In this document: piece by piece, positions 1-64,000 of the stretch
Layout: each line of letters starts with the position of its first letter
Numbering within the stretch: position 1 is the stretch's first letter
Origin: a virus
Virus record (IMG/VR): IMGVR_UViG_3300025676_000013
Length of the DNA stretch: 64,000 bases
Strand: one strand, 5' to 3'
Notes under the pieces: model-generated
Seen by the model: the letters and a program-made list of their open reading frames with translations, nothing else
Database searches by the model: none
What the model was told of the DNA's origin: nothing
Translations under genes and position numbers: made by a program

Positions 1-37
1 CATTCATTCACTCCATTCATACTATTATTTTATATAC

Positions 38-66
38 ATTATACACCATTGTATAGCGTATGTCAA
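38..66 (-). promoter_or_regulatory. Perfect sigma70 (early-type) promoter for the gene leaving the left edge of the window
   Basis: Minus strand reads TTGACA (66-61), 17-nt spacer, TATAAT (43-38); GGAG and ATG codons lie at positions 14-1. Confidence 0.85.
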
Positions 67-85
67 GCGTTTTCTTAAAATAAAT

Positions 86-595
86 TTATAGGGGTCTACC
101 TGATGCCATTTCCATAAAGTCGTATTGGAGAGTCAGGTCAGTTAGGAGGGGTTCAGCCGACTCATTCGTCATCTGAAGTTCTCCTAGAATGGTAGGGAAC
201 AAGTTATGGAAAGTGAAGACCTTATCACTTACATTCTTGTTATTGGAGAGAATATGGATGCTTCCATCGTGGCCAGTCGCTTCTCCCTTCTTATATCTGT
301 TTTTGGCTTCGGGGCCTGCCGCTTTATACATCAATCCGAGAATTTCCATATAATTGTGATAATCTTCATCCACTAGAAATGTCACCGTCATAGGAGCATT
401 TGAAATGGTAGAGCCTGGTCGATATACGTGCCCGTGAAGAGGATGAGGAATAGGTATCTCATTAACACTCATTGTAGGAAGATTACAGGTTGTCAACCAA
501 AATTGCGTACCAGGAAGAATGCTGAGATTCAACCTATAATTGGTACTCTTAGCGAGATTGATTTTCTGTGGTGCAACTCTTTGTTTATCTGTCAT
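86..595 (-). CDS. gp3: Tail completion/tube terminator protein, T4 gp3-like
   Basis: gp3-type pattern (TTCNLPTMS...PGSTI...MTVTFLVDED...FHNLFPTILGELQM...LQYD); directly downstream of gp23 as in marine T4-like phages. Confidence 0.8.
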   Translation of the reverse strand: MTDKQRVAPQKINLAKSTNYRLNLSILPGTQFWLTTCNLPTMSVNEIPIPHPLHGHVYRPGSTISNAPMTVTFLVDEDYHNYMEILGLMYKAAGPEAKNRYKKGEATGHDGSIHILSNNKNVSDKVFTFHNLFPTILGELQMTNESAEPLLTDLTLQYDFMEMASGRPL

Positions 596-600
596 ACTAC

Positions 601-608
601 TATTTATA
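601..608 (-). promoter_or_regulatory. T4-type late promoter for gp3
   Basis: TATAAATA on the minus strand, 5 nt before the ATG at 595. Confidence 0.8.
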
Positions 609-622
609 CAAACAACAAACAG

Positions 623-653
623 AAAAAAGGCACCTAGATTGCTCTAGATGCCT
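623..653 (-). terminator. Rho-independent terminator after gp23
   Basis: Minus strand AGGCATCTAGA-GCAA-TCTAGGTGCCT followed by a T-run; 11-bp stem, GNRA loop. Confidence 0.85.
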
Positions 654-722
654 CTTTAATTGACTTGGCCCTAAGGTAGCGAAATTCTTACACGAATGGC
701 GCTAGTCAAGACTAATCGAACC

Positions 723-1925
723 TTACAGGTTAGTTACAGTGAACTTCCTGAAGTAAGGGTTAGCACCGTCACTGCCAGTAGCGAATGGATTATGAGTAAG
801 TCCATAACGAGTCTTGAATCCCAACCTAGGCTGGAAGTCTTCTTCGCCAATTGATTTCATCAACTGAAGTGGTACGTATGGGCAGTAAAAGAGACCCGCA
901 TCATACATATTGCTTCCTTTGTAACCAACTGTTACGCTGTCTGAAGCGGCAAACTGGTCAATAAATACTTTGTACTTACTTCCCAACATACCAGCAAACA
1001 GGTTGTTTGCGATATCAGGCTGTCCGCCATTGTCTACGTCCATTGAAGGAGTAGCAAGTCCGGCAACCATATCAAGTGCAGACGCTACATCTGGAGATAC
1101 TAAAAGCCAGTTACCAGCACCACGGCCAGTATTCTTAGCAATCAGGTTAGCCTCACGATTGATTTGAATCAATAGTGATTTGTAACGCTCTCCACCCCAA
1201 CGAGCACCACGATTGTCAACTGCATCAGCGACATCGAAAGTACCAGCAGTAGTAGTGCCAGCAGTTGCGCCAGCAGTAGCCTGTGATTGAATCTTCTGAA
1301 TAACTTCTCGGTTAATCTCAGCAAGAATTTCTGAAGAAAGAATATTTGACAATTCAGTTTCAGCATCTAGACCGTGAATAGCCTTAAGGTCTTGAGCAAG
1401 TTCCAAAGAATATTTGGCTTTCAACGCACGAGTATTAGCAGTTACGCTTGATTTCTCGATTGAGAAAGACATTTCTTTGAACGCTCCACCACCAGAAACA
1501 AAGCCACCTAAAGCCTCGCCATCAGCAGTTTCGTAAGTATTCGTGGCTGGAGTTGCGCCATCGTTACCAGAGAAATCAACATCAGGTGCACCAGCAGGAA
1601 GCGTAAGTGCTTCAGCACCAGTTGATGCTTCGCCAGTATAATGAGATTTCATAGCAAAGACAAGTCCAGTAGGACCACTCATTGGCTGAACGCCAATTGT
1701 GTCATAAGCCATAAGTTGAGGCATAGTACGGCGAACAAGACTAATTAGGATTGGGTCCCAGTTGTCAATATTGCCGCCAGTTACGTTGGCTTCTTGCAAA
1801 GCCTTTTCTTGATTTTCTAAAAGACGAAGTGTAATTGCACGTTTTGTTGCATCTTGAATTGCAGGCAATTCAGAATGCTCCATTACAGGCTGCCACTTAT
1901 CTTTAATTTCTTCAGTTAAAAACAT
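723..1925 (-). CDS. gp23: Major capsid protein, T4 gp23-like
   Basis: Hallmarks DPILISLVRR, GVQPMSGPTGLVFAM, RALKAKYSLELAQDLKAIHGLDAETELSNILSSEILAEINRE, FYCPYVPL, FQPRLGFKTRYG. Confidence 0.97.
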   Translation of the reverse strand: MFLTEEIKDKWQPVMEHSELPAIQDATKRAITLRLLENQEKALQEANVTGGNIDNWDPILISLVRRTMPQLMAYDTIGVQPMSGPTGLVFAMKSHYTGEASTGAEALTLPAGAPDVDFSGNDGATPATNTYETADGEALGGFVSGGGAFKEMSFSIEKSSVTANTRALKAKYSLELAQDLKAIHGLDAETELSNILSSEILAEINREVIQKIQSQATAGATAGTTTAGTFDVADAVDNRGARWGGERYKSLLIQINREANLIAKNTGRGAGNWLLVSPDVASALDMVAGLATPSMDVDNGGQPDIANNLFAGMLGSKYKVFIDQFAASDSVTVGYKGSNMYDAGLFYCPYVPLQLMKSIGEEDFQPRLGFKTRYGLTHNPFATGSDGANPYFRKFTVTNL

Positions 1926-1955
1926 TGAATGTTCTCCTATTAAATATAAATGTGT

Positions 1956-3065
1956 TTAAGCACCAAGGATGCTCGGTTCTCTAGATTGTGAAAGGGAAGC
2001 CATAACCTTCTTCATTGCATCAGTCATCACTCCATCCGAGGTACCGGTTTTGGCATCCTCTTCTGCAATTACTTCTTCTTTCTCTGCCTCTGAGGGAAAA
2101 TAAGTTTCCTTCAAAGTATTCAGTTTTTCAGCATATGATACTGCATCATCGAATTCAACACCTTCAGCAAGTTTTTCAAGTTTTGCTTTTTGAGTTTCTT
2201 TCAAGTCTTCAGTTACTTCTCTGAAAATCTTTTCAGCAGTAACAGTTGCTAGTTGGCCTTTCGCTTCGACATTTTTATTTGTCTCTGCATCTAGACTTTC
2301 CTTAAGAGATGCAATCTCTTTAGCCTGCTCGTCAACTACATTGTACTTCTCATTGGGAATTTCAATGTAATTTTCTGCAAACAACTTCTGCATTCCACTA
2401 ACAAAACCTTCTAAGATTTCGTTTTTCAATCCGTGTTCTACGGACTGCTCGTTCTTCTCTAGCCACTCAGTAACCATATAGTCTAGATAACCATCGAGTT
2501 TCTCAGTAATATCTGTCAACATTGACGCAGTTTGCTCGGCTAATTGGGCTTCCATCTTATCTTCGATAAGACTAAGGTTTTCCTTAACTTTCGCTTGTAC
2601 GGCAGTTTCAAATACTAGAGTAGTGCGAGACTTGAAATCTTCAGTAAGGTCTTGACCGTCAAACAATGCGTTAACATCTTCGGTAACATCTACTTCAACT
2701 TCAAATGCTTCGTTCTTTTTCTTGGCGCCTTTAGTTTCTTCTACTTCGTCATCTTCGTCTTCGTCCGCCTCATCACCATCGTCTTCGTCTTCGTCATCGT
2801 CTTCGAGGACTTCAACTTCGCCACTTCCTTCTACTTTTTTCTTCTTCTTTGTCAAAGGTGTGGTCTTAGGTGCTTCTGCTTCTTCAAGAGAATCAGCCTT
2901 AGAAATTTCAGAATCTTCAGCAACCATTTCCAGGTCCCCTTTTTCTAAAAGTTCATCAGCCTCTGACACTGTAATAGAAGTATCGGACTCAGCATTTTCG
3001 CCTTTCCAGACTTTATTGCTTTCATCCAAAACCAACATTTCGCCAGTTTCTGTTTTTAACTTCAT
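1956..3065 (-). CDS. gp22: Prohead core scaffold protein, T4 gp22-like
   Basis: Acidic coiled coil with EDFKSRTTLVFETAV, LDGYLDYMVTEWLE, LFAENYIEIP; lies between gp21 and gp23. Confidence 0.9.
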   Translation of the reverse strand: MKLKTETGEMLVLDESNKVWKGENAESDTSITVSEADELLEKGDLEMVAEDSEISKADSLEEAEAPKTTPLTKKKKKVEGSGEVEVLEDDDEDEDDGDEADEDEDDEVEETKGAKKKNEAFEVEVDVTEDVNALFDGQDLTEDFKSRTTLVFETAVQAKVKENLSLIEDKMEAQLAEQTASMLTDITEKLDGYLDYMVTEWLEKNEQSVEHGLKNEILEGFVSGMQKLFAENYIEIPNEKYNVVDEQAKEIASLKESLDAETNKNVEAKGQLATVTAEKIFREVTEDLKETQKAKLEKLAEGVEFDDAVSYAEKLNTLKETYFPSEAEKEEVIAEEDAKTGTSDGVMTDAMKKVMASLSQSREPSILGA

Positions 3066-3121
3066 CAGGGTTCTCCTAATCCAATTGATAAATTTTAACT
3101 AGTTTCTAATCTAATTACTAT

Positions 3122-3129
3122 TATTTATA
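3122..3129 (-). promoter_or_regulatory. Late promoter for gp22-gp23
   Basis: TATAAATA on the minus strand in the gp21-gp22 gap, flanked by a direct repeat CTAATTACT. Confidence 0.8.
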
Positions 3130-3169
3130 AAACTAATTACTTTAACATCATAGAAATCACTACGATTTG

Positions 3170-3811
3170 CTACAACTTGCTTATGAAATCCTCGAAAACA
3201 GTCGCTTCTAACGATGTTAATCGCTTTCCGCTCGCATTTTTTACGATTCCGTGGTATTCTGCAATCTGCCGCTCGGCGATTACACCATTGTTCCAGACCC
3301 ATTCTTTACCTTCCATAATGCCATTTACAAAGGCATCTGGAGCAGATGGGTCAGCGACAATATCTGCGGCCGTAGCAAGGTAAAAATCACCTTGTACTTC
3401 CTGAATTCCTTTCTTATTTGCTTTCAAAGTACCCATTCCTCGTGAACTAACACCAAGTTGGGCTCCTTCATTAATAAGATTTTTGACAATATTACCGTGT
3501 GGAGTGTCTGTAACCTTCGCTTTACCGATATAGTTACTGCCCTCTTGCTTGAGAGATGTAATCATATGGGAAACTCGGTCTAGATTAATGGTAGGTCCCT
3601 CAGGATGTCCCAGTTCTCCAAATGCACGTTTCTTGTCAATATATGCTTCTGTGTATCTTTTTACTTCTTTTTCCATAATAGCACCGGGATACAAACGTCC
3701 GTTTCTATTTTTTAAATCTGCCTGTAGAAATACACCTTCAATATAGAGGTCCTTGCCCTTACCCTCAGTAATATACTTTACGTGTTCTGTTATTTCTGAT
3801 ATCAGTCTCAT
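3170..3811 (-). CDS. gp21: Prohead protease, T4 gp21-like
   Basis: YIEGVFLQADLKNRNGRLYP, GELGHP, LDRVSH, GVSSRGMG, DIVADPSAPDAFVNGIMEG. Confidence 0.96.
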   Translation of the reverse strand: MRLISEITEHVKYITEGKGKDLYIEGVFLQADLKNRNGRLYPGAIMEKEVKRYTEAYIDKKRAFGELGHPEGPTINLDRVSHMITSLKQEGSNYIGKAKVTDTPHGNIVKNLINEGAQLGVSSRGMGTLKANKKGIQEVQGDFYLATAADIVADPSAPDAFVNGIMEGKEWVWNNGVIAERQIAEYHGIVKNASGKRLTSLEATVFEDFISKL

Positions 3812-3821
3812 TGCTGTCCCC

Positions 3822-4796
3822 CTACTTTTTAGTGAATTTCGACTTCACTTTGCCACCAAAAACTTTATTAGCATTCTTGATTTTGGTTTTATTCTTACGC
3901 ATCCACTTTTTACGCAGTTTGATACGCTTTACCTTATTGCCGCCTTTTTTGCGTTCTATCTTTGCCTTAATTTTTGCTGCCCGATTTTGAAATTTTTGTC
4001 TATCTTTGTTCTTTTGAGTTGCTCGGCGTTGCATTGTATTACGTGCCTTGTATTCTACCAACTCTTCTTCTGTAAGTTCTTCTGTAATTTTCTTCTTGGT
4101 GAAGTATGCAATAACCTCACTAGGTTTATCAAAACTCTTTTGACCTTTTTCGCCTTTGATATTCATAAACCAAGCATCAGCACCAGAATCAAAATCGCCA
4201 GTAGAAATTACTTTACCTTTGTATTTAACATACGAAATATTTTTGCTAGTGTCTTTACCAAATTCATAATCGCCTTTCTTAGACATTGGCTTCATTGCTT
4301 CTTCAAGGTCTTCAGATGGGCCATATCCTTTAGGAGTAACATCTTTCCAGTTTAACTTCGCTTTGCCCTTTGCAATTCTATCTGCGGCATCTTTTTTCAA
4401 GTTGCCATCTTTATCAAAGAACTTTGCAAGATGTGGTGGTAACTTTGTCTTCTTTGCTTCTGGAATATCAGAATTGTCGGCATCAGGAATCTCACAACTG
4501 CAAGGGTCATCGCCACATACATCACATTCTTCTTCACTCAAATCTGCAAGAAATTTATCGGCTTCAAAAATTCCAGAAGAATCAAAATTCCTCTCAATTA
4601 ATTCACCAATTTGCCACACTGCCCATCCATTAACAGCCTCTGCTTCTAGTTCGGCTCGTTCTGAAATGCTCAATGCTTTCCAATTATCTTCAGTCCACTC
4701 GACAACAACAACGTCCTCATCATTTTCGCCAAGCACTTCTACAGCCATCCCTTCGGATATCTGCTTTGTGTAATCTTTAAATTTGATAAGGCTCAT
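3822..4796 (-). CDS. Internal head/prohead core protein (gp68-like position)
   Basis: Between portal and protease; acidic N-half with CDVCGDDPCSC, Lys/Arg-rich C-terminus. Confidence 0.55.
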   Translation of the reverse strand: MSLIKFKDYTKQISEGMAVEVLGENDEDVVVVEWTEDNWKALSISERAELEAEAVNGWAVWQIGELIERNFDSSGIFEADKFLADLSEEECDVCGDDPCSCEIPDADNSDIPEAKKTKLPPHLAKFFDKDGNLKKDAADRIAKGKAKLNWKDVTPKGYGPSEDLEEAMKPMSKKGDYEFGKDTSKNISYVKYKGKVISTGDFDSGADAWFMNIKGEKGQKSFDKPSEVIAYFTKKKITEELTEEELVEYKARNTMQRRATQKNKDRQKFQNRAAKIKAKIERKKGGNKVKRIKLRKKWMRKNKTKIKNANKVFGGKVKSKFTKK

Positions 4797-4812
4797 TTGT
4801 TATATTTCTCCT

Positions 4813-5646
4813 TTATACGTCTTCTAAAGTGTCATCAATATAATCTTTGTCAAAAAGGGGCTCTCCTTTTCGGTATGGAGTATCCGACATCCAAGCCCTA
4901 ATGTTCTTTTCATCACCTGTAACTTTTGCTTGATAAGAACCGTGGTCGTAGACCGACTTTGAAATTTTTACTTTATGTTTCTTCATCAATTTTTCGTGTA
5001 CCTTTGGGTCTTCACGGTCAATATTATAATCTACTTGTACAGTTACTTTGCCTTCGTCAAGAAAGTTCGCGGCTCTAGAAGCAAGGGATTCTTTCTTAAC
5101 CTTTTTCTTTTTGTTATCAGTCGGGTTGTCATCATCCGTAAAGGGTTTTGCTTTCTTGTTACCGAAATTGGCGATGTTTTCATCTTGTTCTTTGTCATCG
5201 TCATCTTCGTCTTCATCATCGTCTTTCTTTTTGCCTTTTTTAGCATCTATGGCTTTCTGAAGAGCGGGAGGAAGTGTACCTTCATCTTTGGTGTCTTCGT
5301 CTTCATCTTCATCATCGTCTTTTTTGCCCTTTTTGGCATCGACTGCTTTCTGAAGTGCAGGAGGAAGTTTACCTTCGTGTACGTGTTTCTCATCGCCATT
5401 TACGTGCGAATGAGTTGTGCCGTCATCGTGCGTATGTTCTACGCTGGATGGGCTAGGGGCCTCACCAGGTTCGTTAGAACTTTCATTAACTGAATTCTTC
5501 GAGAACATAGTTTTTGAAAGAACAGATTTCATTGCCGCAATTTTGCTAGACAAACGGGACTCAATTTCAGTCGTTAGAACGGCTTTAAATTCAGTTGCCT
5601 TTTTGTCCTTTGCAAGTTGCACTAAGTTTTGTAAATTTTCATTCAT
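4813..5646 (-). CDS. Prohead core protein (gp67-like N-terminus) with acidic repeats
   Basis: Directly after the portal; N-terminal helix KATEFKAVLTTEIESRL resembles gp67-type core proteins; duplicated LPPALQKAxDAKKGKK-acidic units. Confidence 0.6.
   Translation of the reverse strand: MNENLQNLVQLAKDKKATEFKAVLTTEIESRLSSKIAAMKSVLSKTMFSKNSVNESSNEPGEAPSPSSVEHTHDDGTTHSHVNGDEKHVHEGKLPPALQKAVDAKKGKKDDDEDEDEDTKDEGTLPPALQKAIDAKKGKKKDDDEDEDDDDKEQDENIANFGNKKAKPFTDDDNPTDNKKKKVKKESLASRAANFLDEGKVTVQVDYNIDREDPKVHEKLMKKHKVKISKSVYDHGSYQAKVTGDEKNIRAWMSDTPYRKGEPLFDKDYIDDTLEDV
5200..5390 (-). repeat. Tandem intragenic duplication (two ~31-aa units)
   Basis: EGKLPPALQKAVDAKKGKKDDDEDEDED and EGTLPPALQKAIDAKKGKKKDDDEDEDD; boundaries approximate. 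Confidence 0.8.
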
Positions 5647-5658
5647 TGTTCATTTCTC

Positions 5659-7167
5659 CTAATATGTGTCATCAGATTCGCCATCTTCGTCTTTGCCGAC
5701 GGCGGCTTTCTCGTCAGCCATCTGTTTATTTAATAATTCGATATCATCGTCAGTGTGCATTAATACATTTTTCCTTACCCAATCAATTGAATAATAACGA
5801 CCAATCATATCTCCACTGCTTATAGTGTCAATCATCTCGATTCGGTCTTTCATTATCTCAAGTTTCTTGAGTTCAGAAAAGTAACCATCATCTTCAAAAA
5901 TGAAAGTTATATTTTCTTGATATACGTTCCACTCACCCTTGTCAATAATTCCTTTAGCAAGAAGTTGTGTTCTTAGTAGAGAGAATAGTAAATCTGAGAA
6001 ACTTTTTCTTAGTTTCGTAACATATTTAGTAAACTTAATTTCATCTCTTGTAATTTCACCAGTACGTGACATACTCCAACTAGCATCTGATTCCATTCTA
6101 GAAGCAGGTACGTGTAAGGCTTGAAATACTTTCTTCTGGAAATATACTACATCATCCATATCACCTAGATTTTGACCTCCAGGTAACGTCTGTACTTCAG
6201 TGCCTCGACCACCCTCTTTACGAGGTAGCCAAAAATCTTCCATCATAGACATTGTATCTTTGCCGTCTGCTACAGTACCAGAAGAAGCATCATAAACCAT
6301 TTTATTCTTAAACTTGTTCATAATGTTTCGTAGATATTGTTCTGCTTTAGTCTTAGGCAGGTTACCAACGTCTATATAGAACACCCTTCGTTCTGGTGCT
6401 CTTGTAATTCTGTAAATAACCATTGCATCTTCTAACATACGCAATTGGTTAATTGGCTTCATTGCTTTATGTAGATAGGAAAGAATTACTTCTTTATCAC
6501 TATCAAACAATCCAGAATCAGCCGTTGCGACTGCCTCTACAGCAACTTTAAGAGTTTGCGACATTCCTCGTGTTTCTTTAGAATACAACCAATACTCATC
6601 AACACCAGTAACAACTTCTACGCCATTCTTATCTTTTTCTTTAATTACTTCTTTAATTTTCTTGATGTTGGTTGCATCAATATATCTTAATTCTTTGATA
6701 CCCTTTTTGATATTATCATTATCAAAAATGATATGATAATGTATAGAACCATCCGTGTACCATCTCCTGAATATGTCGGGTCCAGCCTGATTAAATTCTA
6801 ATTTCTTAGAAATAACCTGAAACTCGTCACTAATCATTTCCTTGATATTCTTAGGCACATCAACTGCATCTAATTTATCAAGATAGATTGATACTGGGTC
6901 CTTATATGGGTCCAGTACGATTGCCTCATTGACAATATCATCAATAGCCGATTCGGCTTCAGGATGTCGAGCAATTGCCCTATATTTGCCAATCAGTTCT
7001 TGTTGTGTTTGAAAAGCAGTGTCGAAATTGACGGCGAAGGCATTTACTCCTCCACCGTCAATAACGGTTGACCCATCATCCATATCAGGTGCGACAAAGG
7101 ACTTAGTGCCTTTCTCTACCGTGGCTGAGCCAATTCTCTTCTCTATTTTATAACCAAATAGTTCCAT
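5659..7167 (-). CDS. gp20: Portal vertex protein, T4 gp20-like
   Basis: HPEAESAIDDIVNE, FRRWYTDG, NQLRMLEDAMVIYRITRAPERRVFYIDVGNLPKTKAEQY, EDFWLPRKEGGRGTEVQTLPGG. Confidence 0.97.
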   Translation of the reverse strand: MELFGYKIEKRIGSATVEKGTKSFVAPDMDDGSTVIDGGGVNAFAVNFDTAFQTQQELIGKYRAIARHPEAESAIDDIVNEAIVLDPYKDPVSIYLDKLDAVDVPKNIKEMISDEFQVISKKLEFNQAGPDIFRRWYTDGSIHYHIIFDNDNIKKGIKELRYIDATNIKKIKEVIKEKDKNGVEVVTGVDEYWLYSKETRGMSQTLKVAVEAVATADSGLFDSDKEVILSYLHKAMKPINQLRMLEDAMVIYRITRAPERRVFYIDVGNLPKTKAEQYLRNIMNKFKNKMVYDASSGTVADGKDTMSMMEDFWLPRKEGGRGTEVQTLPGGQNLGDMDDVVYFQKKVFQALHVPASRMESDASWSMSRTGEITRDEIKFTKYVTKLRKSFSDLLFSLLRTQLLAKGIIDKGEWNVYQENITFIFEDDGYFSELKKLEIMKDRIEMIDTISSGDMIGRYYSIDWVRKNVLMHTDDDIELLNKQMADEKAAVGKDEDGESDDTY

Positions 7168-7209
7168 ATCACGTTTCTTTGTTATCTGTTAAGTAAGCAT
7201 TCATAACTA

Positions 7210-7217
7210 TATTTATA
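7210..7217 (-). promoter_or_regulatory. Late promoter for gp20, inside an inverted repeat
   Basis: TATAAATA on the minus strand between arms at 7186-7197 and 7218-7229. Confidence 0.8.
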
Positions 7218-7246
7218 CTCACTTAACAGGGTTACTATTCAAACGA

Positions 7247-7780
7247 TTACGGTGTCAAAGTAGTGACTGAGGTTCCAGTACCACCATCATCCCAAGAAAT
7301 TGCGAATGTCACAGTATATTCTTGAATTGAATCAGGTGTATCCCAAGAAAGGTCAATACTACCGATAGAAGAAGGCCATCCATAAAGAATAACTTTCGCT
7401 CCAGCGGCTGCTGATATTTCACCATCTCGACCATAAGGCTGAACTTCCATAGCCTTGTGACTTGAACCCGCAGGTACAAGAGAACCGAAATTAGTGAATC
7501 CTGACAAATCTTTCTGCCAGTCCATCAACTGCTTCCTGAGTACATAAGCCTCATCGTTCATTATTGTTACTGACCAATCAGCGAAAGTTCTGTCTCCAGG
7601 AACCTTCAATTTACGATTTTGATATGGTACTTCTATCATACCAAGCGTAGATTCGGGCAGTGTTGCTGTTTTAATCAGCATTGGACTCTCGCTCATACCT
7701 GAAATGGTAACCGTGAAAAGGTTATTACGGGCATAATCTCCGTCAAATTGTGCTGAAAAGTTCTCTATATTAAAAGCCAT
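7247..7780 (-). CDS. gp19: Tail tube protein, T4 gp19-like
   Basis: ARNNLFTV, LPESTLGMIEVPYQNRKLKVPGDRTFADWSVTIMND, LSWDTPDSIQEYTVTF. Confidence 0.95.
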   Translation of the reverse strand: MAFNIENFSAQFDGDYARNNLFTVTISGMSESPMLIKTATLPESTLGMIEVPYQNRKLKVPGDRTFADWSVTIMNDEAYVLRKQLMDWQKDLSGFTNFGSLVPAGSSHKAMEVQPYGRDGEISAAAGAKVILYGWPSSIGSIDLSWDTPDSIQEYTVTFAISWDDGGTGTSVTTLTP

Positions 7781-7791
7781 AATCAGTCTCC

Positions 7792-9507
7792 TTATACTTG
7801 GCCAATCACTTCAGCAAAATCAACACCGGTTTTCGTAGCAACGAAATTCAGAGTGATAAAGTTGATTGATTTGGAGGGTTTAATAAACATACTAGCCACG
7901 AACTGATTAGCATCGATGATTTCGCCTGTATTGTTCTCTGCATCACATTGAACATAGAAATCATACATACCTTGTCGTGCCTGAATTCCTGCGAGATATG
8001 GGTTAACCATATTCCTGAAATTCGTCCTAGTGAATTCATTGTTGAATTCAAACAAGAAGTATTTAGCGGAGATTGAGATTGCTTTCTCAAGTATGATAAA
8101 CAACCTACGTACATTGATTCTATCGAATGCAGAAGGTTTAGTTAGCAACGTGCGGTCTCCCCAAAGAACTGTTCCTTGACCAGGAAAAGATACAATTGGA
8201 TTGATACCGTTTGGAAGCATATACAACTGGTCTCGATGTGCTAAAGATGGTTGATAAGCAAGTTTTACAACTCCCTTAATCTGACCACGATTTAGTCCAC
8301 CTGGACTCCACCACGCATCACGAACTGAATCAGTATGACCACAAAGTCCACCAATATCACCACTGAATCCAATCCAGCGATAAGTATCAGAATAAACGTC
8401 ATAAACGTACTTGTAGTTACCGTCAAGAGTTCCGTATGAAGATGCAGAGTTAAAGGAAACATCCTTTCTCCAAGCAATTACATTATTAACAGAGTTTGTG
8501 GCTCCGCCAACATTAACAACTTCTTCTTTTGGAGGTGATATAATTGCAATACAATCTTTACGATATTCTGCAACGGATTCAATCATATACTTAGATACGA
8601 TGGCAACCTGTGCTGAGTTCTCGTTAGAAAGTCCACCAGCGATTAGTAGGCTAACATTGATTTCATCTGCATTTTGGAACTTGTCCCAACCTTGCATATA
8701 CTCGTTAGCGCCAACTGTCCCGGCTGATACTGCAACGACCCACGCATTACCATTGCCTTCGCAAGTTGCTTGGTCATCTGCACTCATATCATCACAATGA
8801 GCAGGAACTCCAGCCGATACTGCGATTCCGCCACTGAACGTGACTGATACAGGACCAGGAGTAGTATCAACGTGGTCACTTACAACCCAAATTAGTTTAG
8901 ACTGCTTGTTTACTTTATCTTCTGCCCAGATGTTTCCACCGTCAGCATTTTTAGTGCCTTGAAGCACTCCCACTAGATAGCGTTCTACTATTTCTTCGTT
9001 AACAATTACAGCAATTGCTAATTCGTTATTAGAGGCATCAGGTGCGACATCAAAAGCGCCTGAGTATTGCCAAGCATCCCAAGTAGCATCACCAGAGTGA
9101 GTTTCTACAGAAATTCCATTTCCGTAAGTACCAGGATATCGAGCATAAAAGCCTTCTGTCAAAGTACCTGAATCGAGTTGCGTGTCAAAATCTTCTGCAC
9201 CGGTAATCTGAGTAACATTGCCATTAGGAGCGGCGTTCATTGCTCCAGAGTCAACAACTCGTACTACTTGAAGACTATTCGTGTACTTCAAGAAAGCGGC
9301 AGAAGAAAGAAACGCAGGGTATGTATCGTTAGTTGGTTGCCCAAAAACTGCTACAAGGTCGGCTTCTGAGGTGCACAAGTATGGCTCGAAAGCCGGCCCC
9401 CAAGTAAAACGACCTACGGTAGCACCTAGAGAGGTAGCAACTGCGGGTATAGACGTGGACAAATCGATTTCTTTTGTCTGTACGCCTGGGCTTAATTGAA
9501 ATCCCAT
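7792..9507 (-). CDS. gp18: Tail sheath protein, T4 gp18-like (compact, 571 aa)
   Basis: LSPGVQTKEIDLS, YPGTYGN, WWSPGGLNRG, RDQLY...INPI, WGDRTL, SAFDRINVRRLF, IKPSKSINFITLNF. Confidence 0.96.
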   Translation of the reverse strand: MGFQLSPGVQTKEIDLSTSIPAVATSLGATVGRFTWGPAFEPYLCTSEADLVAVFGQPTNDTYPAFLSSAAFLKYTNSLQVVRVVDSGAMNAAPNGNVTQITGAEDFDTQLDSGTLTEGFYARYPGTYGNGISVETHSGDATWDAWQYSGAFDVAPDASNNELAIAVIVNEEIVERYLVGVLQGTKNADGGNIWAEDKVNKQSKLIWVVSDHVDTTPGPVSVTFSGGIAVSAGVPAHCDDMSADDQATCEGNGNAWVVAVSAGTVGANEYMQGWDKFQNADEINVSLLIAGGLSNENSAQVAIVSKYMIESVAEYRKDCIAIISPPKEEVVNVGGATNSVNNVIAWRKDVSFNSASSYGTLDGNYKYVYDVYSDTYRWIGFSGDIGGLCGHTDSVRDAWWSPGGLNRGQIKGVVKLAYQPSLAHRDQLYMLPNGINPIVSFPGQGTVLWGDRTLLTKPSAFDRINVRRLFIILEKAISISAKYFLFEFNNEFTRTNFRNMVNPYLAGIQARQGMYDFYVQCDAENNTGEIIDANQFVASMFIKPSKSINFITLNFVATKTGVDFAEVIGQV

Positions 9508-9624
9508 CGTTTTTCTCCTATATTAAAAGTAATATTTTATATCTATGACTAAGGTTCCCCACACGTTGTACCGTTATTCAGTTATCTTGCGATTCATCCG
9601 TGGAAGTCTCTACATCATTACACA

Positions 9625-9632
9625 TATTTATA
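9625..9632 (-). promoter_or_regulatory. Late promoter for gp18-gp19
   Basis: TATAAATA on the minus strand, about 118 nt upstream of the gp18 ATG; GGAG RBS present. Confidence 0.8.
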
Positions 9633-9660
9633 AAATATCAGTCTTTAGAAGCCTCTACTA

Positions 9661-9861
9661 TCACTTCTGGCACTGCTTTTCCGCTTCTTCTTCATCCATT
9701 CCTTCGCAAATTAGTTTTGCTAGTTTGCCTTTATATCGTTTTCCCATATGAAATACATTTTCTCTCTGCCAAGCCATTGCTCCTCGGGGATTACATTCAC
9801 ATTGCCATCTAAATTGTGCATCACACTTCCTACAGTAACGGGACTTTATATTGGTATTCAT
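9661..9861 (-). CDS. Small Cys-containing hypothetical protein
   Basis: 66 aa, co-oriented, fills the gp17-gp18 gap; CRKC...CEC motif. Confidence 0.5.
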   Translation of the reverse strand: MNTNIKSRYCRKCDAQFRWQCECNPRGAMAWQRENVFHMGKRYKGKLAKLICEGMDEEEAEKQCQK

Positions 9862-9893
9862 TCGCTCTAAAAAGAGTCTCCTTGAGTTAGGTG

Positions 9894-11474
<1,581 letters not shown>

Positions 11475-11480
11475 TTACCT

Positions 11481-11855
11481 TTATTCAGATGTTTTTTCTC
11501 CAACACCGTCTTTTTCAATAATCTGTTGCATCAGGAATTTCATTCCATCGTCTAGTTTATCTAGTTTAGTGTTTAAAGTTTTTTGAGTGATAACCATTTC
11601 ATCAAATAGTTTGTTGTACTCAGCATCTTGTTTATTTCGGGCCTCAATTTGCAATAGTCTATTATTAAACTCTGAATTAGTCTTTTCACTCATTTCAATA
11701 TAAACGACCATTCGTTCAACATCTCGTATCATATCCATCATAGAAGTGATACCGAATATTATTGCGGCAACGCATATGACCTGAACCACTGTTTGAATTG
11801 TACCGATGTTTGTGCTTACTCTTTGTTGTTGCATTGTAGGTTCCTCTTGGGTCAT
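11481..11855 (-). CDS. Single-pass membrane, coiled-coil hypothetical protein
   Basis: Hydrophobic VVQVICVAAIIFGI followed by a long amphipathic helix; fills the gp16-gp17 gap. Confidence 0.6.
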   Translation of the reverse strand: MTQEEPTMQQQRVSTNIGTIQTVVQVICVAAIIFGITSMMDMIRDVERMVVYIEMSEKTNSEFNNRLLQIEARNKQDAEYNKLFDEMVITQKTLNTKLDKLDDGMKFLMQQIIEKDGVGEKTSE

Positions 11856-11870
11856 AGGGAATAAATAACT

Positions 11871-12377
11871 CTAGTCATTAATCTTATCGTCACTTATTGT
11901 CTTTCCCTTTAGTATATTCTGCAAATCTGCCGTTGAACCTACATATAGATTGTTGACGTTGGTTTTTGGTGCCTCGCCCTCTCTCATATTTTTTAGTTCT
12001 TTTTGCATCTTTAGTAGTTCCATAGTCGTATCGGAAACATTTTTTATTAGACCACTAGCGACTTCATATGCTCGTGGATGTTCCATTTCTTTAGCAAGTT
12101 CTAATATTCCCTCAAGGGCCTCATTACCTCTTTCAATGAGATTATAAAGATTATCTCTTGCGTATCCATAATCTGTATCCAAATCACCCTTATGTGAGTC
12201 AGAAATCTTAGCCGACCTAGGAGTTAAACCTCTCTCCCTGCGAACACTCATTATCCTATCACTGTCTTTTGCGGGTATAATCTCTGGATAGTCGGGTTGC
12301 TCATATTGTTCTATGATATCATCAACCTTCGCATTCAATTCTTCATCTAATCTAGCGTTTACTGTTTTCTTCGCCAT
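11871..12377 (-). CDS. gp16: Terminase small subunit, T4 gp16-like
   Basis: DYGYARDNLYNLIERG, HPRAYEVASGLIKNVSDTTMELLKMQK, NNLYVGSTADLQNILK. Confidence 0.92.
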   Translation of the reverse strand: MAKKTVNARLDEELNAKVDDIIEQYEQPDYPEIIPAKDSDRIMSVRRERGLTPRSAKISDSHKGDLDTDYGYARDNLYNLIERGNEALEGILELAKEMEHPRAYEVASGLIKNVSDTTMELLKMQKELKNMREGEAPKTNVNNLYVGSTADLQNILKGKTISDDKIND

Positions 12378-12393
12378 AATCTAAAACTCCTAA

Positions 12394-13203
12394 TCAATCA
12401 AGCGGCCACTTCACTGGCGCCATAGTATCTACGTCTTCTGTGTTATTTGGGTCATCTGGATGCCCTGCTTCAAGTGCCACAGTCCAATTATCATCAGCAT
12501 CAGAACCCCAAGGGTCTACGCTCATATTTACTTGTTCGAGTGGCGCTTCCCCATCTGCTGGGTCTAGCGAACCAACCATATAATTTGTAACAACCTTTTT
12601 GATAATTCCTTGCTCGTGTATTGGTGGATATAACCAACCACGAATTAAAAAGTCTAATTGCCAATTGACAATTCGATGGTCGCCAAAAGTACCTTCAAAT
12701 TCATCCGTCATTGTGACACCTGTTAATTCGATAGGAATATCTCTCTTCATATCTAATTCAGGAACTTCTTCAATAACGACATTGAAATCTGGTTGAAAAT
12801 ATGGTACAATTTGCTCTATAATCTGTAAGCCATCATCCATCAAATCACAATATACATCAAGTGTAAATGTGAAATTGTATGGGATTGGCGATAATATCGT
12901 ATGTGCTTTGTCTGTACCAGTCTTATTAAATCTATGTGTCTGCATCTGATTACCCGCACGGGAGTAATCTGCTTCAATACCGTTAAGAATAAATCCCATT
13001 CTAGGGACTTGTTTGTTTGTAGCGGCATCTTTAATCAGCCTTGCTAGATATTTCTTCTGAGACTCATATGCTAGAGGTACTCGAATATCTTTAATTAATG
13101 TACCATCTGATTCGGTTCTTTGAACGTGAATATTATTAAACACTGAGCCGAACGCAATAATGAGTTTCTTCGTTGTTCCGTGATAAAAAGTAGTTCCGAA
13201 CAT
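12394..13203 (-). CDS. gp15: Tail sheath stabilizer, T4 gp15-like
   Basis: FYHGTTKKLIIAFGSVFNNI, VPLAYESQKK, PIPYNFTFTL, QIIEQIVPYFQPDF. Confidence 0.93.
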   Translation of the reverse strand: MFGTTFYHGTTKKLIIAFGSVFNNIHVQRTESDGTLIKDIRVPLAYESQKKYLARLIKDAATNKQVPRMGFILNGIEADYSRAGNQMQTHRFNKTGTDKAHTILSPIPYNFTFTLDVYCDLMDDGLQIIEQIVPYFQPDFNVVIEEVPELDMKRDIPIELTGVTMTDEFEGTFGDHRIVNWQLDFLIRGWLYPPIHEQGIIKKVVTNYMVGSLDPADGEAPLEQVNMSVDPWGSDADDNWTVALEAGHPDDPNNTEDVDTMAPVKWPLD

Positions 13204-13817
13204 TAGTTAGTACTCCCAAAAGGATTCATCTCTGATAAATCAAAAACATCATCATCCATAGTATCCCAATCTGGTGTACCAAGTTCACTGTCGATTGCGG
13301 CCTGTATTTCAGCCTCTACGCCTTCTATTTCAGCATCAACAACATCAATTGCTTCACCACCATATTCCCAAGGTTTAAGCGTTAAAGTCCACACGTGTTG
13401 TGGTCCTTCTGGCGTTGGATAGAATGAACTGTCATTGCCTACAAATGTTACTTCAAATAATGCTTCTGCATCTGCAAAGAATAACAAATCTCCTGCAATT
13501 GGTTTATCATCGTCTGTAGCCGCGGTTTGTTCTGCAAATGATGCCTTCGTAAAGGAAACTTTCATTTCGTCTGTAACAGACACACCAAATTTGCCGTAGA
13601 AATCTCCGACATCTCCGTATTCTTGGTAATCGTCAATCAGGATATTAAACTGCCATACAGTATCAAACTTGCTCGTGGGGTCTTCCCCAAAAACAGGGTC
13701 GAGACCAGTCCCATACTTCCGCGGAAGATACTTTGCAGTAAACCCAATTACGGCAACTACTTCTTCAACGATATCCTTAATCATTGGCGATTTGGACATA
13801 TTATCGAACATACCCAT
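13203..13817 (-). CDS. gp14: Neck protein, T4 gp14-like
   Basis: YLPR, FGEDPTSKF, KFGVSVTDE, GDLLFF, FEVTFV, NPFG end; between gp13 and gp15. Confidence 0.88.
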   Translation of the reverse strand: MGMFDNMSKSPMIKDIVEEVVAVIGFTAKYLPRKYGTGLDPVFGEDPTSKFDTVWQFNILIDDYQEYGDVGDFYGKFGVSVTDEMKVSFTKASFAEQTAATDDDKPIAGDLLFFADAEALFEVTFVGNDSSFYPTPEGPQHVWTLTLKPWEYGGEAIDVVDAEIEGVEAEIQAAIDSELGTPDWDTMDDDVFDLSEMNPFGSTN

Positions 13818-13821
13818 CGTA

Positions 13822-14634
13822 TTATCCTACTAAGAAATTAACCGGAAGTTCATAATTAAGTGAAAATTCTTCTTGAAGTTTCTCAATCTCTTCTTTCGCT
13901 TCATCCCAAACTTGTTGCCCATTTACTGTAATCCCACCAGGCAATGGCATTCCGTCAAATTGTTTCATATTTGCACCCCATTGCTGTTTTATCTGAGCAG
14001 TGGCATACTTCTTCACCCATTCATCGTTATATACATCTACAGCGAATCCGGTTGCTTCATCTGGAGTAACTGCTTTCCACGCCCTTAGAAGCATAGAGTG
14101 TCCTTTAGTCCAAGTACCTGAAGCGGCTTCACAAGCGGCTTGAGTTAGTATCGTATCATCTGAACAACTTGGTCCAATGATTTTGCCAGAGTGTGAGTGT
14201 AATTGATTTGTTGCTTTATTGAAAGAAAATGTTCTGTCTGGATTAAAATAACTGGCAACCATATCTAAATGTTGCATTGTTATTTCATAATATGCCATAC
14301 TAACTTTGGTCATATCAAACATCTCATCCGCCATAATCTTGTAACGGACATCATTCATTGCTTCTGAGGAGAATCGTCCTGGCTCAAATATCCTAGTTAC
14401 TGCTATAATTGATTCATCTAGCGTAATATACTGATTAGTAGCATCAAGCGCCGTGAACTCTACAGTAAGAAACTTTTCCTCTGCACCATCAAAATGTCGC
14501 TCAATGAAGAGTTGAATCGCATCATCAATTCGGTCGAATGCCTGTATAGGCTCGACTTGAATTTCTATCTTAGGAGAACCTAGTTTCCTAAAAGCGTAAT
14601 CCATTAACTCCTGTGCTGTCTGTATTTTTGCCAT
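13822..14634 (-). CDS. gp13: Neck protein, T4 gp13-like, with inserted Cys module
   Basis: YAFRKLGSPKIEI, WVKKYATAQIKQQWGANMKQFDGMPLPGGITVNG. Confidence 0.92.
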   Translation of the reverse strand: MAKIQTAQELMDYAFRKLGSPKIEIQVEPIQAFDRIDDAIQLFIERHFDGAEEKFLTVEFTALDATNQYITLDESIIAVTRIFEPGRFSSEAMNDVRYKIMADEMFDMTKVSMAYYEITMQHLDMVASYFNPDRTFSFNKATNQLHSHSGKIIGPSCSDDTILTQAACEAASGTWTKGHSMLLRAWKAVTPDEATGFAVDVYNDEWVKKYATAQIKQQWGANMKQFDGMPLPGGITVNGQQVWDEAKEEIEKLQEEFSLNYELPVNFLVG

Positions 14635-14660
14635 AATTTACCTCGTATTCATTTCTTGTT

Positions 14661-15029
14661 CTATTTATGTTGTTTCAATTCTTTCATAATTGTCTTGTAC
14701 TGCTTCCTTATGGACCATCTGAACCTTAGTATCGTATAGATAAACGTAGAAATTGTGAGTGAATATCCAATATGGATTACGGCTTGAATCATATGTGGTT
14801 GTCCTTGTTGGTCTACGGCCATCATTGCCATCGTTTGTAAATCTGTATAACACAGGAAACAGTTATATGAACTGTAGAACTCTATGAGGGCTCCGAGCAA
14901 AATTGCAGAGCGTGCCCAACAGGAATAATACTTTCTGTGACGTAATGTAAAGAAGAATGCTCCGAAGGCTAGGGCTGTTACTATTATTGAGAGATATTTC
15001 TCGACTTCAAAAATTATTGTTGTATCCAT
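14661..15029 (-). CDS. Multi-pass membrane protein (holin candidate)
   Basis: Three hydrophobic segments and a basic C-terminal tail (RWSIRKQYKTIMKELKQHK). Confidence 0.5.
   Translation of the reverse strand: MDTTIIFEVEKYLSIIVTALAFGAFFFTLRHRKYYSCWARSAILLGALIEFYSSYNCFLCYTDLQTMAMMAVDQQGQPHMIQAVIHIGYSLTISTFIYTILRFRWSIRKQYKTIMKELKQHK
14662..14669 (-). promoter_or_regulatory. Late promoter variant for gp13
   Basis: CATAAATA (N-ATAAATA) 28 nt upstream of the gp13 ATG. Confidence 0.55.
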
Positions 15030-15036
15030 TATAGTC

Positions 15037-15306
15037 TCATCCGCTCTTAATCCAATATATCACCAGGCCAATGCCAGCGGACAATATAAGCCAAAAGAGC
15101 CTCTCTCCGTTACCTATCTGCATTTTGCTAGTAGAAATGTCTACCTGTTGGTCATCGGTTTGGTCAATTAGTTTATCCAACTTCTTTTCGATGCGGTCCA
15201 CAGAGTTGTAAACCGTTTTCATCTGTTCTTCAAGTCGGGTAATTCTTTCTTTCATATTATCAATACCGGACCACAGTCTTTCTAGCGTTTCTCTTCCTGT
15301 GTCCAT
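15037..15306 (-). CDS. Coiled coil with C-terminal TM helix, XhlA/haemolysin-like lysis accessory candidate
   Basis: ERITRLEEQMKTVYNSVDRIEKKLDKL followed by LFWLILSAGIGLVIYWI. Confidence 0.5.
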   Translation of the reverse strand: MDTGRETLERLWSGIDNMKERITRLEEQMKTVYNSVDRIEKKLDKLIDQTDDQQVDISTSKMQIGNGERLFWLILSAGIGLVIYWIKSG

Positions 15307-15375
15307 ATTTTCCCTAACGTATATATAATTGTGTTACTTTAAAATTAAATAGTCTCTTCTAAGTGGCTATAATAG

Positions 15376-15383
15376 TATTTATA
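15376..15383 (-). promoter_or_regulatory. Late promoter for the membrane genes and gp13 onward
   Basis: TATAAATA on the minus strand; adjacent to a plus-strand TATAAT (15368-15373) upstream of hldE. Confidence 0.75.
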
Positions 15384-15409
15384 TAAAAGTGTGAGTTGGA
15401 GATGATATT

Positions 15410-16654
15410 ATGAATAAACGAATTTATGTAGTGGGTGATGTGATGCTAGACACATACTGGTCAGGAGTCTCGACCCGTATCTCGCCTGAATGTCCCGTAC
15501 CAGTAGTAGATGATGTGCAGATAGAAAATCGACTAGGAGGCGCTGGTAACGTCTGCCAGTCGCTTAAAGTATTTACAGACGATGTAGTGCTTTACTCTGT
15601 GGTTGGTCTGGATAGAGAGGGTGCTACTGTCGCCCAACTACTTGCTGATAGCGACATCACAAACAACTTGGCTCTGGGCCCAGAGTCAAAAACAGTCACT
15701 AAAACACGTATACTGTCGAATGACCAACAACTCTGTCGATTAGACAGTGGGTACGTTAAAGACGCTCCTCCCTCATTTGGAGAGTCACCAGACGTTGTTA
15801 TAATAAGCGATTATGGCAAGGGTACGATAACACCTGAAGTAATTGACAAGATTATCTATGATAACGACTGCCCTATTCTAGTTGACCCAAAAGGAACAAA
15901 CTGGGAAAAGTACACTGGTGTCTACGCAATAACTCCTAATAGAAAAGAATTTGAAGATGCGTATGGAGAATTGACATTTGAAAACGCTACAGAGGTTATA
16001 GAAGATTTGGATATACAAGGAATTCTAATAACTCTAGGTGCAAATGGAATGTGGTGGATTGGTAAAGACGGCACATCTATTATAAGACCAGTACCTGAAA
16101 TCGACCAAGTTCGAGATGTTACTGGCGCAGGAGATACCGTAATCGCAACCTTTGGTCTATTTCTAGATAGAGGGATTACAGTTGCTATGGATTTAGCAAA
16201 TAGGGCCGCTGGTAATGTTGTAACTAAATTAGGTACATCGATTCCAGACAAGGAGGCCGTTGTTGAGACTGTAGTATTCACAAACGGGTGCTTTGACATC
16301 ATTCATTCAGGACATATCTCCTTGCTCAATCAGGCATCTTCGTTTGGAGACAGGCTGGTGGTAGGGCTAAATAGTGATGCTTCGATGACTCGAATTAAAC
16401 GAAAACCTGTTAATAGTCAAGAAGAAAGGAAAAAAGTATTAGAAGCAATTACAGGAGTTGATAATGTAATTATATTTGAAGAAAATACACCATATGACTT
16501 GATTAAATCATTAGAACCTGATATAATAGTGAAAGGCGGTGATTACACAGTTGACCAAGTTGTCGGAAACGATTTAGCAGAGGTCAAGATTATCGATACT
16601 ATTAAAGGCAAAAGTACAAGTGAAACAATAGAGAGAGCAAAATATGTCAGATAA
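15410..16654 (+). CDS. hldE: Bifunctional heptose-7-phosphate kinase / heptose-1-phosphate adenylyltransferase
   Basis: PfkB-type kinase (VGDVMLD...RISPECPVPVV, GGAGNV, DVTGAGDTV) fused to a nucleotidyltransferase (FTNGCFDIIHSGH, VVGLNSDAS, KGGDY); GGAG RBS. Confidence 0.93.
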   Translation: MNKRIYVVGDVMLDTYWSGVSTRISPECPVPVVDDVQIENRLGGAGNVCQSLKVFTDDVVLYSVVGLDREGATVAQLLADSDITNNLALGPESKTVTKTRILSNDQQLCRLDSGYVKDAPPSFGESPDVVIISDYGKGTITPEVIDKIIYDNDCPILVDPKGTNWEKYTGVYAITPNRKEFEDAYGELTFENATEVIEDLDIQGILITLGANGMWWIGKDGTSIIRPVPEIDQVRDVTGAGDTVIATFGLFLDRGITVAMDLANRAAGNVVTKLGTSIPDKEAVVETVVFTNGCFDIIHSGHISLLNQASSFGDRLVVGLNSDASMTRIKRKPVNSQEERKKVLEAITGVDNVIIFEENTPYDLIKSLEPDIIVKGGDYTVDQVVGNDLAEVKIIDTIKGKSTSETIERAKYVR

Positions 16655-17084
16655 AATTATTAAAGGATGGGGTCACGAACTCATCATTGAAAGCAATGAA
16701 ACCTACTGTATGAAACAACTCTGTTTCTTTGCAAAGGGACACAAATCATCCTTTCACTTCCACAAAAACAAAACAGAAACTTGGTTAATACAAAAAGGTT
16801 CTGTTTCAGTTGAAATGATGGATATGAAAGATGCGACCACTAGAACTATTATTTTAAAAGAGGGAGATACGCTTCATATACCGCCAATGACTCCTCATCA
16901 AGTAACTAATCTAATCCCAGAAACAGTTATCCTCGAGGCATCTAGTAAAGACACACCCGAGGATAATTATCGTATTGCACCTGGAGATTCTCAGAAACTA
17001 GGAAAAAGACCTACTCAGTTTGTCCAAGAGGACATAAAACCAGGCGATTATACTAGGGGAGAAAAACGAGACATTATGGTCTAG
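16644..17084 (+). CDS. Cupin-fold putative sugar isomerase
   Basis: KGWGHE...SFHFHKNKTETW...IPPMTPHQ cupin metal motifs; overlaps the hldE stop. Confidence 0.75.
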   Translation: MSDKIIKGWGHELIIESNETYCMKQLCFFAKGHKSSFHFHKNKTETWLIQKGSVSVEMMDMKDATTRTIILKEGDTLHIPPMTPHQVTNLIPETVILEASSKDTPEDNYRIAPGDSQKLGKRPTQFVQEDIKPGDYTRGEKRDIMV

Positions 17085-18183
17085 CAGGAATAGAGAATCC
17101 TGCGTTATCCATATTTGCACAAGTGTACGTTTGATAATGCAGGGCTAATTCTTCAGGCATTGGGATATAACGAATAGCATCTTCATCACCGTCAACCACT
17201 TCTAGTGCTAATTCAAGGAATGAACGAACCTCACCCATACCAACATTATATACGCCACTTCGTGCTTGACTCATTGCATTTATTGTACAATACACGGCCG
17301 CTTCAACGGTAATAAAGTCTCGTTTGAATTGGTCTGAACCAATAAACAAACTAACTTTACCACTTTTAGCATATTGTTCTTTCATCCAACAAGTCGCAGA
17401 TTTCATACCATCTTTATGTTGTTCGTGTTCTCCATCTGAAGTAACATTAAAATATCTTAGACCAACAATTTTTGCTTTGTCAAGAGAATCAAATTTCCTC
17501 TGGTATTTATCTGCTTGAAGTTTTGATAATGCGTAATAATTGTTTGGTGTGTAATCATCACTCTTATCATCAAACTCGGCCCACTCTTTATCAATATCCC
17601 CATAGACAGCGGCAGAAGAAGCATAGACCATTGGAACATTATTCATAGCACAAATGTCCATAAGATTGCAGGTATATTGATAGTTATTTTCCATCAAATA
17701 TTTCCCATCAGTACAAGTAGTGGCACTTTCAGCACCAAGATGATAAAGACACTCTACCATTTTATTCTGCACCATAAATGAGAACAATTCAATAAATTTA
17801 GATTTGTCTATGTAGTCTTGGAATTTAAGGTGTTTGATGTTATGAATTTTTCTTGGGTCAGACAAATCATCAACTAGAATGATATTCTCTTGTCCTCGTG
17901 CATTCAAATTCTTTATCAAATGAGTACCAATAAATCCTGCTCCACCAGTAACGATAATTAATTTATCGCCACCGAACTGCCCGATTGCATCTTCTGGAGC
18001 GGCGTGTTCCTCTGGGTCAGGCGGACGTTGCATTAACTCCTCAGTTTGTGGTGCGGCGTGTACCTCTAACACCTCATTCTCTTCATCCAAATCGTGGTTC
18101 GGGTCATCACCCATTACGTGACCATCTCTGATATTCATCATATCTTCATTAGTAAGTTGGCTAACATCTTTCTTATCAGTCAT
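17074..18183 (-). CDS. hldD: ADP-L-glycero-D-manno-heptose 6-epimerase with acidic N-terminal extension
   Basis: IIVTGGAGFIG, LYHLGAESATT, NNYQYT, YASSAAVYG, YALSK (YxxxK), GLRYFNV, FKRDF, YQTYTCA. Confidence 0.88.
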   Translation of the reverse strand: MTDKKDVSQLTNEDMMNIRDGHVMGDDPNHDLDEENEVLEVHAAPQTEELMQRPPDPEEHAAPEDAIGQFGGDKLIIVTGGAGFIGTHLIKNLNARGQENIILVDDLSDPRKIHNIKHLKFQDYIDKSKFIELFSFMVQNKMVECLYHLGAESATTCTDGKYLMENNYQYTCNLMDICAMNNVPMVYASSAAVYGDIDKEWAEFDDKSDDYTPNNYYALSKLQADKYQRKFDSLDKAKIVGLRYFNVTSDGEHEQHKDGMKSATCWMKEQYAKSGKVSLFIGSDQFKRDFITVEAAVYCTINAMSQARSGVYNVGMGEVRSFLELALEVVDGDEDAIRYIPMPEELALHYQTYTCANMDNAGFSIPARP

Positions 18184-19978
18184 CTGTTTTCTCCTTGTTT
18201 TTCACTTCAATAATTAGATTATTATCTGGTATGTACAAATATTCAATATCACTATCTCGTAAAGTTCTGATAGCATCATCGATTGTTTCTACCAGAGGTT
18301 CACCACCTAAATTAAACGATGTATTAAATAAGATAGGTACTCCAGTTTGAATGTGAAATTCTTTTATCATTGCATAGTAAATTGGATTCTGGTGTTCTTT
18401 AACAGTCTGAATCCTACACGTACCATCTATATGGATAATTGCAGGAATCATTGCCGCGTGTTCTTCAGTAGCACAATTCATTGCGTACATCATATGAGGA
18501 GATTCTTCCATTCCTCTCATATCGAACCACTCATCGGCGTGTTCGTGAAGAATGCTTCCAGCAAATGGCCGGAAATATTCTCTATGTTTTACTGAGTTAA
18601 CGTAATCTTTTCCTTCTGGTGTTCTTGGGTCATATAAGATAGAACGATTACCCAATGCTCGTGGACCATTCTCACACTTGCTTTGAAACAATGTAACAAT
18701 ATTCCCTTGCAAAATTAGTTTAACAGCATCTTCTGGAGTTTGATTATTTGTAACAGCGGTTGCTCCATAGGCTTTCGCAATCTCAACAATCTCATCATCA
18801 GTTGATTTCACTTCTGGACCAAGAAACAATGACTCACCAAACGGACGAACTGTTTTGTCTTTAGTAACATTATAGTGAATAAGTAATGCCGCACCCATAG
18901 CGGTACCAGCATCATTTGATATAGGCTCAACATATAGATTAATGCCTTCTTCTTTTAATTGCTCAAGATACCAATAATTAGCAACACAATTTAGACCATA
19001 ACCACCAGAAATGACAACATTTTTATTGCCACTCATTGCTACGGCTTTACGAATGAGCGTAAGTACCATTGATTGAGATTCAGTTTGAATAGCATATGCC
19101 ATATCTCTACGATTTTGTAGTAGAGTTACATCACCCTTCATCTCCTCTTCTGTACTTGTTAATGATTCATATCTGCCTTCATTGACAAGAGCACCATTAG
19201 GATAAGTTGGAATAATGACATTTCTATCAGTAGTCAACCACTTTCCACTTGGTCCGCCATCTGTGTAAATTGCAGGAATATCTTCGTTATATTTTCCGTA
19301 AGGGAAAAGACCCATAGTCTTTCCTGCTTCAATGGGCTGCCATCCACAATATTGTGTAACTGCCTCATATGCTTTTACGATACCACCAGAATCATCAAGA
19401 ACTAGTTCGTGTCTGCCTTCTTCTGCTTCTCGACCAGAATCCATATCTTTAACAGTAACAGAGGGCCAAGGGCCTCGACCACCCTGGTGTTTATAAAGAG
19501 TTTTAAATCTGTCTGGATAAGCACAATCAAAAATCGACTCTAGTTCCCAAGTCATTTCTTCTGCACCATTAATATTCATTGGAATGAAAGTTCCTGCACC
19601 ATCAACAATAAGAGCAACGGCAGATTCAAATCCACTTCGATAAAACGCACAAGAGGCGTGCATCTTGTGATGCCATTTATCCATCATTATTACTTGGTTG
19701 TTCGGGTCGTTAATTAGTCGCAATTTCCTGGCAAGTCCTACTATCACTTTATCGCCACTAAATTCTACTCGACTTTCATCTGGTTGAGTGTGACTAACAA
19801 CAAGATAATCAATCTTATCGGTGTATTCTAGAATTTTAACAAGGGAGGCATAAGGACCACCATCATATTTTTGTCTTGAAAGGCGTTCTTCTTCGATAGA
19901 GAAAACAATTTCACCATCTTTCAATAAACATACCCCACCATTGTGGCCTCGGGCAACGCCTGCAATCCATAAACTCAT
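18176..19978 (-). CDS. O-carbamoyltransferase (NodU/CmcH/TobZ family), copy A
   Basis: EEERLSRQK, HHKMH, DGAG, GKTMGL, SGGYGLNCVAN, NDAGTAMGAA, GPRALGNRSIL, KHREYFRPFA, NTSFN. Confidence 0.93.
   Translation of the reverse strand: MSLWIAGVARGHNGGVCLLKDGEIVFSIEEERLSRQKYDGGPYASLVKILEYTDKIDYLVVSHTQPDESRVEFSGDKVIVGLARKLRLINDPNNQVIMMDKWHHKMHASCAFYRSGFESAVALIVDGAGTFIPMNINGAEEMTWELESIFDCAYPDRFKTLYKHQGGRGPWPSVTVKDMDSGREAEEGRHELVLDDSGGIVKAYEAVTQYCGWQPIEAGKTMGLFPYGKYNEDIPAIYTDGGPSGKWLTTDRNVIIPTYPNGALVNEGRYESLTSTEEEMKGDVTLLQNRRDMAYAIQTESQSMVLTLIRKAVAMSGNKNVVISGGYGLNCVANYWYLEQLKEEGINLYVEPISNDAGTAMGAALLIHYNVTKDKTVRPFGESLFLGPEVKSTDDEIVEIAKAYGATAVTNNQTPEDAVKLILQGNIVTLFQSKCENGPRALGNRSILYDPRTPEGKDYVNSVKHREYFRPFAGSILHEHADEWFDMRGMEESPHMMYAMNCATEEHAAMIPAIIHIDGTCRIQTVKEHQNPIYYAMIKEFHIQTGVPILFNTSFNLGGEPLVETIDDAIRTLRDSDIEYLYIPDNNLIIEVKNKEKTDD
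19884..19924. repeat. 41-bp perfect direct repeat, copy 1 (copy 2 at 21674-21714)
   Basis: CGTTCTTCTTCGATAGAGAAAACAATTTCACCATCTTTCAA is identical near the 5' ends of both carbamoyltransferases. Confidence 0.9.
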
Positions 19979-21768
19979 TTTTGTACTCCATTATATAATT
20001 TAATTAGAATTTTTATTTCTGGCAACCAACAATATTCCATATCGGAAACACTTAATGTCTTTAGGGCATCATCAATAGTCTCTACTAATGGTTCACCCGA
20101 CAAATTAAATGATGTATTGAATAATATTGGTACATCTGTAATCTTATGAAACTCCTCAATGAGTTCGTAGAAATTACTATTGTCCTCTCTGCTTACTGTC
20201 TGTATTCTACACGTATTATCTATATGACAAATAGATGGCACTAAATCTACCTTATCTTTCTTAACATCAACCGCATACATCATATTAGGAGATTCTTTTA
20301 GTCCCTTCATATCAAACCATTCGTGGACATATTCTTTCAATACTGAACCAGCAAATGGTCGAAAATATTCTCTACCCTTCACTTTGTTCACTATGTCTTT
20401 ACCATTTTTTATAGTAGGATTGAATAATATACTTCTATTACCCAATGCTCTCGGTCCAGACTCAGAACGGCCTTGAAATATAGAAACGATATTCCCTTCT
20501 TTAATCAGATACGCAACATCTTCCGCATAAGCAATTTCCATTTCACCACCATATTTCTCAACTTTCTGGCGTATATCCACAACATCATAATTATAATCTG
20601 GTCCTAAATATAGATTATCATTTCTTTTCCTAACAACGTCATCCTTCGTCACCAAATAGTGTTGCAGTAAAGCGGCGCCAGTGGCAGTTCCCGCATCGGA
20701 AGAGTTTGGCTCTACATACAAATTGATGCCAAGTTCGTTTAACTTGTCTAAGTAATAATAATTAGAAACGCAGTTGAGGGCATAGCCGCCACTTAATACA
20801 ACATTCTTATTAATATTCATCTTGGATGCGTTGATGATTAGATTTAATACTTGTTCTTGTGTATCTTTTTGTACCTTGAATGCCATATCCCTTCTAAAAC
20901 TAGATTTGGATAAATCTTCGCTCCAATCCATATCATTCAAAAACTCAAATTCATCTTTAGATATATTAAGACTTGTACGATGTGGATATTGGGACTTTAT
21001 CAAATCTTTATTAGATGTATTACCACGGAACAAGTAAGGTAGGCTATCATTCTCTTTACCAAATGCAGATAAGCCCATAGTCTTTCCTGCATCATTTATG
21101 TGAAATCCACAATAATCTGTGACTCCATCCCAAACTTTTCCAATTCCTGCGCCATCATCTGCTATCAGCATAAATTTCTCATCTAATAGTTTATCGTGAC
21201 ACTCTGGTATGTGATAACTTCTTCCCTTATCACATCCTAATTTTTTATATCGAGAATTGAATCCTTTTGAATAGGAACAGTCGTAAATACTTTCTACTTC
21301 AAAATACAAACCACTTTCCTCATCCGTTCCCAATTCCCGTCCACTGCCGCAACTATCTACAATGACACTTGTAGCAGATTCAAACCCAGAATTATAGAAG
21401 GCAATCGCTGAATGGAGTCTGTGATGATTATCAAACATCTTAATGACTTGTGGAGATTGTATATCGATTTGGTCGGTCTGTTCAATTAATCCTAATCGTC
21501 TTGCTGTACCTTGCCATATATCTTCTCGTGTATAATCAAAGACTGGATATGAGCGTTCATCTTGTGTGTTTGTGACTATACCAGACACCACTAGATAATC
21601 TAATTTATCTGTGTAGTCTAATATCTTCAACATACTAAGCAAAGGTCCACCATCGGCTTTTGACCTAGAGAGCCGTTCTTCTTCGATAGAGAAAACAATT
21701 TCACCATCTTTCAACAAACAAACTCCAGCGTTATGGCCTACCGCAATGCCTGCAATCCAGACTGCCAT
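19975..21768 (-). CDS. O-carbamoyltransferase (NodU/CmcH/TobZ family), copy B
   Basis: EEERLSRSK, HHRLH, GKTMGL, SGGYALNCVSN, SDAGTATGAA, GPRALGNRSIL, KGREYFRPFA, NTSFN. Confidence 0.93.
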   Translation of the reverse strand: MAVWIAGIAVGHNAGVCLLKDGEIVFSIEEERLSRSKADGGPLLSMLKILDYTDKLDYLVVSGIVTNTQDERSYPVFDYTREDIWQGTARRLGLIEQTDQIDIQSPQVIKMFDNHHRLHSAIAFYNSGFESATSVIVDSCGSGRELGTDEESGLYFEVESIYDCSYSKGFNSRYKKLGCDKGRSYHIPECHDKLLDEKFMLIADDGAGIGKVWDGVTDYCGFHINDAGKTMGLSAFGKENDSLPYLFRGNTSNKDLIKSQYPHRTSLNISKDEFEFLNDMDWSEDLSKSSFRRDMAFKVQKDTQEQVLNLIINASKMNINKNVVLSGGYALNCVSNYYYLDKLNELGINLYVEPNSSDAGTATGAALLQHYLVTKDDVVRKRNDNLYLGPDYNYDVVDIRQKVEKYGGEMEIAYAEDVAYLIKEGNIVSIFQGRSESGPRALGNRSILFNPTIKNGKDIVNKVKGREYFRPFAGSVLKEYVHEWFDMKGLKESPNMMYAVDVKKDKVDLVPSICHIDNTCRIQTVSREDNSNFYELIEEFHKITDVPILFNTSFNLSGEPLVETIDDALKTLSVSDMEYCWLPEIKILIKLYNGVQK

Positions 21769-21770
21769 AT

Positions 21771-22865
21771 TTATTTATCCTCTAGAAGATTCTTGGCATC
21801 GAAATCGTAGACTGATTTTTCTGGTGCTTGCGTTGGTGGTGGTGCAGTTTCTACGTTAGGAACTCCACAACTTCCGCCTTGTGCTTGCATCGGAGTAGGC
21901 TTTTGACCTTTAAACTCTCCGCCTTCACCTAAGAATGACTTACAAGAATCAATAATTTCTTGTTCTTCAGATTCCTCAAGCATCATAGCCTTATCATTCT
22001 GTCTGTCTAATTCATCATCCATTGAGATTCGGATTGGAGAATATACTCTGCCCTTTCTTGCACCAACGTCAATAATATCAAACTCATCAACTTCTGGATA
22101 ACTGATATTAATTGGTACAGTAGAACCAACAACAACTGTAGCCGTCTTGTCGAATGCTCGAACTAAATGCTGACCAAGACTATCGCAACCCAAGAAATGG
22201 TCTGCGTTCATAATCATAGAAGCCCATAAACGTAAATTGGGTTCTTTAGGCATAGCAACTTGGTGTTTTGGATTTGACGTAAGAGGAACCTGCAATTCAG
22301 ACATCATAACAACACCATAATCTACCCGAAGTTTATCAACGATGTTGACAATATTCTGCACTTCAAAAGAACGTGAGGTAGGGTCAATTAAGAAGTCTCC
22401 CATAGGACTAACAGAACGACCGAATGGTTGAATAACGACTATTTTGTCTTTATTCAATCCAGACTTCATCTCTTGAATAGACTGATAGCCAGTCACCATC
22501 TCTTGCTTATTGAGATTTAATGTGGGTTTTGGAAGTTCTCGTGGTGCATCAAGACCGTTGATTTCAATATCAAACGCTTGAGCCAGAGAACATTCTTGGT
22601 TGAAGTATGCGTTAATTCGATACGGTTCTAGCGTAATCAAATCCTTGTCTTTCAAATGTTCGCTGAATAGACCCTTGTGCCATACTTCATATGCTTTATT
22701 TTGGAGAACAGGATGTCCTCTGTATAAATCCATACCGCCTTCACAGACAATTATGAAATCTTCGTCACCAGATTCTTCGGCATATTTCTCAAATGCCGGA
22801 ATTGAACATAGTACCCTACCGGCACCGCCATTAATAAAGAACGCTTTTGAACGAACTGTCATCAC
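21771..22865 (-). CDS. GT-B glycosyltransferase-like protein resembling GT9 heptosyltransferases
   Basis: INGGAGRVLCSIP (cf. GT9 GD-x-x-x-x-x-P), VVIQPFG, MIMNADHFLGCDSLGQHLVRAFDKTATVVVGST (cf. GT9 C-terminal DSG..H motif). Confidence 0.6.
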   Translation of the reverse strand: MMTVRSKAFFINGGAGRVLCSIPAFEKYAEESGDEDFIIVCEGGMDLYRGHPVLQNKAYEVWHKGLFSEHLKDKDLITLEPYRINAYFNQECSLAQAFDIEINGLDAPRELPKPTLNLNKQEMVTGYQSIQEMKSGLNKDKIVVIQPFGRSVSPMGDFLIDPTSRSFEVQNIVNIVDKLRVDYGVVMMSELQVPLTSNPKHQVAMPKEPNLRLWASMIMNADHFLGCDSLGQHLVRAFDKTATVVVGSTVPINISYPEVDEFDIIDVGARKGRVYSPIRISMDDELDRQNDKAMMLEESEEQEIIDSCKSFLGEGGEFKGQKPTPMQAQGGSCGVPNVETAPPPTQAPEKSVYDFDAKNLLEDK

Positions 22866-22909
22866 TTCACCTCACTGTTAATTATAAAAATAATCTTAAA
22901 CTTAAACGT

Positions 22910-22938
22910 ATTATAGCATAACTGCTATGGCTTGTCAA
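22910..22938 (-). promoter_or_regulatory. Perfect sigma70 promoter for the GT-carbamoyltransferase-hldD operon
   Basis: TTGACA (22938-22933), 17 nt, TATAAT (22915-22910); a CATAAATA late variant lies at 22952-22959. Confidence 0.88.
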
Positions 22939-22962
22939 GCAATTATGTAACTATTTATGCAA

Positions 22963-23000
22963 ATAAAAAAGGCTCTAAATTCCGAAGAATAGAGAGCCTT
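22963..23000 (-). terminator. Rho-independent terminator with cUUCGg loop after the tail chaperone
   Basis: Minus strand AAGGCTCT-CT-ATTC-TTCG-GAAT-TT-AGAGCCTT followed by TTTTATTT. Confidence 0.88.
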
Positions 23001-23022
23001 TCTTGATTTCTTATTGAATTAT

Positions 23023-23763
23023 TTACTCATCAACGCCAGTGATTGGAGCCAATTGAGCAATTGCATCTGCATCATCCGCAGTACGCTCGGCTATCCGAAT
23101 AACCTTATGCTCTGGGTCTTCGTCACGGATATACGGCTCATCATACTCGCCATCAGGGTCAGTTGGCCATTTAATCAAATGATTTGGAACAGCCGACCAA
23201 TCTGCAGGAATATCACGCAATTTTTGGCGATATGCCATCCATTCTGCTTTAACAGACTCAGGCATATCATCAGCGATACGACCATCAGACTGTTTCAATT
23301 TAGCGTTACGCTCTTCCCTAATAAACTCATCAGTTTGTCTACGAAAATCAGTTCTAAACACTAGAGGCTTAGTATAATCATCGATGATATCATTCTCTGA
23401 AAAAATCATTCGTGGGTCAGATGGGTCAACAATAACTGCATTATCATCTTCTACAGGTCCTACAGCGACTTCGTAGAGTTTCCTCTCAGCGAATCCGCCG
23501 AAGAGAAGTGCAATTTTAATTGTATTCTCATCTGTATCAGCGTTAAGTTCTTTGACTTCAAGATTCAAAGGAACAGGTTGGTCTGTATAATCGTCTTTAT
23601 CCCAAGTTTGTTCAATATCTTTAGTCTCTTTGTCAATCCAGAGGATTAGAGTAGACGGCCCATCATAACTTTGCGTAGACGTTTTACCTAACGCTTTTGT
23701 TGGGACAGCCTGTTCAAACTCGTCTGGTACGTCATAAGTTACGACTTTTTGTACGTGTGCCAT
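23023..23763 (-). CDS. Tail fibre assembly chaperone-like protein 1
   Basis: FIREERNAKLKQSD...WMAYRQKLRDIP...WP motif typical of phage tail assembly chaperones. Confidence 0.72.
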   Translation of the reverse strand: MAHVQKVVTYDVPDEFEQAVPTKALGKTSTQSYDGPSTLILWIDKETKDIEQTWDKDDYTDQPVPLNLEVKELNADTDENTIKIALLFGGFAERKLYEVAVGPVEDDNAVIVDPSDPRMIFSENDIIDDYTKPLVFRTDFRRQTDEFIREERNAKLKQSDGRIADDMPESVKAEWMAYRQKLRDIPADWSAVPNHLIKWPTDPDGEYDEPYIRDEDPEHKVIRIAERTADDADAIAQLAPITGVDE

Positions 23764-23792
23764 TTTATTCTATCTCCTAAAATTCATATTAA

Positions 23793-24767
23793 TTATTGGT
23801 AAGTCACTTTGACTAATCCGCCTGCGCCAAATCCACCTGTACAAGCAGTTCCTGCACCGACAGAGTTTCCTGAACCACCCCCACCAGGGAAGGCACTGTG
23901 AGCAGAACAACAAGCAACGCCACCAGTACACCACTGTTTACCAACACCAGTCCCGGAGACTGTAAATGGTCCAGCAGGGCCACCAGTTGTAGTTGCCATA
24001 TGAGTACAACAATCGTATTCTTTGTGGAAAGACGAATTGATTCCTCTGAAACACATATCGCCGCCGTACGTGGCTTCGTTACAGTTATGAGAAACCCAAC
24101 CTGCGTTATAGTTACCTCTGTCACACTGAGCATTACCGATATGACAGTTATAACAGTTAGACATTACATCCCAAGAAGTAGAACCACCGTGACCACCGAT
24201 TGCACAGAAGTTAGATAGTCCAGGACCAGTTACATAAGAAGAACAACCGTGTCGGCACGCTCTGTTACAAGTTGTACAACAAGAACACTGTGAAGTTCCA
24301 CCAGCACATAGCGTATATGTTGATTCTGAACCCGCAGTTGATATGAAATCACCCGCATCTTTACAGATAGTCTTTACGTTATAGTTTCCGCCTGCACCAC
24401 CGTGTCCGATATCATAATCGTGTCCAGCAGAGCCACCAGGGCCGCCACCAGAAAGAATTTCAAATTTGATAATCTGTGCACCAGTAGGTACTGTCCAAGA
24501 GAGACAACAACCACCATTAGTTACTGACCAATGATTCGTGTTATAGATGTAAAAATCTCTTTGTGGGTCACCACCAACACCAGTATCAATCAACGTCTGA
24601 ATGTTTGCCAATCCACTGGCAACAGCCGAATCAATTGTAGTATTTGCAGTTGCTTGTACTCCAGTTATTTCTTGTAGACTTTCGTATACGTGATTGGCCA
24701 TCAAATCTAACGCTGAGTTAGTATTTTTGGCCATTTGGTTCATTTTACCAAGTGTTAAAATATCCAT
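23793..24767 (-). CDS. Cys/Gly-rich putative tail adhesin 1
   Basis: 22 Cys by manual count; WTVPTG..IKFEILSGGGPGG, YVTGPGLSNFC, GGGGSG...GGLVKVTY Gly-rich domain; followed by a chaperone. Confidence 0.6.
   Translation of the reverse strand: MDILTLGKMNQMAKNTNSALDLMANHVYESLQEITGVQATANTTIDSAVASGLANIQTLIDTGVGGDPQRDFYIYNTNHWSVTNGGCCLSWTVPTGAQIIKFEILSGGGPGGSAGHDYDIGHGGAGGNYNVKTICKDAGDFISTAGSESTYTLCAGGTSQCSCCTTCNRACRHGCSSYVTGPGLSNFCAIGGHGGSTSWDVMSNCYNCHIGNAQCDRGNYNAGWVSHNCNEATYGGDMCFRGINSSFHKEYDCCTHMATTTGGPAGPFTVSGTGVGKQWCTGGVACCSAHSAFPGGGGSGNSVGAGTACTGGFGAGGLVKVTYQ
24730..24767. repeat. 38-bp perfect direct repeat, copy 1 (copy 2 at 26445-26482)
   Basis: GCCATTTGGTTCATTTTACCAAGTGTTAAAATATCCAT, covering the first codons of both Cys-rich genes (MDILTLGKMNQMA). 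Confidence 0.92.
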
Positions 24768-25519
24768 TATTCTTCTCCCCTCAAGGCTCTCGCCGCGTTG
24801 TTTTTGATTTCTTCGGGAGAATCTGGATGTGCTACTGTATGTAGTTCAGCATCCGCGTATTTTTGTGGGATATCCCTCAGTTCTTGTCGATAAGCATCCC
24901 AGGCATCTTTCTCTGGCCCATCAGGCAGAAGGTTTTTAACGTCTAGTTGCTCAAGTTCCATATCACGATATGCCCTAATTTCATCCCAAGATTCTGGCAT
25001 ACCAAAGTCTGCTGGTGTCCTCAAGACTAAATCCCACTCTTTTGTATCAAAATTCCAAGTACACTCATATGGGTTCCATACGTGGTCAGGTGGAATCTTA
25101 TCATTTGCTGGTCGAGAGTAATATACTGTTCCGTCAGCGAGTTTATCTTCTTGTTGAGGAAGTTTATCGTAGTTAGGAGAATCATCTCCTACTGTTTCAG
25201 GTTTTGTCCAGATAGCACATATATGAGGATTAGTTGTACAGTCGATTTCAATTCGTTCTGCATCTAGAGGAACAGGTAATGCCCTAATAGCATCTGCCAT
25301 TTCTTCTTCAGAACCATTCTCCATATCGCCATCATCAGCGTAATTCGTTTTGATTGGATTCTGATTCCATTTGCCTTTCCTATCACCTTCTTTATTGACT
25401 TGCACCCAGATAGTGTCTGGCCCTAGATAAGACATACTAGCAGTATTACCGGCAGCCGTACTCTGGGATAGATACTTATCCGGCACTGGATACGTCATTT
25501 CAATATTCAATTTAGCCAT
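24767..25519 (-). CDS. Tail fibre assembly chaperone-like protein 2
   Basis: WDEIRAYRDMEL...WDAYRQELRDIPQ; N-terminal TYPVPD...SYLGP parallels chaperone 1. Confidence 0.72.
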   Translation of the reverse strand: MAKLNIEMTYPVPDKYLSQSTAAGNTASMSYLGPDTIWVQVNKEGDRKGKWNQNPIKTNYADDGDMENGSEEEMADAIRALPVPLDAERIEIDCTTNPHICAIWTKPETVGDDSPNYDKLPQQEDKLADGTVYYSRPANDKIPPDHVWNPYECTWNFDTKEWDLVLRTPADFGMPESWDEIRAYRDMELEQLDVKNLLPDGPEKDAWDAYRQELRDIPQKYADAELHTVAHPDSPEEIKNNAARALRGEE

Positions 25520-25564
25520 TTCTAATATATCTCCTAATTATTTTTTTAATAACTTTGTTATGTC

Positions 25565-26482
25565 TTACGACCAATACGTTACTACGACTGCGCCACCGCC
25601 GCCTGCTTTTCCGCAACAGCAACCGCCCGAAGTCATACCACTATATCCGCCTACACCTGGACTCTTTGGAGAACCACCGGAGTGCATCCCGAAAGTACAA
25701 GCATCTGGTGAATGAGCATCTCCAGTTCCTAGAGGGCCTGGGGCACCTGGAGCAACTTGCCACAATCCGCCAGCACAATAATGATTTGAGTGAAACCAAG
25801 CACTTCTGCCACCCATACCGTAATCTCCACCATATACTGGTGCACAGTTAAAACAAGTATGACAACAAGTGTAACAGTTGAAACTATGACATTGTATTTG
25901 CCCTACGTGTCCACCCATTGCACAATAATTTGATAGTCCCGGTCCAGTTACATAACTCGTATGGCCTCTTCCGATTGAACTTCCCGGATAGCAACATCCA
26001 GTTCCTGCTGAACATATTTGATAAACGTCTGTACCATCTCCAACGAAATCTCCGTCATCTACGTTTAAGTGTTTAACAACATATCCTCCAGCACCACCAG
26101 GAAGTCCTACCATCATACAACAGCAAGCACCCCATCCTGAAGCGCCTCCACCGTACATTTCAAATTTAATTCCTTTAGTGTCTGCGGGTACAGTCCAAGC
26201 ACATTGATGTCCGTTATAATTAATTGCTTCTTGACCTGTAGCACCTTGACCAGAGTTACAACCAACGTATAGTACACGTTCTGGGCCACTACCTTGTCCA
26301 CCACCAGCGGCAATCAACTCTGCTACACCGTCTGCGGTAGTCTGAGTGAGTGTTCCGACTTGTGACTCTTGCAAGTCACAAACGTCTTTTAGGGCGGTAA
26401 ATGTCGCATTGGCTAGATATTCCAAGGTTTGGTCGACATCTTTCGCCATTTGGTTCATTTTACCAAGTGTTAAAATATCCAT
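25565..26482 (-). CDS. Cys/Gly-rich putative tail adhesin 2
   Basis: 20 Cys by manual count including two CCC triplets; WTVPAD..IKFEMYGGGASG, YVTGPGLSNYC, GGGGAVVVTYW; paralog of 23793-24767. Confidence 0.6.
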   Translation of the reverse strand: MDILTLGKMNQMAKDVDQTLEYLANATFTALKDVCDLQESQVGTLTQTTADGVAELIAAGGGQGSGPERVLYVGCNSGQGATGQEAINYNGHQCAWTVPADTKGIKFEMYGGGASGWGACCCMMVGLPGGAGGYVVKHLNVDDGDFVGDGTDVYQICSAGTGCCYPGSSIGRGHTSYVTGPGLSNYCAMGGHVGQIQCHSFNCYTCCHTCFNCAPVYGGDYGMGGRSAWFHSNHYCAGGLWQVAPGAPGPLGTGDAHSPDACTFGMHSGGSPKSPGVGGYSGMTSGGCCCGKAGGGGAVVVTYWS

Positions 26483-26530
26483 CGTTTTTTAATCTCCAGT
26501 GTTTTCATATTCAATTCTATTTATATTAAA

Positions 26531-26538
26531 TATTTATA
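26531..26538 (-). promoter_or_regulatory. Late promoter for the adhesin/chaperone cassette
   Basis: TATAAATA on the minus strand, 49 nt before the ATG at 26482. Confidence 0.8.
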
Positions 26539-26555
26539 TTAAGTTTCTAGTAGTA

Positions 26556-29500
26556 TTATACTTCCCAAACATCTTTGAGTGTAATAATACCCCTCATATT
26601 CTCAAGGTTGCCATCGTATCTACTAGAAGTGTAAAGTAATGACGCAGGAGTTCCTAGTGTCCAAGATTGAGTTTTGAATGACCAAGAGTCGTTCAGCGTG
26701 TGTCCGTTTGGATTCTCGAACTGAATCATAATACCATTCTTGTAGTTAGTACCAGCAGTGTTATTTGCAGAGAATTCAGAATCATTCGTATTGCCCTCTG
26801 GTCCAAACAATGCTAAGTCTACATTGACATTATTAATAGATGCGCCTTGCAATAGAACTGGGCCAGCAACAATTATGACAGGAGTCTTATATGCAGTTCC
26901 AGGATTAGTGAATTCGATAGATGAAACATTACCATTCAATCCTAATACTACCGTTCCTTCTGCCCCGTAACCAGTTGGTTCTGCGTGTTCATCTACAACA
27001 ATGACTCGTGTTTCGCCAGGAACATAATCTGCCCAATCTTCGACAATCGTTCCAGCCCCGATACCATTATTAAGAGATACACTTCCTACAAAACCACTTC
27101 CGACTGATTTAGTGCTTGAGCCAACTAGGCCACCAGCATCTGAAACTACAATCATCGGTTCGTCATAGTTAGTTCCACGTGTAGTTAATACAATGTCAGT
27201 TACTACGTTATTAAGGTCTTGAGTAAGAACTGCGCCTGAACCAGTATCTAATGGGTCATTGATAGTAAACTCAACATCGACATAATTAGAACCCGGTTTA
27301 ACAACAGTTATTGAAACAATTTCACCAATCGTAATTGGTGCAGTCCAAGTACCTGAACCAGCAACACACGTTGCTTCGTCTGAGAATGCAACATCTGAAC
27401 AAGAACCTGGTACTGCTTCAGTAGTTAGAACTGGTCGAACAATTGCACCTGAACCATATAGAGTACCAGTCATATTGCCTGTGATATCATACTGCGGAGT
27501 TCCCGTAGGGTCCATCACAACGATTTTAGTTTCTGGTGAGTATCCTGTACCACGATTGGCTACACCAACAGAGGCAATAGAACGATTAGTTTCTACAGTT
27601 GCGTATGCTCCTTCTCCTGGCCCAGATACATCAACTATGTTCACTATATCAGTAAGTGTATATCCTTGTCCAGGTCTGTCTACAGCAATATTGATAATTG
27701 TTCCTGCGGCATCGACTGTAGCAAGTCCTCGAACTCCTCCACCAGTAGGTGAATTGATATCAACAAAAACGCTATTATCACGTACCCAAAGGGTTGCTTT
27801 AATGTTTGTGTCATTATCATCATAGAGGTCATACTTATCTGTGATTTCACATTCTTTAGTAATTACGTATGTGAAAACAGCATTCTGAGGTACGTCACCA
27901 GAATCAAACATCCCACCTGCGTGAGTAATTGTATGTGCTTGAATATCTAAGTTTGTAAACTCTAGAGTATCTCCAACATTAGCAGAGATAATAGATGGAA
28001 CAAAAGCGTTGTTCTGAATATCGACACTTACTGTTTTAGCAGTAGTATCCGTATATCCTGTACCAGCGACTGATACTGCGAATCCAGCAATTCCGCCGTC
28101 AACTAGTGACATTGAAGTTGCGGCTGCCACAGTAGGAGTTCCACCTGTAATTGCAACACTGTCAGCGACAACATAATCTGCTCCGCCATCTGTAATTGTT
28201 ACAAAATCTACACTGTCATCTTCTTTAAGAGTAACATATCCAGCCGCAAGTCCACCAGTTGAAGTGGTGAAAGTAAGCGTGATAGTAGGATTAACAATGT
28301 GAGTAGTAACTTCCCTTGGATGAACGTGAGCACCGTTTGTTGCAGTGAATTCAAATGATTGATTGAATACGTTCCAAGATACTGTTTGGTCGTGAGTGTG
28401 ACCCGCATCAACCGTAGTTGATAGAACAGGAGTTCCCGATTTAATAAGATTAACTTCAGTCTGGGTTAGATGAACTGTATGAGTATGTCCATCTCCACCT
28501 GGTACTGCGGCAACCGCTACTTCATAGTATCCAGTATATCCTGCACCAGGAGTTTCAACTTTAACTTCTTCTACCATTCCATCTTTCAATGTGAATGAAG
28601 AAACCGCTTTAGTTTCTACTGAGCCCGCTACATCAACTGCTCCCTTATCAAATGCTCGTACTGAAGTATTTGCTGACCATTTAGTACCACCGTTTGTGAT
28701 TACGACATCTGAAACACCATCATCATAAACTGCGTTAAGTATTGCTCCAGTTCCTTGTTTTCCATTTGCATCAACTGTGTATGCGTAAGAATCAATAAAT
28801 CCAGAGTCATCATTGATGAACACTTTATAAATTAGTCCGTCTGATAATTCTTTTACGTATGATTCGCCTGAAATATTATACTCATAAGAACGTGTAAAAT
28901 CGTCAAGTAGTGCGACAATTGGGTCAAAATATTCTTCACAAGTAGTAGGAGTATCATAACTTCCACCAGAACCATCGATATCCGATGCGTTGTGCATTGC
29001 AGTCACGCCCCAACCAGTCACTGAACTTGTAGCATCGTGACAATAAGATTGGAAAGGCTTGAATAGAACTGTATCGTAATGTTCTGCAAAGTTTCCTGTT
29101 ACACCATTATTGTAAACAGTATTACCAGTAATGTCTGTAATTTTGACATAATCTCCACTGTCAACTCCACCAAACATAAGTGCGGCATCTGCGCCACGTC
29201 TTAGAATAAGTTCTGGGTTGTCTGTGTCTGGGATAGAAGTGTTATTAAGAATAGTTAAGTCTACTGCAGGGTCACCATTAATTTCGTGTCCCGTTGCTCT
29301 GAATGTAGTAACTCCACCAACTGTGGTATTCTTGTTAATATCATATGCTTTAATCTTAGTAACTGAGGTAGAACCTGTAGCCGTTTCAATATCAAGTTTT
29401 AAGTGATGTTGGAATGGTCGTGGCTCTCCTACAATCTGCATACTTTCACCAAATGATACAATTGCACCAGATGTTGGATTATATGAAATGTGGTGAGTCT

Positions 29501-30140
29501 TATTAGGACCCTCTTCAGCAAACGTAATATTACCTTCTGCATTGTAGAGATAATCAGTAAATCCGATTTCTCTAGTCATCGTGACTTCAGAAAGTAGAGT
29601 ATTCGTTTGATGGATAGAATATCCAGAATCGGCTGCGCCAGAAGTATATTGCGATAAGTTCGCAAGCATATCTGCTAGTGCTTGAGCAATAATAGAATCC
29701 TGATACGCAACGTGACCAGTATAATCAGTCGTTAATTGCGATAGGCTGTTTGTTAAATTCGTTTCAAGAGTATTAGCGTGATTTGATAGAACATTTCCTG
29801 CATCATTGGCCCAAGGGACGAATGTTGCATTGACGAATCCTTGAACCTCATCGTTCATATAGGTTTCTACAGCGTTCATAGCCGTATTTGTTCTAACAAC
29901 TACCTCATTCTTGAAGGTATTCTGTTGATTTTCTAAAGGAGTTGAGATATTATCATTCAACCAGTTCTTCATTGATGCGGCCATCGCATTCAACTTAGTC
30001 GGTATCATAACCGCTGGTGTATTTGTGTATATCTCTACTTCTTCGGTAAACGCCGTGACATCGACACTATCAAATGTAATATCTGGTATGTCATTGAACG
30101 GGTCAACCGCAGTAGTTATGCTTGATAGTGTTACGGACAT
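26556..30140 (-). CDS. Large virion structural/fibre protein (1194 aa) with His module, cupredoxin-like fold and GxGY repeats
   Basis: Repeated V.V...G.GY...P.I.I units; GHTHTVHL...GHTH...AHVH; IQNNAFVPSIISANVGDTLEFTNLDIQAHTIT; late promoter upstream. Confidence 0.7.
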   Translation of the reverse strand: MSVTLSSITTAVDPFNDIPDITFDSVDVTAFTEEVEIYTNTPAVMIPTKLNAMAASMKNWLNDNISTPLENQQNTFKNEVVVRTNTAMNAVETYMNDEVQGFVNATFVPWANDAGNVLSNHANTLETNLTNSLSQLTTDYTGHVAYQDSIIAQALADMLANLSQYTSGAADSGYSIHQTNTLLSEVTMTREIGFTDYLYNAEGNITFAEEGPNKTHHISYNPTSGAIVSFGESMQIVGEPRPFQHHLKLDIETATGSTSVTKIKAYDINKNTTVGGVTTFRATGHEINGDPAVDLTILNNTSIPDTDNPELILRRGADAALMFGGVDSGDYVKITDITGNTVYNNGVTGNFAEHYDTVLFKPFQSYCHDATSSVTGWGVTAMHNASDIDGSGGSYDTPTTCEEYFDPIVALLDDFTRSYEYNISGESYVKELSDGLIYKVFINDDSGFIDSYAYTVDANGKQGTGAILNAVYDDGVSDVVITNGGTKWSANTSVRAFDKGAVDVAGSVETKAVSSFTLKDGMVEEVKVETPGAGYTGYYEVAVAAVPGGDGHTHTVHLTQTEVNLIKSGTPVLSTTVDAGHTHDQTVSWNVFNQSFEFTATNGAHVHPREVTTHIVNPTITLTFTTSTGGLAAGYVTLKEDDSVDFVTITDGGADYVVADSVAITGGTPTVAAATSMSLVDGGIAGFAVSVAGTGYTDTTAKTVSVDIQNNAFVPSIISANVGDTLEFTNLDIQAHTITHAGGMFDSGDVPQNAVFTYVITKECEITDKYDLYDDNDTNIKATLWVRDNSVFVDINSPTGGGVRGLATVDAAGTIINIAVDRPGQGYTLTDIVNIVDVSGPGEGAYATVETNRSIASVGVANRGTGYSPETKIVVMDPTGTPQYDITGNMTGTLYGSGAIVRPVLTTEAVPGSCSDVAFSDEATCVAGSGTWTAPITIGEIVSITVVKPGSNYVDVEFTINDPLDTGSGAVLTQDLNNVVTDIVLTTRGTNYDEPMIVVSDAGGLVGSSTKSVGSGFVGSVSLNNGIGAGTIVEDWADYVPGETRVIVVDEHAEPTGYGAEGTVVLGLNGNVSSIEFTNPGTAYKTPVIIVAGPVLLQGASINNVNVDLALFGPEGNTNDSEFSANNTAGTNYKNGIMIQFENPNGHTLNDSWSFKTQSWTLGTPASLLYTSSRYDGNLENMRGIITLKDVWEV

Positions 30141-30174
30141 TGTATTTTATCTCCAAAATTGTATTCTTCTGATA

Positions 30175-30182
30175 TATTTATA
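30175..30182 (-). promoter_or_regulatory. Late promoter for the 1194-aa gene
   Basis: TATAAATA on the minus strand, 35 nt before the ATG; GGAG RBS. Confidence 0.8.
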
Positions 30183-30210
30183 AGAACTAAATTCATAATC
30201 ATATCGTATA

Positions 30211-33200
30211 TTATGGAATCACTAGAGAAGATACTTCTCTAAATTGAGTTCCGTCTGCGTTTTCAACTATTACATCATATGTTCCAGAAGCCAGTCCACC
30301 TTGGTCATCGACCATTGCCAGATTATTAACATCTGTGAACTGGTAACTTGGACTATTTGCCACTGGTCCTGTACCCGGAGTGCTAGTAAGTTCTACCCAC
30401 ACTACAGTACCATTTCCACCAGATACAAATCCTGCTCCAAGTATAAACCAATTAGACGGGTCTATCTCCGTGACCGATATGATTCTTAATGTATCTCTAA
30501 CATTGAATAAGGTTGGAGCAGTTGCGGTATCTCCATCAGTATTTGTAATTATAAACTCTTGGTCTCCAAGTGGAGTTAGAGGATTGATAACAAAATTAAC
30601 TTTAGTAGGCAACAAGACTGCTTGTGAAACCTGTTCGACTCCACCGAGTGTGATTGTCCATAATGGGTCAATACCATCACCAACTACTTCGACTGTATCT
30701 CCCGCCATTGCTGAGACTACTGTAGTATCCCAAGTTCCTCTTGGTGCAATACATTCTGCTTCAGTCGTGAAGTTAGCATCAGAACAATGTGCTGGAACTT
30801 CAGGAGTCCAAGTGCCTCTTGGTGCGATACAAGTTGCTTCAGTCGTATATGAAACGTCAGTACAAGTACCTGGGGTCCAAGTATTATTCGCTGAAGTCCA
30901 AGTATTATTCGCTGAAGTCCACGTACCTGCATTATTTTCACAAGATACTTGGTCATAGTAAGAACCGATAGAACAAGTTCCCTGAGCCAGACAGTTAGTT
31001 TCGTTATTGTTATATACTGGATTAGAACAAGTTCCTTCCATTATACAATCTGCTTCAGTATTATTTGCCGATGCTGAACAACTTCCTGCAGTCCAAGTTC
31101 CGAATGGTTCTACACAACCTGCTTCAGTAGTATAAATTCCATCAGAACAGAATTCTGTTGCGAGTCCCGTCCAAGCACCGTTTATTGTTTCACAATCTAC
31201 AGAGTTGTAGTATAATGGATTAGAACAAGATGGGGTTATTGCCGATACTGCTCTATTACCAAACTCAATACTCATAGTGGAAATCATAATTGGTGGATTA
31301 AGAATTTCATTAGAACGCTTGTTAACGTCATAGTAATCTTCAACTACAGATTCTCCGAATGATTCAAGAGTACGCATTCCAGCGATTGGCTGTCCAACGT
31401 AATCTGCATTCTTCATATCAAGATGGTTGTTTGCCCATCGCTCTTCTCCTCCGATTGGAACTCCGAAGACGTTCATTGAACGTGCTAACAATAGATACTC
31501 ATCAGATGAAAGATTAGGAACAGATTTTACTGAGATGTTATCCCAATAAGTGAATCCATTTCCAGTAGTTGAAAGAGTTAAGAATGCGTTACCCGTAACA
31601 GGTGCAGTAAAGATAAAGTCTTTAGAGCCGTCTGTGTCGTTCGCCGCAATCACCATACTTCCATACGCATCTGAATCAGGCGTAGGACCAATCTTAACGA
31701 TTGAATCAGTAGGTCTATCAATATCGAATGATACTTTATAATTCAATTTATCAGTAACTTCAAAACTAATATGTGCAATACCTCTTGCAGAAGTACCGAC
31801 ACCAGATGTATATATTTGTTGAGTATTTTGATTTACATAAGCCTCTGCACCTTGCTGAGGTGAGAATGTCCATTTCTCTTCGATTTCTCTAACAGAAACA
31901 TCATCAATACTTCCTTGAAATCCCGTATTAGTATAATAAGGACTATAATTTTCAGGTCGATTATTATCTACAGTAGATATGAAGTGAATTTTGCTATCCG
32001 CAGAACCCGCTCTAACGTGATGTGTACGTTGTCCGCTTGGAACAAGTCCAGTTGTATCAGCATCAAGAACTGGGATATCTTCTTCGTGTAATGATACAGA
32101 ATTGATTAATCCAGTTCCATTCATTCGTAGAACAAACTGGTCACTGGCTTCACCTATCAAATCGAGATGATGAATACCAGATGTAGTAATCGTTTTCTGA
32201 AGAACTCCGCCAATCAAGATTTCAATTGATGGGTTATTAGCAGATGTTCCAATCAATGCTAGTGTCTCGTGTCCTTCAGGAATAGTTTGACTAACTAGAA
32301 TATAACTTCCAGTATCATAACTAATAGTGAATTCGTGAGTATATGTATCAGCGTGATAGGCATCAGTCTGAGGGAATGTTCTTGTGCGAGTTGCATCAGC
32401 CATCAACCAATCAGCATCAACCTGTGTAATCTGGAATTGATGTGAGTGACTTCCGTTAGGACCAGGCCCAACTTGGAAAGTAAGAATATTATGTGTCTCA
32501 AGAACACAATCTAATGTAGTCTCGTAACTAGAGTTTTTGACTAAATTATTCTCTAGAGTATATGTCATTGTTCCATTTACAGAAGAGTTAAAGTTCATCA
32601 CTGCATTAGTAATTGAAACATCAACACCCGAAGCAGTCCAATTGATTTGAAGTGGGTCTACTATATCAAGATTCCAGTTAGCAATCTTATGAGTAGTATC
32701 ACTACCAAGAGCAACTCTTAATCGCCCAGTCATTCCATTATCACTTGGGTCCATATCTGCTAAGGTATACTTAACTTCATATAGTTTGCCAGGAGTAAAT
32801 ACTACTGTCTGATTAATCTCAGTATCAGATAAAATAGTTCCGTCAAGATACGCTTTACCGTTGATTGACTGCCATCCTTCACCCATATACCAAGCATTCT
32901 GTCCAGTAACACGTTCTCTGATTGATATATTATCAATCTTACCTATTCCCGTGTTAGACAATCTCAGTATTGCAGTATTATTAGGAGCGACTACAGTTTC
33001 AGAATAATGTCCTACTAGTGTATTTGCAGTTCCGACAATCGTTGTATCGCCCATCAAGGATGCTGTAAGTGTTCCATTCTCTGCGCCGAATACATCTTTA
33101 AACGACTCAATAATATCATATTGAATTTCGTAAGTGATTCCGTCTTGAACTGTTCCAGTAACAAGTTGTTCGATATGAGCGGCAGTGCCATCAGTTGTAT

Positions 33201-36200
33201 GTGCAGTACCACCGTTTACTTCCCAAGAACCTGTCTCTGTCCAAACAACTTCTTTGAATGAAACATTGTCGAGTAGAATATTTGAACGCTGATTAATATC
33301 AACACTCATATAAACTTTAGCAAGTCCCTCGTGGTTATTTGTTACAAGGAATTGCTCTGAATTAGCACCTTTTATCATTGTAACTGGGTCAATATATTGG
33401 ATAGTACCAAGTTCAATATTCATTGCTTGAATCTTAGGTAGTGCTCCAAGTCCAGTTGCTGTTACTAGATTTCCAAGTTGTAACAAGTCTGCTTGAGTTC
33501 CCGCTACTGGGAACGCATTTGCAGGTTCTGGTTGTACTTGGAAGTAATCATTTCCTGTTCCGTTGTCTATTTGAATTTTATCTTTAATGTGTAATGGAGT
33601 GTACATATTTTCTTGACCGTGATGATAATAAACTACGATATCATCTCCAGCATTAACTACTGGAATGTCAATAATATTGAATGTACCAACCATAGATGCG
33701 TGCCAACCACACTGATAATACAGTGTGTCTGGTGCAACTGAAGGTACAGTAAATTCTACAATCTCATACTTAGGAACTCCTGCGGCATCTAGTCCGAATT
33801 TAGAACCTGGGTCAGTTTGAACCCCTGCTCCTTCTTCTCCTCTAGAACCCGTGACACCCAATAGATACTCACCGAAGTAAGCGCCTGGGGTAAAGTGACT
33901 TCCGTCATCAGTAGTTATATAGAATGGATGACCAGGTGCGTTGACTCTAAATCTATAAGTAGCACCTCTGTATAAGTTAAGAGTTCTGTTTGTTCCCTCA
34001 ATCATTCCTTCTTTATCAAATTTGTATAGTCCGCCATCATCTTCTACTGCGTAGTAGAGATTAGTTTCTCCTGGCGGTACGAATGGCCCAAATCCAGATA
34101 CTCCATCAGCACCTGTTAGACCGAAATCTTCTGGGATTTTCCAAGTAAATTCTTTCGAGAAGTTACCAATCCATTGTGACACTCTCCATTGTGCTAGTCC
34201 AACATCTTCATTTGGATTTAATGCGGTACATACTGAGTAGTCATCGACTCCATTGTAATACCAACCAGTTACATCTAGTTCTTCACACCATCCACTCAAT
34301 CCCATACAAACTGGGAATGGTTGGTCTGAAACCCAAGTTCCTGGGTTATCCTCAAGAGATACAAAGTCGTTTAGAGCCCCAGTTTCAATGGTTAATCCGT
34401 GACTTGCGTTTTTATTAACACAATGATAGCCCTCATTTGGTTCGCCTAAGCCTCGTGTCATACCCGCTTGAACTAGGTTATCCCAGCCTCCACCAGGTAT
34501 TGCTTTAATACCAGCGGCGTGCATATACATATCTTGCATTACACCAGTGAATGGGTCAGGAGCAGTAACGTGTCCTGAAGAACTCCAAGCATTATTTACA
34601 AATGTATATTTACCACCACGGAATAAGTCGAATCCTCCTGCTGTTCCTTCGTTACCACCGAATGCTTCGTGTTCTGCAATGTCTCTTTGATAAGGATAGT
34701 AAGAGATGTTTGACATATCGTGCCAAGACCAGAACCAAGGAGAATCTTGTGCTCCTTCAACTGTAGTCTGGCCAGGGTCAGCGGCTGTAATAGTAGATTG
34801 TGTATCGACAATAATTTCAAATCCGTCTGTGGGTCCGTAACCATCGCCAAGTGCAACAACTGTATGGTTCATCATTGCGCCAGGTAATTCAGTAGGCGTA
34901 TATGGTTGTGGTCCAGATGGTAACTGAACAACATCACCAACTGATAATGCGTGATTGACTGATTTAACAGTTCTTGGTCGAGACCATAGAACTTCTACAC
35001 CAGAGATGAACGGGTCACCAACGTGGTTAGTTAAATCTCGTTCAACTTCGTATCTAAAGGATGCCATATCAGCAACAACTTCATAACTCTCAATAACATT
35101 GAAGAAAGTTGGAGTAGTTCCTGGCGCATTCTCTAGAGGATAAATTACTGTTTCAGTTAATGCAAAGTGGTCCCAATCGATAACATAGTCAACAAAGTAA
35201 TTTGTATTACCGTGATGAATTCCGTTATATACGTTAGTATAGTGTATCTTGTCGCCTGCTTTAAGTTGGTGTCCGTCTGATTCAATACCACGTTCTTTCT
35301 TAACATATCCTGCGATATCTGTGAAAGGCGTTGCGATTGTAGAAGGATTCAAATCATCGCCACCTAAAGCGAAATCATATTTTCCAACTGTGAATTGACT
35401 TGACCCAGGATAGTATACTCTATCAAAATCGTGAATATGTTGGTCAATCGAAATAATTAAATATGTGTCATTTGCAGGGTCGATACATCCAAATTCTACT
35501 GTATGGAAATGCTGTGGGTCAGAAGTTCCGTAATTGGAAGTTCCAATCTTAGTTGCTCCGCCCGTATGACTCCAAGTTCCATCAGTGTCTTGTGTGACTC
35601 CAGTTAATGGACTTGCTTTTAGTGTCGCTTCGTCTGTTATGTCAAGGAGCAATTGATGATAATGACCAAAGTTAGTCAATTCAATATTAGTTCCGCCTTC
35701 GATAACATAGTATTCAGACATACCGTGAGTATGTGAGCCAGTCATTCCAACTATATACATTCCACCAGCACCATTGTTTAGTGCAGGGTCCCAGTTATAT
35801 GTAACAGAGTGAGCGTGAGGAGAGTTATCTCCAGAGCCAGTTCCGTCTGTCGTTGACATTGAAATTACGTTTGTGCCTGTTTGAATAGTAGCGTATTCGG
35901 CAGTTGTGAGTTCACCAGTGTGTATGTGTCCGATAACATTAACGTCATCAAAGAATACATCGACTCGTGCATCACCTTTTTGTACTGCGGTGATAATATA
36001 ATCTTCCCATTTACGCTCTCCAACTCCAACTACTGCTCCGCCACCCGTTGTGCTTCCGCCTGAACCATAACCAGTACCGCCTTGTTCTAGAGTAAGTGAA
36101 GTAATACTACCATCAACTGAGCCTGTTGCTAAAGCATTGACTGTTGGTGAACCACCAACAAATGTAACAGCAGGTGGGCCAGTATATTCAGAACCCGCAT

Positions 36201-37923
36201 TCGTTATTGTTACTGTATCAACAAATCCAGTAGCATCAATCGTACAAGTCGCTTCGGCTTGAATCGCAGTTCCACCATCAGCAACTAATACTCCGAATGG
36301 AGCAGAAATAGATATAGTAGGAACAGATTGATAACCAGTTCCAGGTTCGTCTATAACAATACCCGTGACTGAAGCATCAAATCCTATAGTGCCAGTTGCA
36401 CCAGCACCACCTCCGCCAGAGATATACATTGTCGGGATGTTTGTGTATTGAGAACCACCACTATTTAATGTCAATGCTGTTACTACACCACCAACAACTG
36501 TCGCATCTGCCGAAGCATTTACTGTATTAGAATCATTACCACCTTGGAAGGTGATAACAACTGGAACAGTAGCATTCGGGTCAGTTTCAACGTCACCAGA
36601 CTGAAATGATACTAAGTCAGTAAGTGAAAGGTCGTGATAAAGTGATTCTACTACGTTTTGTGAGCCTGCTCCACCAATTGAGGTACAGAGTTGAGGCATT
36701 ATCTGGCTAATATTATAAGAATTAGATAGTGCAGGTAAGGCTACATTAGCGCCATAGTTAATAGGAATCTTGATTGTATCGCCGGGGTTTAGTCCGTGAT
36801 TCAATGAATAAACAAATCTGTGGTTAGTCGTACTGGACAATCTTCCTTCTTCGAGCGGGTGAAAAGTACAGTGAAAATATAAATCGTGATATCCATCTAC
36901 TACCCAAGCCCACTGTTCACCAGGTGAAAGGTCAGGAGAAGCAAAGGATATATTATCATCAGAAACAGCATTGTGAACCAATATGTTTGTATCTGGATTA
37001 TTAAATATGATTGTGTCGCCTTCTCTCGCTTCGAGATGGTAAGGGACAAGAATATGTGTTTGTGTGTTCGGGTCGTTAATTGCGCCTTCGAACCAGTGAC
37101 CGCCTGTACTTGTACAAGCAGTTTCCATTGCGACAATTGAAGTCAGATATTCTGGTGTGATTACTGTCCAAGTCTCGCCAACACCTTCACAAGTTGCTTG
37201 GTCAGAGATTGAAGGATTATTAGAACAACTGCTACAAGTAGGACGAACTAGAAGTTCGTCTTCTATTACAGAAGCAACAAATGTTCTTGGGGCTGGTCCA
37301 CCACCAACTTCTGAGAAAGTCGCTGTATCAGGAGCAAGCATATCGACCATATTTTTAGCACCTGAAATAAGGTCCCAGTTAACATCATTAACTGTAAGGT
37401 CGTATGAAAATTTGTATTGAGTATTTGGTTTAAGATTTGCTTCAAACCAAGCAAGAGCAACCTGTTGACCATCGGTGTAAGCATCAACAATCTGAGTTCC
37501 CTCAGTAAAGAACCTGTCGAATTGGTATGCAATACCATTCGCCCAAGGACTTGCTACGTTAATTGGTTCATCAAAACCACTATTCTTGAGCAATTCAACT
37601 TCAAACGCATCTGCGGCAAAAGAACTATTTTGAACAAGGTTAGAGGATTCATATGTTATATCGAGACCACCATTCTCAATCATTTCTGTTGGTGATACGA
37701 ATTGTTGTGAACGGCCTGCGACATTAATTAGAAAATCTTTATATTCTGGCAAATGTTCTAGGTTTTCCATTACCTCTAAAGACTTCAGCATAAGAGCCAA
37801 ATCCTTAACAAGAAGGTCAGGAGCATCCAATTTAATGTTCAAAGAGTCCAAGAAGGAACTCTTCTGTTGCTCTATAGTGTTTAATTCTAATAGACTGAAT
37901 TTGTGACCTGTATAATGTGCCAT
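30211..37923 (-). CDS. Giant multidomain virion protein (2570 aa): CBM-like repeats, two cupredoxins, His modules, Cys-module array, IPT/TIG-like C-terminus
   Basis: YFHCTFHPLEEG; GHPF...LYYQCGWHASMVG; repeats ending D[ND][VI]S[FIV][KR]E; C-x10-C-x6-W array; AGDTVEVVGDG...FIITNTDG. Confidence 0.75.
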   Translation of the reverse strand: MAHYTGHKFSLLELNTIEQQKSSFLDSLNIKLDAPDLLVKDLALMLKSLEVMENLEHLPEYKDFLINVAGRSQQFVSPTEMIENGGLDITYESSNLVQNSSFAADAFEVELLKNSGFDEPINVASPWANGIAYQFDRFFTEGTQIVDAYTDGQQVALAWFEANLKPNTQYKFSYDLTVNDVNWDLISGAKNMVDMLAPDTATFSEVGGGPAPRTFVASVIEDELLVRPTCSSCSNNPSISDQATCEGVGETWTVITPEYLTSIVAMETACTSTGGHWFEGAINDPNTQTHILVPYHLEAREGDTIIFNNPDTNILVHNAVSDDNISFASPDLSPGEQWAWVVDGYHDLYFHCTFHPLEEGRLSSTTNHRFVYSLNHGLNPGDTIKIPINYGANVALPALSNSYNISQIMPQLCTSIGGAGSQNVVESLYHDLSLTDLVSFQSGDVETDPNATVPVVITFQGGNDSNTVNASADATVVGGVVTALTLNSGGSQYTNIPTMYISGGGGAGATGTIGFDASVTGIVIDEPGTGYQSVPTISISAPFGVLVADGGTAIQAEATCTIDATGFVDTVTITNAGSEYTGPPAVTFVGGSPTVNALATGSVDGSITSLTLEQGGTGYGSGGSTTGGGAVVGVGERKWEDYIITAVQKGDARVDVFFDDVNVIGHIHTGELTTAEYATIQTGTNVISMSTTDGTGSGDNSPHAHSVTYNWDPALNNGAGGMYIVGMTGSHTHGMSEYYVIEGGTNIELTNFGHYHQLLLDITDEATLKASPLTGVTQDTDGTWSHTGGATKIGTSNYGTSDPQHFHTVEFGCIDPANDTYLIISIDQHIHDFDRVYYPGSSQFTVGKYDFALGGDDLNPSTIATPFTDIAGYVKKERGIESDGHQLKAGDKIHYTNVYNGIHHGNTNYFVDYVIDWDHFALTETVIYPLENAPGTTPTFFNVIESYEVVADMASFRYEVERDLTNHVGDPFISGVEVLWSRPRTVKSVNHALSVGDVVQLPSGPQPYTPTELPGAMMNHTVVALGDGYGPTDGFEIIVDTQSTITAADPGQTTVEGAQDSPWFWSWHDMSNISYYPYQRDIAEHEAFGGNEGTAGGFDLFRGGKYTFVNNAWSSSGHVTAPDPFTGVMQDMYMHAAGIKAIPGGGWDNLVQAGMTRGLGEPNEGYHCVNKNASHGLTIETGALNDFVSLEDNPGTWVSDQPFPVCMGLSGWCEELDVTGWYYNGVDDYSVCTALNPNEDVGLAQWRVSQWIGNFSKEFTWKIPEDFGLTGADGVSGFGPFVPPGETNLYYAVEDDGGLYKFDKEGMIEGTNRTLNLYRGATYRFRVNAPGHPFYITTDDGSHFTPGAYFGEYLLGVTGSRGEEGAGVQTDPGSKFGLDAAGVPKYEIVEFTVPSVAPDTLYYQCGWHASMVGTFNIIDIPVVNAGDDIVVYYHHGQENMYTPLHIKDKIQIDNGTGNDYFQVQPEPANAFPVAGTQADLLQLGNLVTATGLGALPKIQAMNIELGTIQYIDPVTMIKGANSEQFLVTNNHEGLAKVYMSVDINQRSNILLDNVSFKEVVWTETGSWEVNGGTAHTTDGTAAHIEQLVTGTVQDGITYEIQYDIIESFKDVFGAENGTLTASLMGDTTIVGTANTLVGHYSETVVAPNNTAILRLSNTGIGKIDNISIRERVTGQNAWYMGEGWQSINGKAYLDGTILSDTEINQTVVFTPGKLYEVKYTLADMDPSDNGMTGRLRVALGSDTTHKIANWNLDIVDPLQINWTASGVDVSITNAVMNFNSSVNGTMTYTLENNLVKNSSYETTLDCVLETHNILTFQVGPGPNGSHSHQFQITQVDADWLMADATRTRTFPQTDAYHADTYTHEFTISYDTGSYILVSQTIPEGHETLALIGTSANNPSIEILIGGVLQKTITTSGIHHLDLIGEASDQFVLRMNGTGLINSVSLHEEDIPVLDADTTGLVPSGQRTHHVRAGSADSKIHFISTVDNNRPENYSPYYTNTGFQGSIDDVSVREIEEKWTFSPQQGAEAYVNQNTQQIYTSGVGTSARGIAHISFEVTDKLNYKVSFDIDRPTDSIVKIGPTPDSDAYGSMVIAANDTDGSKDFIFTAPVTGNAFLTLSTTGNGFTYWDNISVKSVPNLSSDEYLLLARSMNVFGVPIGGEERWANNHLDMKNADYVGQPIAGMRTLESFGESVVEDYYDVNKRSNEILNPPIMISTMSIEFGNRAVSAITPSCSNPLYYNSVDCETINGAWTGLATEFCSDGIYTTEAGCVEPFGTWTAGSCSASANNTEADCIMEGTCSNPVYNNNETNCLAQGTCSIGSYYDQVSCENNAGTWTSANNTWTSANNTWTPGTCTDVSYTTEATCIAPRGTWTPEVPAHCSDANFTTEAECIAPRGTWDTTVVSAMAGDTVEVVGDGIDPLWTITLGGVEQVSQAVLLPTKVNFVINPLTPLGDQEFIITNTDGDTATAPTLFNVRDTLRIISVTEIDPSNWFILGAGFVSGGNGTVVWVELTSTPGTGPVANSPSYQFTDVNNLAMVDDQGGLASGTYDVIVENADGTQFREVSSLVIP
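30875..30921. repeat. Exact 21-nt tandem repeat (about 2.2 copies) encoding WTSANNT
   Basis: GTCCAAGTATTATTCGCTGAA twice, followed by GTCCA. Confidence 0.9.
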
Positions 37924-37944
37924 TTTTATATTATTTCCTATAAA

Positions 37945-38142
37945 TTATTCGGACGCTAGTTCGCTGGTGTAGTTCAACTGCATAGAGGTGGTAACATACG
38001 GGTCACTAACTCCTAACATTTCAAATTCTTGCATCCTAACAAAATTATTTTGCTGTTGAATCATTATGTTGGTACGTTCACGCCACGTTTTGAAGGTTTC
38101 ATCCTTTCTTACGTACGGTATAGTTGTGGTTCCAGTTGCCAT
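37945..38142 (-). CDS. Small conserved-type structural hypothetical protein
   Basis: 65 aa; ETFKTWRERTN motif typical of N-termini of T4-like tail-associated proteins; tight operon spacing. Confidence 0.6.
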   Translation of the reverse strand: MATGTTTIPYVRKDETFKTWRERTNIMIQQQNNFVRMQEFEMLGVSDPYVTTSMQLNYTSELASE

Positions 38143-38148
38143 AAAGTC

Positions 38149-38361
38149 TTAATCCCCTCGGTTTTCAATCAAATCGTACACAAGTTTTTTTAGTCCCTTT
38201 ATTTCGCTTCTCATACTATTTATAACTCTTCGAGAATCCGTTTGAACTTGTTGTGCTTCTTTCTGCTTTTTGATTGCAATTTTGCGTTGTTTATATGCTC
38301 CAGAGTCAGTAAATATGACTGCGCCAGTTCTTGGGTCTTTTGTATATGTTGGTTCCGCCAT
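38149..38361 (-). CDS. Small hypothetical protein
   Basis: 70 aa; YTKDPRTGAVIFTD followed by a coiled coil; GGAG RBS. Confidence 0.65.
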   Translation of the reverse strand: MAEPTYTKDPRTGAVIFTDSGAYKQRKIAIKKQKEAQQVQTDSRRVINSMRSEIKGLKKLVYDLIENRGD

Positions 38362-38371
38362 AATCTATCTC

Positions 38372-41300
38372 CTATGTCAGTGTCAATACTCTCATCTCTC
38401 GTACTGCTGGTAAATAGCACGGATGAGTCGTATGTAATTCAATTTTAACTCTAAAATGGTCAAATTCGTGAGACACTTTCTTCAATGGAGTGAAGGTATG
38501 CTCAATAAATTCCATATTAGTTTGGATAGATGAGTTTGTAATCGTCACACCACTGTCTTTCATCTCCCTCCACGATACTGGTTCTTCTTCGATAACAGCA
38601 AGTCCGATAGGATAATCAGGATGTTCCGTTGGAACAATTGAATCAATCTCTAGTACAGGAACTTCTTGTTTAGAATATGTGCCATCAGCATTAATGACTT
38701 TCTCATAAAACTTTCTATTCAAATCATCATCCCAAACTCCGAACCAAACATCTCCAACATCATATAATGAGAGGTCTGTTCCAGCACCTTGACCAGATGT
38801 GGTTACGTCTGAAGTTGCTCCTGCCAAATCTTTTCGACTTATGAAACACGTTCTAATGATTGATTTCATATTTGAAATGTCAACTAGGTGCATCATCGTT
38901 AAGTTGGCTGGGTCGTCATCACCATCTACATATGCGGTAGAGACTTCAGCACTAACACCCTGTCCAGGATTCGCTATGACTCCGTTCCAGTTAGCAATAC
39001 CAGAGCCTTGGGCCGTGATAGTATTTTCAGGACTATTTGCTCCAGAAGGATAAATGTGTGCGTAATACTCTTCAAAATCATTCACGTTGTAATCACCGTG
39101 GGTGATGGTATTCGCATATGGTTGAGTAGTAATATATCTTGGAATAACTGTACCTGTATCGTAGTAAACTTTGACGTATGTATTAGGAACTTCTTGTACA
39201 CTAAGGAACATTTGCAAGTCACTAGCGAAATTCGCCAACTTGACATCCTTAGATTGATAGATTCCCATTTGATTCTTGACAGTTGGAGCCGTATCGTAAA
39301 TAATATTATTGACTAGAACTGTGCTTAATCTCTCTTTATTTAGTACAGGAGTAAGATTAGTATTATCGGTTTTAAATGTAGTATTGTATGATATTGGAGT
39401 ATATTGATAACCAGAAGCAATCGTATGACTACCGTCTAGAGATACAACATTTTCAAGTATGACATCTTCGTTATCTAAAACTCCACCATATATATTATTA
39501 ATATCTCCGTTAACAACACCCTCTATATCTAAACTCGTTCCCGAAAGAACAAGTGGTTGAAAATTGGGCATAAATGATGCCGCTAATTTAGTATCACCGT
39601 ATGGCTTCATATCAAGTTGGAGGTCGCCAGTAGGGGTAAAGGCACATTTATTCATATCGAATTTAATGTCTTTTAATTGCTCTGCGGTCCAAGTTGTGTT
39701 ATTCTGAGAAGTAAATAGGCTTCCAAGATATGGTTGTTCACTAATATATTTACCACTTAGCAAATCAACTTCTCCTAATTCAGAAATCCACATATTATAT
39801 TTTAGGGAATCCGATATCACAACAAAACAATACTCAGTCCCGTTCATTAGATAAATTGGGTCATCGAATTGGAATCGTGTGCTTACTGCTCCCGTTGTGG
39901 AAGTAGAAACATCTTCAGGATAAAGCATCTTAGATGCCATCGGCACAACCGTTGTAGTCGGATAACCATTTGACATTGTTCTAATTTCTACTCGAACAGG
40001 AGTCTCTTCGTCATCTTTTGACCAGAAGAATAAATCGATTGAGTCTACAAATACTCCACCATCTTCGTCTGCTACTAAGAATGATTCTGCTACTGGGTCA
40101 TACCACTCTGTTACATTTCTTGTTGTTCTACTTGTTCCAGATGTATCGCTTCTAGAAATTGTTCTGGTTTCACCTAATATAGCCCGAGTATCACTTATGG
40201 CTTCATCAACCCTGTAACTTTCTAGTGTAGATAGAATATCTCTCTGCCGTCTATCAAGAGTACCAGCAGATGTAAATACTCCTACTGCTTGTGTAGTCAT
40301 TAATTCTGGTGAAGTGAAATTGTCTTTCATTGCGAGTATCTTCATACCCGTTCTGATTCTAACTCCGTCTGCACCTTCTGAAGGAATCTGTAATACTGCG
40401 TTTCTTAGTCTACCAGCAGTATCAGTCCAAACAGCGTCACCCATTGCTCCTCCGTCTGGAGTAATATAAGCATCGACATTAATCTCATCAAATTCAAAGT
40501 GCATCTGAGTTGATGGACGTAATTTATCTACATCGATAGTTACAGGTACACTTCTCATCCAAGGAATAGCAGAACTGTCTACAAATCTATCACCGACTTG
40601 TGTGCGAATATCATTGATTTCCATATGAGACTTCGTACCAGTTCGTAATTGATTATTTGTTTGTTGTTGATTCTGGTCCCAAGTATCAACCTTTGTAATT
40701 TGTCTCCAAACAGTCCGTTGTCGAGTAGGTCGATTATTAATGGTTCCCGAGCCCCAATGCCTTCCAGTTTCAAATGCTCGTTCAGTAGTTCCACTGCCAC
40801 CACCAAAACTAAGATTACCACCAAAGGTGATTGTTTCCGCACCTTCACGAACATTCTGTCTTCCACCAACGTCTGCCCATCCAGACCATTGAGTCTGCCA
40901 AGCATTCCATCGAGTCTGTGTTCCAAAAGTTTCTACTTGTTGAGTTACAGCATTGTTATTTTCATTCTGAATAATAACATCTGGCATATAAAGTTCTTCA
41001 AACCAAGTATCAGATTGAGGAGTTAATGTACAGAATCCAACCCAAGATTTACGAGCAAATGGATTCAAGTTAATAACTTGTGACCCCATCGGCTGAGTAA
41101 TCCACGCTTCAATAACATCAAAGTCTAGAGTATATGTCAGATTATTTAATTTAACATTAGATTTTACACCACCTACCATATCCATACCATACATTTCGTA
41201 GGGTACAGTACATATTCCTGCTTCTGGATAAATAGCACAATAATATGCTTCATCGATAACATCACCAATACCGTGGTCAACAAACGGGTCAACTAAGATA

Positions 41301-43810
41301 CCATTTTTATATCTTAGTAATCCTGCCGTGTCAAGCACCTGCATATCGGCAGTAGTCTTTTCTAGAAGATTAAGTGCAGTGTAGTATTCTAAATTTTCAA
41401 GTCTATTTTCTATGCCACGAATATCTTGCATCGTAAATCTTTTATTCTTTACGTGAGATACATTAATATTCTTGTGGTTATATGTGTACGCTGGTACAAA
41501 TATATTATACAAGGTCATCTCATTCAATTCTTCAGTAGGAAGAACTGGTTCAGTAGAAGGGAAGCCTTGTTTAATCTGTATCTTTCCATCGTCATTAATT
41601 GTCAGTCTATCTTTTCGTGGGAGATAGAAATCATAAGATACTGAGATGTTAGAAGAAGGTAGTGGCAAATATGTGCCAACTGCGTAATCGTCATCCGATG
41701 CTCTAAAGTCCATCCCATCAGCGGAAGGGTGACTCAATCCTGTTGAGTCTCTATATCCAAAAATGTCATCATAAGTGATACCAGAATCTGTATAACTGTT
41801 TACACATCTATATTGAGCGGTTGTGATATTACCAAGAATATAATGTTTATATGTTACTGTATATGTGCCAGGTTGACTTGGGTTAACTGCATCGTTCCAA
41901 GTTAATAGTGCATCGTTCAAAGAAGTATCAGTATCACCAGTTGTGAAGGTAAATGATGAAGTTACATCCGTAGTATCAGGTGCGATAATAGAAACAATTT
42001 CTTCAACTGCGTGTGCAATTGTTAATGTGTCAGTAAGTGAAAGAACATAATCGGTTGATGTTGTAGATTTTGTCAATGCTCTCCAAGAAGCATTTGACAT
42101 ATACATATCTGCCATAATAGAGATATTATGTCCAGACAAATTCGTTGATGTGTTACCTGTGACTTGGTCTACTATTTCAATAAGTGCAGTTGTATTTCCT
42201 GTTAAGTCAGCCCTCCACGTATCACCAGAAGCGACAGTACCATATTGAGGTATAACTTGGTTTGTAAATTCGTCCCAGATATAAAGAACTCGTTCCCAGT
42301 GCATATCATTGAAAACTGCGGGTACTGAAGCAACTGCTCCAGATAAGATAGCGGTTAAATTCTTTTGTGTAGAGTATGTTACTTGTCCTAGAGATAGTGC
42401 AGAAGTAATTGAATGGACCTTATAAATCCAAGGATAATTAACACCCTTACTAACTGCGATACCAGTTGGACGAGAGATTTTTGCGTATACATCGGCATTC
42501 GTTTCAGAAACAATATATTGAGCGGGTGCGATAGCATCGAGGCCAGTATTGTTTTCTAGATAAATTCTGAATGCGTTGCCGTACTTTGTAACGTGTGTGA
42601 TACGTTTTCTTATTCCGATAGTATTAACTGGACTCGTTGCAGAAGTGTAACCCGTGTCAGTAACAAGGATAACATATTCTTTATTCACAACATTAAACAC
42701 GCCGTGCATATCATCAATAGATGCTACTTCAAAGTATGGTCCAAATTCAGGATTGATATGGTCATTCGCTACGTGGCGAGTTGTTCTTGCCCTATCTGCT
42801 TCTACAGTTAGAGGAACTAAGAGTTCGTGTTCATATCCATTAATGTATGCTTTAGATGGGTCAACTTTAATAGAATACTTATCAACCGTACTTCCCGTTT
42901 TAAATTCAATTGGGAATGGATTAATAGTATAGTTGCCAGACTCATCGAATGTTCGTTGAGCCATTTCATTACTAAGAAGTGAATAGTCAGTAGCCTCATA
43001 CTTAGTAGTAATGATGCCATTCGTGACATCCATCATCCACAACCACTTATTAGATTCAGCGGAGTTGGCCTCTGCAATCAATGTAAGAGAAATTTGATAT
43101 CTATCTCCACCTGGTGCATTCTGATTATAGAAACCAGAAGCAGGGTCAAGCAATCTTGGGTCAGTCGTTGATGCTACAATAGTTTCTTCAATATCGAATC
43201 CAACTTTTAATGTTGGTGTTGCAGAAATTGGGTCTAAGAAAATAGTTTGTGCTAGAATAGGAGTGAAGAAATTATCTAGCCAATAAACACCGTTATCAAC
43301 TCTTGCTTCTAGTCCTTGTCCTGTTCCTACGATGACGCCTGCTTTATATATTTGAGTCGCATCGTACCAATTGTTATCAGCACATTCACCGTTTACATCA
43401 AAGCCGCCTTCACAAACAGTATCGTAACTTAATAGATTTTCGTTTGCTTGAAATTGTCCAGAAAGTATTCTGTAGTAATAGATAGGTTGCGTTTCATCAT
43501 CGTGAAGTTGAGTAATTTCTGCAACTGCATTAGATGTTTCACCATAAACAATACGATTCAACCAAGAGGTATCAACCACAGCAAGTTGCATCCATTCTCT
43601 TTTAGCAACACTAACTTCTCCGCCTACAACGGCAGAGCCATTCTTCCATATATGATTCGCAGAAGCGGACATTTGATTCTGAAGAATAGATTGTATTTGA
43701 GTTAATTCTCTGGCCTGAACTGCTCGACCAGGATTAAACAGAATCTTTAAAAATTTGTCATCCGCATTATAGTCATCATAATATGGAGATGTGTTGAAGT
43801 TATATGCCAT
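38372..43810 (-). CDS. DUF4815/VrlC-like large virion structural protein (1812 aa)
   Basis: NTSPYYDDY...LFNPGRAVQARELTQIQSILQNQ, APGGDRYQI, RTFDESGNY, FTMQDIRGIENRLENLEYYTALNLLE, KNGILVDPF, DPVAESF; follows gp8. Confidence 0.85.
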   Translation of the reverse strand: MAYNFNTSPYYDDYNADDKFLKILFNPGRAVQARELTQIQSILQNQMSASANHIWKNGSAVVGGEVSVAKREWMQLAVVDTSWLNRIVYGETSNAVAEITQLHDDETQPIYYYRILSGQFQANENLLSYDTVCEGGFDVNGECADNNWYDATQIYKAGVIVGTGQGLEARVDNGVYWLDNFFTPILAQTIFLDPISATPTLKVGFDIEETIVASTTDPRLLDPASGFYNQNAPGGDRYQISLTLIAEANSAESNKWLWMMDVTNGIITTKYEATDYSLLSNEMAQRTFDESGNYTINPFPIEFKTGSTVDKYSIKVDPSKAYINGYEHELLVPLTVEADRARTTRHVANDHINPEFGPYFEVASIDDMHGVFNVVNKEYVILVTDTGYTSATSPVNTIGIRKRITHVTKYGNAFRIYLENNTGLDAIAPAQYIVSETNADVYAKISRPTGIAVSKGVNYPWIYKVHSITSALSLGQVTYSTQKNLTAILSGAVASVPAVFNDMHWERVLYIWDEFTNQVIPQYGTVASGDTWRADLTGNTTALIEIVDQVTGNTSTNLSGHNISIMADMYMSNASWRALTKSTTSTDYVLSLTDTLTIAHAVEEIVSIIAPDTTDVTSSFTFTTGDTDTSLNDALLTWNDAVNPSQPGTYTVTYKHYILGNITTAQYRCVNSYTDSGITYDDIFGYRDSTGLSHPSADGMDFRASDDDYAVGTYLPLPSSNISVSYDFYLPRKDRLTINDDGKIQIKQGFPSTEPVLPTEELNEMTLYNIFVPAYTYNHKNINVSHVKNKRFTMQDIRGIENRLENLEYYTALNLLEKTTADMQVLDTAGLLRYKNGILVDPFVDHGIGDVIDEAYYCAIYPEAGICTVPYEMYGMDMVGGVKSNVKLNNLTYTLDFDVIEAWITQPMGSQVINLNPFARKSWVGFCTLTPQSDTWFEELYMPDVIIQNENNNAVTQQVETFGTQTRWNAWQTQWSGWADVGGRQNVREGAETITFGGNLSFGGGSGTTERAFETGRHWGSGTINNRPTRQRTVWRQITKVDTWDQNQQQTNNQLRTGTKSHMEINDIRTQVGDRFVDSSAIPWMRSVPVTIDVDKLRPSTQMHFEFDEINVDAYITPDGGAMGDAVWTDTAGRLRNAVLQIPSEGADGVRIRTGMKILAMKDNFTSPELMTTQAVGVFTSAGTLDRRQRDILSTLESYRVDEAISDTRAILGETRTISRSDTSGTSRTTRNVTEWYDPVAESFLVADEDGGVFVDSIDLFFWSKDDEETPVRVEIRTMSNGYPTTTVVPMASKMLYPEDVSTSTTGAVSTRFQFDDPIYLMNGTEYCFVVISDSLKYNMWISELGEVDLLSGKYISEQPYLGSLFTSQNNTTWTAEQLKDIKFDMNKCAFTPTGDLQLDMKPYGDTKLAASFMPNFQPLVLSGTSLDIEGVVNGDINNIYGGVLDNEDVILENVVSLDGSHTIASGYQYTPISYNTTFKTDNTNLTPVLNKERLSTVLVNNIIYDTAPTVKNQMGIYQSKDVKLANFASDLQMFLSVQEVPNTYVKVYYDTGTVIPRYITTQPYANTITHGDYNVNDFEEYYAHIYPSGANSPENTITAQGSGIANWNGVIANPGQGVSAEVSTAYVDGDDDPANLTMMHLVDISNMKSIIRTCFISRKDLAGATSDVTTSGQGAGTDLSLYDVGDVWFGVWDDDLNRKFYEKVINADGTYSKQEVPVLEIDSIVPTEHPDYPIGLAVIEEEPVSWREMKDSGVTITNSSIQTNMEFIEHTFTPLKKVSHEFDHFRVKIELHTTHPCYLPAVREMRVLTLT

Positions 43811-43845
43811 TCGCTATTATCCTAAATATGTTCCTATCATCTTTA

Positions 43846-43877
43846 ATGTTCCCTCCCCACTTTTGGAGAGAGAACAT
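43846..43877 (-). promoter_or_regulatory. Intergenic stem-loop without U-tract (gp8 to DUF4815)
   Basis: ATGTTCTCTCTCC...GGAGGGAACAT inverted repeat; may act in mRNA processing or stability. Confidence 0.4.
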
Positions 43878-43898
43878 ATATAACATCCTAAAGTATTC

Positions 43899-44909
43899 TT
43901 AGAATTCTACTACGAGTTTCAAATCCTCAATCTGGTCAGATGCACGAGTAATAGCACGCCTGTTCTCAAGATAAATCAACTGTCCACTATCGCTTTCTAA
44001 ACTTACGTCTGCATCAGCATATACGGATGCTTGGGCTTTCGTTCCGCCACCAGCAAGTTCTGGATTACGCAAGAGTCCGATTTGTCGAAAGTCATCGTTC
44101 TCTGGGAATCCGTCTGAAGTCTCAAGTCTAACGTGAATCAATCCGTGGTGAGTTTTCGCTGTAAATATAGAATCTACATCACCGAAATCGGCCTGCTCAG
44201 ACCCTGCAAGAACTCCTGTACCTGAAATAACTGGCATCCAGTCATTGGTAGTAGAGTTAATAATGTCGTTCAATTCTAGTTTATATAAGAATGTCCACGT
44301 ATAGTTGTCAGATGTAGTAATCGCTTGAGCAACTAGTCCAGCGGCATCTCCAGTAAAGCCAGTTGGCTCTTCAGAAGCACCAGTAGGTAACCAAAGTCCA
44401 CCTAAAGTACCTTCACAAGTTGTTCGTGAAACAGCAGTTCCGCCATCAAAGACTCCACCAATATAGCATTTTCCGCCAGATGGTTCGCCTGTACACATAT
44501 AAACTCGATATTCAGAATTCATCACAATACTGTGACTTCCGATTTTTGAAACAAAAGAACGGCCAGGTTCATCAATTCCTGTGATGCCGTTTGCGGCATC
44601 TCCGTCAAATGCGATAGTATCACCTGTTTCCCAGTTAATACGTGGAAGCACGGGTGAGATATCATCATTCTGAATTCGCTTGGTACCAACAATGTCAGTC
44701 CAATATTGTGATTCATCCTCATCAAGAGGGTCAGGTAGAGTAAAGTTACCTGAACTTTCGTCATTTCCTTGAGCATCATTAGGCCAAGCGTCATTTCGCC
44801 CAAACCCTAGATACAGGAAGTTGTCGTCAACAGAACCAGTAGTTTTGAACTGGTCGATGAAAACCATCAAGTTCTGTGTTCTGAATTTACTGGTTACAAT
44901 TGCACCCAT
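43899..44909 (-). CDS. gp8: Baseplate wedge protein, T4 gp8-like
   Basis: AIVTSKFR, YLGFGRNDAWP, VLPRINWETG, VMNSEYRVYMC, DNYTWTFLY, SGQLIYLENRRAITRASDQIEDLKLVVEF. Confidence 0.92.
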   Translation of the reverse strand: MGAIVTSKFRTQNLMVFIDQFKTTGSVDDNFLYLGFGRNDAWPNDAQGNDESSGNFTLPDPLDEDESQYWTDIVGTKRIQNDDISPVLPRINWETGDTIAFDGDAANGITGIDEPGRSFVSKIGSHSIVMNSEYRVYMCTGEPSGGKCYIGGVFDGGTAVSRTTCEGTLGGLWLPTGASEEPTGFTGDAAGLVAQAITTSDNYTWTFLYKLELNDIINSTTNDWMPVISGTGVLAGSEQADFGDVDSIFTAKTHHGLIHVRLETSDGFPENDDFRQIGLLRNPELAGGGTKAQASVYADADVSLESDSGQLIYLENRRAITRASDQIEDLKLVVEF

Positions 44910-44963
44910 TTTACTAACTCCTTAAATTATTATGTTCTGCTATCATTTGATATTTATCAGAAC

Positions 44964-44971
44964 TATTTATA
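44964..44971 (-). promoter_or_regulatory. Late promoter for gp8
   Basis: TATAAATA on the minus strand; a second GATAAATA at 44951-44958. Confidence 0.8.
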
Positions 44972-44999
44972 CGTTTGTTTAATTAAAATATTCACAACT

Positions 45000-47900
45000 T
45001 TATGCCGGTACTGGCCATACGTTGCTATCGTCTACAGTAGTAGAGTGGACGTGGTCGCCTGCTCCAGAGCCCTGTGTGTTTTGTGACCACTGACCACCAA
45101 TTGGAACACTTCCCAAATATGATATTGTATCGTGGTTGTCATAGTCACTTGTTTGTGATATAATGTTATAAGTAGAACCATTCCACTCTAATACTAATTC
45201 GTGAGTGTATACGGCCGCGTGTGTACTATCTCTCTGTGGTGTAGTTACATAAGTTCCACCAATCAAGGATGTATAATCTGCAACACTTATCCAGTAATCG
45301 TGGTCGTGGAATCCACCAGTTAGAGAGAATTTATGCACATATGTAGATGTTCCTGGTATAATATCCCATTGTGAAATACCAGCAACTACAAATGTTCCCT
45401 TTGCTCCCATATTGGGATTAAATTTTATCGTATATCCGTGATAGTGGGAACTGGCTCCGTTTGGAGAATCAAAGAATATAATACCATAGTTGGCATTCTG
45501 AGCATTAATCAAATCATTTGCTTGTGCCAAAGTAATTGGTTCACACGTTCTTCCGACATTAACTCCCGCTGAATCCAAAGAGCATCCATCATAAAGCAGG
45601 TGGTCGTGACTTCCGATACCAGCAATAAACGATGGTTGCATCTGAACAATGGGCGGGTTGTTTGCCTGAAGGACATTATTTACATAAGTTTTTCTTTCCG
45701 TTAAGTCTTCCACTTCGGAAGTTGTTTGACTTGTCGTAACTTCAGACGTAATAACTGGGTCACCAACCGATGTTTCAGTACCATAATCTGAATAGTATAT
45801 AATATCAGTCGTGGTCGTTGTAATCTGGACCGTTGACGTTGTTGTCGTTGTGATTAAATCACTATATGTTACGATAATAGTTGTATCACCAGTCGCAGGC
45901 GTATCTGGATACGTTGTTGTGACTGGTAGTAATTCGGTTGAAGCCTGCGTAACAACAACACTCGGTGCCGCAGAAAGAACTTCATCAGTTGATGTAGTCT
46001 TCGTTATATATATGCTACCACCAGTTTGCTGTGGTATTGCAACTAGATTTGGATTCCAGTCAATTGTCAAGTTATGCCAGTGAAGTCCTTCAGCCGCATT
46101 CTCAACTACAGATACATAATATTTAGTAGGGTCTTGAAGTGAATCTTCAATGCCACCTTTAATCCAAGTCACTGACCAATCAGCATAGAATATATTATAA
46201 TTAGTATCCCATTTAATTCTGTACTCGTGAAAGTGAGCACCCTCAATTGAATCGTAAATAGTAACACTATCTACAACACCATCAATCAGTTGCATACCTT
46301 GGTCAATCGTCATTCCGTGAGCGTAAGAAATCTGTCCAGTCAAAGCCCCTTCTGCAAATGGTCCCACAACTGTATCATTATGAAAGTGAGGGTGAGAACC
46401 ACCTGGATAAGGATATCCAGGAGAAGCAAATGTCGGTAGAATTTCCATCATCTCATTATAACCTGGTCGTGAAAACAGATTAGAGATGTTCGTTGGATGT
46501 GCGTGTGACCTTGGGTCTGCGGAATAGAATTGATGTCCGTCAGATGATTCCCATTTCTCAGTATCTAACGCAACGAAACTTAATGTATTTGGGTCGTATG
46601 TAATTGTGATTCCGTGATAATGGTCTCCGCCTGAGATAGATGTATATGTTTTTACTTCAGTCACTTCACCATTAATCAAATCAGTTGCTTGATTATCATC
46701 TAATGGTAATGCTTGTCTGCCAGTGTGTGTTCCGAGAGTGTCTAATGTTGTTCCGTTAAATGCGTGTAGATGGTCTGGTTCAGAGCCTTCTAATTTATGC
46801 CAATCGTGTGCATTTGATAATGTAACATCAGGAGCAGTATACAATGGTGTACCATTCCAACCAAGATGGGTCGTTATACCATTAACTAAAAGGGTATGCT
46901 CGTGAGTTCGTAGATGTGTATCTACTGCTTCCCATTCTCCAGTACCGTTTTCATCCCACATCTCAGCCATTTCGTCTGCAACAAATTGTTGCGTAGAAAG
47001 ATTCCACATAATTTTATATACGTGATAATGTTGATGCTGGCCAGAATCTTCAATAGAAGAATAAACATAAAATGCGTTTACTACTCCATTAGCAAGTTCT
47101 TCTGCTTGTATTCTCGTAATCGGTACAGCCGTTCTACCATCATTAGCACCAAATGTATCTAGTGTCTCACTATTGAAATAGTGGATGTGAGCGTTCTCGC
47201 CATATTCGTTTGCTCCAAGTATCTCTACTACGGGAGCAGTCTCAATATAAAATGTTCCGTCATCATCGTCATCATCGACAGCAAGATAAGGCGTATCAGA
47301 GCCTGTGTCGTATGGTTCCCAAACTAGAGTTAGAGGATTCAAATGCCATCCAGCAGATGAACCAAGAAGAATATTTTCATCTACTATTCCAGTCCACGAA
47401 GTAATTACAGGATGCAAGTGAGAGACAGGAGTATTATAAGTCCATATAGGGAAGAAAGCATCCCAGTCAGTCATTTCAATATCAGATATCTCAGTTGCAG
47501 AGAATAATTCTGTGTTAATGTCGTATACTACTTTATATCCGTGAACGTGAGCCGTTTCAGAAGCAGGGATTTGTGAAGATGCACCCGTTTCTGTAGAGGA
47601 ATCATATGTATCAGTTAGTTTGTATATATCACAATTCTGTGGGCCAGTTCCTTGATAACTATCAATACCAATTCTTGTAGCCATATAAAGTTCGCCATTA
47701 GTGTCTTCACCTAATGTCAATATAGATTGGTCGTGAGTTGTTAAGTTCAATACAGATGTTGCAGGGTCCCAGAAAGATAAATTCTTTCTTGTATATCCTA
47801 CATCGCCATTGTATTCGATAAATGTGAATACATCGTGGTTCTCCATATTCGTTTGTGCTATCAGATTCCAAGTATTGAAAGCCGCATTCCATATAATGGA

Positions 47901-50900
47901 GAATGTGTGAGTATAACTTTCAGCGTGAACCGTATCACTCTGAACAACAACAATTGGTGTTCCAGGATTCGCTTGAGCCATCGCAACTTGACTCGGAGTT
48001 AATATAGCCTCGTGACTATGATTTGCTCCATTGATTGCATTAGGAGTTATTGTGAAGTGTGCAGAAAGTCCATCAGGATTTTCTTCTAGTGAAAAGAGAT
48101 GACCAGTAGTACCAGCCCAACTCGTACTCCAATCTCCGAATATGTATTTGCCTTGAAGTCCAGTTAAGTCACTTCCCCTATAGATGAATCCACCTAAGAT
48201 AGAAATACCAGTTCCGTGACTGTACTCGTGAATAGGTGATTTTAAATCAAGAAGAAATGCTTGAGTATTTGCATAGCCTTGGTCTAATGCCATTTGGTCA
48301 ATAGTTGCTTGGTCTTCTTCAAAGTAATGATATGCTTCCATTACTCTCCAACCATAGTTGCCGCCCTTTTCGATAATGTTTACTTCTTCAAATTTATTTT
48401 GTCCAACATCAGCCGCCCATAGTTTACCATCTGGAGCAAAAGAGAATCTCCAAGGATTTCTTAATCCGTATGCCCATATCTCTTCTCTAAACATTGCACC
48501 CGCAGTACCGTGTGGTTTTGCATTTACACCAGTGAAGGGGTTATCGGAAGGTATGGAATAAGGTTTATTATTAACTGTGTCTGGTGCGACATCAATTCTA
48601 AGAATTGTGCCCAATATGTTAGTAGGGTTCTGTGCATTACCATATACTCCGTGTCCGCCGTGACCGCTAGAACTCGAAGTATCTCCCGCATTTCCGCCGT
48701 CACCGAATCCGATATAGAGATAACCATCTGGGCCAAATACTAATTGACCACCGTTATGATTCATATCAGGTTGTGGCTGTGTGATTAAAATTCGTTCAGT
48801 AGTAATATCAACTGTCTCTGCCGCAACGTCAGCCGTGAACTCAGCAATGATTGAAGTTGAAAGAGGATATCCGTATGAGCCAGTAGATGGACCTTGCTCT
48901 GTCATATAATAGACATACAAGAGTCCGTTTGTTGCGTAATCTGGATGGAATGCAAGTCCTAGAGCGCCACGTTCATCATATGCACCGAATGGCCCGACTC
49001 CGATAGTCAGATTAAGAGAAGTGTAGTCGAAAAATAATGATTTGACACCAGACGTAGTATCCATCAAGTGAATGATTCCAGATTGGTCTACAATACAGAT
49101 TTTATCTGGGTCCATCGGATACGCTACAATAGTCGCAATGTCTGTGCCTGTACCCATCTTAACATCCCCTAGTAAATCTCCAGTATCACCAGAGCCAGGA
49201 ACTTGTTGAATATAGTTAGATGAATATAATTCTACCCAGTCTACATTAGGTACTAGCGTAGCAGGGAAAGTCTGTGCGTGTTGGAATGTAAATGATGCTT
49301 CACCAATTGCAGTAGCAACCGTGGCATCATCAAGTTCATTGAATACATTCTGTCCGAGATTCATTGTGTTACCAGAATAATCAACACCGTCAATTAAACT
49401 AGGGTCAACCACAAGTTCTGGTTTATAGTTATAACATATCCACGTAGTAACTGGCGTATATCTAAATCCGTGCGTACAAGGATTACCCATAAAGTCAGTA
49501 TTCATTTCCCAGTCTGATTCGTATGTGACTAGGTACTCGTGATAATGTGCAGAGGTAATTCCATTTGAATCGGCTACCGTACCGCCTTGGAAGACGCCAT
49601 TTTCATCTGTCTCAGGGACCCCGTTGGTAGTTATTCCGATACTATCGTAAAGAGTTACGTCTGTGATATCTCCGTCAATTAATTTTCTTGCATCGGCTCT
49701 TGATAGAGGGTCAGATACACGACCACGTTGTCTGTCTACAATTTGACCATCTACAAATCTATGAACGTGACCCGTTGCTTCAGGCAAGAATGCAGTCGTA
49801 TGAACATCTGCAAGGAATTCTGGAATTTCAAAAGCATCAGAATTCATTAATGCTCTTGCTTGAGAATAACTTAGTCCGTGAGCCGTTGCTTCTTTTCCGT
49901 GAACCATTAAATTAGGTATTGCACTTCCATCAAAACTATGAACGTGAAACGCTGCCGCTCCAACACTCATCAATGGAAGTTCAAGTCCTTTAGTAAGACT
50001 TGTAGATACTAGTGGTGCGAAACCATTCTTTCTTCCGTGGGAATGGATTACATTAGGGTTATCAAACGCCTGTATCTGAACCGCATCAATAACGTCATTT
50101 GTATTCCCGTATACTTTTTTAACTAGTGTGTCTTCTCGACCACTCTCGAATGCGCCGTAACTCTTTTCAGGAGCGTATTCGGCTTCTTGCATAAACGATT
50201 CAACCCATTCAACAACTCTAGAAAGATGTTTGAATACGGACAATTCATAAACGTCACAAGAAATCATTCTACCGTCTGTGGTATTCTCTAGATTATCCTC
50301 AATGCCTAATTCAGTAACAGAAGGTGGGAACTCTTCAATAGGTAGAACTCGGAGAAGATTAGTAAATTCAAATACAACCTTCTCAGGCCAAGCATTAATC
50401 TGGTTCTTGATTTCATCACGGAGAATATTAATTTGATAGAGTTTCTCTGTAAGTTTGGTACCAATAGTCTTGATTTCATTTTTATCAGTTACTATATCAA
50501 CCCCTACGTGTTCACCAGGAGCACCCCAATTATCAGGAGTTACTAAGGCAGCCCTTGAATCGAGATTACCCATCATTTCAATGATATATTCGTCAAAGCC
50601 TTTCTCAATGAAGACTCCAAATCCAGTATGAGCCCTTCCGACTGAACCGTGTTGTTCGCTCTCTTGGTCCCAGATATCAACCGCGACATCAAGATAAGAG
50701 AATATCGCAATAATCATCTTGACGTAATCGGTAGGTAATTCGATTACCAAATCAACTGTAGACCTAAACGAGAACTCAGCAAATAATTTCAGTCCAACAG
50801 GGTGAACTAGTTTTTTAAGAACTTCTCTATACGACTGAATAGGTACATCACTTCGGATAACATAAGAGAAATCTTGGTAGTAGTCATTATCTTGGAGTTT

Positions 50901-52271
50901 TCTGTCAGAAGACAGGAAGCCGCCAGAGTCAAGCCAGTAACCATTTGTTTTCCAAACGGCCGTCTTGACATTAGGTTGAGTCTCGATATTAACAAGAGCA
51001 TCACACTCTTCTCGTGTCAAAGGAGGACTACTTACATTTAATAGTATATTGTGTTCTACGTCTTGAAGGGTCTTAGTAATATCGACTACTGGGTACCACG
51101 AAAGAAACGCACTCTCTCCGAAATAGGGGCTCGCCTTGTCTAACCCATCCGGGTGCAACGCCGCCACACAATCAACCTCAGTAGTAAACGTATGAAGAAC
51201 TGGCCAATCCGTAGAGATACTACAGAATGATTGGCTCGGGTTTTCCCAATAGTTGTTCGCCGCCACGTTAAATAATTTCTCACCTAACTCAAACTCACCA
51301 GTTACTTCTAATAGGTTAAGTTTTGTCCAGTCAGTATCAGTACCATCAATGGTTGCTGTAGCACCAGAGGTTAATCCTTTTATTAGTGAACCACCCTCTC
51401 TGTGTACCCCTGCCGCGTGTAGGTAATGAACTTCATTTGGATGTCCACTAATATTAATCCATTTATCTGTCCATTTGTGCCCATTGACAATACATTCACC
51501 CTCTGTCCGAATACCGTCAGAGATGATTAGTGCTTTATAGGGTATAGTGCCAGATGTACCAACGTCTTCCCAGATTTCTTCGTCTTTAATGAATACGCCA
51601 TTTACTTCGGTTAATAGGAGTCGCTCGTAGTCTGTAGTAGAGACTGATTCGTCCATATCCACGAAAGCCGTTGCGCCGCTAATTTGGCCACGGATTTTTT
51701 TGTTGTAGATAGACCGTACCGTCTCGGCCACGTGTGAGTTATTCGTGTTGCCGAAATAGGGCGATGCAGAATCTAGTGTGGCTTGGTCAGTTAGTACCGT
51801 AATCCATTGTGGCTCATACCATACACTGCCAGACGCCTTCATCATCCATTGCTTTGGATACATCGTATCAACGTCTGTATTAAAGTCTCGTCTGAATAGA
51901 AACTCTAGGGCAGAAGTAGTACCTTTCTGTCTATAGACAGGTTGGATATTCTTAGCAAGGAAGGACTTGTCAGTAGTCTCTACTGTTGGGTCTATTGAGG
52001 TGTGTGGTGTACCGTGGAGATACTTAGCCTCGAATTCTGGTATGAAATTATCTAGTGCGTGGTCAACATCAATGTTCTGAATCAAATCAGTTATTTGATT
52101 GTACTCGCCTAGTTCCCCATTAACACCAGTCTCTCGTTCCAAGTATTCAAAATACTTGCGAAGGAAAGTGATGAACATAGGATGGTCTTCCCGTACATAG
52201 TCGGGCACCATTCTCTCAACAAAGACCGATAGGAACTTAGCAGGAGATTTAGTAAATTTATCGTTAGCCAT
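45000..52271 (-). CDS. gp7: Baseplate wedge initiator gp7-like protein with inserted GSDH beta-propeller and His-rich repeats (2423 aa)
   Basis: N-terminal PDYVREDHPMFITFLRKYFEYLE, YRQKGTTSALEFLFR, KLQDNDYYQDFSYVIRS...KKLVHPVG; between gp6 and gp8. Confidence 0.85.
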   Translation of the reverse strand: MANDKFTKSPAKFLSVFVERMVPDYVREDHPMFITFLRKYFEYLERETGVNGELGEYNQITDLIQNIDVDHALDNFIPEFEAKYLHGTPHTSIDPTVETTDKSFLAKNIQPVYRQKGTTSALEFLFRRDFNTDVDTMYPKQWMMKASGSVWYEPQWITVLTDQATLDSASPYFGNTNNSHVAETVRSIYNKKIRGQISGATAFVDMDESVSTTDYERLLLTEVNGVFIKDEEIWEDVGTSGTIPYKALIISDGIRTEGECIVNGHKWTDKWINISGHPNEVHYLHAAGVHREGGSLIKGLTSGATATIDGTDTDWTKLNLLEVTGEFELGEKLFNVAANNYWENPSQSFCSISTDWPVLHTFTTEVDCVAALHPDGLDKASPYFGESAFLSWYPVVDITKTLQDVEHNILLNVSSPPLTREECDALVNIETQPNVKTAVWKTNGYWLDSGGFLSSDRKLQDNDYYQDFSYVIRSDVPIQSYREVLKKLVHPVGLKLFAEFSFRSTVDLVIELPTDYVKMIIAIFSYLDVAVDIWDQESEQHGSVGRAHTGFGVFIEKGFDEYIIEMMGNLDSRAALVTPDNWGAPGEHVGVDIVTDKNEIKTIGTKLTEKLYQINILRDEIKNQINAWPEKVVFEFTNLLRVLPIEEFPPSVTELGIEDNLENTTDGRMISCDVYELSVFKHLSRVVEWVESFMQEAEYAPEKSYGAFESGREDTLVKKVYGNTNDVIDAVQIQAFDNPNVIHSHGRKNGFAPLVSTSLTKGLELPLMSVGAAAFHVHSFDGSAIPNLMVHGKEATAHGLSYSQARALMNSDAFEIPEFLADVHTTAFLPEATGHVHRFVDGQIVDRQRGRVSDPLSRADARKLIDGDITDVTLYDSIGITTNGVPETDENGVFQGGTVADSNGITSAHYHEYLVTYESDWEMNTDFMGNPCTHGFRYTPVTTWICYNYKPELVVDPSLIDGVDYSGNTMNLGQNVFNELDDATVATAIGEASFTFQHAQTFPATLVPNVDWVELYSSNYIQQVPGSGDTGDLLGDVKMGTGTDIATIVAYPMDPDKICIVDQSGIIHLMDTTSGVKSLFFDYTSLNLTIGVGPFGAYDERGALGLAFHPDYATNGLLYVYYMTEQGPSTGSYGYPLSTSIIAEFTADVAAETVDITTERILITQPQPDMNHNGGQLVFGPDGYLYIGFGDGGNAGDTSSSSGHGGHGVYGNAQNPTNILGTILRIDVAPDTVNNKPYSIPSDNPFTGVNAKPHGTAGAMFREEIWAYGLRNPWRFSFAPDGKLWAADVGQNKFEEVNIIEKGGNYGWRVMEAYHYFEEDQATIDQMALDQGYANTQAFLLDLKSPIHEYSHGTGISILGGFIYRGSDLTGLQGKYIFGDWSTSWAGTTGHLFSLEENPDGLSAHFTITPNAINGANHSHEAILTPSQVAMAQANPGTPIVVVQSDTVHAESYTHTFSIIWNAAFNTWNLIAQTNMENHDVFTFIEYNGDVGYTRKNLSFWDPATSVLNLTTHDQSILTLGEDTNGELYMATRIGIDSYQGTGPQNCDIYKLTDTYDSSTETGASSQIPASETAHVHGYKVVYDINTELFSATEISDIEMTDWDAFFPIWTYNTPVSHLHPVITSWTGIVDENILLGSSAGWHLNPLTLVWEPYDTGSDTPYLAVDDDDDDGTFYIETAPVVEILGANEYGENAHIHYFNSETLDTFGANDGRTAVPITRIQAEELANGVVNAFYVYSSIEDSGQHQHYHVYKIMWNLSTQQFVADEMAEMWDENGTGEWEAVDTHLRTHEHTLLVNGITTHLGWNGTPLYTAPDVTLSNAHDWHKLEGSEPDHLHAFNGTTLDTLGTHTGRQALPLDDNQATDLINGEVTEVKTYTSISGGDHYHGITITYDPNTLSFVALDTEKWESSDGHQFYSADPRSHAHPTNISNLFSRPGYNEMMEILPTFASPGYPYPGGSHPHFHNDTVVGPFAEGALTGQISYAHGMTIDQGMQLIDGVVDSVTIYDSIEGAHFHEYRIKWDTNYNIFYADWSVTWIKGGIEDSLQDPTKYYVSVVENAAEGLHWHNLTIDWNPNLVAIPQQTGGSIYITKTTSTDEVLSAAPSVVVTQASTELLPVTTTYPDTPATGDTTIIVTYSDLITTTTTSTVQITTTTTDIIYYSDYGTETSVGDPVITSEVTTSQTTSEVEDLTERKTYVNNVLQANNPPIVQMQPSFIAGIGSHDHLLYDGCSLDSAGVNVGRTCEPITLAQANDLINAQNANYGIIFFDSPNGASSHYHGYTIKFNPNMGAKGTFVVAGISQWDIIPGTSTYVHKFSLTGGFHDHDYWISVADYTSLIGGTYVTTPQRDSTHAAVYTHELVLEWNGSTYNIISQTSDYDNHDTISYLGSVPIGGQWSQNTQGSGAGDHVHSTTVDDSNVWPVPA
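47610..49170 (-). other. Glucose/sorbosone dehydrogenase (PQQ-type/HHIP-like) six-bladed propeller domain inside gp7
   Basis: ERGALGLAFHPDY, NHNGGQLVFGPDGYLYIGFGDGG, IWAYGLRNPWRFSF, DVGQNKFEEVNIIEKGGNYGW, ISILGGFIYRG, GKYIFGDW, LGEDTNGELY. Confidence 0.88.
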
Positions 52272-52289
52272 TTGTTACTGTATCTCCGT

Positions 52290-54050
52290 TCAATTGATAC
52301 TCTGCATCGTTACACTACTAGTATTTAGTACGAGTAGATTACTTCGGATTGCCGTAATATCATTTGATTGCGGAGTAGCGTACAAACTTATTACTGAATT
52401 AGTGTCTAACACGGGTCTAAATCCAATTAACTCTATGATTCCATTGGTATAGTCGATGGTACCTTGCTCTGTATTGAGGAATTGCTCATTAACAATGTCG
52501 TATAATAGAATATTGCCTTGGCCATCGTCTAATAGAGCATACTGGGACCCCGTATCTGTATTACCGAATACACTTGACACGGCAGTACCAGGTGTGATAG
52601 CATTATCATACTTAAAGATATAGTTACCAACGGTATTGGATGCTTGAATAAAAAACTTCTTATAAAACTTGACAGACGTTAAATTATTTGATATACTTTC
52701 ATCAGCAATGTCAATAGTATTACCAAGGCGGGAATACCTCATTGTCACTTTAAATGCAGATATCTCTTCCTCAAAGAAGGCCTGAATGTCTGCTATTACT
52801 TTACTCTGTATCTCACCAGCACTCAAACTGGTTAAGACAGGGTTATACTTGACTGTGCTAATAACATCAATGTAGGTGTACTCTGGTGCTGTTATAATAG
52901 GGTTTATGGCTAACATATTGTATTTACTCAATATATCAGTCGTTAATTTTTGTTTGGTCAATGGTGACAACTCTAGGCCGTGCTTAGGCTTGATACAAAT
53001 GAATACTGCACCATACTGAGGAGGGTCATTATCTTCACCACCCCATACGGCTATTGAATCAATATTAGGATACTTCTCTATTAATATATTCTTATAGTCC
53101 TCTGCGGTCACTGCCCTATCTTGTCTCTCATAGGCTCTTGGTGCTGTAAGTTTAATGTTTTCAGTGGTCTCTGCACTCGCACCTAGAGAAGAGATGTCCA
53201 CAGTGTCCACCGTCACGTGGGAGTCGGTGTAGACGTTGGCTATAGTCGATTCAAGTGCGAACACTTGCTCATTAATAGTAGAGGTATAGTTACCTGGAGC
53301 ACCCACCGTAGATAGGTAAGTTACTTTAACTGATTGACCATCAAGAGGTATTTTGCCAAAGATGCCATTGCCGAAGTATATCTCACTAACTCCATCAAGG
53401 CCTTCCTGAACAAAGAATGAATTACTCGTAGGGGTCAATTCGCTTAATACTTTGTTGACTTCCCAAGGCTTGTCATTAACAAGCATAGTAATAGTAGAGC
53501 GGTCACAGGTAGCATCATTAATAAAGAAGGACTGGGCTTCCGCAGTAGCGTCATATGTCCATTCAAGGCCTTTTAATGTCCCTTGATGCAACTTAATTTC
53601 GCCAGCGAACTCTCCACCCTCGTCTGCAAACACATTAACAGTAGATAAATTGGTAAATGGAAGAGGTACACCAGTAATATTAGATACAAATTGAGTACCT
53701 TTCTCTACAATAATGTAACTTGGGTCATATCCAGTCGTATCAAACTCTAGTTTAACAATAGATTCAGCGGCTGTAACGCTCTTAGGTATATATCCAATGC
53801 TCTTAGCGTGACTCACAACACTATTTCGGAGCGTTGCGGTATCTAAAAATGCCTCATTGACTGCCATATTCGTATGGAAACCCATATAGTGTGTAGTGTA
53901 TGCCATTACATCCAGCATTACACTCATACCAGAGCCGTCAAAGTCATAGTCCAAGAACTCAGTCTGACCCTTCATAAAGGTCTTGATGTTCTTCTTAATG
54001 CCATCGAACTCTAGGTCCGATAAGTTTAATGCTTTCTTATTCTGTGCCAT
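52290..54050 (-). CDS. gp6: Baseplate wedge protein, T4 gp6-like
   Basis: LEFDGIKKNI, DYDFDGSGMSVMLDVMAYTTHY, FLDTATLRNSVVSHAK, IYFGNG, QDRAVTAEDY, VWGGEDNDPPQYG. Confidence 0.95.
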   Translation of the reverse strand: MAQNKKALNLSDLEFDGIKKNIKTFMKGQTEFLDYDFDGSGMSVMLDVMAYTTHYMGFHTNMAVNEAFLDTATLRNSVVSHAKSIGYIPKSVTAAESIVKLEFDTTGYDPSYIIVEKGTQFVSNITGVPLPFTNLSTVNVFADEGGEFAGEIKLHQGTLKGLEWTYDATAEAQSFFINDATCDRSTITMLVNDKPWEVNKVLSELTPTSNSFFVQEGLDGVSEIYFGNGIFGKIPLDGQSVKVTYLSTVGAPGNYTSTINEQVFALESTIANVYTDSHVTVDTVDISSLGASAETTENIKLTAPRAYERQDRAVTAEDYKNILIEKYPNIDSIAVWGGEDNDPPQYGAVFICIKPKHGLELSPLTKQKLTTDILSKYNMLAINPIITAPEYTYIDVISTVKYNPVLTSLSAGEIQSKVIADIQAFFEEEISAFKVTMRYSRLGNTIDIADESISNNLTSVKFYKKFFIQASNTVGNYIFKYDNAITPGTAVSSVFGNTDTGSQYALLDDGQGNILLYDIVNEQFLNTEQGTIDYTNGIIELIGFRPVLDTNSVISLYATPQSNDITAIRSNLLVLNTSSVTMQSIN

Positions 54051-54056
54051 CTCTTA

Positions 54057-54464
54057 CTACCTCAATCTATTTAAGAAGAAATCTAATTGTACTGGGGACC
54101 CTTCGTTGACTGGCGTATATGCTATAGTAACATCATAGCCATTCCTATCTTCATCAGCATTAACCTCAACTCCAATCAACTCTACACGTGGTTCAAATGT
54201 GTTAATGGCCTGCTTGATTGCGGCAGTCAGTATAACTCGTGTCTCTGTAATCATTGGTTCAAAGAGCGAATGGTAGATAGTAGAGCCGAACTCACTCTGG
54301 AATACCCTCTCACCTCTCTGAGTCTTAATAATATGTATGATGGACCCATTAATCGCATCAACGTCCGAACGACCAACGATATCATTGGTCAATGGATGTA
54401 CCAACATATCAAGGTCTAAGTCTCTGAACTTGCGTACTCTCGTTGTTCTAATGGGTTCTGGCAT
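54057..54464 (-). CDS. gp25: Baseplate wedge subunit, T4 gp25-like
   Basis: FRDLDL...HPLTNDI, IKTQRGERVFQSEFGS, INTFEPRVEL. Confidence 0.93.
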   Translation of the reverse strand: MPEPIRTTRVRKFRDLDLDMLVHPLTNDIVGRSDVDAINGSIIHIIKTQRGERVFQSEFGSTIYHSLFEPMITETRVILTAAIKQAINTFEPRVELIGVEVNADEDRNGYDVTIAYTPVNEGSPVQLDFFLNRLR

Positions 54465-54491
54465 AACGCTTGAATTCCTCTGTATATACTA

Positions 54492-54499
54492 TATTTATA
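54492..54499 (-). promoter_or_regulatory. Late promoter for gp25-gp6-gp7
   Basis: TATAAATA on the minus strand, 28 nt before the ATG. Confidence 0.8.
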
Positions 54500-54520
54500 C
54501 TGCGTGTCGAATAGGTTCGT

Positions 54521-54811
54521 CTAACCATTTGTAATGACATCTCCACTACCTGTTTGGTTACTCGAACCACAGTCAATCGCATCACCTATCCTTGCTAATG
54601 GCTTGGAGTTCACGAGGACGTTAGGACTACCTGATGCCTGGGCTGCTCCGTGTGGTACACAAACAGGACAACCGTGAGTCTGCCAAGGGTCTCCTACACG
54701 ATGGGCACCAAGGCTATTCACGAAAACATTGCCTGATGCTCCTGCATTCTCTCTAGGTGGATAACACCCGTGACCTGTGCAGATATCGGTTAATCGAACT
54801 GTACCTGGCAT
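54521..54811 (-). CDS. gp5.4: PAAR spike-tip protein, T4 gp5.4-like
   Basis: RLTDICTGHGCYPP, VFVNSLGAHRVGD, HGCPVCVPH, VLVNSKPLARIGD, CGS...GSGDV. Confidence 0.92.
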   Translation of the reverse strand: MPGTVRLTDICTGHGCYPPRENAGASGNVFVNSLGAHRVGDPWQTHGCPVCVPHGAAQASGSPNVLVNSKPLARIGDAIDCGSSNQTGSGDVITNG

Positions 54812-55029
54812 TAGGGTCTAAACCTCTTGAATTTGAGGGTATCTCTCACGCTATTCACAAAATTTCTCTTCGCTGTACCAATAAAACTTTTTTTTATTTC
54901 CGTGTTTTTAGCGTTTTCGGTGGTATTTGCGAAAAAAGTGGGGTTTTCAGGCTCTTTTGACCGAAAGATAGAGTCGTAATTGTCTCTATAGGCATCATTC
55001 ACGGGCTTTTGAGTCTCGTTAATAGTCAT
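54811..55029 (-). CDS. Small hypothetical protein (start re-assigned to 55029)
   Basis: ATG at 55029 directly after the TGA of the 769-aa gene; MTINETQKPVNDAYRDNYDSIF; stop overlaps the PAAR start. Confidence 0.55.
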   Translation of the reverse strand: MTINETQKPVNDAYRDNYDSIFRSKEPENPTFFANTTENAKNTEIKKSFIGTAKRNFVNSVRDTLKFKRFRP

Positions 55030-55030
55030 A

Positions 55031-57340
55031 TCATACGTTCCTAAATTTGTCAAATTGGATAGAAGGTAACTTGTCTGTGTCGAAAGCCTCTTGAGAAGGT
55101 AGTTTAGATTTGGTATTGACGTTCTTTTTGTTAGTAAATTTGCCATAGGACTCTACTGCCTTATTGCCTTTACTACTGCCTACTTGCCCTTGTTGACATA
55201 CCCAAGAACCATTAGCGTTCTCGCAAACTTCCTTAGACTTAGCATTAGTGACATCAAAGGAACTACCACCACCAGAAGAGCCAGAATCAGCGGCTTGAGA
55301 GACCACCCATTTACCATTGTATTTGATACAGGCTGCCTTGCCAGGTAGATAAGGGTCAACCTTAGTCGCACCCCATTTGGCTAATACAACAACCTCTGCG
55401 GATTGATAGATATTATTGTCATCACCCATAACGTATTCTTTGCTTCCTGATTTCTCTGCGGCATCGACTTTGGCTAATAATTCGGGTGTATAGAAGGAAG
55501 GTTCTATTAACTTATATCCCTCAGGGAATCCTAGGTTTGTGAAGTCACAAGAGCCTACTTCCTTAGTGGAAGCCTTTGCGGCTTTTGGCTCACAGGTACA
55601 GGTTTCTACCTGAGACCAATCACCTGTCTTCATTGCTCGTTCTACTACTTCCATTGATTGATGATATTCACTGATATCACCACCGATATTAGATACTTGC
55701 TGTGCGAAATTAGCGGCTACAGAGGCACCCATTCCATAGTTGATATTGCCAGGTAACTCAGTTGGTAGCACGAAAGAGGCACTATTAAGCGGAAGAAATG
55801 GAGTAGGAGAGTTCGGGTCTGCGGATGATGCTGCCGCGGCTGCCGGTGCTGGACTAAATGGGGATGCTTTATCTCCTGCAAACTTAGAGGCTGCCGGTAA
55901 AGTATCTCGAACCTTTGTTGATACTACAGGAGCACCTGATACAGATTGTGATGCTGGACTACTTGGAGGTGGGTCACCTACTATAGAACTAAACGCATCA
56001 GAGAGAGTAACAGCAATCTTGCCCATTGCGGCTTCTATTGAACCTGCTACTTTGACTTCATTATCAGTCATTTCTTTCACGTTCCAGTCACCTTTAGTGG
56101 CCTCACACGCGGCTTTGTCTCTGTTTCTAATGGTGTCTGTACCACCTGTACACCATCCTACTTTGTGTAATTTTGCTACTGCGTTCTTCTTATATGCGGT
56201 TGCTTCATATGCCTTAGCCTTAGCGTTCTTAATGAATTCGTTTTTAGAACCACTGAATCGGGTCTTGCCTGCTAAAACTTCCTTTGTGAAGTCTGTAACA
56301 GCATCTTCAGGTACTGTCCATCCGACACCATTGACATACTCCATCTCTTCAGAGGAGTAGACTGCATCGACTAATTCTGTGCCTGTAGGGATACTTGCAG
56401 AAAGGGTAGAAAACGTCTGAAGTCCGCCTTGTGCTTGTTGCTTGAATTTGGGTAGTGATGGTAGTCCACCAGACACCTTACCTAAGAAATCACCTAATGG
56501 GATAATAGGATTGGTTGGACTCGCTGTAATACCAGTGACTTGTTGATACAATGTGACGATATCATCCATAACAGGTGTCGCAATATGCTTCAACATCTTA
56601 TGGTTATTGACCAAGGCACAAGGGTCACCTGTTGCCAACTTAGCGAATGCGGCCCATTGTGCTAGTTTGTTCAATGCGGCTTGCATTGCATCAAGGTCTT
56701 TTTGGATGAGTGCATTCAAAGAACCCATCATATCTTGACACATACCATTGAAATCAGCAACTAAATCTTGTACAACATCGGCAGATGCTAACATATTAGA
56801 TATTGCTTGTGGATTGGTGCTATCTATGATAATTCTATTCACTCGGCGTTGAATCTGTTTCAAGTCACCTAGTCCAAGAGCATCATCAATGACACCAGCA
56901 CCATCGAACAATGTGGCGAAGCCAGCAACACAATCAATCTCTGATTCGTAATTGCCTAGCAAGTCTGCTAGTTCTCGTCCTGCTTGTTGGATACCTGAAT
57001 TCTTAATATAGTCAGTAGCGGCTGCGGCTGCGGCATTCAATGCAAAATCACCACAGGTGGTGAATGAGTCAGAGAGGTCTTGAACCTCACTCAATGCTTG
57101 CCATAACTGAACACCATCTTGTCCGAATGCGGCTTGCAGGGCTACTGGGTCTACCTTATCTGTGATAAACAGACTATTGGCCGCAGTCTTCATCTTAAAC
57201 GCTGAAGTATGAGCAGGCGATTGTAACATATCCCCGACTTGACCTAACGCCTCGTTGATTCCGCCCCCAAAGGAAGTTGTACCAGTGGCAGACTTAATTG
57301 TATCTACTACACTTACACCACTTGTTGAAAAACTGACCAT
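55031..57340 (-). CDS. Uncharacterised 769-aa protein between gp5 and PAAR
   Basis: Helical Ala-rich N-half, Pro/Ser/Ala linker, Cys-containing C-terminal region with three C-x4-G-x-W motifs. Confidence 0.7.
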   Translation of the reverse strand: MVSFSTSGVSVVDTIKSATGTTSFGGGINEALGQVGDMLQSPAHTSAFKMKTAANSLFITDKVDPVALQAAFGQDGVQLWQALSEVQDLSDSFTTCGDFALNAAAAAATDYIKNSGIQQAGRELADLLGNYESEIDCVAGFATLFDGAGVIDDALGLGDLKQIQRRVNRIIIDSTNPQAISNMLASADVVQDLVADFNGMCQDMMGSLNALIQKDLDAMQAALNKLAQWAAFAKLATGDPCALVNNHKMLKHIATPVMDDIVTLYQQVTGITASPTNPIIPLGDFLGKVSGGLPSLPKFKQQAQGGLQTFSTLSASIPTGTELVDAVYSSEEMEYVNGVGWTVPEDAVTDFTKEVLAGKTRFSGSKNEFIKNAKAKAYEATAYKKNAVAKLHKVGWCTGGTDTIRNRDKAACEATKGDWNVKEMTDNEVKVAGSIEAAMGKIAVTLSDAFSSIVGDPPPSSPASQSVSGAPVVSTKVRDTLPAASKFAGDKASPFSPAPAAAAASSADPNSPTPFLPLNSASFVLPTELPGNINYGMGASVAANFAQQVSNIGGDISEYHQSMEVVERAMKTGDWSQVETCTCEPKAAKASTKEVGSCDFTNLGFPEGYKLIEPSFYTPELLAKVDAAEKSGSKEYVMGDDNNIYQSAEVVVLAKWGATKVDPYLPGKAACIKYNGKWVVSQAADSGSSGGGSSFDVTNAKSKEVCENANGSWVCQQGQVGSSKGNKAVESYGKFTNKKNVNTKSKLPSQEAFDTDKLPSIQFDKFRNV

Positions 57341-57350
57341 TTAATGCCCC

Positions 57351-58055
57351 TTACATAAACAATACTTGATTGATTCTATTATAATCACTGAACATACCAA
57401 GGTCTACATTTTGTCCGTGTAGAGTGTCCGCTTGATATAATACCATTCGATTATATGCCATTTTCGCTTCATATTCACAAGCATAGGGTCTTCCGCCGTC
57501 TACTTTTGATTTAACATAATCAAAATTTATATCTCCTACATTGGCGTCTTCTAGCCATTGAGGAGTGTAATCGTTCTCTATACTGAGATTACCCATATGA
57601 CTGTACATATTGGTACCACCAGCACATTCTTCTTCCGTATTTAAGTACACTACAGAACCGAATTGATATCCAGGTCCATCTTGCATCTTGAAATGGTCTT
57701 GATGAGGTATAATGCCAACAGGCGTTCTTAATAGTGTCTCATCGTTTAACACGTTAACCATAAACTCTTGATTGTCCCAATGCTCATTGAACCGTTTCTC
57801 TTCAAAGTGACCAAAGTATAATTTGCATAGTTGAAAATATACCTTATGCAGGGAATCTTTAACTTCGGCAGTCTCTACGACACCTCTTGCACCCGGCAAG
57901 TTGTGTATCAAATCAGCCTCTGTCCTATGGTCTATTGATAGGGCTAAATCTCTTATCTCATCAGGATTCTTGTAGAAATCATCAATCACAACAACCCTTC
58001 GCTCCTTACTAATCTGTACGACATTAATCTTCATCTTTGGATTTGGCTCAAACAT
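57351..58055 (-). CDS. 2OG-Fe(II) oxygenase (DUF6445-like)
   Basis: VIDDFYKNPDEIR, PHQD...VVYLN...GGT...YNRMVLY...LHG...R-x-N facial-triad pattern. Confidence 0.8.
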   Translation of the reverse strand: MFEPNPKMKINVVQISKERRVVVIDDFYKNPDEIRDLALSIDHRTEADLIHNLPGARGVVETAEVKDSLHKVYFQLCKLYFGHFEEKRFNEHWDNQEFMVNVLNDETLLRTPVGIIPHQDHFKMQDGPGYQFGSVVYLNTEEECAGGTNMYSHMGNLSIENDYTPQWLEDANVGDINFDYVKSKVDGGRPYACEYEAKMAYNRMVLYQADTLHGQNVDLGMFSDYNRINQVLFM

Positions 58056-58066
58056 TATATAATTTC

Positions 58067-59062
58067 CTATGGATTCAAGTGAATAATAGAGCCTTTGATT
58101 GTATGGACTCCAGCAGATTGGTCTAGTTTAGTGCCACCTGTTTGAATTTCTGTAGTACCACCGACATATACTTGCCATTTACCGTCAATCTCTGTAATAC
58201 AATCACCTTCAACGTGTGTCTTATAGTCTCCCTTTACTGATAAGTGAGCATCTCCCTCAACGGTTATGGACATATTACCACCAGCACCATCTACTGGATT
58301 TGGTTTAATGTGTATATACTCGTCTCCTAAGACAATCTGATAATTATCTTTCTGTACTTTAGTTACTTTTGTGCCATCCGCTCGTATCTCTTCAAATGTG
58401 CCTGACTTGTGCCACTTCATTAGTCGCTCGTTGTCTACTGTGTCATCCCATTCCTCTACGTGACCGCTTTCGCTTGCTCTAACGTGATTAAATGGGTAAC
58501 TGGCTTTGTAGGGGTTCTCAGGTTCATCCCAAGTGTCTGCTAGTGCTTTATAGACTTCTTTATCTTCTACACGACCACCAGCAGTATCAAGAGGAGTGGG
58601 TTTTGAAACAATCTCTTCTCCTTTTACAGGCTCTTTAAAGTCTACTCTTCCACGTCTATGTGTATCGGGTTCTTTTAAGTGCGTTTCTTTAGGATACACT
58701 AGATTAGGGTCATTGAATCCCACTTTGGCTACTGGTGCTTCCATAGGGAACCCACCGAATGTGCCCATTACAATAGGCTCTTGAGCGTTCTGCCCATCTC
58801 TGAAGAATCCTATAACCCACGTTCCTTCAACACAACCTAATGGAGTTGTTCCAACACCGTTCATTGCGGCTGAAGTAATTGGTTGCATTGGATGTGCCCA
58901 AGGCAAATCGGCTGTAGGTATACCTGTATCGATTGCTTGAACTGTTTTATCTGTGTGTAGTCCAGCGATACGTACCTTCATACGTCCTAATTTCATAGGG
59001 TCACGTCTGTCTTCTACGACACCCGTAAACCAAATAAATCCATCAAATCCCATAAACTGCAT
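58067..59062 (-). CDS. gp5: Baseplate central spike, T4 gp5-like, without lysozyme domain
   Basis: OB fold WFTGVVEDRRDPMKLGRMKVRI, LPWA, GTWVIGFFRDG; YPFNHVRASESGHVEEWDDT...HKSGTFEEI; short beta-helix. Confidence 0.92.
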   Translation of the reverse strand: MQFMGFDGFIWFTGVVEDRRDPMKLGRMKVRIAGLHTDKTVQAIDTGIPTADLPWAHPMQPITSAAMNGVGTTPLGCVEGTWVIGFFRDGQNAQEPIVMGTFGGFPMEAPVAKVGFNDPNLVYPKETHLKEPDTHRRGRVDFKEPVKGEEIVSKPTPLDTAGGRVEDKEVYKALADTWDEPENPYKASYPFNHVRASESGHVEEWDDTVDNERLMKWHKSGTFEEIRADGTKVTKVQKDNYQIVLGDEYIHIKPNPVDGAGGNMSITVEGDAHLSVKGDYKTHVEGDCITEIDGKWQVYVGGTTEIQTGGTKLDQSAGVHTIKGSIIHLNP

Positions 59063-59066
59063 AATA

Positions 59067-60392
59067 TTAACCCCTCGCTGGTATTGTTATCTCTGGGTCT
59101 GTAAAGAACCCGTCTTTCATACATTCAAGAGTCATTGTGTACTCGTGATTATTAATCTTGTGATGTATGGCTGTGATTAGCCACTTACCAGTTGAATACT
59201 GGTCTTCTTCTTCAGTGACAGTTTCATCCCTTATACTAGAGGCAATCTTTAGTGTAATAACATCACCTGCAAATATGTTCGTGTCTCCTGCCATACTGAA
59301 TTTAACAATGTTTGTTCGTAGTTGGGACATCTTCATATCGTGCAGAGGATAGTGGCTCTTCTCGCCCTTATCGTGTATTTGATACAAATAATTGTCACTC
59401 ATAAGTCCTGTGTGTTGGTCTACGTTGAAATCTTTAAATGGTTTGCCTGGAGTACCGTTCAGACCAATACCCTCTGCTAGAACCTTATCTTTTTCCCCAT
59501 CATACTCTACTTCATATTTAGTTAGTTTCTTTTCGAGGATGTTATGTGTCAATATGGAACTACCGTAGTGTCCGTTGATTTGACTGTTAGGGATATTGAA
59601 TCGTTGTGTTTCGCTATAGTCTTCCATAATAGCGTCATTGACATTTATCTCGCTATCACCACTCTGAGAAGATTTTAGTGGGTTATCTTTCAGTATCATT
59701 TCCCTCTTAGACTTACCCTTTAGCAACTCATCAAGCGTAACGAATTTGAATCCCTCGTTGTTCTCAAAGAATAGATAGTTGGATTCGCCCTCAGCGGATA
59801 CAGAGTTCTTAGCAAGAAAATTGATTAGATGAAATGGATTCCAATTAGGTACGACTATCTCTTTAGGATGTTTCGATGGAGTTATTTTACACGTAGTCCA
59901 TTCCTTTGCATCACCACCTAGTGTGCCGAACATAAGAACCTTGTCGCTTACATATTGTACTATATCAGAAGCAGTCGATTTTGTAAATGACCTACTGATT
60001 TTCTTCTTATTGTTAGCGATAACATATGGCGATACAATGCCTATCTGATAGGCAGTATGTTTCTCAGTGCGTTGACCCGCTGTTACGTAACTAACCGCAA
60101 ATTCTTTTTCTAGGTTAGCAGTCTTTCCCAACGCATCAGTGGACATAGATGTGTCTATCTCAAAGTGGACTTTCTCTTCACCACTACCAATAATACCATT
60201 TGCTTCTACAAATCCAACACCATCGTGGATTTGTATGATACCGTGCATTGCATTAGTGAATATGGACTCATAGATAGACAGTTGGTCTATAATACCAGCC
60301 AATTCTGTACTGTCTCCCATTATGCTAGTGAACTTACAGTTCCATTCAGATGTTGCTTTCGGATTAAGTGTATTAAACTTCTTCTCTGCCAT
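59067..60392 (-). CDS. Baseplate hub protein (gp27/GpD-like)
   Basis: IYESIFTNAMHG, VVPNWNPFHLINFLA, YLFFEN, AGDVITL...TGKWLITAIHH; between gp53 and gp5. Confidence 0.6.
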   Translation of the reverse strand: MAEKKFNTLNPKATSEWNCKFTSIMGDSTELAGIIDQLSIYESIFTNAMHGIIQIHDGVGFVEANGIIGSGEEKVHFEIDTSMSTDALGKTANLEKEFAVSYVTAGQRTEKHTAYQIGIVSPYVIANNKKKISRSFTKSTASDIVQYVSDKVLMFGTLGGDAKEWTTCKITPSKHPKEIVVPNWNPFHLINFLAKNSVSAEGESNYLFFENNEGFKFVTLDELLKGKSKREMILKDNPLKSSQSGDSEINVNDAIMEDYSETQRFNIPNSQINGHYGSSILTHNILEKKLTKYEVEYDGEKDKVLAEGIGLNGTPGKPFKDFNVDQHTGLMSDNYLYQIHDKGEKSHYPLHDMKMSQLRTNIVKFSMAGDTNIFAGDVITLKIASSIRDETVTEEEDQYSTGKWLITAIHHKINNHEYTMTLECMKDGFFTDPEITIPARG

Positions 60393-60398
60393 AATATA

Positions 60399-60902
60399 TT
60401 ATTCCTGTACTTGAGGTTTAGTGTTTCTCATCCAACTCTTAAATTCCTCTACAACCTTTGGAATGTGTTCTGGTTTGAGAAGCATTATACTCCTTAGTTT
60501 ATCGTTTTTATAAATTTCCCAGTCTAAATTAGTAATTGGTACTCTATCGTTCTCAGGACTGTCAGTGGGATACTGTACGTAATTTTGGTCTTCATAGTGA
60601 TGAATATCATACCTATTGGCATATGCTAAATCAGTATATCGATATACCTCGTGTTCACGTTTAACCCAATCATAGAATGGGTCAATGACTTTGTTGATTG
60701 TGCATACAACCCACCACAAATCTTGGTCACCATACACGTCCTCTGCTACCTTCTCAGGAGTCATTTCTTCTGAAATTCGTATCTCATAGTACATTGCTTG
60801 GAATTTTGATACTTCCTTGAGCATATCAATTCTATGAGTAATGTCTGCTATAGTAACTCCATTATACTGTAACTTAGGGAGCATATGTGTATATTTTGAC
60901 AT
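60399..60902 (-). CDS. gp53: Baseplate wedge protein, T4 gp53-like
   Basis: TPEKVAEDVYGDQDLWWVVCTINKVIDPFYDW, IHHYE, NDKLRSIMLLKP. Confidence 0.9.
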   Translation of the reverse strand: MSKYTHMLPKLQYNGVTIADITHRIDMLKEVSKFQAMYYEIRISEEMTPEKVAEDVYGDQDLWWVVCTINKVIDPFYDWVKREHEVYRYTDLAYANRYDIHHYEDQNYVQYPTDSPENDRVPITNLDWEIYKNDKLRSIMLLKPEHIPKVVEEFKSWMRNTKPQVQE

Positions 60903-61852
60903 TAGTAACCTCCCTCTATTTCTTCGTGTGTCACTATTGAATTTTCTTTTATGTTGAGTGTCAGTTGTGTTTCAACAGGTGCACCATCTTCATAAGCATT
61001 CCACGTTCCTGTTGGAGTATAATTCACTTCAACACTCAATATGAACGAATCTTTAATTTTAAATAAGAAAGGATTAATATCATCCTTATACCAGAATTCA
61101 ACTGCGACAGTAGGGGGTATTGATAGCCTGCCCATCTTTCTGAATATTTCTTTATTATCACCACTTGCCTTCTGGAGAGAGTCTTTCTTAGCCTTAGCCT
61201 TAGCGGCTGCCTCCTCTGTAGTGTCTTTACCACCCCAAAACCCTGCAACGGCTGGACTTGCGTATGCTTTCAATACGTTTACAATTTCAGTGATAGCCGT
61301 TTGCTCGTCTTCATTTTTTGGCGTCATTCTCCAAGATAATGTGTGGCTACGTAATGTAGCACCATCGTACACTAATCCTTGATTCTGATTGATTACAGAA
61401 GCGTGACTCATCTTAGCGGAAGCGTTCATTGAAACACCTAAGTTTTCAACAACATTGACTACTTCTTTTCCTGCTTGAGCACCTGTGGCTTTAGCAGTAC
61501 CAAGTGCGGCTTCAAGTGCGCCAACGACACCATCACCAGAGCCAATTGCTCTATTGACCATCATATCTCCTGCTTCAGAGAAGTTCTGATTATATCCAGT
61601 TCCAAGTGTCAGTGGCATTGGCAACCAAATGTCTGCTAGATGATATCCTGCCAATGAGTGATTTTGTCCCTTAACTCCTGCAGTAACCCCTTTTGGGGCC
61701 CAAGAACTCACTGTGATTTTTGTCCAGAAGTTGCCAGCACTAATAGGTTCTAAAGGGAATTTAAATGGGACTGCGCCTTGGGGCCGTTTTGTGGATGGCG
61801 AGAGAACTGCTTCTGGTCCCATTGCTCCTCCACTCAAACCATTTATTTCCAT
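60902..61852 (-). CDS. gp48: Baseplate tail-tube cap, T4 gp48-like
   Basis: IWLPMP, YDGATLRSHTLSWRMTPKNEDEQ, SVEVNYTP, LTLNIKE; adjacent to gp53. Confidence 0.78.
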   Translation of the reverse strand: MEINGLSGGAMGPEAVLSPSTKRPQGAVPFKFPLEPISAGNFWTKITVSSWAPKGVTAGVKGQNHSLAGYHLADIWLPMPLTLGTGYNQNFSEAGDMMVNRAIGSGDGVVGALEAALGTAKATGAQAGKEVVNVVENLGVSMNASAKMSHASVINQNQGLVYDGATLRSHTLSWRMTPKNEDEQTAITEIVNVLKAYASPAVAGFWGGKDTTEEAAAKAKAKKDSLQKASGDNKEIFRKMGRLSIPPTVAVEFWYKDDINPFLFKIKDSFILSVEVNYTPTGTWNAYEDGAPVETQLTLNIKENSIVTHEEIEGGY

Positions 61853-61911
61853 AATTCATACTCCATCTTTAAATTCATTGTCGATTTCCTCTAGAAAGAT
61901 ACTCTTTGAAC

Positions 61912-61925
61912 TATTTATATAAATA
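61912..61925. promoter_or_regulatory. Overlapping divergent late promoters (palindrome TATTTATATAAATA)
   Basis: TATAAATA on minus (61912-61919) and on plus (61918-61925). Confidence 0.85.
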
Positions 61926-61931
61926 ATAGTA

Positions 61932-62372
61932 ATGGCACATAAAGGTAAGTACAAAGTTAAGAATCGCTCAAAGTACGTTGGTGCAGTTGATAACGTAGTA
62001 TATCGGTCATCGTGGGAAAGACGATTTATGGTATACGCTGATACGAGCAAGAAGGTAATTAAGTGGAATAGCGAAGAACTCGTAATTCCATACGTAAGCC
62101 CAGTTGATGGTAAAGTTCATAGGTACTTCCCAGACTTTTGGATTCAATCATTAAGTGAAGATGGAAAGATAAGTAATATAATAATAGAAGTTAAACCAAA
62201 GGGACAGTGTCAAGCACCTAAGATGGGCAAGACAGCGAAAAGCAAGTACAGGTACTTGAGAGAGTTAAAAACGTGGAAAGTAAATGAAGCAAAGTGGGAT
62301 AAGGCTAGAGAATTTTGTGAAGACAGAAAATGGGAATTTAAAATACTCACTGAGGACCATCTGGTAAGGTAA
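61932..62372 (+). CDS. gp4: Head completion protein, T4 gp4-like (TnsA-type nuclease fold)
   Basis: KGKYKVKNRSKY, YRSSWERRFM, WNSEELVIPY, HRYFPDF, IEVKP, NEAKW...EFKILTE. Confidence 0.93.
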   Translation: MAHKGKYKVKNRSKYVGAVDNVVYRSSWERRFMVYADTSKKVIKWNSEELVIPYVSPVDGKVHRYFPDFWIQSLSEDGKISNIIIEVKPKGQCQAPKMGKTAKSKYRYLRELKTWKVNEAKWDKAREFCEDRKWEFKILTEDHLVR

Positions 62373-62373
62373 T

Positions 62374-63066
62374 ATGGCAATAGCAGTCGCAAAGAAACTA
62401 ATTCAAATCGCTGTAGGGACTGAGAAGGTCGCTAGTGATGGGCAGAAATATCGTTATCTCGGTAAGCAATGGGGTAAGATAAATCCTAAGTCTGGTAAGA
62501 CAAGTCAGATGGCTCGTAAGGCAATTGGTGCAGAGTTAAACACATTAGCACAAACTCCTAAACGAGGCTCTAAGGCAACTAAGGCTAAGAGGAGTGCCGC
62601 TTGGTTTAAGACTAAAGTTGGTGAATCCGCTAAGGGTATGAAGAAACGTGCAGTTCTCAAGCCAGGACGAATGTTCACATTCGGATATGATGCAAAACAT
62701 AAGAAAACACTACCATACTGGGATAGATTCCCTCTCATTGTAGTATTAGATGTATATAAGGATGGCTTCATAGGACTCAATTTTCACTATCTATCTCCTG
62801 TAGAACGTGCGAAATTTCTATCTAAAATAATGAAATTTGCTAGTGAAAAGGGCGATACAGATAGTATGTCTGATAAGGCTCATTTTAAATTGAGTTGGGA
62901 TGCTGTGAGAAACATTAACGGGGCCGAGAAGATGATACATAAATACTTATATGGGCACGTAAAGACAAGTCTTTTAGAGGCACCAGCGAATGAATGGGAA
63001 AATGTTATATATCTCCCATATCAGAAATTTGTTGGCGCTTCTGCTAAATCAGTTTGGGGCAAATAA
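62374..63066 (+). CDS. gp2: DNA end protector, T4 gp2-like
   Basis: PGRMFTFGYDAKHKKTLPYWDRFPL, GLNFHYL, YLPYQKF...SVW. Confidence 0.9.
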   Translation: MAIAVAKKLIQIAVGTEKVASDGQKYRYLGKQWGKINPKSGKTSQMARKAIGAELNTLAQTPKRGSKATKAKRSAAWFKTKVGESAKGMKKRAVLKPGRMFTFGYDAKHKKTLPYWDRFPLIVVLDVYKDGFIGLNFHYLSPVERAKFLSKIMKFASEKGDTDSMSDKAHFKLSWDAVRNINGAEKMIHKYLYGHVKTSLLEAPANEWENVIYLPYQKFVGASAKSVWGK

Positions 63067-63684
63067 ATGAACGTAAAAGAATTTAATCAGCAAATGAAAG
63101 AACGTGGCGACTATGCCCGAACGAATTTATATTCTGTACAGATAACCAAGCCAGCGGGTGTGGCTTTCTACCACGGAACAGAGAAATCAATCACTACAAA
63201 CGACTTGGCGTATCGTGCGAAAAGTGTGACTCTACCTGGTAAGTCTCTAGGTACTATTGAGGCAAGACGATTCGGACCAGTATTTAAAGTTGCAAATGAT
63301 TTGATTGTAGACACGGTAGCAATTTCCTTTGTATGTAGTCCTAATCATCTAGAACACAGGTTCTTTGAGGGATGGATTTCTGCTATTATGGGTCGTGTAA
63401 AAGAGACAGATAGACAAAAGTACACCCTATCATATTACGATACTTATGTTGGAGCAGTTGATATTATACCTTTAAACAGACAAGGCCAGGAAGATACGGT
63501 ACACGTAACATTAGAAGAAGCATATCCGACTAACGTGGGACCAATAGAATTCGCTTGGGGAGAAAGTTCTGAAGTTGCTTCCTTCAATGTAACATTTTCC
63601 TTCAGAGACTATGTATGGTCTGGCAAGACTGAAGATACTTGGCTAAAAGCAGGCAATTCTAAACTTCTGCAAGACGCCACCTAA
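63067..63684 (+). CDS. Tail tube initiator (gp54/gp19-like)
   Basis: ARTNLYSV, TLPGKSL, TVAISF, LEEAYPTNVGPIEFAW, FNVTFSFR. Confidence 0.7.
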   Translation: MNVKEFNQQMKERGDYARTNLYSVQITKPAGVAFYHGTEKSITTNDLAYRAKSVTLPGKSLGTIEARRFGPVFKVANDLIVDTVAISFVCSPNHLEHRFFEGWISAIMGRVKETDRQKYTLSYYDTYVGAVDIIPLNRQGQEDTVHVTLEEAYPTNVGPIEFAWGESSEVASFNVTFSFRDYVWSGKTEDTWLKAGNSKLLQDAT

Positions 63685-63712
63685 ATTTAATTAATATTAT
63701 GGAGTGATAATT

Positions 63713-64000
63713 ATGGCTTTACCTAAAATCGAAACACCGATTTACAAATTGAAATTACCGTCTACTGGAGACAGTGTAACATATAGACCATTTCTTGTGA
63801 AAGAAGAGAAAATTCTTTTGACAGCAATGGAGACAGCAAAAGAACTAAAGGGATTAGACTTTGCTAATGCAGTAAGGGATGTGATTGTAAGGGTTATCTC
63901 TAATTGTACAGATGGAAAGATTGATGGTGCTAAACTACCACCATTTGATGTAGACTTTCTGTTTTTGAACATTAGGGCAAAGAGTAGGGGAGATACTATT
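63713..64000 (+). CDS. gp26: Baseplate hub assembly protein, T4 gp26-like (truncated by window end)
   Basis: ATG at 63713 after GGAG: MALPKIETPIYKLKLPSTGDSVTYRPFLVKEEKILL...FDVDFLFLNIRAKSRG. Confidence 0.88.
   Translation, partial: MALPKIETPIYKLKLPSTGDSVTYRPFLVKEEKILLTAMETAKELKGLDFANAVRDVIVRVISNCTDGKIDGAKLPPFDVDFLFLNIRAKSRGDTI

Follow-up and report, generated by a model that had tools for sequence, protein, structure and literature searches.

A putative two-cysteine mini-domain inserted in virion proteins of a marine T4-like phage, with counterparts in bacterial surface proteins

Introduction

Phage structural proteins are reportedly enlarged, according to work by Fraser and colleagues in 2006, by the addition of Ig-like, BACON-type and other accessory domains, for example in T4 Hoc. 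The Ig-like and BACON-type domains are beta-sandwiches of 80–100 residues, usually placed at protein termini and thought to be weakly adhesive. The 'evolved' distal tail proteins of siphophages carry carbohydrate-binding insertions. EGF-like and thrombospondin type 1 repeats are eukaryotic units with six cysteines in 40–60 residues, which are acceptors of O-glycosylation when folded, while the D-region of type IV pilins is a single, C-terminal two-cysteine loop of variable length in the pilin globular domain. In the tail of Agrobacterium phage Milano, sheath and baseplate are cross-linked by disulfides, the cysteines being oxidised in the virion (PMC10811340).

The DNA considered here (the window) is a stretch of 64,000 nucleotides from the virus record IMGVR_UViG_3300025676_000013, of a marine T4-like clade. 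A sequence-only reading of it had pointed to a C-x10-C-x6-W core, spanning 19 residues with two cysteines per unit, as a module grafted into core virion proteins. Like the Ig-like and BACON-type domains, the module is promiscuous and dispensable, occurs in sheath, tail, neck and fibre proteins at presumably exposed places, and varies between close relatives; unlike them, it has about 22 residues and one presumed disulfide, and is inserted in turns or nested in itself. The comparison with 'evolved' distal tail proteins concerns the siphovirus distal tail proteins P0128 and P0131 (phrog_1302), where a module array of about 185 residues is inserted in a loop and is missing in relatives; in contrast to the known insertions, no carbohydrate-binding family could be detected in this one, which is an array of mini-domains. 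With EGF-like and thrombospondin type 1 repeats the module shares the character of a small, presumably disulfide-stabilised extracellular unit of tandem stalks, but it has two cysteines in 19 residues and no sequence relationship to them; membership of those families was rejected, as the six-cysteine pattern is missing and no EGF or TSP match was obtained. The type IV pilin D-region resembles the module as an exposed two-cysteine loop, and many module carriers are prepilins or minor pilins; however, the D-region is not a repeated 19-residue unit with an invariant Trp. Assignment to the D-region was likewise discarded, because the window proteins lack the N_methyl motif (searched with Pfam and NCBIfam) and the units of pilin carriers are repeated up to 13 times. 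Finally, the Milano bonds join different subunits and lock contraction, whereas the cysteine pair of the module lies inside one portable unit.

Results

Module copies in the window

Eight exact matches to C-x10-C-x6-W were found among the 42 window proteins (20,192 residues). In 2000 within-protein shuffles the count averaged 0.029 and never exceeded 1; a chance origin of the eight copies is excluded. They correspond to the exact-spacing copies already noticed in gp18, gp13, the 1194-aa protein and, five times, the C-terminus of the 2570-aa protein; all the peptides quoted in the sequence-only reading are encoded by the minus strand, and the positions assigned to them were correct (Table 1). 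The consensus of the module is G-x-C-S-D-P-x-Y-T-T-Q-A-x-C-E-A-A-G-G-T-W-T, of about 22 residues. At the DNA level the copies have diverged to 37–77% nucleotide identity.

Table 1. Positions of module copies and related segments in the window
Feature	Position	Strand	ORF	Residues (aa)	Details
gp18 tail sheath insertion	8728..8826	-	7792-9507	228-260	core 8740-8796 (aa 238-256)
gp13 neck insertion	14104..14175	-	13822-14634	154-177	core 14110-14166 (aa 157-175)
1194-aa structural protein insertion	27327..27416	-	26556-30140	909-938	core 27345-27401 (aa 914-932)
2570-aa protein C-terminal array	30730..31227	-	30211-37923	2233-2398	five canonical copies; cores 30730-30786, 30808-30864, 30919-30975, 31093-31149, 31171-31227
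2570-aa protein N-terminal copy	37168..37227	-		233-252	11-residue first loop; external HMM E 2.8e-5
gp8 baseplate wedge derivative	44391..44468	-	43899-44909	148-173	loops x17, x7
769-aa protein segment, rejected as module	56084..56152	-			second-half match only

A profile trained solely on 469 modules from unrelated metagenomic proteins, with the window copies left out (external HMM), recovered nine window copies with E values from 1.6e-10 to 1e-3, and found nothing comparable to them in the other frames of the window. The values were 1e-3 for gp18, 1.6e-10 for gp13, 1.7e-7 for the 1194-aa protein and 3e-8 to 2.6e-5 for the five canonical copies of the 2570-aa array, which also contains two C-x10-C units lacking the Trp closure (30991-31086; E 0.3–2.8). 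The variant proposed near the N-terminus of the 2570-aa protein was borne out as an x11 copy. On the other hand, the three variants proposed in the 769-aa protein turned out to be second-half matches only (E 0.33, 1.1 and 77) and were rejected as modules, their match strength being no better than chance. Besides the segment at 56084-56152, the half-motifs of this protein lie at 55199-55246 and 55301-55357.

Insertions in gp18, gp13 and the 1194-aa protein

The identity of gp18 was established with Pfam (Phage_sheath_1, sheath C-terminal and Gp18 domain III N-terminal regions; E 8e-19, 7e-16 and 4e-11), with phrog_23 (E 7.6e-124) and with the PDB entries 9EV2 (E 2e-112) and 9MKB (E 4.5e-109). 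That of gp13 was established with phrog_211 (E 3.8e-36) and by phmmer against the gp13 of 9MKB (E 4.6e-21), and its model matches T4 gp13 in the same entry (Foldseek E 1.5e-13).

Alignment to relatives yielded clean insertions of 24–33 residues in gp18, gp13 and the 1194-aa protein, missing from relatives at 48–77% identity, which upholds the view that a discrete module has been grafted into core virion proteins. In gp18, the module core (C238...C249...W256) is borne on a two-strand stalk; the insertion is not present in relatives of 535–541 aa, and other relatives have two or three copies. In gp13, it takes the place of one residue in a hairpin turn and is a clean 23-residue indel with respect to five relatives (L033, L035, L039, L040 and L042), while in L025-L027 one copy is nested within another to give a double module. 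In the 1194-aa protein, it corresponds to a clean 30-residue gap in the G004 homologue, which is 48% identical. Considering these alignments together with the profile matches, it is very probable that the module family is real and that the insertions are true ones.

The insertion in gp18 directly precedes the residue aligned with residue 346 of T4-type gp18, at the end of domain II; T4 gp18 itself is uninterrupted there. In the T4 sheath, the solvent-exposed part of gp18 consists of domains I and II (PMC3004832), in agreement with the surface exposure that had been proposed for this copy. It is worth adding that the gp18 module has Asp at positions 2, 7 and 8, and that four Asp are conserved in the first loop throughout its subfamily (C-D-D-x-x-x-D-D-Q).

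The presence of the module varies independently in gp18 and gp13 between lineages: the window has it in both proteins, G001 in gp18 and not in gp13, and the L176/G004 type has a gp18 without it and a gp13 with a nested double copy. As both presence and copy number vary among close relatives, the module is dispensable for core assembly. Nevertheless, the two cysteines and the Trp are kept in every insert-bearing gp18 and gp13 orthologue, at 65–99% identity. Its distribution among relatives is equally compatible with an adaptive decoration and with a neutral passenger.

The gp8 segment and its T4 counterpart

Concerning gp8, the window protein gives a full-length match to Pfam Phage-Gp8 (PF09215; E 3.5e-30, residues 3-336). 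Its variant segment was not significantly matched by the external HMM alone, but it aligns column for column with residues 142-160 of T4 gp8 and with five other Straboviridae gp8. By this alignment it is a loop-expanded positional orthologue of the canonical module of T4-type gp8, and it is in this form that the proposed gp8 copy stands. In L091, L093 and L095, gp8 has an additional canonical copy just upstream of the position of the window segment.

Residues 142-160 of T4 gp8, whose structure is solved (PDB 1N7Z, 5IV5), have the exact C-x10-C-x6-W spacing, with G-x-C-S...G-G-x-W-T. Searched against the whole PDB, the module profile matched this segment and no other. Considered by itself, the match is borderline (E 0.51); it owes its weight to the exact spacing, to its full length and position, and to the gp8 proteins of other Straboviridae, which score as high as 23 bits. 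When the complete T4 genome was scanned, gp8 gave the single match, so T4 gp13 is without the module. Thus, the statement that T4 gp13, gp18 and gp8 are all devoid of the motif was right for gp18 and gp13 and wrong for gp8. The module is conserved, at one copy per genome, in the gp8 of Straboviridae, including phages of Aeromonas, Acinetobacter, Salmonella and Klebsiella. No description of the T4 gp8 unit as a separate entity was found.

The likeness between the T4 gp8 unit (residues 140-162) and the window modules lies in the shared spacing and, for the window's gp8 segment, in positional orthology, and the difference in number and character: T4 has a single, more hydrophobic copy, with I/L at positions 3, 6, 13 and 15, while the window has expanded loops in gp8 and nine copies in other proteins. 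The T4 module may pack against protein rather than be displayed. The module has been multiplied in the marine T4-like clade of the window.

Spread of the module family

Contrary to the idea of a peculiarity of this phage, or of phages, the module was found in bacterial pilus, surface and cytochrome proteins as well as in the siphovirus distal tail proteins mentioned above. With the threshold at E ≤ 1e-3 the family comprises 472 representative proteins, of which 94 remain at E ≤ 1e-10, and the exact 10/6 spacing is seen in 460 of about 700 loose matches among outside proteins. Prepilin N-termini occur in 13 of the 150 top family matches, and other extracytoplasmic carriers contain PilX_N, PilY1, TadE/G with VWA, PKD, He_PIG or MtrC/MtrF (cytochromes). 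In bacterial extracytoplasmic and unrelated phage tail proteins the module is single or arrayed, in up to 26 copies. A degenerate DNA pattern retrieved 44 loci in MAGs of many phyla, all but one of them (43/44) true in-frame modules. At its conserved polar positions the module has residues typical of turns and helix caps (T/D/N/S at position 8, D/N at position 3).

No Pfam, NCBIfam or PHROGs model matched the unit of 19–23 residues or the arrays in the window proteins; no family-library match to the module was obtained in 49 multi-copy, six large and ten MAG-encoded carriers, and the ESM Atlas gave no usable match. Judged by sequence similarity, the module belongs to a large family without a model in the libraries searched, and the earlier impression that it had not been described holds for Pfam, NCBIfam, PHROGs and the literature searched.

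Predicted fold

In the AF2 models, the gp18 insert consists of a strand, a helix (246-251) and a strand, with pLDDT 77–85, and the gp13 insert has the same secondary structure, with its helix at 165-170 and pLDDT 81–84. The predicted fold runs from a strand bridge with the first Cys, through a loop, to a short helix with the second Cys, a second loop and a strand bridge with the Trp. The termini of the predicted module adjoin each other, which would explain its insertion into a hairpin turn or into a loop of the module itself.

Discussion

A possible role of the module as glycosylation acceptor takes as its model the EGF and thrombospondin repeats that are targets of O-fucosyl and O-glucosyl transferases; the folded module would be the recognition unit for phage heptose/carbamoyl enzymes. 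The cassette invoked in the sequence-only reading is real and lies among the tail genes of the window (HldE-like kinase/adenylyltransferase, cupin, HldD-like epimerase and two carbamoyltransferases), the module is Ser/Thr-rich, and both occur together in G002 and G003. However, G004 and the L176-type phage have modules and, in the syntenic slot, a methyltransferase and a Trp halogenase (a related phage with this arrangement has 10 modules). Neither HldE nor a carbamoyltransferase was found in them, nor HldE in G001, although all the phage records are fragments and the absence of the cassette is thus unproven. Moreover, the module is common in bacteria, and present in T4 gp8, without such a cassette, and Asp or Asn is freely tolerated at its conserved 'Ser/Thr' positions, as the gp18 copy illustrates. 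The link to the cassette was not sustained, and an acceptor role seems improbable. Concerning the cysteines, inter-subunit disulfides like those of Milano could stabilise the sheath in its extended state, or the neck, and the modules are indeed located in the multi-copy proteins gp18, gp13 and gp8. Against this, the two cysteines are always paired 10 residues apart inside one small unit, which also occurs in monomeric contexts, tandem arrays and pilins, and relatives without the gp18 insert build the same sheath; such a lock is very unlikely. A metal ion might be bound by the cysteine pair or, in the gp18 copy, by the acidic first loop, and the four Asp conserved in the gp18 subfamily favour it, but that loop is not a family feature, the module has only two thiols and no conserved His, and an extracellular two-cysteine unit is more typically a disulfide, so that a metal site is hardly credible.

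A further interpretation is that of a very stable, self-contained peptide tolerated in exposed turns and spread by duplication and recombination with no virion function. The free variation of presence, absence and copy number at the same sites in close relatives, the nested copies and the very different nature of the host proteins agree with it. Opposed to it are the retention of both cysteines and the Trp in the insert-bearing orthologues, the conservation of the gp8 module across Straboviridae genera, and the divergence of the copies in DNA while the consensus is kept, a sign that the peptide is under purifying selection. A neutral passenger is considered unlikely.

The interpretation preferred here, with moderate confidence, is that of an oxidation-stapled, loop-insertable mini-domain acting as surface decoration or spacer. 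An internal disulfide between the two cysteines is likely; T4-type virions assemble in the reducing cytoplasm, which counts against a disulfide, and the two invariant cysteines would form it when the particle reaches oxidising water. That disulfides can arise in phage tails is seen in Milano. With this bond, the module would be a stiff knob, resistant to proteases, on virion surfaces that face the solvent, and tandem copies would form a stalk. As decoration or spacing, the module could bind the surfaces of hosts or particles weakly and multivalently, a part that elsewhere falls to Ig-like and carbohydrate-binding insertions. None of the results indicates a ligand, glycan or partner, and an adhesive or decorative function, as opposed to a neutral passenger, is put forward only tentatively.

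A broader proposal, which we regard as speculative and rather unlikely, is that the module is among the smallest promiscuous domains yet recognised, common to type IV filament proteins and phage tails and conferring on both the same surface-binding or stiffening property, the burst in the window's clade being an adaptive re-surfacing of the whole virion. If this were true, a self-nesting fold of about 22 residues with a single disulfide would link pilins, PilX, PilY1 and TadG with phage tails, and the re-surfacing would cover sheath, neck, baseplate and fibres of the marine T4-like clade.

Module copies in the window

All the module-bearing genes of the window lie on the minus strand, and the peptides were found at the coordinates quoted in the sequence-only reading. 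The exact spacing C-x10-C-x6-W occurs eight times in the 42 window proteins (20,192 residues), against a mean of 0.029 and a maximum of one match in within-protein shuffles; a chance origin of the motif is excluded. An HMM built from 469 modules, all from unrelated metagenomic proteins (hereafter, the outside HMM), recovered nine window copies with E values from 1.6e-10 to 1e-3. Three further modules claimed in the 769-aa protein were rejected, as they gave only second-half matches to this HMM (E 0.33, 1.1 and 77). The nucleotide identity among copies is 37–77%, which rules out a recently mobile DNA element and indicates that the conserved entity is the peptide.

Two kinds of less regular segments were also seen (see the table). 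Two C-x10-C units without the closing Trp, followed by repeated T-S-A-N-N-T-W, fit modules nested in the second loop. Lone second-half matches in gp7 and in the 2570-aa protein (T-x-x-x-C-x6-W, E ~3–7) may be either decayed modules or chance occurrences.

Coordinates of module-related features in the window and in related records
Feature	Record	Coordinates
Sheath gene (gp18)	window	7792-9507
gp18 insert, with near-identical A-V-S-A-G strands on both sides of the module	window	8728-8826
C-x10-C units without Trp closure, then T-S-A-N-N-T-W repeats	window	30871-31086
Lone second-half matches, gp7 and 2570-aa protein	window	51465-51518 and 37087-37125
T4 gp8 residues 140-162, canonical module	L169 (T4)	14569-14637 (T4 record 86568-86636)
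Methyltransferase-domain protein plus flavin-dependent tryptophan halogenase, cassette slot	L112 (G004)	9669-12968
Same arrangement	L176	1-3220
Paired TadE/G-VWA locus	L126	1856-3307
Paired TadE/G-VWA locus	L134	1140-2816
Similar TadE/G-VWA loci	L129, L132, L152, L156, L160	
193-aa distal tail protein without array	L113	2345-2923
193-aa distal tail protein without array	L116	6001-6576

Presence of the module in T4 gp8

The outside HMM, run on 49 kb of T4, gave a single match, at gp8 residues 142–162. The C-x10-C-x6-W spacing is exact in residues 142–160, with G-x before the motif and T-P after it, so the earlier statement that T4 gp8 is devoid of the motif was wrong. T4 gp8 was also the sole PDB match of a 23-column profile (A6), over all 23 positions (E 0.51; entries 1N7Z, 1N80, 5IV5, 5IV7 and 5HX2); an earlier 30-column profile including the flanks gave no PDB match. 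In A6 searches of three whole genomes (T4, Aeromonas phage UP87 and Acinetobacter phage AB-Navy71), the only match was again gp8 (E 1.2e-3 to 1.5e-5). The module is present in gp8 of Aeh1, Melville and Roth88, and absent from gp8 of cyanophage ACG-2014b and from two distant gp8-like proteins.

The T4 gp8 module is matched column by column in the window gp8 segment, where the first loop is seven residues longer and the second loop one residue longer; three relatives (L091, L093 and L095) have an additional canonical copy immediately upstream. A solved structure already contains the module (T4 gp8, in 1N7Z and 5IV5). No literature description of this T4 gp8 segment as a separate module was found.

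Insertion of the module into gp18, gp13 and the 1194-aa protein

Pfam and PHROGs established the identity of three carriers, a T4-type sheath (571 aa), gp13 (270 aa) and gp8 (336 aa). The structure model of the window gp13 matches T4 gp13 in 9MKB. The window phage (GC 38–42%) is a distant T4-like myovirus with many metagenomic relatives, its sheath being at most ~45% identical to that of any cultured phage. This sheath is shorter than that of T4 (571 versus 659 aa), and its residues 106–203 align only weakly to T4-type residues 209–317; from both observations, it probably lacks the protruding domain I of T4 gp18.

Comparison with relatives upheld the proposal that modules are grafted into virion proteins, since at the level of sequence they stand out as true insertions, with clean indels, in three carriers. 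The gp18 module is present in 42 of 120 homologues. In a group of gp18 proteins of 535–541 aa (64–68% identity), a 33-residue piece is missing exactly between G-G and A-G-x-V-G, and the insert ends directly before the residue aligned with T4-type residue 346, the end of domain II. In T4 gp18, domains I and II are exposed to solvent (PMC3004832). More than one copy occurs in other sheaths, two in P0034 and P0036 and three, in tandem, in P0035, and the P0037 sheath has a second, loop-expanded copy. The A-V-S-A-G flanks of the window insert resemble a two-strand stalk; this duplication is not kept in relatives. In gp13, 24 residues stand in for one hairpin-turn residue, and the insert is absent from five relatives at ~70% identity. 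The module of the 1194-aa protein corresponds to a clean 30-residue gap in its G004 homologue (48% identity).

The occurrence of the module in gp18 is independent of its occurrence in gp13. The window phage has it in both proteins, as a single copy in gp13; the related phage G001 has it in gp18 and not in gp13; and phages of the L176/G004 type lack it in gp18 and have a double copy in gp13, where, as in L025–L027, one module lies nested inside the first loop of the other. In each of four related viral records, the homologous large proteins contain 10–17 profile matches.

Breadth of the module family

A search of 1.84 billion representative proteins with a 24-sequence profile gave 472 matching proteins at E ≤ 1e-3, 94 of them at E ≤ 1e-10, with up to 26 modules per protein. 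The consensus is C-S-D-P-x-Y-T-T-Q-A-x-C-E-A-A-G-G-T-W, and the 10/6 spacing predominates. Position 3 is D or N, and position 8 is T, D, N or S, which are typical helix-cap or turn residues rather than a strict Ser/Thr sequon. Prepilin N-termini were present in 13 of the top 150 matches, one cluster including a Methylococcaceae MAG protein; further carriers were PilY1 propeller, PKD, MtrC/MtrF-type cytochrome, beta-helix and LamG proteins.

One genome per prokaryote species was scanned with a degenerate DNA pattern. The 44 loci obtained all lay in MAGs, and 43 of them were true in-frame modules. They belong to Alpha-, Gamma- and Deltaproteobacteria, Acidobacteria, Nitrospirae, Myxococcales, Bdellovibrio-like bacteria, Patescibacteria, Spirochaetes and others, and the encoded carriers include TadE/G-VWA, PilX_N, prepilin, PKD, He_PIG and Listeria-Bacteroides repeat proteins. 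In soil alphaproteobacterial MAGs (Bradyrhizobium-like and others), TadE/G-type Flp-pilus proteins with VWA domains are encoded in pairs, one member having a single canonical module and its partner five to seven degenerate ones. Modules were also found in a phage lineage unrelated to the window: P0128 and P0131 are siphovirus distal tail proteins (phrog_1302) with a ~185-residue module array inserted in one loop, and the array is wholly missing from their 193-aa relatives.

Pfam, NCBIfam and PHROGs hold no model for the module, the ESM Atlas gave no usable match, and no description of it turned up in literature searches (Cys repeats, CX10C, pilins, gp8 cysteines). A tblastn search of two module arrays against 50,697 records of cultured phages gave zero matches. 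Arrays are thus rare or absent in cultured phages; single copies, such as that of gp8, are missed by tblastn.

Predicted fold and possible role

AlphaFold gave the gp13 and gp18 modules the same local secondary structure (local pLDDT 81–84 and 77–85, respectively), with the first Cys in a strand bridge, the second in a six-residue helix and the Trp in the returning strand bridge. The predicted adjacency of the module ends would account for both insertion into turns and self-nesting. The two Cys and the Trp were kept in 413 of 413 full-length matches, a count to which no weight was given because it is partly circular, the profile penalising other residues. We infer that the two Cys form an internal disulfide, from the invariance of the pair, the secreted or surface location of bacterial carriers and the fact that disulfides do form in the tail of phage Milano (PMC10811340).

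The safest statement is that the module is a widespread extracytoplasmic mini-domain, insertable into loops, with a burst in the clade of the window phage. The favoured role is decoration, spacing or adhesion, by analogy with the Ig-like and carbohydrate-binding domains inserted in virion proteins, and a neutral passenger is a serious rival. An inter-subunit cross-link or a metal site is less likely.

Also less likely is a glycan acceptor, as had been suggested from the sugar cassette. The cassette itself is real in the window, with HldE-like, cupin, HldD-like and two carbamoyltransferase genes, and it is also present in the related phages G002 and G003. In the fragment record of G001, the carbamoyltransferases are present and HldE was not found; in that of G004, with 10 modules, neither was found. 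The slot of G004 between the fibre genes and gp13 contains a methyltransferase and a tryptophan halogenase (PF04820, E 1.9e-98), as does that of L176, also a fragment with modules and no cassette found. Although fragment records do not prove the absence of a gene, the bacterial and T4 carriers and the tolerance of D/N at the supposed Ser/Thr positions leave the acceptor idea without support. The Trp of the module is invariant, and any link with the Trp halogenase in the cassette slot of G004 and L176 is conjectural.

The results define a family of hundreds of members, unmodelled in the libraries searched, which should aid the annotation of giant phage fibres, pilins and surface adhesins. The end of sheath domain II and the gp13 hairpin are natural sites that accept 0–75 added residues, of use in phage display and engineering. 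A feature of uncultured marine phages is tied to T4 gp8, for which a crystal structure and genetics are available, so that fold, disulfide and role are directly testable. If the modules mediate adhesion, they would matter for host finding or particle attachment by marine myophages.

Follow-up and report, generated by a model that had tools for sequence, protein, structure and literature searches.

Sullivan et al. (2010) reported that the T4-GC 302-308 genes co-occur in cyanophages, and listed them among "LPS genes" (PMC3037559). P-SSM2 and S-SSM7 also hold large LPS-type gene clusters, in S-SM2 further LPS genes accompany the members T4-GC 304, 305, 307, and 308, and the published virion proteomes come solely from phages without the cassette (PMC3037559). 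The window analyzed here, a 64,000-nucleotide stretch of DNA from the IMG/VR record IMGVR_UViG_3300025676_000013, carries a variant of this cassette, with relatives at PSSM2_307-313 in P-SSM2, SSSM7_120-133 in S-SSM7, and SXBG_00222-216 in S-CAM1. A preliminary description of the window had stated that LPS-type genes occur in some marine T4-like phages with no function assigned; this agrees with PMC3037559, and it also means that the cassette itself is not new. The present analysis adds two supply modules, the reassignment of GC306 as a HAD enzyme, the cupin as a candidate isomerase, a second carbamoyltransferase that comes and goes, and isolates that bear the cassette without a hydroxymethylase.

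Layout and expression of the locus

The phage is an uncultured T4-like marine phage related to cyanomyoviruses, with a large terminase 55% and a gp15 38% identical to cultured cyanophage counterparts. Six intact, tightly packed genes occupy 15410-22865, all where the preliminary description had placed them in the tail region. On the minus strand, a promoter is followed by the 364-aa transferase, two O-carbamoyltransferases, and HldD, and these converge on plus-strand genes for HldE and a cupin. Along the minus strand, 2 nt separate the first two genes, and at the next two junctions the genes overlap by 4 and 8 nt; the hldE end overlaps the cupin start by 11 nt, and the convergent HldD and cupin ends also overlap by 11 nt. 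One flank is the neck protein, gp15, and terminase, and the other is tail-fiber chaperones, a Gly-rich protein, and giant fiber proteins; the isolate cassettes are likewise placed between tail-fiber and neck genes. Identity to the isolates is 46-56% for the transferase, 45-66% for the carbamoyltransferase, 36-41% for the cupin, and 30-34% for the HldD-like epimerase. The window differs in having HldE fused into one gene, which lies on the opposite strand and is only 28-40% identical to the isolates' separate adenylyltransferase and kinase, in having HldD on the same strand as the transferase, in lacking the isolates' small HAD phosphatase GC306, and in having an inserted second carbamoyltransferase.

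The promoter, at 22910..22938 on the minus strand, is a 12/12 match to the sigma-70 consensus TTGACA-17-TATAAT with TG before the -10, and is the sole such match within 14500-23500. Among 83 loci examined, 21 have a 12/12 site 30-50 nt 5' of the transferase gene and a further 8 have an 11/12 site (one, L003, at 84 nt), so the promoter is kept although proteins of related loci have diverged to 56-88% identity. This conservation suggests early expression, before the structural genes. An intrinsic terminator at 22965..23004 (minus strand), 3' of the tail-fiber chaperone gene, is predicted to insulate the cassette from fiber transcription upstream; its RNA hairpin has -19.4 kcal/mol (z -5.6 against shuffles) with a U-run next to it. 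Between the two, at 22952..22959 on the minus strand, we read CATAAATA, a T4-late-promoter-like box with a putative function as such, and many related loci have a NATAAATA box 5' of their transferase gene.

That such genes might be nonfunctional cargo, either "stuffer" DNA or acquired genes in decay, was raised for cyanophage LPS genes generally by Sullivan et al. (2010, PMC3037559), and the window's HldE does fall under a curated equivalog cut-off. We regard this as highly improbable here. The six reading frames are intact with their catalytic motifs, all six have pairwise dN/dS values of 0.07-0.57 when compared with the closest contig and so are under purifying selection, the overlapping or near-abutting genes are compatible with translational coupling, the promoter is conserved, and in metagenomes the transferase family amounts to 3384 clusters at 90% identity.

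Transferase, carbamoyltransferases, and heptose supply

The transferase gene at 21771..22865 on the minus strand (364 aa, likely start ATG at 22862) is assigned by fold, profile, and relatives to a GT9-like glycosyltransferase family, T4-GC 302 / PHROG 8954. By sequence the protein has no Pfam, NCBIfam, or PDB match and is below the Pfam GT9 threshold, and 52 of 65 relatives have a weak PF01075 match. The AlphaFold model (pLDDT 84) has VIA Z scores of 22.3 to 3tov, 20.7 to WaaF, 19.6 to TibC, and 18.4 to WaaC, versus 12.3 or less for all other GT-B folds, and hhalign against WaaC/WaaF/WaaU gives 94%, with the N-terminal acceptor domain unaligned to WaaC/WaaF. The WaaC donor-site residues are retained, but the WaaC catalytic Asp13 is replaced by Arg17, an Arg that is near-invariant in the family. 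Acceptor-side residues R17, E80, Y82, E122, and D161 are highly conserved, and the neighboring adhesins are hypervariable. Family members are found in phages only. The preliminary description had called the protein GT9-like, and its fold is indeed specifically of that kind; we take the protein as a phage-only GT9-like subfamily distinct from the classical enzymes, with donor and mechanism predicted from sequence and model.

Both carbamoyltransferases are of the TobZ/NodU type and are 48% identical to each other. Enzyme A (19975..21768, minus strand) has Carbam_trans_N and _C domains with the motifs HHxxH, VDxxG, GPRALGNR, and NTSFN, and is an accessory tandem paralogue. Contigs L022 and L020 share 99.98% identity over the 8.3 kb downstream, yet one has the gene and the other does not, and such a switch between near-identical contigs fits what is expected for a surface-exposed, selected structure. 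Enzyme B (18176..19978, minus strand; T4-GC 303), placed by Pfam and by PDB relatives 7xb6, GdmN, novobiocin carbamoyltransferase, and TobZ (E = 1e-41 to 1e-53), is 65% identical to the S-SSM7 protein, has dN/dS of 0.07-0.10, and is the universal partner of the transferase, since all 64 of 64 related loci have a carbamoyltransferase immediately behind the transferase.

The fused HldE-like heptose-7-P kinase/heptose-1-P adenylyltransferase (15410..16654, plus strand; 414 aa) has PfkB and cytidylyltransferase domains and the motifs GAGD and HSGH. Its best NCBIfam matches are HldE, rfaE_dom_I, and rfaE_dom_II; the scores of 358.6 bits to NF008454 (under the cut-off of 521), 251 to TIGR02198, and 155 to TIGR02199 far exceed those of all other kinase or transferase families. 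HldD, the ADP-L-glycero-D-manno-heptose 6-epimerase at 17074..18183 (minus strand), exceeds the TIGR02197 cut-off (280 versus 274.6 bits), has E. coli HldD as best PDB match (E = 1e-54 to 1e-55), and has the motifs GGAGFIG and YxxxK, with a 72-aa acidic N-terminal extension in the translation. The metal-binding cupin (16644..17084, plus strand; T4-GC 307, annotated "cysteine dioxygenase") matches Cupin_2, MannoseP_isomer, and Lyx_isomer. Its H38, H40, E45, and H85 are invariant across 20 homologues, and the top-identity fold matches of its model (pLDDT 87) are D-lyxose isomerases, then cupin phosphoglucose isomerase.

For GmhA and GmhB, which the preliminary description had noted as absent from the window, no homologue was found in it: tblastn with the three isolate GC306 proteins gave no match, and Pfam and NCBIfam find no SIS or HAD domain in the cassette ORFs. 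The isolates' "phosphoheptose isomerase" (GC306) is itself a small HAD phosphatase, and searches of the complete genomes of P-SSM2 and S-SSM7 gave no SIS-type GmhA. In the P-SSM2 version each step has one enzyme and the cupin is the only member left over, which makes it the sole candidate for the sedoheptulose-7-P isomerase.

Co-occurrence of the genes, which had been proposed as a check, is strong. Of the 39 loci that extend 8 kb or more downstream, 34 have HldE, HldD, and cupin homologues; the other five have transferase and carbamoyltransferase with no heptose genes within 10 kb. The smallest conserved unit is the transferase plus one carbamoyltransferase. In two clades, transferases that are 53-58% identical and B-type carbamoyltransferases that are 63-67% identical go with differently built ADP-heptose supplies, one with fused HldE and one with separate adenylyltransferase, kinase, and HAD phosphatase. 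The corresponding parts, only 27-41% identical, point to two non-orthologous modules, and like transferases joined to unlike supplies argue that selection holds the combination together.

A predicted route to a carbamoylated heptose, and its acceptor

Family, structure, and motif matches bear out the HldE/HldD route to ADP-L-glycero-D-manno-heptose that the preliminary description had proposed, together with a GT9-like transferase and O-carbamoyltransferases, and the predicted chemistry, namely synthesis of ADP-heptose with transfer and carbamoylation of the heptose, is well supported. The cupin may convert sedoheptulose-7-P to D-glycero-D-manno-heptose-7-P, which HldE would phosphorylate at C1. 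A phosphatase outside the window would remove the 7-phosphate; the P-SSM2-type version has its small HAD enzyme for this, and other versions would draw on an external supply. HldE would then adenylylate the product to ADP-D,D-heptose, HldD epimerize it to ADP-L,D-heptose, and the phage-only GT9-like enzyme transfer the heptose. O-carbamoylation would fall to one or two enzymes of the TobZ/NodU type, with carbamoyl phosphate and ATP as substrates. Marine Synechococcus WH8102 and CC9311 have LPS with neither heptose nor Kdo (PMC4515613), and consequently the phage must make its own heptose donor and the classical GT9 acceptor is absent from hosts of the cultured relatives.

Tentatively, we favor a self-contained sugar-decoration pathway whose acceptor would be a virion protein encoded nearby, a fiber-tip adhesin or fiber, which would receive the sugar in the cytoplasm ahead of assembly, much as autotransporter adhesins are heptosylated by TibC/AAH. 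What has been observed comprises gene content, folds, motifs, synteny, and purifying selection; the acceptor is the most conjectural part of the scheme, and the cupin step and the sequence of heptose transfer and carbamoylation are conjectural as well. Fibers had been one of two targets in the preliminary description. The operon lies constantly between fiber-tip adhesin/chaperone genes and neck genes, the protein heptosyltransferase TibC is among the top structural matches, and all six proteins belong by match to cytoplasmic enzyme families, but the synteny is confined to one related phage group and may reflect descent rather than function. Observations that run against the scheme as a whole are a homologue away from tail genes (L087, below), the early-type promoter, the lost WaaC Asp, the missing TibC-type extension and invariant cysteines (below), the five loci without heptose genes, the absence of GmhB from the window, and the distance of terminase and gp15 from those of cultured cyanophages.

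The other target, the host LPS core, was the leading idea of the preliminary description and is how "LPS genes" are usually read; it loses ground. Carbamoyl-heptose might be put onto LPS or another surface polysaccharide of the outer membrane during infection, masking receptors, blocking superinfection, or preventing newly made phage from adsorbing again to debris and to cells already infected. Transfer of heptose to the LPS core is the classical role of GT9 enzymes, and in the Pseudomonas inner core WaaC/WaaF go together with WapO, a putative carbamoyltransferase, and with a HepII that is carbamoylated (PMC8005017). The LPS-type clusters of P-SSM2 and S-SSM7 and the co-occurrence in S-SM2 (PMC3037559) are in keeping with this reading, and so is the early expression that the promoter suggests. 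We nevertheless think it rather unlikely, given the missing canonical acceptor (PMC4515613), the Asp-to-Arg change and unaligned acceptor domain, the phage-only family, and a cassette with no flippase, ligase, or membrane protein.

Another conceivable product is a small molecule, a carbamoylated heptose nucleotide or heptoside in soluble form, that would serve as metabolite, signal, or inhibitor. The constancy of the acceptor-side residues beside hypervariable adhesins fits a chemically constant acceptor. Every solved carbamoyltransferase relative (TobZ, GdmN, the novobiocin enzyme) tailors small molecules, and the cassettes of S-SSM7 and contig L050 are interleaved with genes for tryptophan halogenase and 2OG-Fe(II) oxygenases, S-SSM7 having a putative methyltransferase as well; in some relatives the cassette may work jointly with these enzymes. 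This is improbable in our judgment: there are no PKS, NRPS, or similar scaffold-building genes, the minimal unit is just transferase and carbamoyltransferase, the further tailoring genes are not in the window, and the region may be a mere insertion hot spot.

Comparison with known systems

A modified DNA base, as in T4 glucosyl-hmC or 5-carbamoyloxymethylcytosine, is a further conceivable substrate, which the preliminary description had raised as a counter-case for the carbamoyltransferases, and a very unlikely one. T4 DNA glucosyltransferases have GT-B folds, and the distant transferase homologue of another phage lineage (L087) has genes for GT25, dCMP deaminase, and helicases as neighbors rather than tail genes. 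The cassette, though, sits in a structural module, and the complete S-SSM7, S-CAM1, and P-SSM2 genomes have no thymidylate-synthase-family hydroxymethylase by a search whose control picked up this family in 10 of 14 genomes. The phage enzyme of Yang et al. (2021, PMC8670742), which carbamoylates 5hmC in DNA, is likewise of the TobZ/NodU family and uses carbamoyl phosphate and ATP. Its partners are a thymidylate-synthase-like hydroxymethylase, a MazG-like pyrophosphohydrolase, and a deaminase, with which 5hmC enzymes co-occur, and its homologues on unmodified contigs adjoin glycosyltransferases (PMC8670742); here the carbamoyltransferases go with a GT9-like transferase and heptose genes.

The Pseudomonas LPS inner core is alike in outline chemistry, in which GT9-fold transferases use ADP-L,D-heptose and the heptose receives an O-carbamoyl group; there the putative carbamoyltransferase WapO (PA5005) acts on HepII (PMC8005017). 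Its acceptor is Kdo2-lipid A, absent from marine Synechococcus (PMC4515613), and the phage enzyme has Arg for WaaC Asp13.

TibC/AAH with TibA/AIDA-I come closer to the virion proposal, being cytoplasmic ADP-heptose enzymes of GT9-like fold (Z = 19.6 over 268 residues, rmsd 3.4) that act on protein and are encoded beside adhesin genes, as in the phage. The phage transferase is about 10% identical to TibC, lacks its N-terminal extension of about 90 residues, and aligns in the model to TibC residues 90-391; a protein acceptor is a proposal for the phage. TibC has a conserved Cys cluster, which is absent from the transferase since no Cys is invariant among the 65 relatives. Mycobacteriophage virion glycosylation likewise uses phage-encoded glycosyltransferases, with other transferase families, sugars, and hosts, and is not known to involve a heptose or carbamoyl group. 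Freeman et al. (2023, cited in PMC12801897) are reported to have proposed or shown that mycobacteriophage glycosyltransferases decorate the phages' own structural proteins.

Layout of the cassette and its promoter

The window is the structural region of a T4-like phage, and the preliminary description of the cassette agrees with what we find, six tightly packed genes. On the minus strand lie the transferase of 364 aa (21771-22865), carbamoyltransferase A (19975-21768), carbamoyltransferase B (18176-19978), and HldD (17074-18183), joined by a 2-nt gap and then by 4-nt and 8-nt overlaps. On the plus strand, HldE (15410-16654) overlaps the cupin gene (16644-17084) by 11 nt, and this pair converges on HldD with another 11-nt overlap. 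Below the cassette are a small-terminase-like gene, gp15 (tail sheath stabiliser), and a neck protein. Directly upstream, at 23023-26482 on the minus strand, are two consecutive pairs, each made of a Gly/Cys-rich protein (one with PF21722) and a tail-fibre assembly chaperone (PF16778), and beyond these are giant proteins of 1194 to 2570 aa.

The G+C content of the cassette is the same as in the remainder of the window. No near-identical DNA is found among 50,697 phage records. Against the closest related contig, L004, the six cassette genes have dN/dS values from 0.07 to 0.57. The transferase gene compared with L004:1179-2270 has dS of 0.34 and 89% amino acid identity, where its neighbors have dS of 0.05-0.18 and 91-98% identity; the higher divergence suggests allele exchange by recombination there.

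The chaperone gene is followed by a hairpin (-19.4 kcal/mol) and its U-run, next by CATAAATA, and then by a sigma-70 promoter matching at 12/12 positions. Among related loci, 21 also have a 12/12 promoter ahead of the transferase gene and 8 more have an 11/12 version, even though their proteins are only 56-88% identical to those of the window. In one subclade (L030-L039), a late-type box is the only element upstream of the transferase gene. From this promoter pattern, expression of the cassette is probably early, or early and late, which does not settle the target.

Donor supply and carbamoyl transfer

HldE is a PfkB kinase domain (PF00294) fused to a cytidylyltransferase domain (PF01467). Its best families are HldE itself, the heptose-7-P kinase domain, and the heptose-1-P adenylyltransferase domain (TIGR02198 at 251 bits and TIGR02199 at 155 bits), and these heptose-family scores far exceed those of every other sugar kinase family. 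The catalytic motifs are GAGD at residue 239 and HSGH at 299. The score against the NCBIfam equivalog model NF008454 is 358.6 bits versus a cut-off of 521, and both domain models are likewise below cut-off. A heptose kinase family search is uninformative on cyanobacterial hosts, having matched all 14 control genomes through general PfkB similarity. HldD scores above its equivalog cut-off (TIGR02197, 280 versus 274.6 bits), has E. coli HldD as its top PDB match at E = 1e-54 to 1e-55, and keeps the SDR motifs GGAGFIG and YALSK. It also has an acidic N-terminal extension of 72 residues (17968-18183, minus strand) that is absent from E. coli HldD and from the P-SSM2 epimerase. The extension is probably disordered, and looks real because the HldD start overlaps the end of carbamoyltransferase B.

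In the cassette of cyanophage P-SSM2, a kinase, a phosphatase, an adenylyltransferase, and an epimerase are present, and the cupin is the sole member without an assigned step. The phosphatase is the 110-aa GC306 protein, annotated as a phosphoheptose isomerase and encoded at L003:9915-10259 in P-SSM2 (PSSM2_311), L001:15468-15803 in S-SSM7, and L002:9762-10085 in S-CAM1. We reject the annotation, since no SIS domain is found in GC306 of these three phages and the matches are of HAD type: PDB ID 9iqw, a "capsule biosynthesis protein" (E = 1e-10), and TIGR01689, along with a DIDGT motif. Judged by these matches, GC306 is a small HAD phosphatase, and so probably an analogue of GmhB. The window's version of the cassette has no phosphatase, and this activity must be supplied by the rest of the genome or by the host.

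An SIS-type GmhA (SIS_2) was not found in the complete genomes of P-SSM2 and S-SSM7 or in three partial relatives. The cupin retains its metal site H-x-H...E...H in all 20 aligned homologues and matches models for phosphomannose isomerase and lyxose isomerase. A fold search returns hundreds of cupins at similar scores, the highest identities being to D-lyxose isomerases, and gives weak backing to a sugar isomerase. In the cyanophages the cupin is numbered GC307, and its label of cysteine dioxygenase should probably give way to sugar-phosphate isomerase. The cupin is a candidate sedoheptulose-7-P isomerase, probable in the sense of a roughly even chance.

Both carbamoyltransferases match PF02543 (73-89 bits) and PF16861 (192-196 bits) above the Pfam cut-offs, corresponding to a Kae1-like N-terminal and a YrdC-like C-terminal domain, and both keep the HHxxH, VDxxG, GPRALGNR, and NTSFN motifs. 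Their solved relatives, GdmN, the novobiocin enzyme, and TobZ, are all O-carbamoyltransferases. Orthology with NodU is rejected at 138 bits versus a cut-off of 1000. The cyanophage carbamoyltransferase has been read as a pyrimidine-biosynthesis enzyme (PMC9146016), which is unlikely because it is of the TobZ/NodU type. A and B are 48% identical and share an identical stretch of 41 nt near their starts, at about 19885-19925 and 21675-21715. Over 8.3 kb downstream, two metagenomic phage contigs (L020:2932-3113 and L022:2932-4859) agree at 99.98% identity; they differ by a single whole carbamoyltransferase gene (1746 bp), and the junction falls within the 5' sequence common to the tandem paralogues. 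Carbamoyltransferase A is accessory. All six genes are confirmed, and the predicted chemistry of the pathway is well supported.

The GT9-like transferase

The transferase belongs to PHROG 8954 ("unknown function"), and its family is labeled "hypothetical protein" in GenBank. It has no match in Pfam even at E = 10 and none in NCBIfam; PF01075, the GT9 model, is weakly matched by 52 of 65 diverse relatives (best E = 1.2e-8), and the window protein falls below its gathering score. A profile of the family has no meaningful sequence match in the PDB, and the link came instead from a fold search with an AlphaFold model (pLDDT 84, pTM 0.82). The top score is Z = 22.3 to the GT9 enzyme of Veillonella, 3tov (282 residues aligned, rmsd 3.8), followed by WaaF (1psw) at 20.7, TibC (4rap) at 19.6, and WaaC (2h1h) at 18.4 within a range of 18.1-18.4 for WaaC structures. 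The best GT-B fold that is not GT9-like, 3ot5, scores 12.3, so by this test of GT9 membership the solved GT9 enzymes stand well above all other GT-B enzymes. Foldseek matches of the model to GT9 structures range from E = 2e-9 to 4e-6.

The alignment by hhalign joins the C-terminal domain to those of WaaC, WaaF, and WaaU at 94% probability, pairing donor-site residues of the transferase and WaaC as R165/K192, D228/D261, S229/T262, and H233/H266. D228 and H233 are invariant, and R165 and S229 are each kept by 64 of the 65 relatives. The WaaC motif MGDVLHTLPAL corresponds to AGRVLCSIPAF, which places Arg17, shared by 62 of 65 relatives, where WaaC has its catalytic Asp13; the pairing is at the level of the motif, as the N-terminal domains were left unaligned by hhalign. 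In the N-terminal half, E80, Y82, and E122 are also conserved polar positions, and D161 is likewise invariant. We regard the protein as a divergent GT9-like enzyme confined to phages and set apart from the classical GT9 members; it probably has an ADP-sugar donor site together with an altered acceptor site. From the genetic linkage to HldE and HldD, we infer that the donor would be ADP-heptose.

Public metagenomes provide 3384 clusters of this family at 90% identity, with 578 representatives at 50%, and the nearest Atlas clusters are each 98-100% viral. A search of 185,579 species genomes found only short MAG contigs from very disparate taxa, which we do not take for cellular homologues. The short contigs carrying the gene (L090-L099) are binned with Crocinitomicaceae, Chitinophagales, Actinomycetota, Methanobacteriota, Flavobacteriales, Verrucomicrobiales, and Yoonia; this placing of phage contigs in cellular MAGs is almost certainly a binning error.

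Distant homologues occur elsewhere among phages. One of 373 aa is encoded on a 99-kb viral contig (L087:8450-12976), flanked by genes for a GT25 glycosyltransferase and a dCMP deaminase. Helicases resembling Dda and UvsW are close by, and the context is that of a replication module and not of a tail. Shortened versions at 23-29% identity occur in one Aeromonas phage, HJ05 (L084:6995-7918, 307 aa), and in some 27 records of Vibrio phages, among them D505 (L085:7001-7738, 246 aa). In D505 the neighbors on either side encode a protein longer than 2000 aa and a "tail protein" of 1756 aa, and heptose genes are absent from the vicinity.

Candidate acceptors and known cassettes

Whether the genes travel together was examined in 80 viral contigs anchored on the transferase, which are related loci whose counts are not independent events. 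The expectation that they do is upheld: a carbamoyltransferase starts within 800 nt on the same strand in 64/64 loci with at least 2 kb downstream, and homologues of HldE, HldD, and the cupin are present in 34 of the 39 loci with at least 8 kb downstream, the other five having the transferase-carbamoyltransferase pair without nearby heptose genes. In the clade of the window, a single fused gene on the opposite strand encodes HldE, whereas the P-SSM2 clade has separate genes for the adenylyltransferase, the kinase, and the 110-aa protein, followed by the cupin gene, and its epimerase gene is on the opposite strand. Between the two clades, identity is 53-58% for the transferase and 63-67% for carbamoyltransferase B, versus 34-41% for the cupin, 31-36% for HldD, and 27-35% for the parts of HldE. 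Two differently built supply modules serving one transferase-carbamoyltransferase pair are more telling than the raw counts.

The main point of interest is what receives the sugar. The preliminary description had offered the host LPS core or virion fibres. The first is weakened, as the LPS of marine Synechococcus WH8102 and CC9311 contains neither heptose nor Kdo (PMC4515613); for the same reason, the phage must carry its own donor pathway. A caution is that the core proteins of the window phage share only 38-55% identity with their counterparts in cultured cyanophages. Later work goes no further than speculating on cell-surface modification (PMC12801897). We consider the host envelope an unlikely target; were it the target, the cassette would give a lytic phage its own form of seroconversion, acting on cells that normally lack heptose.

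The second target, a virion protein, is the one we tentatively favor, at somewhat under an even chance. The cassette keeps a fixed position beside genes for fibre-tip adhesins and chaperones, TibC is among the top structural matches, all cassette enzymes come from cytoplasmic families, and the second carbamoyltransferase may be present or absent. Against this, synteny inside one phage group may be descent only, the homologue on L087 sits beside GT25, dCMP deaminase, and helicase genes, and in five loci the pair stands without neighboring heptose genes. The obvious candidate substrates are the Gly/Cys-rich protein and chaperone pairs, which are very divergent among relatives; the neighboring chaperone gives 5 weak matches only across isolates, too divergent to show co-variation with the cassette. 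Virion proteomes in the literature come only from phages without the cassette. The mechanism we propose is that the phage-only GT9 branch, with Arg for the catalytic Asp, would O-heptosylate the phage's own receptor-binding fibre proteins, using ADP-heptose made by the phage itself in a heptose-free host. One or two carbamoyltransferases would then tune the glycan, and the second would be switched on or off through recombination between the tandem paralogues. Taken as a whole, this chain is possible and on balance doubtful.

Some relatives interleave other enzymes: 2OG-Fe(II) oxygenases and a tryptophan halogenase are found within or after the cassette at L001:9803-13411 (S-SSM7) and L050:13231-16824, and S-SSM7 additionally has a short second carbamoyltransferase and denV in the interleaved region. 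These genes are either a tailoring set or the mark of an insertion hot-spot, and the halogenase and oxygenase genes are what would speak for a small molecule as the product, which we think improbable. Modification of DNA bases by the carbamoyltransferases, which the preliminary description had raised against its own proposal, has a precedent in a phage TobZ-type 5hmC carbamoyltransferase that travels with a thymidylate-synthase-like hydroxymethylase (PMC8670742). The complete genomes of the cassette-bearing isolates S-SSM7, S-CAM1, and P-SSM2 lack that companion (PF00303), and DNA is a very improbable target.

If the fibre reading is true, there would be a virus-specific sugar mark on the particles of an abundant ocean virus group and, to our knowledge, the first glycosylated tail-fibre system in T4-like phages. 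Decoration of the fibre tips would add a post-translational layer to host recognition by T4-like marine phages, and would account for genes that have been listed since 2005-2010 as "LPS genes" without explanation. The question of the target can be addressed directly in the existing isolates P-SSM2, S-SSM7, and S-CAM1.

Among known systems, TibC has an extra N-terminal region and a conserved cluster of iron-binding Cys residues. The transferase differs from the TibC/AAH enzymes in both respects, as its model covers TibC residues 90-391 only and its 65 relatives have no invariant or near-invariant Cys. The closer comparison is with the cyanophage cassette T4-GC 302-308. The pair and heptose genes are annotated in P-SSM2 (PSSM2_307-313), S-SSM7 (SSSM7_120-133), and S-CAM1 (SXBG_00222-216), each time between tail-fibre genes, and T4-GC 304, 305, 307, and 308 were described as co-occurring "LPS genes," leaving undecided whether they are functional or stuffer DNA (Sullivan et al. 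2010, PMC3037559). We found no paper joining cyanophage, carbamoyltransferase, and heptose. For these annotations we suggest that the transferase be called GT9-like, GC306 a HAD phosphatase, GC307 probably a sugar-phosphate isomerase, and the carbamoyltransferase TobZ/NodU-type. The window has GC302 followed directly by GC303, with heptose genes and the cupin near and tail-fibre genes beside, but with a fused HldE, no GC306, and a duplicated carbamoyltransferase. Its cassette is a variant form of a gene set that GenBank already contains and that published work mentions with no function assigned.

What the first reader, a model, noticed from the sequence alone, without database searches (positions are those of the whole stretch)
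28315..49950. A repeated triple-HxH module spread over three giant virion proteins
Seen: a 60-100 aa unit, HxH-x3-[LI][TS]-x2-[EQD]A-x2-L-x2-G...[ST]...HxH-x3-[IV]-x-[WY][DN]...HxH. It occurs once in the 1194-aa protein (28315-28495), three times in the 2570-aa protein (35420-35935 twice, 32270-32460) and about ten times in gp7 (45040-49950; about 20 HxH by manual count). A subtype reads TH[AE]xxYTHE. Known: HxH pairs bind Fe in the trimeric T4 gp37 tip, the basis of the 'Ferrojan horse' idea. Inferred: these look like monomeric beta-hairpin/helix metal-binding domains on the baseplate rather than gp37-type needles. They could give over a hundred metal sites per particle for scavenging, baiting metal-uptake receptors or feeding the cupredoxins.
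Basis: partly seen in the sequence, partly recalled or inferred. Interest (0 to 1): 0.82.

Follow-up and report, generated by a model that had tools for sequence, protein, structure and literature searches.

The report
Unnamed triple-His-pair domain in phage baseplate
Three giant baseplate-region proteins of an uncultured ocean phage carry twelve copies of a small, so far unnamed protein domain with three strictly conserved histidine pairs. It most likely grips one metal ion per copy, but metal binding has not been shown.

Summary
A 65-115 aa module with three HxH pairs occurs once in the 1194-aa protein, three times in the 2570-aa protein and eight times in the gp7-like wedge protein. One gp7 copy is split in two by about 740 residues.

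- **Homology:** profiles built without one protein still find that protein (E 1e-5 to 5e-13).
- **Conservation:** motif histidines are invariant at 38 of 42 positions in gp7 orthologs of 55-81% identity, against 34% for other residues.
- **Databases:** Pfam, NCBIfam, PHROGs and PDB sequences do not cover the module.
- **Structure:** AlphaFold2 gives a compact strand-helix-sheet domain (pLDDT 87 and 74). No PDB fold matches it (best Z 4.2).
- **Distribution:** a profile search of 1.84 billion proteins found only 38 clusters. Most others are tail or virion proteins of unrelated uncultured phages; one is a Tat-exported bacterial lipoprotein family with six HxH each.

My best reading is a single-chain metal-stapled domain, unlike the three-chain HxH needles of T4 gp37. 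Metal binding, the identity of the metal and any scavenging or bait role remain untested. The scan noted the same kind of modules earlier in another ocean phage genome (e1-5763055).

The parts
26556..30140 (-). 1194-aa virion-region protein (P0001) carrying one module
   Evidence: ORF list and translation. No Pfam family passes its threshold. Orthologs at 75-97% identity on IMG/VR contigs.
28305..28499 (-). Module A1 (aa 548-612): HTH ... HTH ... HVH, the short canonical form
   Evidence: Found by an HMM trained without this protein, E 1e-5. AF2 gives pLDDT 74.1 with strand-helix-strand-strand-strand order.
30211..37923 (-). 2570-aa protein (P0002) carrying three modules
35716..35940 (-). Module B1 (aa 662-736): HIH ... 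HAH ... HTH
35422..35676 (-). Module B2 (aa 750-834): HYH ... HFH ... HIH, with a long insertion in the loop before the second HxH
32260..32460 (-). Module B3, subtype B (aa 1822-1888): HSH ... H-x3-Y-x-H ... E-G-H
45000..52271 (-). gp7-like baseplate wedge protein (P0003, 2423 aa) carrying eight modules and a GSDH/HHIP-type beta-propeller
   Evidence: Pfam Baseplate_wedge (E 1.3e-7) and GSDH (E 7e-33). phrog_17744 baseplate wedge subunit, E 2.5e-45. It lies between gp6 and gp8 homologs.
49782..49958 (-). M0: N-terminal half of a split module (aa 772-830; HVH plus helix plus first strand)
   Evidence: It matches HMM positions 8-47 only. Joined in silico to M3 it scores as one full module: 41 bits over positions 8-96, against 14.5 and 21.8 bits for the halves apart.
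49470..49781 (-). M1 (aa 831-934): HVH ... HYH ... T-H-G, with a long loop insertion
47829..48032 (-). M2, subtype B (aa 1414-1481), nested inside a blade of the propeller
   Evidence: The alignment to HHIP (2wfx) leaves 134 query residues where HHIP has 35.
47400..47561 (-). M3: C-terminal half of the split module (aa 1571-1624; HVH-strand-strand-HLH)
   Evidence: It matches HMM positions 46/57-96 only. The same half-module follows the propeller in all four orthologs examined.
46884..47201 (-). M4 (aa 1691-1796): HIH ... HQHYH ... HEH
46485..46784 (-). M5 (aa 1830-1929): HLH ... HYH ... HAH; this is the unit folded with AF2
   Evidence: AF2 gives pLDDT 86.6 and pTM 0.78, with a helix at 36-43 and strands at 50-53, 61-70 and 75-85 of the 115-aa construct.
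46062..46406 (-). M6 (aa 1956-2070): HPHFH ... HFH ... HWH
45288..45620 (-). M7 (aa 2218-2328): HDH ... HYH ... a degenerate third motif (Y-V-H) that abuts the first HDH of M8
45003..45320 (-). M8, subtype B (aa 2318-2384), plus the C-terminal G-D-H-V-H (aa 2403-2423), which the HMM aligns as its third motif
   Evidence: HMM alignment 2314-2420 covers positions 2-100.

Best explanation
**What it is.** The region encodes twelve copies of a previously unnamed globular domain, here called the tri-HxH domain. The copies sit as beads, and as inserts nested in loops, in three giant baseplate-region proteins. The phage is an uncultured marine T4-like myovirus of about 150 kb; its nearest cultured relatives are in the Kyanoviridae, with portal identity of 50% or less.

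**Shown.**
- The copies are homologous.
- Four histidines are invariant, and two more ligand positions vary only to Tyr-plus-a-shifted-His or to Glu/Asp.
- The predicted fold is an N-terminal extended segment or strand, then a helix, then a three-stranded sheet, then a C-terminal segment.
- No database names the domain.
- It also occurs in tail and virion proteins of unrelated uncultured phages and, in rearranged order, in Tat-exported bacterial lipoproteins.

**Inferred.**
- The three His pairs lie on the N-terminal segment, at the start of the central strand and on the C-terminal segment. They converge on one metal ion.
- The ion is taken up while the protein folds in the host cytoplasm. Fe(II) or Mn(II) are the most available there; Ni or Zn are possible.
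- The ion staples the two ends of the domain to its core. This gives a small rigid unit whose N and C termini lie side by side, so it can be dropped into loops of other domains.
- On the virion the copies probably act as stable spacer or decoration units, possibly with weak surface adhesion. This would be like the Ig-like domains of other phages, but held by a metal.
For: **Repeat homology.** Leave-one-out HMMs recover the omitted protein; alignments A1, A2 and A4.

**Conservation.**
- Over 105 non-identical instances, His frequency is 95%, 92%, 75%, 100%, 66% and 81% at the six positions. The substitutions are Y (with a new His four residues upstream) and E/D, which are ligand-like replacements.
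- H11, H13, H42 and H66 are invariant across 40 sequences that include unrelated phages.
- 38 of 42 motif His are invariant in six gp7 orthologs, against 34% of non-His residues.

**Structure.** The AF2 models are compact. pLDDT is 91 for the block holding the first His pair, although DSSP assigns that pair no strand or helix.

**Termini close together.**
- M2 is nested in a propeller blade.
- M0 and M3 score as one module split by about 740 aa, and this layout is conserved in orthologs.
- The bacterial relatives carry the three HxH in rotated order. hhalign to the phage profile gives 87% probability, E 4e-6.

**Cofactor hint.** 30 of 32 full-length bacterial relatives have a twin-arginine signal. 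Tat export of pre-folded, cofactor-loaded proteins is established knowledge, not tested here.
Against: - No metal was measured or modelled.
- The tools give no coordinates, so I could not check that the six imidazoles are within bonding distance of one point.
- The AF2 alignments are shallow (51 and 40 rows), and the second model is only moderate (pLDDT 74).
- Every experimentally known HxH site in phage tails lies on a three-fold axis, so a multi-chain site is not excluded.
- The bacterial relatives have no conserved metal-related gene neighbourhood.
- The virion role is pure inference.
Confidence: 0.6

Rival explanations
1. The sites are gp37-type and shared between chains. Each HxH pairs with the same motif of two other chains on a three-fold axis, so each module would line up three metal ions in a trimeric fibre.
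For: All solved phage HxH sites are of this kind: T4 gp37 and gp12, and the P2 gpV apex (established knowledge; literature). Several distant carriers of the module hit PHROG tail-fibre, tail-spike and fibre-connector families, which are usually trimeric.
Against: - AF2 folds a single chain into a compact helix-plus-sheet domain with pTM 0.78.
- gp7 is a single-copy wedge subunit in T4 (established knowledge).
- One module is nested in a propeller blade and one is split around the propeller. That is hard to reconcile with a continuous three-fold axis.
- The profile does not match any PDB chain, gp37, gp12 and gpV included, even at E 10.
Confidence: 0.12
2. The histidine cluster is not a structural metal site. 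It is a ligand-binding or catalytic surface, for example for anionic groups of the host envelope (phosphate, sulfate or carboxylate of LPS or capsule), or a protonation switch.
For: The carrier proteins are baseplate and fibre proteins, which are placed to touch the cell surface. The conserved Asp before the second HxH (78%) and the [WYF]-[ND] after it could belong to a binding groove.
Against: - Six to seven conserved His/Asp residues in 70 aa, with H-to-E/D and H-to-Y-plus-shifted-H replacements, is the pattern of a coordination shell.
- The same shell is kept in twelve copies and in unrelated phages with presumably different hosts.
- The Tat signals of the bacterial relatives point to a cofactor.
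- Seawater pH is stable, so a pH switch has little to sense.
Confidence: 0.15
3. The sites serve metal traffic: scavenging trace metals, mimicking a metal-loaded ligand to dock on uptake receptors ('Ferrojan horse'), or supplying the cupredoxin-like domains.
For: There are many potential sites per particle: at least 48 from gp7 if it is present six-fold as in T4 (inference). Cupredoxin-like motifs sit in the same 2570-aa protein (H...C-x2-H-x2-M at aa 1329-1413). The ortholog contigs and proteins come from metagenome collections only, some labelled Tara Oceans.
Against: - No evidence of exchangeable binding. Buried six-His sites such as that of gp37 are structural and non-exchanging (established knowledge).
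- The module also occurs in phage proteins without cupredoxins or the propeller.
- The bacterial relatives are not near uptake systems.
Confidence: 0.08
4. The HxH excess is chance, or a by-product of His-rich composition.
For: The counts for the 1194-aa protein alone are only modestly significant (P about 0.01).
Against: gp7 has 22 against 3.5 expected, with 0 of 5000 shuffles reaching that. Cross-protein HMM detection works, and the motifs are conserved in orthologs and in unrelated phages.
Confidence: 0.01

Closest known systems
HxH metal sites of phage tail fibres and spikes (T4 gp37 tip, PDB 2XGF; T4 gp12; P2 gpV apex)
   Same: Both have paired histidines (H-x-H, often after Gly) in virion tail proteins. 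Six histidines per presumed site would allow octahedral coordination, as in gp37.
   Different: There, three chains each give one HxH on a three-fold axis of an intertwined beta needle. Here, three HxH lie in one 65-115 aa chain predicted as a helix-plus-sheet globule. It has no sequence similarity to any PDB chain. It is found nested in loops of other domains.
Ig-like / FN3-like decoration domains of phage structural proteins
   Same: Both are small, independently folding modules. They are repeated in tandem or inserted in large virion proteins, and they are shuffled between proteins and between phage lineages.
   Different: The predicted fold differs (best PDB match Z 4.2). The tri-HxH domain has a conserved polyhistidine shell that Ig-like domains lack.
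Tat-exported bacterial lipoprotein family with six HxH (P0042-P0073; Myxococcota and Bacteroidota MAGs; all 'hypothetical')
   Same: The two share an HxH - helix (xTxxQFxxLxxG) - strand - GHxH - strand core. hhalign gives 87% probability, E 4e-6. There are three HxH per repeat.
   Different: The third HxH comes before, not after, the core, which looks like a circular permutation. Each repeat ends in a conserved Cys. The proteins are cellular and exported, not virion proteins.
T4 gp7 baseplate wedge protein
   Same: The N-terminal 520 aa of the 2423-aa protein match the Baseplate_wedge Pfam family and gp7-type PHROGs. The gene lies between gp6 and gp8 homologs.
   Different: To my knowledge T4 gp7 is described without HxH modules or a propeller; I did not scan it here. 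The cultured relatives Melnitz and S-MbCM100 have no match to the module anywhere in their genomes.

Membership tests
T4 gp37-type HxH needle (PDB 2XGF) | Recurrent H-x-H pairs in a tail protein | tested here: met
   32 HxH in the three proteins, far above the shuffle expectation.
T4 gp37-type HxH needle (PDB 2XGF) | Sequence similarity to the gp37 tip or a related fibre family | tested here: not met
   The module profiles match no PDB chain of gp37, gp12 or gpV, even at E 10. No Pfam fibre family lies on the modules.
T4 gp37-type HxH needle (PDB 2XGF) | Each metal site is built from three chains on a three-fold axis of an intertwined beta structure | tested here: inconclusive
   Only monomer AF2 could be run. 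It gives a compact helix-plus-sheet domain. Nesting in a propeller blade argues against an axial needle.
T4 gp37-type HxH needle (PDB 2XGF) | Bound Fe(II) | not testable with these tools
   Needs ICP-MS or an anomalous-scattering structure.
Any curated protein family (Pfam-A, NCBIfam, PHROGs) | A profile match over the module above threshold | tested here: not met
   - Pfam: no family on the modules in the window proteins at E up to 0.1, and none on the module in 30 distant carriers.
- NCBIfam: none.
- PHROGs: the hits cover other parts of the proteins only.
Known folds in the PDB | Structural match of the predicted domain | tested here: inconclusive
   Foldseek against PDB and BFVD: nothing better than E 0.2. 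VIA-align over 48,161 chains: best Z 3.8 and 4.2, below the noise level stated by the tool.
Proposed tri-HxH domain family (phage tail proteins plus Tat lipoproteins) | HxH - [LI][TS]xx[QE]AxxLxxG helix - strand - HxH-strand ending [WY][DN] - strand - HxH | tested here: met
   All twelve window copies and 105 ortholog instances fit. Of the 34 non-ortholog clusters returned from 1.84 billion proteins, nearly all show the same pattern; P0022 and P0027 look like false positives.
T4 gp7 baseplate wedge subunit (for the 2423-aa carrier) | N-terminal wedge domains and synteny gp6-gp7-gp8 | tested here: met
   PF23786 at E 1.3e-7. phrog_17744 at E 2.5e-45. gp6 and gp8 homologs flank the gene.

The most novel reading that the evidence does not exclude
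The tri-HxH unit is a new protein fold that builds, within one chain, the six-histidine metal cage that phage fibres otherwise assemble from three chains. Because the metal ties its two ends together, it behaves as a plug-in domain. It is nested in a propeller blade, and one copy is itself split by a 740-residue insert in Russian-doll fashion. It has spread between unrelated phage tail proteins and into Tat-exported bacterial lipoproteins. It would load each virion of this ocean phage lineage with roughly 50-120 tightly bound transition-metal ions.
Probability: 0.45. Interest if true: 0.75.

Novelty: new variant of a known kind. Interest (0 to 1): 0.6.

Why it matters
Histidine-pair metal sites in phage tails are the basis for the idea that marine viruses hold a share of colloidal iron. 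All solved examples are three-chain needles. A single-chain, repeatable version that no database names would have three consequences:

- It would give structural biology a new small metal-binding fold.
- It would change estimates of metal per virion for an ocean phage lineage that recurs in metagenome assemblies, some labelled Tara Oceans.
- It would offer a compact module whose termini meet, which is useful as an insertable metal-dependent domain.

It also links phage tail proteins to an uncharacterised family of Tat-exported bacterial lipoproteins.

Tried and rejected
- **Single-sequence phmmer** of one unit against the window ORFs found no other copy. The units are too diverged, and profiles were needed.
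- **megablast and tblastn** of the gp7 C-terminal part, the 1194-aa protein and a distant two-module protein against 50,697 GenBank phage records gave no match.
- **Window's own genome:** none is held for this window.
- **Foldseek (PDB, BFVD) and VIA-align wide** on two models gave no match above noise.
- **ESM Atlas by features** returned only viral 'hypothetical' clusters at a chance-level score of 0.81. The first attempt failed because the protein was too long.
- **Gene neighbourhoods of four bacterial relatives** were examined for metal-uptake genes. Two have a ThiS/MoaD-like gene nearby, and one has molybdopterin genes and Nramp, but nothing is conserved across the four. I dropped this as a clue to the metal.
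- **Cluster look-up for names:** all carriers come from metagenomes and are unnamed, or named only for other domains such as 'plastocyanin' or 'glucose/arabinose dehydrogenase'.
- **Literature searches on HxH in phages** returned only the trimeric fibre cases.
- **M7 and M8 sharing one HxH:** I considered this. The alignment instead gives M7 a degenerate third motif (Y-V-H) that abuts the first HDH of M8.


Full report
**Context**

The window is the structural block of a T4-like myovirus, with nearly all genes on the minus strand. PHROG and Pfam scans identify:
- major capsid protein (723-1925), scaffold, portal (5659-7167), sheath and large terminase;
- two carbamoyltransferases;
- gp5-, gp48- and gp6-like proteins (gp6 at 52290-54050) and a gp8-like protein (43899-44909);
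- between gp6 and gp8, a 2423-aa protein whose N-terminal 520 residues are gp7-type baseplate wedge domains.

Downstream of gp8 lie a DUF4815 protein of 1812 aa, then the 2570-aa and 1194-aa proteins. The portal is only 50% identical to that of the OM43 phage Melnitz and 46% to cyanophage portals. The giant proteins have no tblastn match in 50,697 GenBank phage records. Orthologs at 51-97% identity exist on IMG/VR contigs and in other metagenome collections, some labelled Tara Oceans, on contigs of up to about 150 kb. No genome is held for the window.

HxH counts against shuffle expectation:

| Protein | Observed | Expected |
|---|---|---|
| 1194-aa | 3 | 0.43 |
| 2570-aa | 7 | 1.7 |
| gp7 | 22 | 3.5 |
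| 1812-aa neighbour | 0 | 0.43 |

For gp7, none of 5000 shuffles reaches 22 (Poisson P 3e-11).

The motifs are parts of one module. MAFFT aligns eleven window units with invariant histidines and a shared [LI][TS]xx[QE]AxxLxxG helix segment. Single-sequence phmmer does not link the units, but profiles do. An HMM trained without a given protein finds that protein among all 229 window ORFs at E 1e-5, 5e-7 and 5e-13, and nothing else scores below E 0.07.

**Module map**
- The 1194-aa protein has one module (aa 548-612).
- The 2570-aa protein has three (aa 662-736, 750-834 and 1822-1888).
- gp7 has eight. M1 and M4-M7 are a longer form, with an extra F-[ND]-G...G-R segment after the first HxH. M2 and M8 are subtype B.
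- One gp7 module is split. Residues 772-830 match only the N-terminal half of the profile (14.5 bits). Residues 1571-1624 match only the C-terminal half (21.8 bits). Joined in silico they score as one full-length module (41 bits over profile positions 8-96).
- Between the two halves lie M1, about 165 residues of unknown kind, and the GSDH/HHIP-type propeller.
- The break falls in the loop before the second HxH. That is the same loop that carries long insertions in M1 and B2.
- The C-terminal half-module is found after the propeller in all four orthologs examined, down to 55% identity.
- M2 is itself nested in a propeller blade. Where HHIP has 35 residues between two aligned segments, gp7 has 134.

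**Conservation**
- Over 105 non-identical instances from the window and 21 related loci, His frequency at the six motif positions is 95%, 92%, 75%, 100%, 66% and 81%.
- The departures are patterned. Where the fourth position is Tyr, a His appears four residues upstream (subtype B, H-A-x-x-Y-x-H). The fifth position is then Glu or Asp.
- An Asp before the second HxH is kept in 78% of instances.
- In six full-length gp7 orthologs (55-81% identity), 38 of 42 motif histidines are invariant. The figure is 44% for other histidines and 34% for non-His residues.
- In an alignment that adds eight proteins from unrelated phages, four histidines are invariant.

**Not a named family**
- Pfam-A shows nothing on the modules of the window proteins at E up to 0.1, or on 30 distant carriers. 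NCBIfam has nothing. The PHROG hits cover other parts of the proteins.
- Profiles of the module match no PDB chain. T4 gp37, gp12 and P2 gpV are therefore not sequence relatives.

**Predicted structure**
- With a 51-row alignment, AlphaFold2 folds gp7 unit M5 (115 aa) at mean pLDDT 86.6 and pTM 0.78. It has a helix (36-43) and three strands (50-53, 61-70, 75-85). The second HxH opens the central strand. The block holding the first HxH scores pLDDT 91 although DSSP assigns that pair no strand or helix.
- The short unit of the 1194-aa protein (79 aa, 40 rows) gives pLDDT 74.1 and pTM 0.62, with a construct-edge strand followed by the order strand, helix, three strands and a short C-terminal strand.
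- Foldseek against PDB and BFVD finds nothing better than E 0.2. VIA-align against 48,161 representative chains peaks at Z 3.8 and 4.2, below what the tool calls informative.
- The tools return no coordinates, so I could not measure whether the six imidazoles meet. This is the main gap in the argument.

**Distribution**
- A profile search of 1.84 billion representative proteins found only 38 clusters at E up to 1e-3. Four are orthologs of the window proteins.
- Most of the rest show the full pattern, in one or two copies, inside otherwise unrelated proteins of 100-1300 aa.
- As a set they hit PHROG tail-fibre, tail-spike, tail and baseplate-connector families.
- Two that I looked up lie on phage contigs. 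One is next to a GH108 lysin and upstream of SU10-type adaptor, portal and capsid genes.
- All are from metagenomes and none carries a name for the module.
- The genomes of Melnitz and Synechococcus phage S-MbCM100 have no match, whereas two IMG/VR relatives have 11-12 each.

**Bacterial relatives**
- One cluster, P0042 with P0029, is a family of about 210-aa proteins from Myxococcota and Bacteroidota MAGs.
- 30 of 32 full-length members start with a twin-arginine signal followed by a Cys, and nearly all have exactly six HxH.
- Their two repeats read NHGH ... HxH-VTITxAQFxxLxxG ... GHxH-VTVTC. This is the phage core, with the third His pair placed before the core instead of after it.
- hhalign of the phage profile against this family gives 87% probability, E 4e-6.
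- Their gene neighbourhoods are not conserved and are not metal-uptake loci.

**Interpretation**

Several things are shown: a real, conserved, unnamed domain; a ligand-like substitution pattern; a compact single-chain model; nesting and splitting; and a rotated motif order in a Tat-exported relative.

The rest is inferred. The three pairs form one coordination shell around a metal ion taken up during cytoplasmic folding. That ion ties the N- and C-terminal segments to the sheet.
- Nested insertion, a split copy and a circular permutation all require the two ends of a domain to be neighbours. That is what a shared metal site between the first and third HxH would produce.
- Tat export is the usual route for proteins that must bind their cofactor before leaving the cytoplasm. 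This is established knowledge, for example for the Mn cupin MncA.
- Proteins that fold in the cytoplasm tend to pick up Fe(II) or Mn(II), as T4 gp37 does with Fe(II). I cannot tell which metal is used here.

I put the metal-stapled single-chain reading at about 0.6. A three-chain gp37-like arrangement gets about 0.12, and a non-metal ligand or switch surface about 0.15.

With six gp7 per baseplate, as in T4, gp7 alone would give 48 sites per virion. The total would pass 100 only if the other two proteins are present at 18 copies each.

**Relation to earlier notes of this scan**

A follow-up on another ocean phage genome (e1-5763055) described the same combination of propeller, cupredoxin-like domains and about a dozen His modules. 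So this has been found before on other DNA, and my results agree with it. Notes on this genome pointed to the subtype-B unit inside the propeller (e1-5875967), which I confirmed. They also pointed to the propeller (e1-5875961) and to the cupredoxin-like motifs (e1-5875968). I checked the cupredoxin motifs only by locating them.

**Verdict**

The functional part is untested. This is a new variant of a known kind: histidine-pair sites in phage tail proteins, here as an unnamed single-chain domain with no detectable known fold.

Noticed in passing
window 47400-47561 and 49782-49958 (gp7 aa 1571-1624 and 772-830): Two half-modules are complementary: an N-half before and a C-half after the block of M1 plus propeller. 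They score as one full module when joined in silico. This suggests a domain split by an insert of about 740 residues, in Russian-doll fashion, with a further module nested in the propeller.
   Followed up: partly
window 33685-33939 and 36844-36984 (2570-aa protein aa 1329-1413 and 314-360): Cupredoxin-like ligand patterns: H...C-x2-H-x2-M (GHPFY...YYQCGWHASMVG), and H...C-x2-H with Glu in place of Met (HNAV...FHCTFHPLEEG). Pfam does not report them at E up to 0.1. The 1194-aa protein has a weak Cupredoxin_1 hit (E 0.059, aa 698-784) without a Cys ligand.
   Followed up: partly
P0042-P0073 (loci L022, L023, L026, L027): An uncharacterised bacterial family of about 210-aa Tat-signal lipoprotein-like proteins, with two repeats, six HxH and five conserved Cys. 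It is a probable remote relative of the phage module and has no conserved neighbourhood.
   Followed up: partly
L024:8001-10208 (P0014) and relatives P0021, P0028, P0040: A 660-930 aa protein family of uncultured phages carries one or two tri-HxH modules as inserts. The one looked up is SU10-like, next to a GH108 lysin. The host family itself has no Pfam or PHROG name.
   Followed up: no
window 47562-49004 (gp7 aa 1090-1570): By sequence the propeller in gp7 is closest to the Hedgehog-interacting protein propeller (E 1.6e-24), and next to soluble PQQ glucose dehydrogenase (E 2e-18). Whether it binds PQQ was not examined.
   Followed up: no
window 18176-21768: Two tandem carbamoyltransferase genes of about 600 aa (phrog_1601), next to a nucleotide-sugar epimerase and a heptose kinase/adenylyltransferase-like gene, sit inside the tail gene region.
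   Followed up: no
window 30719-31239 (2570-aa protein C-terminal part): A run of short Cys-containing repeats (C-x-D/N...-E-x-x-C...G-T-W-T) precedes the C-terminal Ig-like part.
   Followed up: no

What the first reader, a model, noticed from the sequence alone, without database searches (positions are those of the whole stretch)
26556..52271. Integrated hypothesis: a metal-loaded, redox-active baseplate/fibre apparatus
Seen together in late-promoter-driven structural genes: a dehydrogenase-type propeller, type-1 Cu cupredoxins, many HxH modules, glycan-binding repeats and disulfide-type micro-modules. Known: PQQ dehydrogenases pass electrons to cupredoxins or cytochromes. Inferred: the free virion could oxidise surface sugars, sense redox or metal state as an infection trigger, protect itself from oxidants, or deliver metals to the host. 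This is the best candidate for an undescribed system, but it is a hypothesis from co-location only.
Basis: inference. Interest (0 to 1): 0.85.

Follow-up and report, generated by a model that had tools for sequence, protein, structure and literature searches.

The report
Metal-binding add-on modules on phage baseplate
The baseplate and fibre genes of an uncultured marine T4-like phage really do carry a sugar-dehydrogenase-type propeller, copper-protein-type domains and many conserved histidine-pair modules, but these are separately exchangeable add-ons, most likely for structure and host binding, and not a demonstrated linked redox machine.

Summary
The observation mostly holds. On the minus strand lie gp6, a 2423-aa gp7, gp8 and three giant proteins behind T4-type late promoters. 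gp7 carries a GSDH/HHIP-type six-bladed propeller (Pfam 7e-33) that keeps the catalytic His and the Arg-Asn pair of PQQ enzymes. It has 22 HxH motifs where 3.5 are expected. The 2570-aa protein has a cupredoxin-type domain with an invariant His/Cys-x2-His-x2-Met set.

The integrated redox reading is not supported by how the modules are distributed.
- The cupredoxin-type domain belongs to a very large family of marine phage fibre proteins: at least 4268 clusters, and cultured cyanophages, pelagiphages and Methylophilales phages. None of the 120 best hits carries a GSDH.
- The HxH-triad module is an orphan confined to this one phage clade (6 representatives among 1.84 billion).
- A sister phage has a 711-aa gp7 without any of these modules.
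- In a second gp7 lineage, cupredoxin copies occur in 12 loci without GSDH and in one with it.

Best reading: accessory, shuffled, probably metal-stabilised adhesion and structural modules. A redox link stays possible, because the nearest cellular GSDH relatives are fused to cupredoxins or cytochromes c, but it is unproven. The scan's first-stage notes on this same window had already flagged the separate modules.

The parts
52290..54050 (-). gp6 baseplate wedge gene, directly upstream of gp7
   Evidence: Pfam Gp6-like_1st 8e-24, Gp6_C-I and Gp6_C-III
45000..52271 (-). gp7-like baseplate wedge protein, 2423 aa. The core is residues 1 to about 770; the rest is an accessory array of about 1650 aa.
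   Evidence: Pfam Baseplate_wedge 31.9 bits, phrog_17744. gp6-gp7-gp8 synteny. The sister phage L015 has only the 711-aa core.
47577..49154 (-). GSDH/HHIP-type six-bladed propeller (gp7 residues 1040-1565). It keeps Glu1100, His1172, Arg1271 and Asn1272.
   Evidence: Pfam GSDH 7e-33. PDB by sequence: HHIP 1e-22, sGDH 7e-17. VIA Z 29 and 24. Residue mapping.
47802..48044 (-). Type-B His module nested in the last propeller blade (gp7 residues 1410-1490). Further copies lie at gp7 2318-2400 and B 1820-1900.
   Evidence: Alignment of the three copies. His 1418, 1420, 1449, 1455 and 1479 are invariant in 33 sequences.
46047..47570 (-). Tandem HxH-triad modules (gp7 residues 1568-2075), each with three HxH, one helix and beta-hairpins
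   Evidence: AF2 pLDDT is about 80-90 here. The profile finds only this clade and no PDB sequence.
49527..50060 (-). Early His modules of gp7 (residues 738-915; HxH at 743, 776, 835, 909)
45003..45629 (-). C-terminal HxH triad plus type-B module of gp7 (residues 2215-2423)
43899..44909 (-). gp8 baseplate wedge gene
   Evidence: Pfam Phage-Gp8 3.5e-30
38372..43810 (-). 1812-aa structural protein C (DUF4815, phrog_358), without HxH or cupredoxin modules. It is conserved far beyond the clade.
30211..37923 (-). 2570-aa mosaic baseplate/fibre protein B
33664..34026 (-). Cupredoxin-type domain of B (residues 1300-1420) with His1332, Cys1405, His1408 and Met1411
   Evidence: Motif. Invariant in 26 homologues. 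Best structural matches are auracyanin, rusticyanin, azurin and amicyanin at Z 4.7-6.5. Family relatives hit PF25489 and PF00127.
36808..37101 (-). Candidate second cupredoxin-like domain of B (residues 275-372; His317, Cys352, His355, Glu358/359 invariant). Its fold is not verified.
   Evidence: No Pfam hit. AF2 confidence is low.
35404..35949 (-). Two HxH triads of B (residues 659-840; HxH at 666, 703, 731 and at 754, 805, 829)
   Evidence: All twelve His are invariant in 26 homologues.
35974..36606 (-). GxGY beta-repeats of B (residues 440-650)
   Evidence: AF2 pLDDT about 85. They resemble T4 sheath gp18 domain I, Z 6.2. phrog_460 and phrog_701.
30724..31251 (-). Seven C-x10-C...G-T-W micro-modules of B (residues 2225-2400)
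   Evidence: The same modules are inserted in the gp7 of some relatives, which have 37-44 Cys.
26556..30140 (-). 1194-aa protein A, with one HxH triad (residues 552-607), a degenerate cupredoxin-like domain (695-790) and one Cys micro-module (914-925)
30175..30182 (-). T4-type late promoter box upstream of the gene for protein A. Further boxes lie at 38217-38224, 44964-44971, 54492-54499 and 26518-26538.
   Evidence: 13 matches against 5.75 expected, 12 of them on the minus strand

Best explanation
The region is the baseplate-wedge and fibre module of an uncultured marine T4-like myophage clade: gp6, gp7, gp8, a DUF4815 protein and two giant mosaic proteins. A conserved assembly core carries long accessory arrays of independently shuffled modules.

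The modules and their most likely roles:
- The GSDH/HHIP-type propeller most likely acts as a surface-exposed binding domain for a host envelope sugar or protein. It may still be a working PQQ enzyme.
- The HxH-triad modules are small single-chain domains in which three HxH strands most likely jointly hold one structural metal ion. That would be a one-chain counterpart of the six-His iron sites that three chains build in the T4 gp37 fibre tip.
- The cupredoxin-type domains are a common marine-phage fibre building block that probably binds a metal through His/Cys/His/Met.
- The Cys micro-modules are probably disulfide or metal knots.

Together they would stiffen and stabilise an extracellular adhesion apparatus.

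Shown: the domains, their conservation, their distribution and the late promoters. Inferred: metal occupancy, the geometry of the His sites and the binding role.
For: Gene identities and promoters.

The array is accessory. The sister phages L015 and L016 have a 711-aa gp7 that is 71% identical to residues 3-608 and 692-777, sits between gp6 and gp8, and has none of the modules.

The modules shuffle.
- In lineage 2, gp7 carries 0-4 cupredoxin copies. GSDH occurs in only one locus, and there are no HxH modules.
- Cys modules are inserted into the gp7 of some relatives.

The cupredoxin-type family is general to marine phage fibres.
- At least 4268 clusters match the profile.
- 224 of 237 near-full copies in the 120 best proteins keep C-x2-H-x2-M.
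- At least 600 stretches lie on viral contigs.
- PHROG tail-fibre families match the domain region of one such protein.
- Cultured phages carry it too, including P-HM1 gp7.

The ligands are conserved. HxH iron sites in T4 gp37 are established (Bartual 2010, cited in PMC11705849). The propeller is closest to HHIP, a binding protein.
Against: - No metal, cofactor or binding was measured.
- The propeller keeps the catalytic His and the Arg-Asn pair. Its blade-4 segment matches PQQ enzymes (sGDH 6e-10, Asd 8e-8) but not HHIP. That conservation is not explained by a pure binding role.
- Many nearest cellular relatives are fused to cupredoxin or cytochrome c.
- In lineage 2 the only GSDH-bearing gp7 has two cupredoxin copies just upstream of the propeller.
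Confidence: 0.6

Rival explanations
1. The gp7 propeller is an active PQQ-dependent sugar dehydrogenase on the free virion. It oxidises a host-surface or dissolved sugar and passes electrons to the type-1 copper domain(s) of the neighbouring fibre protein, as an infection trigger, a redox sensor or protection against oxidants.
For: - Glu1100, His1172, Arg1271, Asn1272 and Gln1291 are invariant in 29 clade sequences and match the consensus of 85 cellular relatives.
- The RNP...GGNYGW segment matches true PQQ enzymes and not HHIP.
- Among the 85 cellular proteins in the list of the 120 best GSDH matches, 3 are fused to PF00127 or PF13473 cupredoxins and about 11 to cytochrome c.
- The His/Cys/His/Met set is invariant.
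- The lineage-2 proteins P0058 and P0060 combine two cupredoxin copies and a GSDH in one gp7.
- An animal HHIP-like protein combines GSDH with DM13, DOMON and the related At5g54830-like domain.
Against: - The cupredoxin family occurs thousands of times without GSDH. In lineage 2 it occurs in 12 loci without GSDH.
- In this phage the two domains sit on different proteins, and nothing is known of their distance in the virion.
- The C-terminal PQQ-carboxylate-binding Arg residues of sGDH are not evident, and the last blade is HHIP-like.
- No PqqC was found in five related records, though these are only 18-54% complete.
- From general knowledge: virions assemble in the cytoplasm, where PQQ enzymes and blue copper proteins are not normally loaded. 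Free reducing sugar ends are scarce on envelopes. No terminal electron acceptor is apparent.
Confidence: 0.1
2. Metal carrier (the 'Ferrojan Horse' idea). The many His and Cys/His/Met sites load iron or copper so that the virion mimics a metal source and docks to host metal-uptake receptors, or supplies scarce metal to the infected cell.
For: - Site density: at least four HxH triads plus type-B modules in gp7, two triads in B and one in A, all with invariant His.
- The setting is marine: Tara, JGI and ENA metagenome sources.
- The hypothesis is published for HxH-bearing marine phage fibres (Bonnain 2016, and R22Y in PMC11705849).
Against: - There is no similarity to siderophores or to receptor ligands.
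- A six-His or His/Cys/His/Met site buried in a domain holds its metal tightly and is not built for release.
- The HxH-triad module is restricted to one clade, so it is not a general marine strategy.
- A sister phage does without the modules altogether.
Confidence: 0.1
3. A purely proteinaceous scaffold. The conserved His and Cys residues make hydrogen-bond or stacking networks, or pH-sensitive switches, and bind no metal. The cupredoxin-type domains are plain Ig-like spacers.
For: - Metal binding was not measured.
- AF2 folds the HxH modules confidently without any metal.
- Ligand-less or degenerate copies exist: A 695-790, B 1090-1290, and 12 of 237 copies in relatives.
Against: - 24 of 24 His are strictly invariant where about 23% of positions are invariant overall.
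- The full C-x2-H-x2-M signature is kept in 224 of 237 diverged copies.
- HxH on beta-strands is a proven metal site in T4 gp37 (cited).
Confidence: 0.1

Closest known systems
T4 gp37 long-tail-fibre tip (HxH iron sites; Bartual et al. 2010) and HxH fibres of marine phages (Alteromonas phage R22Y, PMC11705849)
   Same: Repeated, conserved His-x-His motifs on beta-strands of late structural proteins of a T4-like phage. Probable octahedral six-His metal sites that stabilise an extracellular fibre.
   Different: - In gp37 each site is built by one HxH from each of three chains of a trimer. Here the HxH come in threes within modules of 60-110 aa on a single chain, and gp7 is a single-copy wedge protein in T4.
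- The modules contain a helix.
- There is no sequence similarity to any PDB chain. The module profile finds only this clade.
Soluble PQQ glucose/aldose dehydrogenases (sGDH 1C9U, Asd 2G8S) and the Hedgehog-interacting protein propeller (HHIP)
   Same: Six-bladed GSDH fold (Z 24-29). The catalytic His144 equivalent, the Arg228/Asn229 equivalents and the GGNYGW motif are present.
   Different: - It is embedded in a baseplate wedge protein.
- A His module is inserted in the last blade.
- The last blade is of the HHIP type (GED..GELY), without the Arg-x-Arg of sGDH.
- No signal peptide, no periplasmic context and no evident PQQ supply.
Type-1 copper cupredoxins (amicyanin, auracyanin, plastocyanin) and Pfam PF25489, the At5g54830-like domain
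   Same: His ... Cys-x2-His-x2-Met, as in amicyanin. The best structural matches are cupredoxins. Family members reach PF25489 at 3.8e-6 and PF00127 at 8e-4.
   Different: - The domain sits inside giant virion proteins, often in tandem pairs.
- It is not secreted.
- There is an extra invariant His, in a DG-x-H motif.
- The B copy itself is not recognised by any Pfam model.
Giant gp7 'baseplate wedge initiator' proteins of cultured T4-like cyanophages (for example Prochlorococcus phage P-HM1 gp7)
   Same: A gp7 core followed by a very long mosaic extension. P-HM1 gp7 contains the same cupredoxin-type domain with C-x2-H-x2-M intact.
   Different: P-HM1 gp7 shows no HxH enrichment in the 3776 residues examined. 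In no cultured T4-like phage did the tblastn match to this gp7 extend into the GSDH region.
Cellular multidomain GSDH proteins fused to cupredoxin, CHRD or cytochrome c (for example P0040, P0042, P0044)
   Same: They are the nearest relatives of the phage propeller, at 35-45% identity, and share all its conserved residues.
   Different: The fused cupredoxin there is the classical PF00127/PF13473 type. It gives only a marginal partial match to the phage-type domain profile. These are secreted cell-surface proteins and not virion parts.

Membership tests
T4 gp7 baseplate wedge protein | Match to the baseplate-wedge profile, and position between gp6 and gp8 | tested here: met
   PF23786 at 31.9 bits against a cut-off of 27. 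phrog_17744 at 2.5e-45. gp6 lies upstream and gp8 downstream.
PQQ-dependent soluble sugar dehydrogenase (GSDH, PF07995) | Six-bladed GSDH propeller above the family threshold | tested here: met
   114.7 bits against 25. VIA: Z 24.6 to 2ISM and 23.8 to 1C9U, rmsd 3.3-4.2 over 292-336 residues.
PQQ-dependent soluble sugar dehydrogenase (GSDH, PF07995) | Catalytic base His144 and the Arg228/Asn229 pair next to PQQ C5 (sGDH numbering; PMC6881810) | tested here: met
   His1172, Arg1271 and Asn1272 are invariant in 29 clade sequences. The segment aligns to sGDH 221-271 at 6e-10.
PQQ-dependent soluble sugar dehydrogenase (GSDH, PF07995) | C-terminal PQQ-carboxylate ligands (sGDH Lys377, Arg406, Arg408; residue list recalled from memory, positions checked against P0157) | tested here: inconclusive
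   The alignment to sGDH is unreliable after blade 5 because of the inserted His module. The last blade reads like HHIP-type GED..GELY and has no R-x-R.
PQQ-dependent soluble sugar dehydrogenase (GSDH, PF07995) | PQQ and Ca2+ binding, and dye-linked sugar oxidation | not testable with these tools
   Needs recombinant protein. No PqqC was found in five partial related records, which is not decisive.
Type-1 (blue) copper cupredoxin | His ... Cys-x(2-4)-His-x(2-4)-Met ligand set | tested here: met
   In B: His1332, Cys1405, His1408 and Met1411, invariant in 26 homologues. His, Cys and His are invariant, and Met is at least 90% conserved, across the two phage lineages.
Type-1 (blue) copper cupredoxin | Cupredoxin Greek-key beta-sandwich fold | tested here: inconclusive
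   Model region 1041-1160 matches auracyanin B (Z 6.5, rmsd 3.0, 93 residues), rusticyanin (5.7), azurin (5.6) and amicyanin (4.7). Most of the 50 rows are cupredoxins. But Z is under 8 and pLDDT is only 55-69.
Type-1 (blue) copper cupredoxin | Match to a curated cupredoxin profile above its threshold | tested here: not met
   B 1290-1425 has no Pfam hit even at E 10. A 695-790 scores 18.9 bits on Cupredoxin_1 against 27. A lineage-2 copy reaches PF25489 at 27.3 against 27, and PF00127 at 20.2 against 21.2.
Type-1 (blue) copper cupredoxin | Bound copper with the band near 600 nm and the type-1 EPR signal | not testable with these tools
   Spectroscopy on recombinant domain or on virions is needed.
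gp37-type HxH iron-binding fibre domain | Conserved HxH motifs on beta-strands of a fibre or baseplate protein | tested here: met
gp37-type HxH iron-binding fibre domain | Sequence homology to the gp37 needle domain | tested here: not met
   The profile of gp7 1685-2075 finds no PDB sequence at E up to 10.
gp37-type HxH iron-binding fibre domain | Each site formed by three chains on a trimer axis | not testable with these tools
   HxH come in threes within one chain, which suggests intrachain sites.

The most novel reading that the evidence does not exclude
The free virion carries a working extracellular redox relay. A PQQ-dependent sugar dehydrogenase on each baseplate wedge oxidises a host-surface or dissolved sugar and hands electrons to genuine blue-copper domains on the neighbouring fibre protein. 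The relay is used as an infection trigger or a redox sense. This would be the first oxidoreductase chain built into a phage particle.
Probability: 0.08. Interest if true: 0.9.

Novelty: new variant of a known kind. Interest (0 to 1): 0.55.

Why it matters
Three points reach beyond this one window.
1. A cupredoxin-type domain with an intact type-1 copper signature is one of the commonest building blocks of marine phage tail fibres and giant gp7 proteins, in cultured cyanophages, pelagiphages and Methylophilales phages as well. My full-text searches found no paper that describes it. If it binds Cu or another metal, marine virions are a trace-metal ligand pool beyond the iron proposed by the Ferrojan Horse hypothesis.
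2. The HxH-triad module looks like a single-chain version of the three-chain iron site of T4 gp37. It is an orphan fold candidate, confined to one clade.
3. A GSDH propeller with its catalytic residues retained is fixed in the gp7 of more than 30 metagenomic phage clusters. That offers a defined test of whether a virion can carry a cofactor-dependent oxidoreductase.

Tried and rejected
- Megablast of gp7 against cultured phages found no match.
- The ESM Atlas gave no usable hit for two HxH modules (one search was a length error).
- The AF2 model of B 260-1440 was poor (pLDDT 47.7). Cupredoxin domain 1, the ligand-less copy and the B HxH modules therefore remain structurally unresolved.
- Fold searches with the gp7 model were filled by the propeller. 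The HxH module fold was therefore never tested against known folds, and nothing can be said about whether it is new.
- Pfam at relaxed thresholds found no carbohydrate-binding family in B, A, gp7 560-1040 or the N-terminus of C. 'Glycan-binding repeats' is left unsupported, not disproved.
- A PqqC search in five related viral records found nothing, but these are fragments of 18-54% completeness.
- No whole genome is held for the window.
Long relatives of 130-150 kb could not be fetched, so B could not be examined in the short-gp7 phages.
- Literature searches for GSDH or cupredoxin in baseplates or tail fibres found nothing relevant.
- Complex prediction was not used. A transient electron-transfer pair is a poor case for it.
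- I considered and rejected the idea that the Acinetobacter 'phage' GSDH hits show phage GSDH genes. They are ordinary sGDH/YliI genes on contigs with cellular neighbours.
Full report
**What is there**

The interval 26556-52271 holds five co-oriented minus-strand genes.
- gp7-like, 45000-52271, 2423 aa: Pfam Baseplate_wedge and GSDH.
- gp8, 43899-44909.
- C, 38372-43810, 1812 aa: a DUF4815 protein.
- B, 30211-37923, 2570 aa.
- A, 26556-30140, 1194 aa.

gp6 lies directly upstream, at 52290-54050. The T4 late-promoter box TATAAATA occurs 13 times against 5.75 expected. Twelve copies are on the minus strand, in the gaps upstream of the gene for A, of B, of the gp8-C unit and of the gp6-gp7 unit.

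The phage is distant from all cultured ones. Megablast finds nothing. Only the gp7 N-terminus matches T4-like phages of Caulobacter, Sinorhizobium, cyanobacteria and Pelagibacter, at about 30% identity. No whole genome is held for the window.

**The propeller**

gp7 residues 1040-1565 are a GSDH-type six-bladed propeller.
- Pfam gives 7e-33.
- By sequence, PDB gives HHIP at 1e-22 and Acinetobacter sGDH at 7e-17.
- Foldseek gives HHIP at 2.6e-15.
- VIA-align gives HHIP at Z 29 (rmsd 3.3, 319 residues) and PQQ sugar dehydrogenases at Z 24.

I mapped active-site residues against an Acinetobacter sGDH sequence taken from locus L131.
- The equivalents of Gln76, His144, Arg228 and Asn229 are Glu1100, His1172, Arg1271 and Asn1272.
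- They are invariant in 29 clade sequences and match the consensus of 85 cellular relatives.
- His144 is the proposed catalytic base, and Arg228/Asn229 flank the PQQ carbonyls (PMC6881810).
- The blade-4 segment that carries RNP...GGNYGW matches true PQQ enzymes (sGDH 6e-10, Asd 8e-8) but not HHIP.
- The last blade is of the HHIP type, and the Arg-x-Arg of sGDH is not evident.

Catalytic competence is therefore neither shown nor excluded. PMC4133262 notes that PQQ-binding residues differ among active members of this fold.

**The His modules**

HxH occurs 22, 7 and 3 times in gp7, B and A, against 3.5, 1.7 and 0.4 expected. The motifs are arranged in modules of 60-110 aa. Each module runs HxH, a loop and one helix, HxH at the start of a beta-hairpin, then a third HxH. 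The minimal copy is A 545-615. A second type, with five conserved His, occurs three times, once nested in the last propeller blade.

In an alignment of 33 gp7 homologues (54-96% identity in this segment) the 12 canonical HxH pairs between 1418 and 2064 are identical in every sequence. Two overlapping extra His vary. The six pairs of B are invariant in 26 homologues. AF2 models this part of gp7 with pLDDT of about 80-90.

A profile of three tandem modules finds no PDB sequence at E up to 10. It finds only six representatives among 1.84 billion proteins, all from this gp7 clade. More distant T4-like loci have no HxH-rich ORFs.

HxH motifs that bind iron are established for T4 gp37, and have been proposed for marine phage fibres (PMC11705849, citing Bartual 2010 and Bonnain 2016). 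Here the motifs come in threes on one chain, and gp7 is a single-copy wedge protein in T4 (established knowledge). I therefore infer intrachain six-His sites. I could not measure the geometry.

**The cupredoxin-type domains**

B 1300-1420 has His1332 and Cys1405-x2-His1408-x2-Met1411, the spacing seen in amicyanin. The set is invariant in 26 homologues. The AF2 model of B was poor overall. Even so, this region's best structural matches are almost all cupredoxins: auracyanin B at Z 6.5, rusticyanin 5.7, azurin 5.6, amicyanin 4.7 and plastocyanin 4.6.

The B copy itself hits no Pfam model. A lineage-2 relative of the same family reaches PF25489 (At5g54830-like) at 3.8e-6 and PF00127 (Copper-bind) at 8e-4.

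B 275-372 has an invariant His/Cys-x2-His/Glu set but no fold or profile support. A 695-790 is a sub-threshold Cupredoxin_1 match without the distal His and Met.

**Distribution: the key test**

1. Within the clade everything is co-inherited and syntenic. This holds for more than 30 gp7 clusters, 26 B clusters and loci L001-L019. Shared ancestry explains that, so it is no evidence of coupling.
2. The sister phages L015 and L016 have protein C 78-79% identical and gp8 84% identical. Their gp7 has only 711 aa and is 71% identical to the core. It lacks the propeller and all His modules. The array is therefore dispensable for the wedge.
3. A second gp7 lineage was found through P0058 and P0060, where two cupredoxin-type copies precede a C-terminal GSDH. 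It has 0-4 cupredoxin copies per gp7. Twelve loci have copies but no GSDH, about 14 full-length loci have neither, and only one has GSDH. None has HxH modules.
4. A profile of the cupredoxin-type domain from both lineages has His, Cys and His invariant and Met at least 90% conserved.
   - It finds at least 4268 clusters of 241-2000 aa.
   - The 120 best proteins hold 257 copies, mostly in tandem pairs. Of the near-full copies, 224 of 237 keep C-x2-H-x2-M.
   - None of the 120 has GSDH motifs or HxH richness.
   - The family gives at least 600 stretches on IMG/VR viral contigs.
   - One example sits next to a major head protein and a tailspike, and matches PHROG tail-fibre families.
   - It occurs in cultured Synechococcus, Prochlorococcus, Pelagibacter and Methylophilales phages, including P-HM1 gp7 with the signature intact.

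So the three module types are independently distributed.

**What still speaks for a redox link**

Among the nearest cellular relatives of the propeller, several are fused to classical cupredoxins (P0040, P0042, P0044) and about eleven to cytochrome c. A sea-cucumber HHIP-like protein combines GSDH with DM13, DOMON and the At5g54830-like domain. The one GSDH-bearing lineage-2 gp7 also carries cupredoxin copies. These facts keep the redox relay alive as a minority reading, which I put at about 0.1.

Against it:
- The two domains sit on different proteins in this phage.
- No PQQ source is evident. No PqqC was found in five partial relatives.
- From general knowledge, virions assemble in the cytoplasm, free reducing sugar ends are scarce on cell envelopes, and no terminal electron acceptor is apparent.

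**Verdict**

The interpretation as one integrated redox system is not supported. The region is best read as a T4-type wedge and fibre module carrying accessory, shuffled and probably metal-stabilised adhesion modules.

Two features deserve follow-up in their own right. One is the orphan single-chain HxH-triad module. The other is the very widespread cupredoxin-type fibre domain with an intact type-1 copper signature, which my full-text searches did not find described.

Noticed in passing
L015:3698-5830 and L016:2214-4346: Sister phages (protein C 78-79% identical, gp8 84%) encode a gp7 of only 711 aa that ends near window-gp7 residue 777. Its short tail resembles residues 1636-1655. This is a natural deletion or short form, lacking the propeller and all His modules.
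   Followed up: yes
L133:5992-7539, L212 (P-HM1 gp7), hits H43-H67: The cupredoxin-type domain with C-x2-H-x2-M is a common tandem module of the tail fibres and gp7 proteins of cultured cyanophages, pelagiphages and Methylophilales phages, and of at least 4268 metagenomic clusters. Pfam leaves it mostly unannotated.
   Followed up: partly
P0068 (Holothuria HHIP-like protein 2): An animal protein combines GSDH, two DM13 domains, DOMON and an At5g54830-like domain. The last of these is hit by the profile of the phage cupredoxin-type domain (E 2e-8).
   Followed up: partly
window 35974-36606 (B residues 440-650): The GxGY repeats fold confidently (pLDDT about 85) and resemble domain I of the T4 tail sheath protein gp18 (Z 6.2, rmsd 2.9, 72 residues). 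They give no carbohydrate-binding signal.
   Followed up: partly
P0012, P0014, P0020, P0024 (gp7 homologues of 2726-3217 aa): Some relatives carry 37-44 Cys in gp7, against 11 here. This suggests that C-x10-C micro-modules have been inserted into gp7 as well, which would make these modules mobile between proteins.
   Followed up: no
window 37924-38371: An unusually long gap (448 nt) separates the end of the gene for C from the start of B. A late-promoter box sits at 38217-38224, about 290 nt upstream of the B start. No ORF of 80 aa or more lies there.
   Followed up: no
window 23793-26482: Downstream of the gene for A lie a Gly_rich_2 protein (23793-24767), a tail-fibre assembly chaperone (Phage_tail_APC, 24767-25519) and a 305-aa protein without Pfam hits (25565-26482). 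This looks like an adhesin-plus-chaperone cassette, as a first-stage note had flagged.
   Followed up: partly
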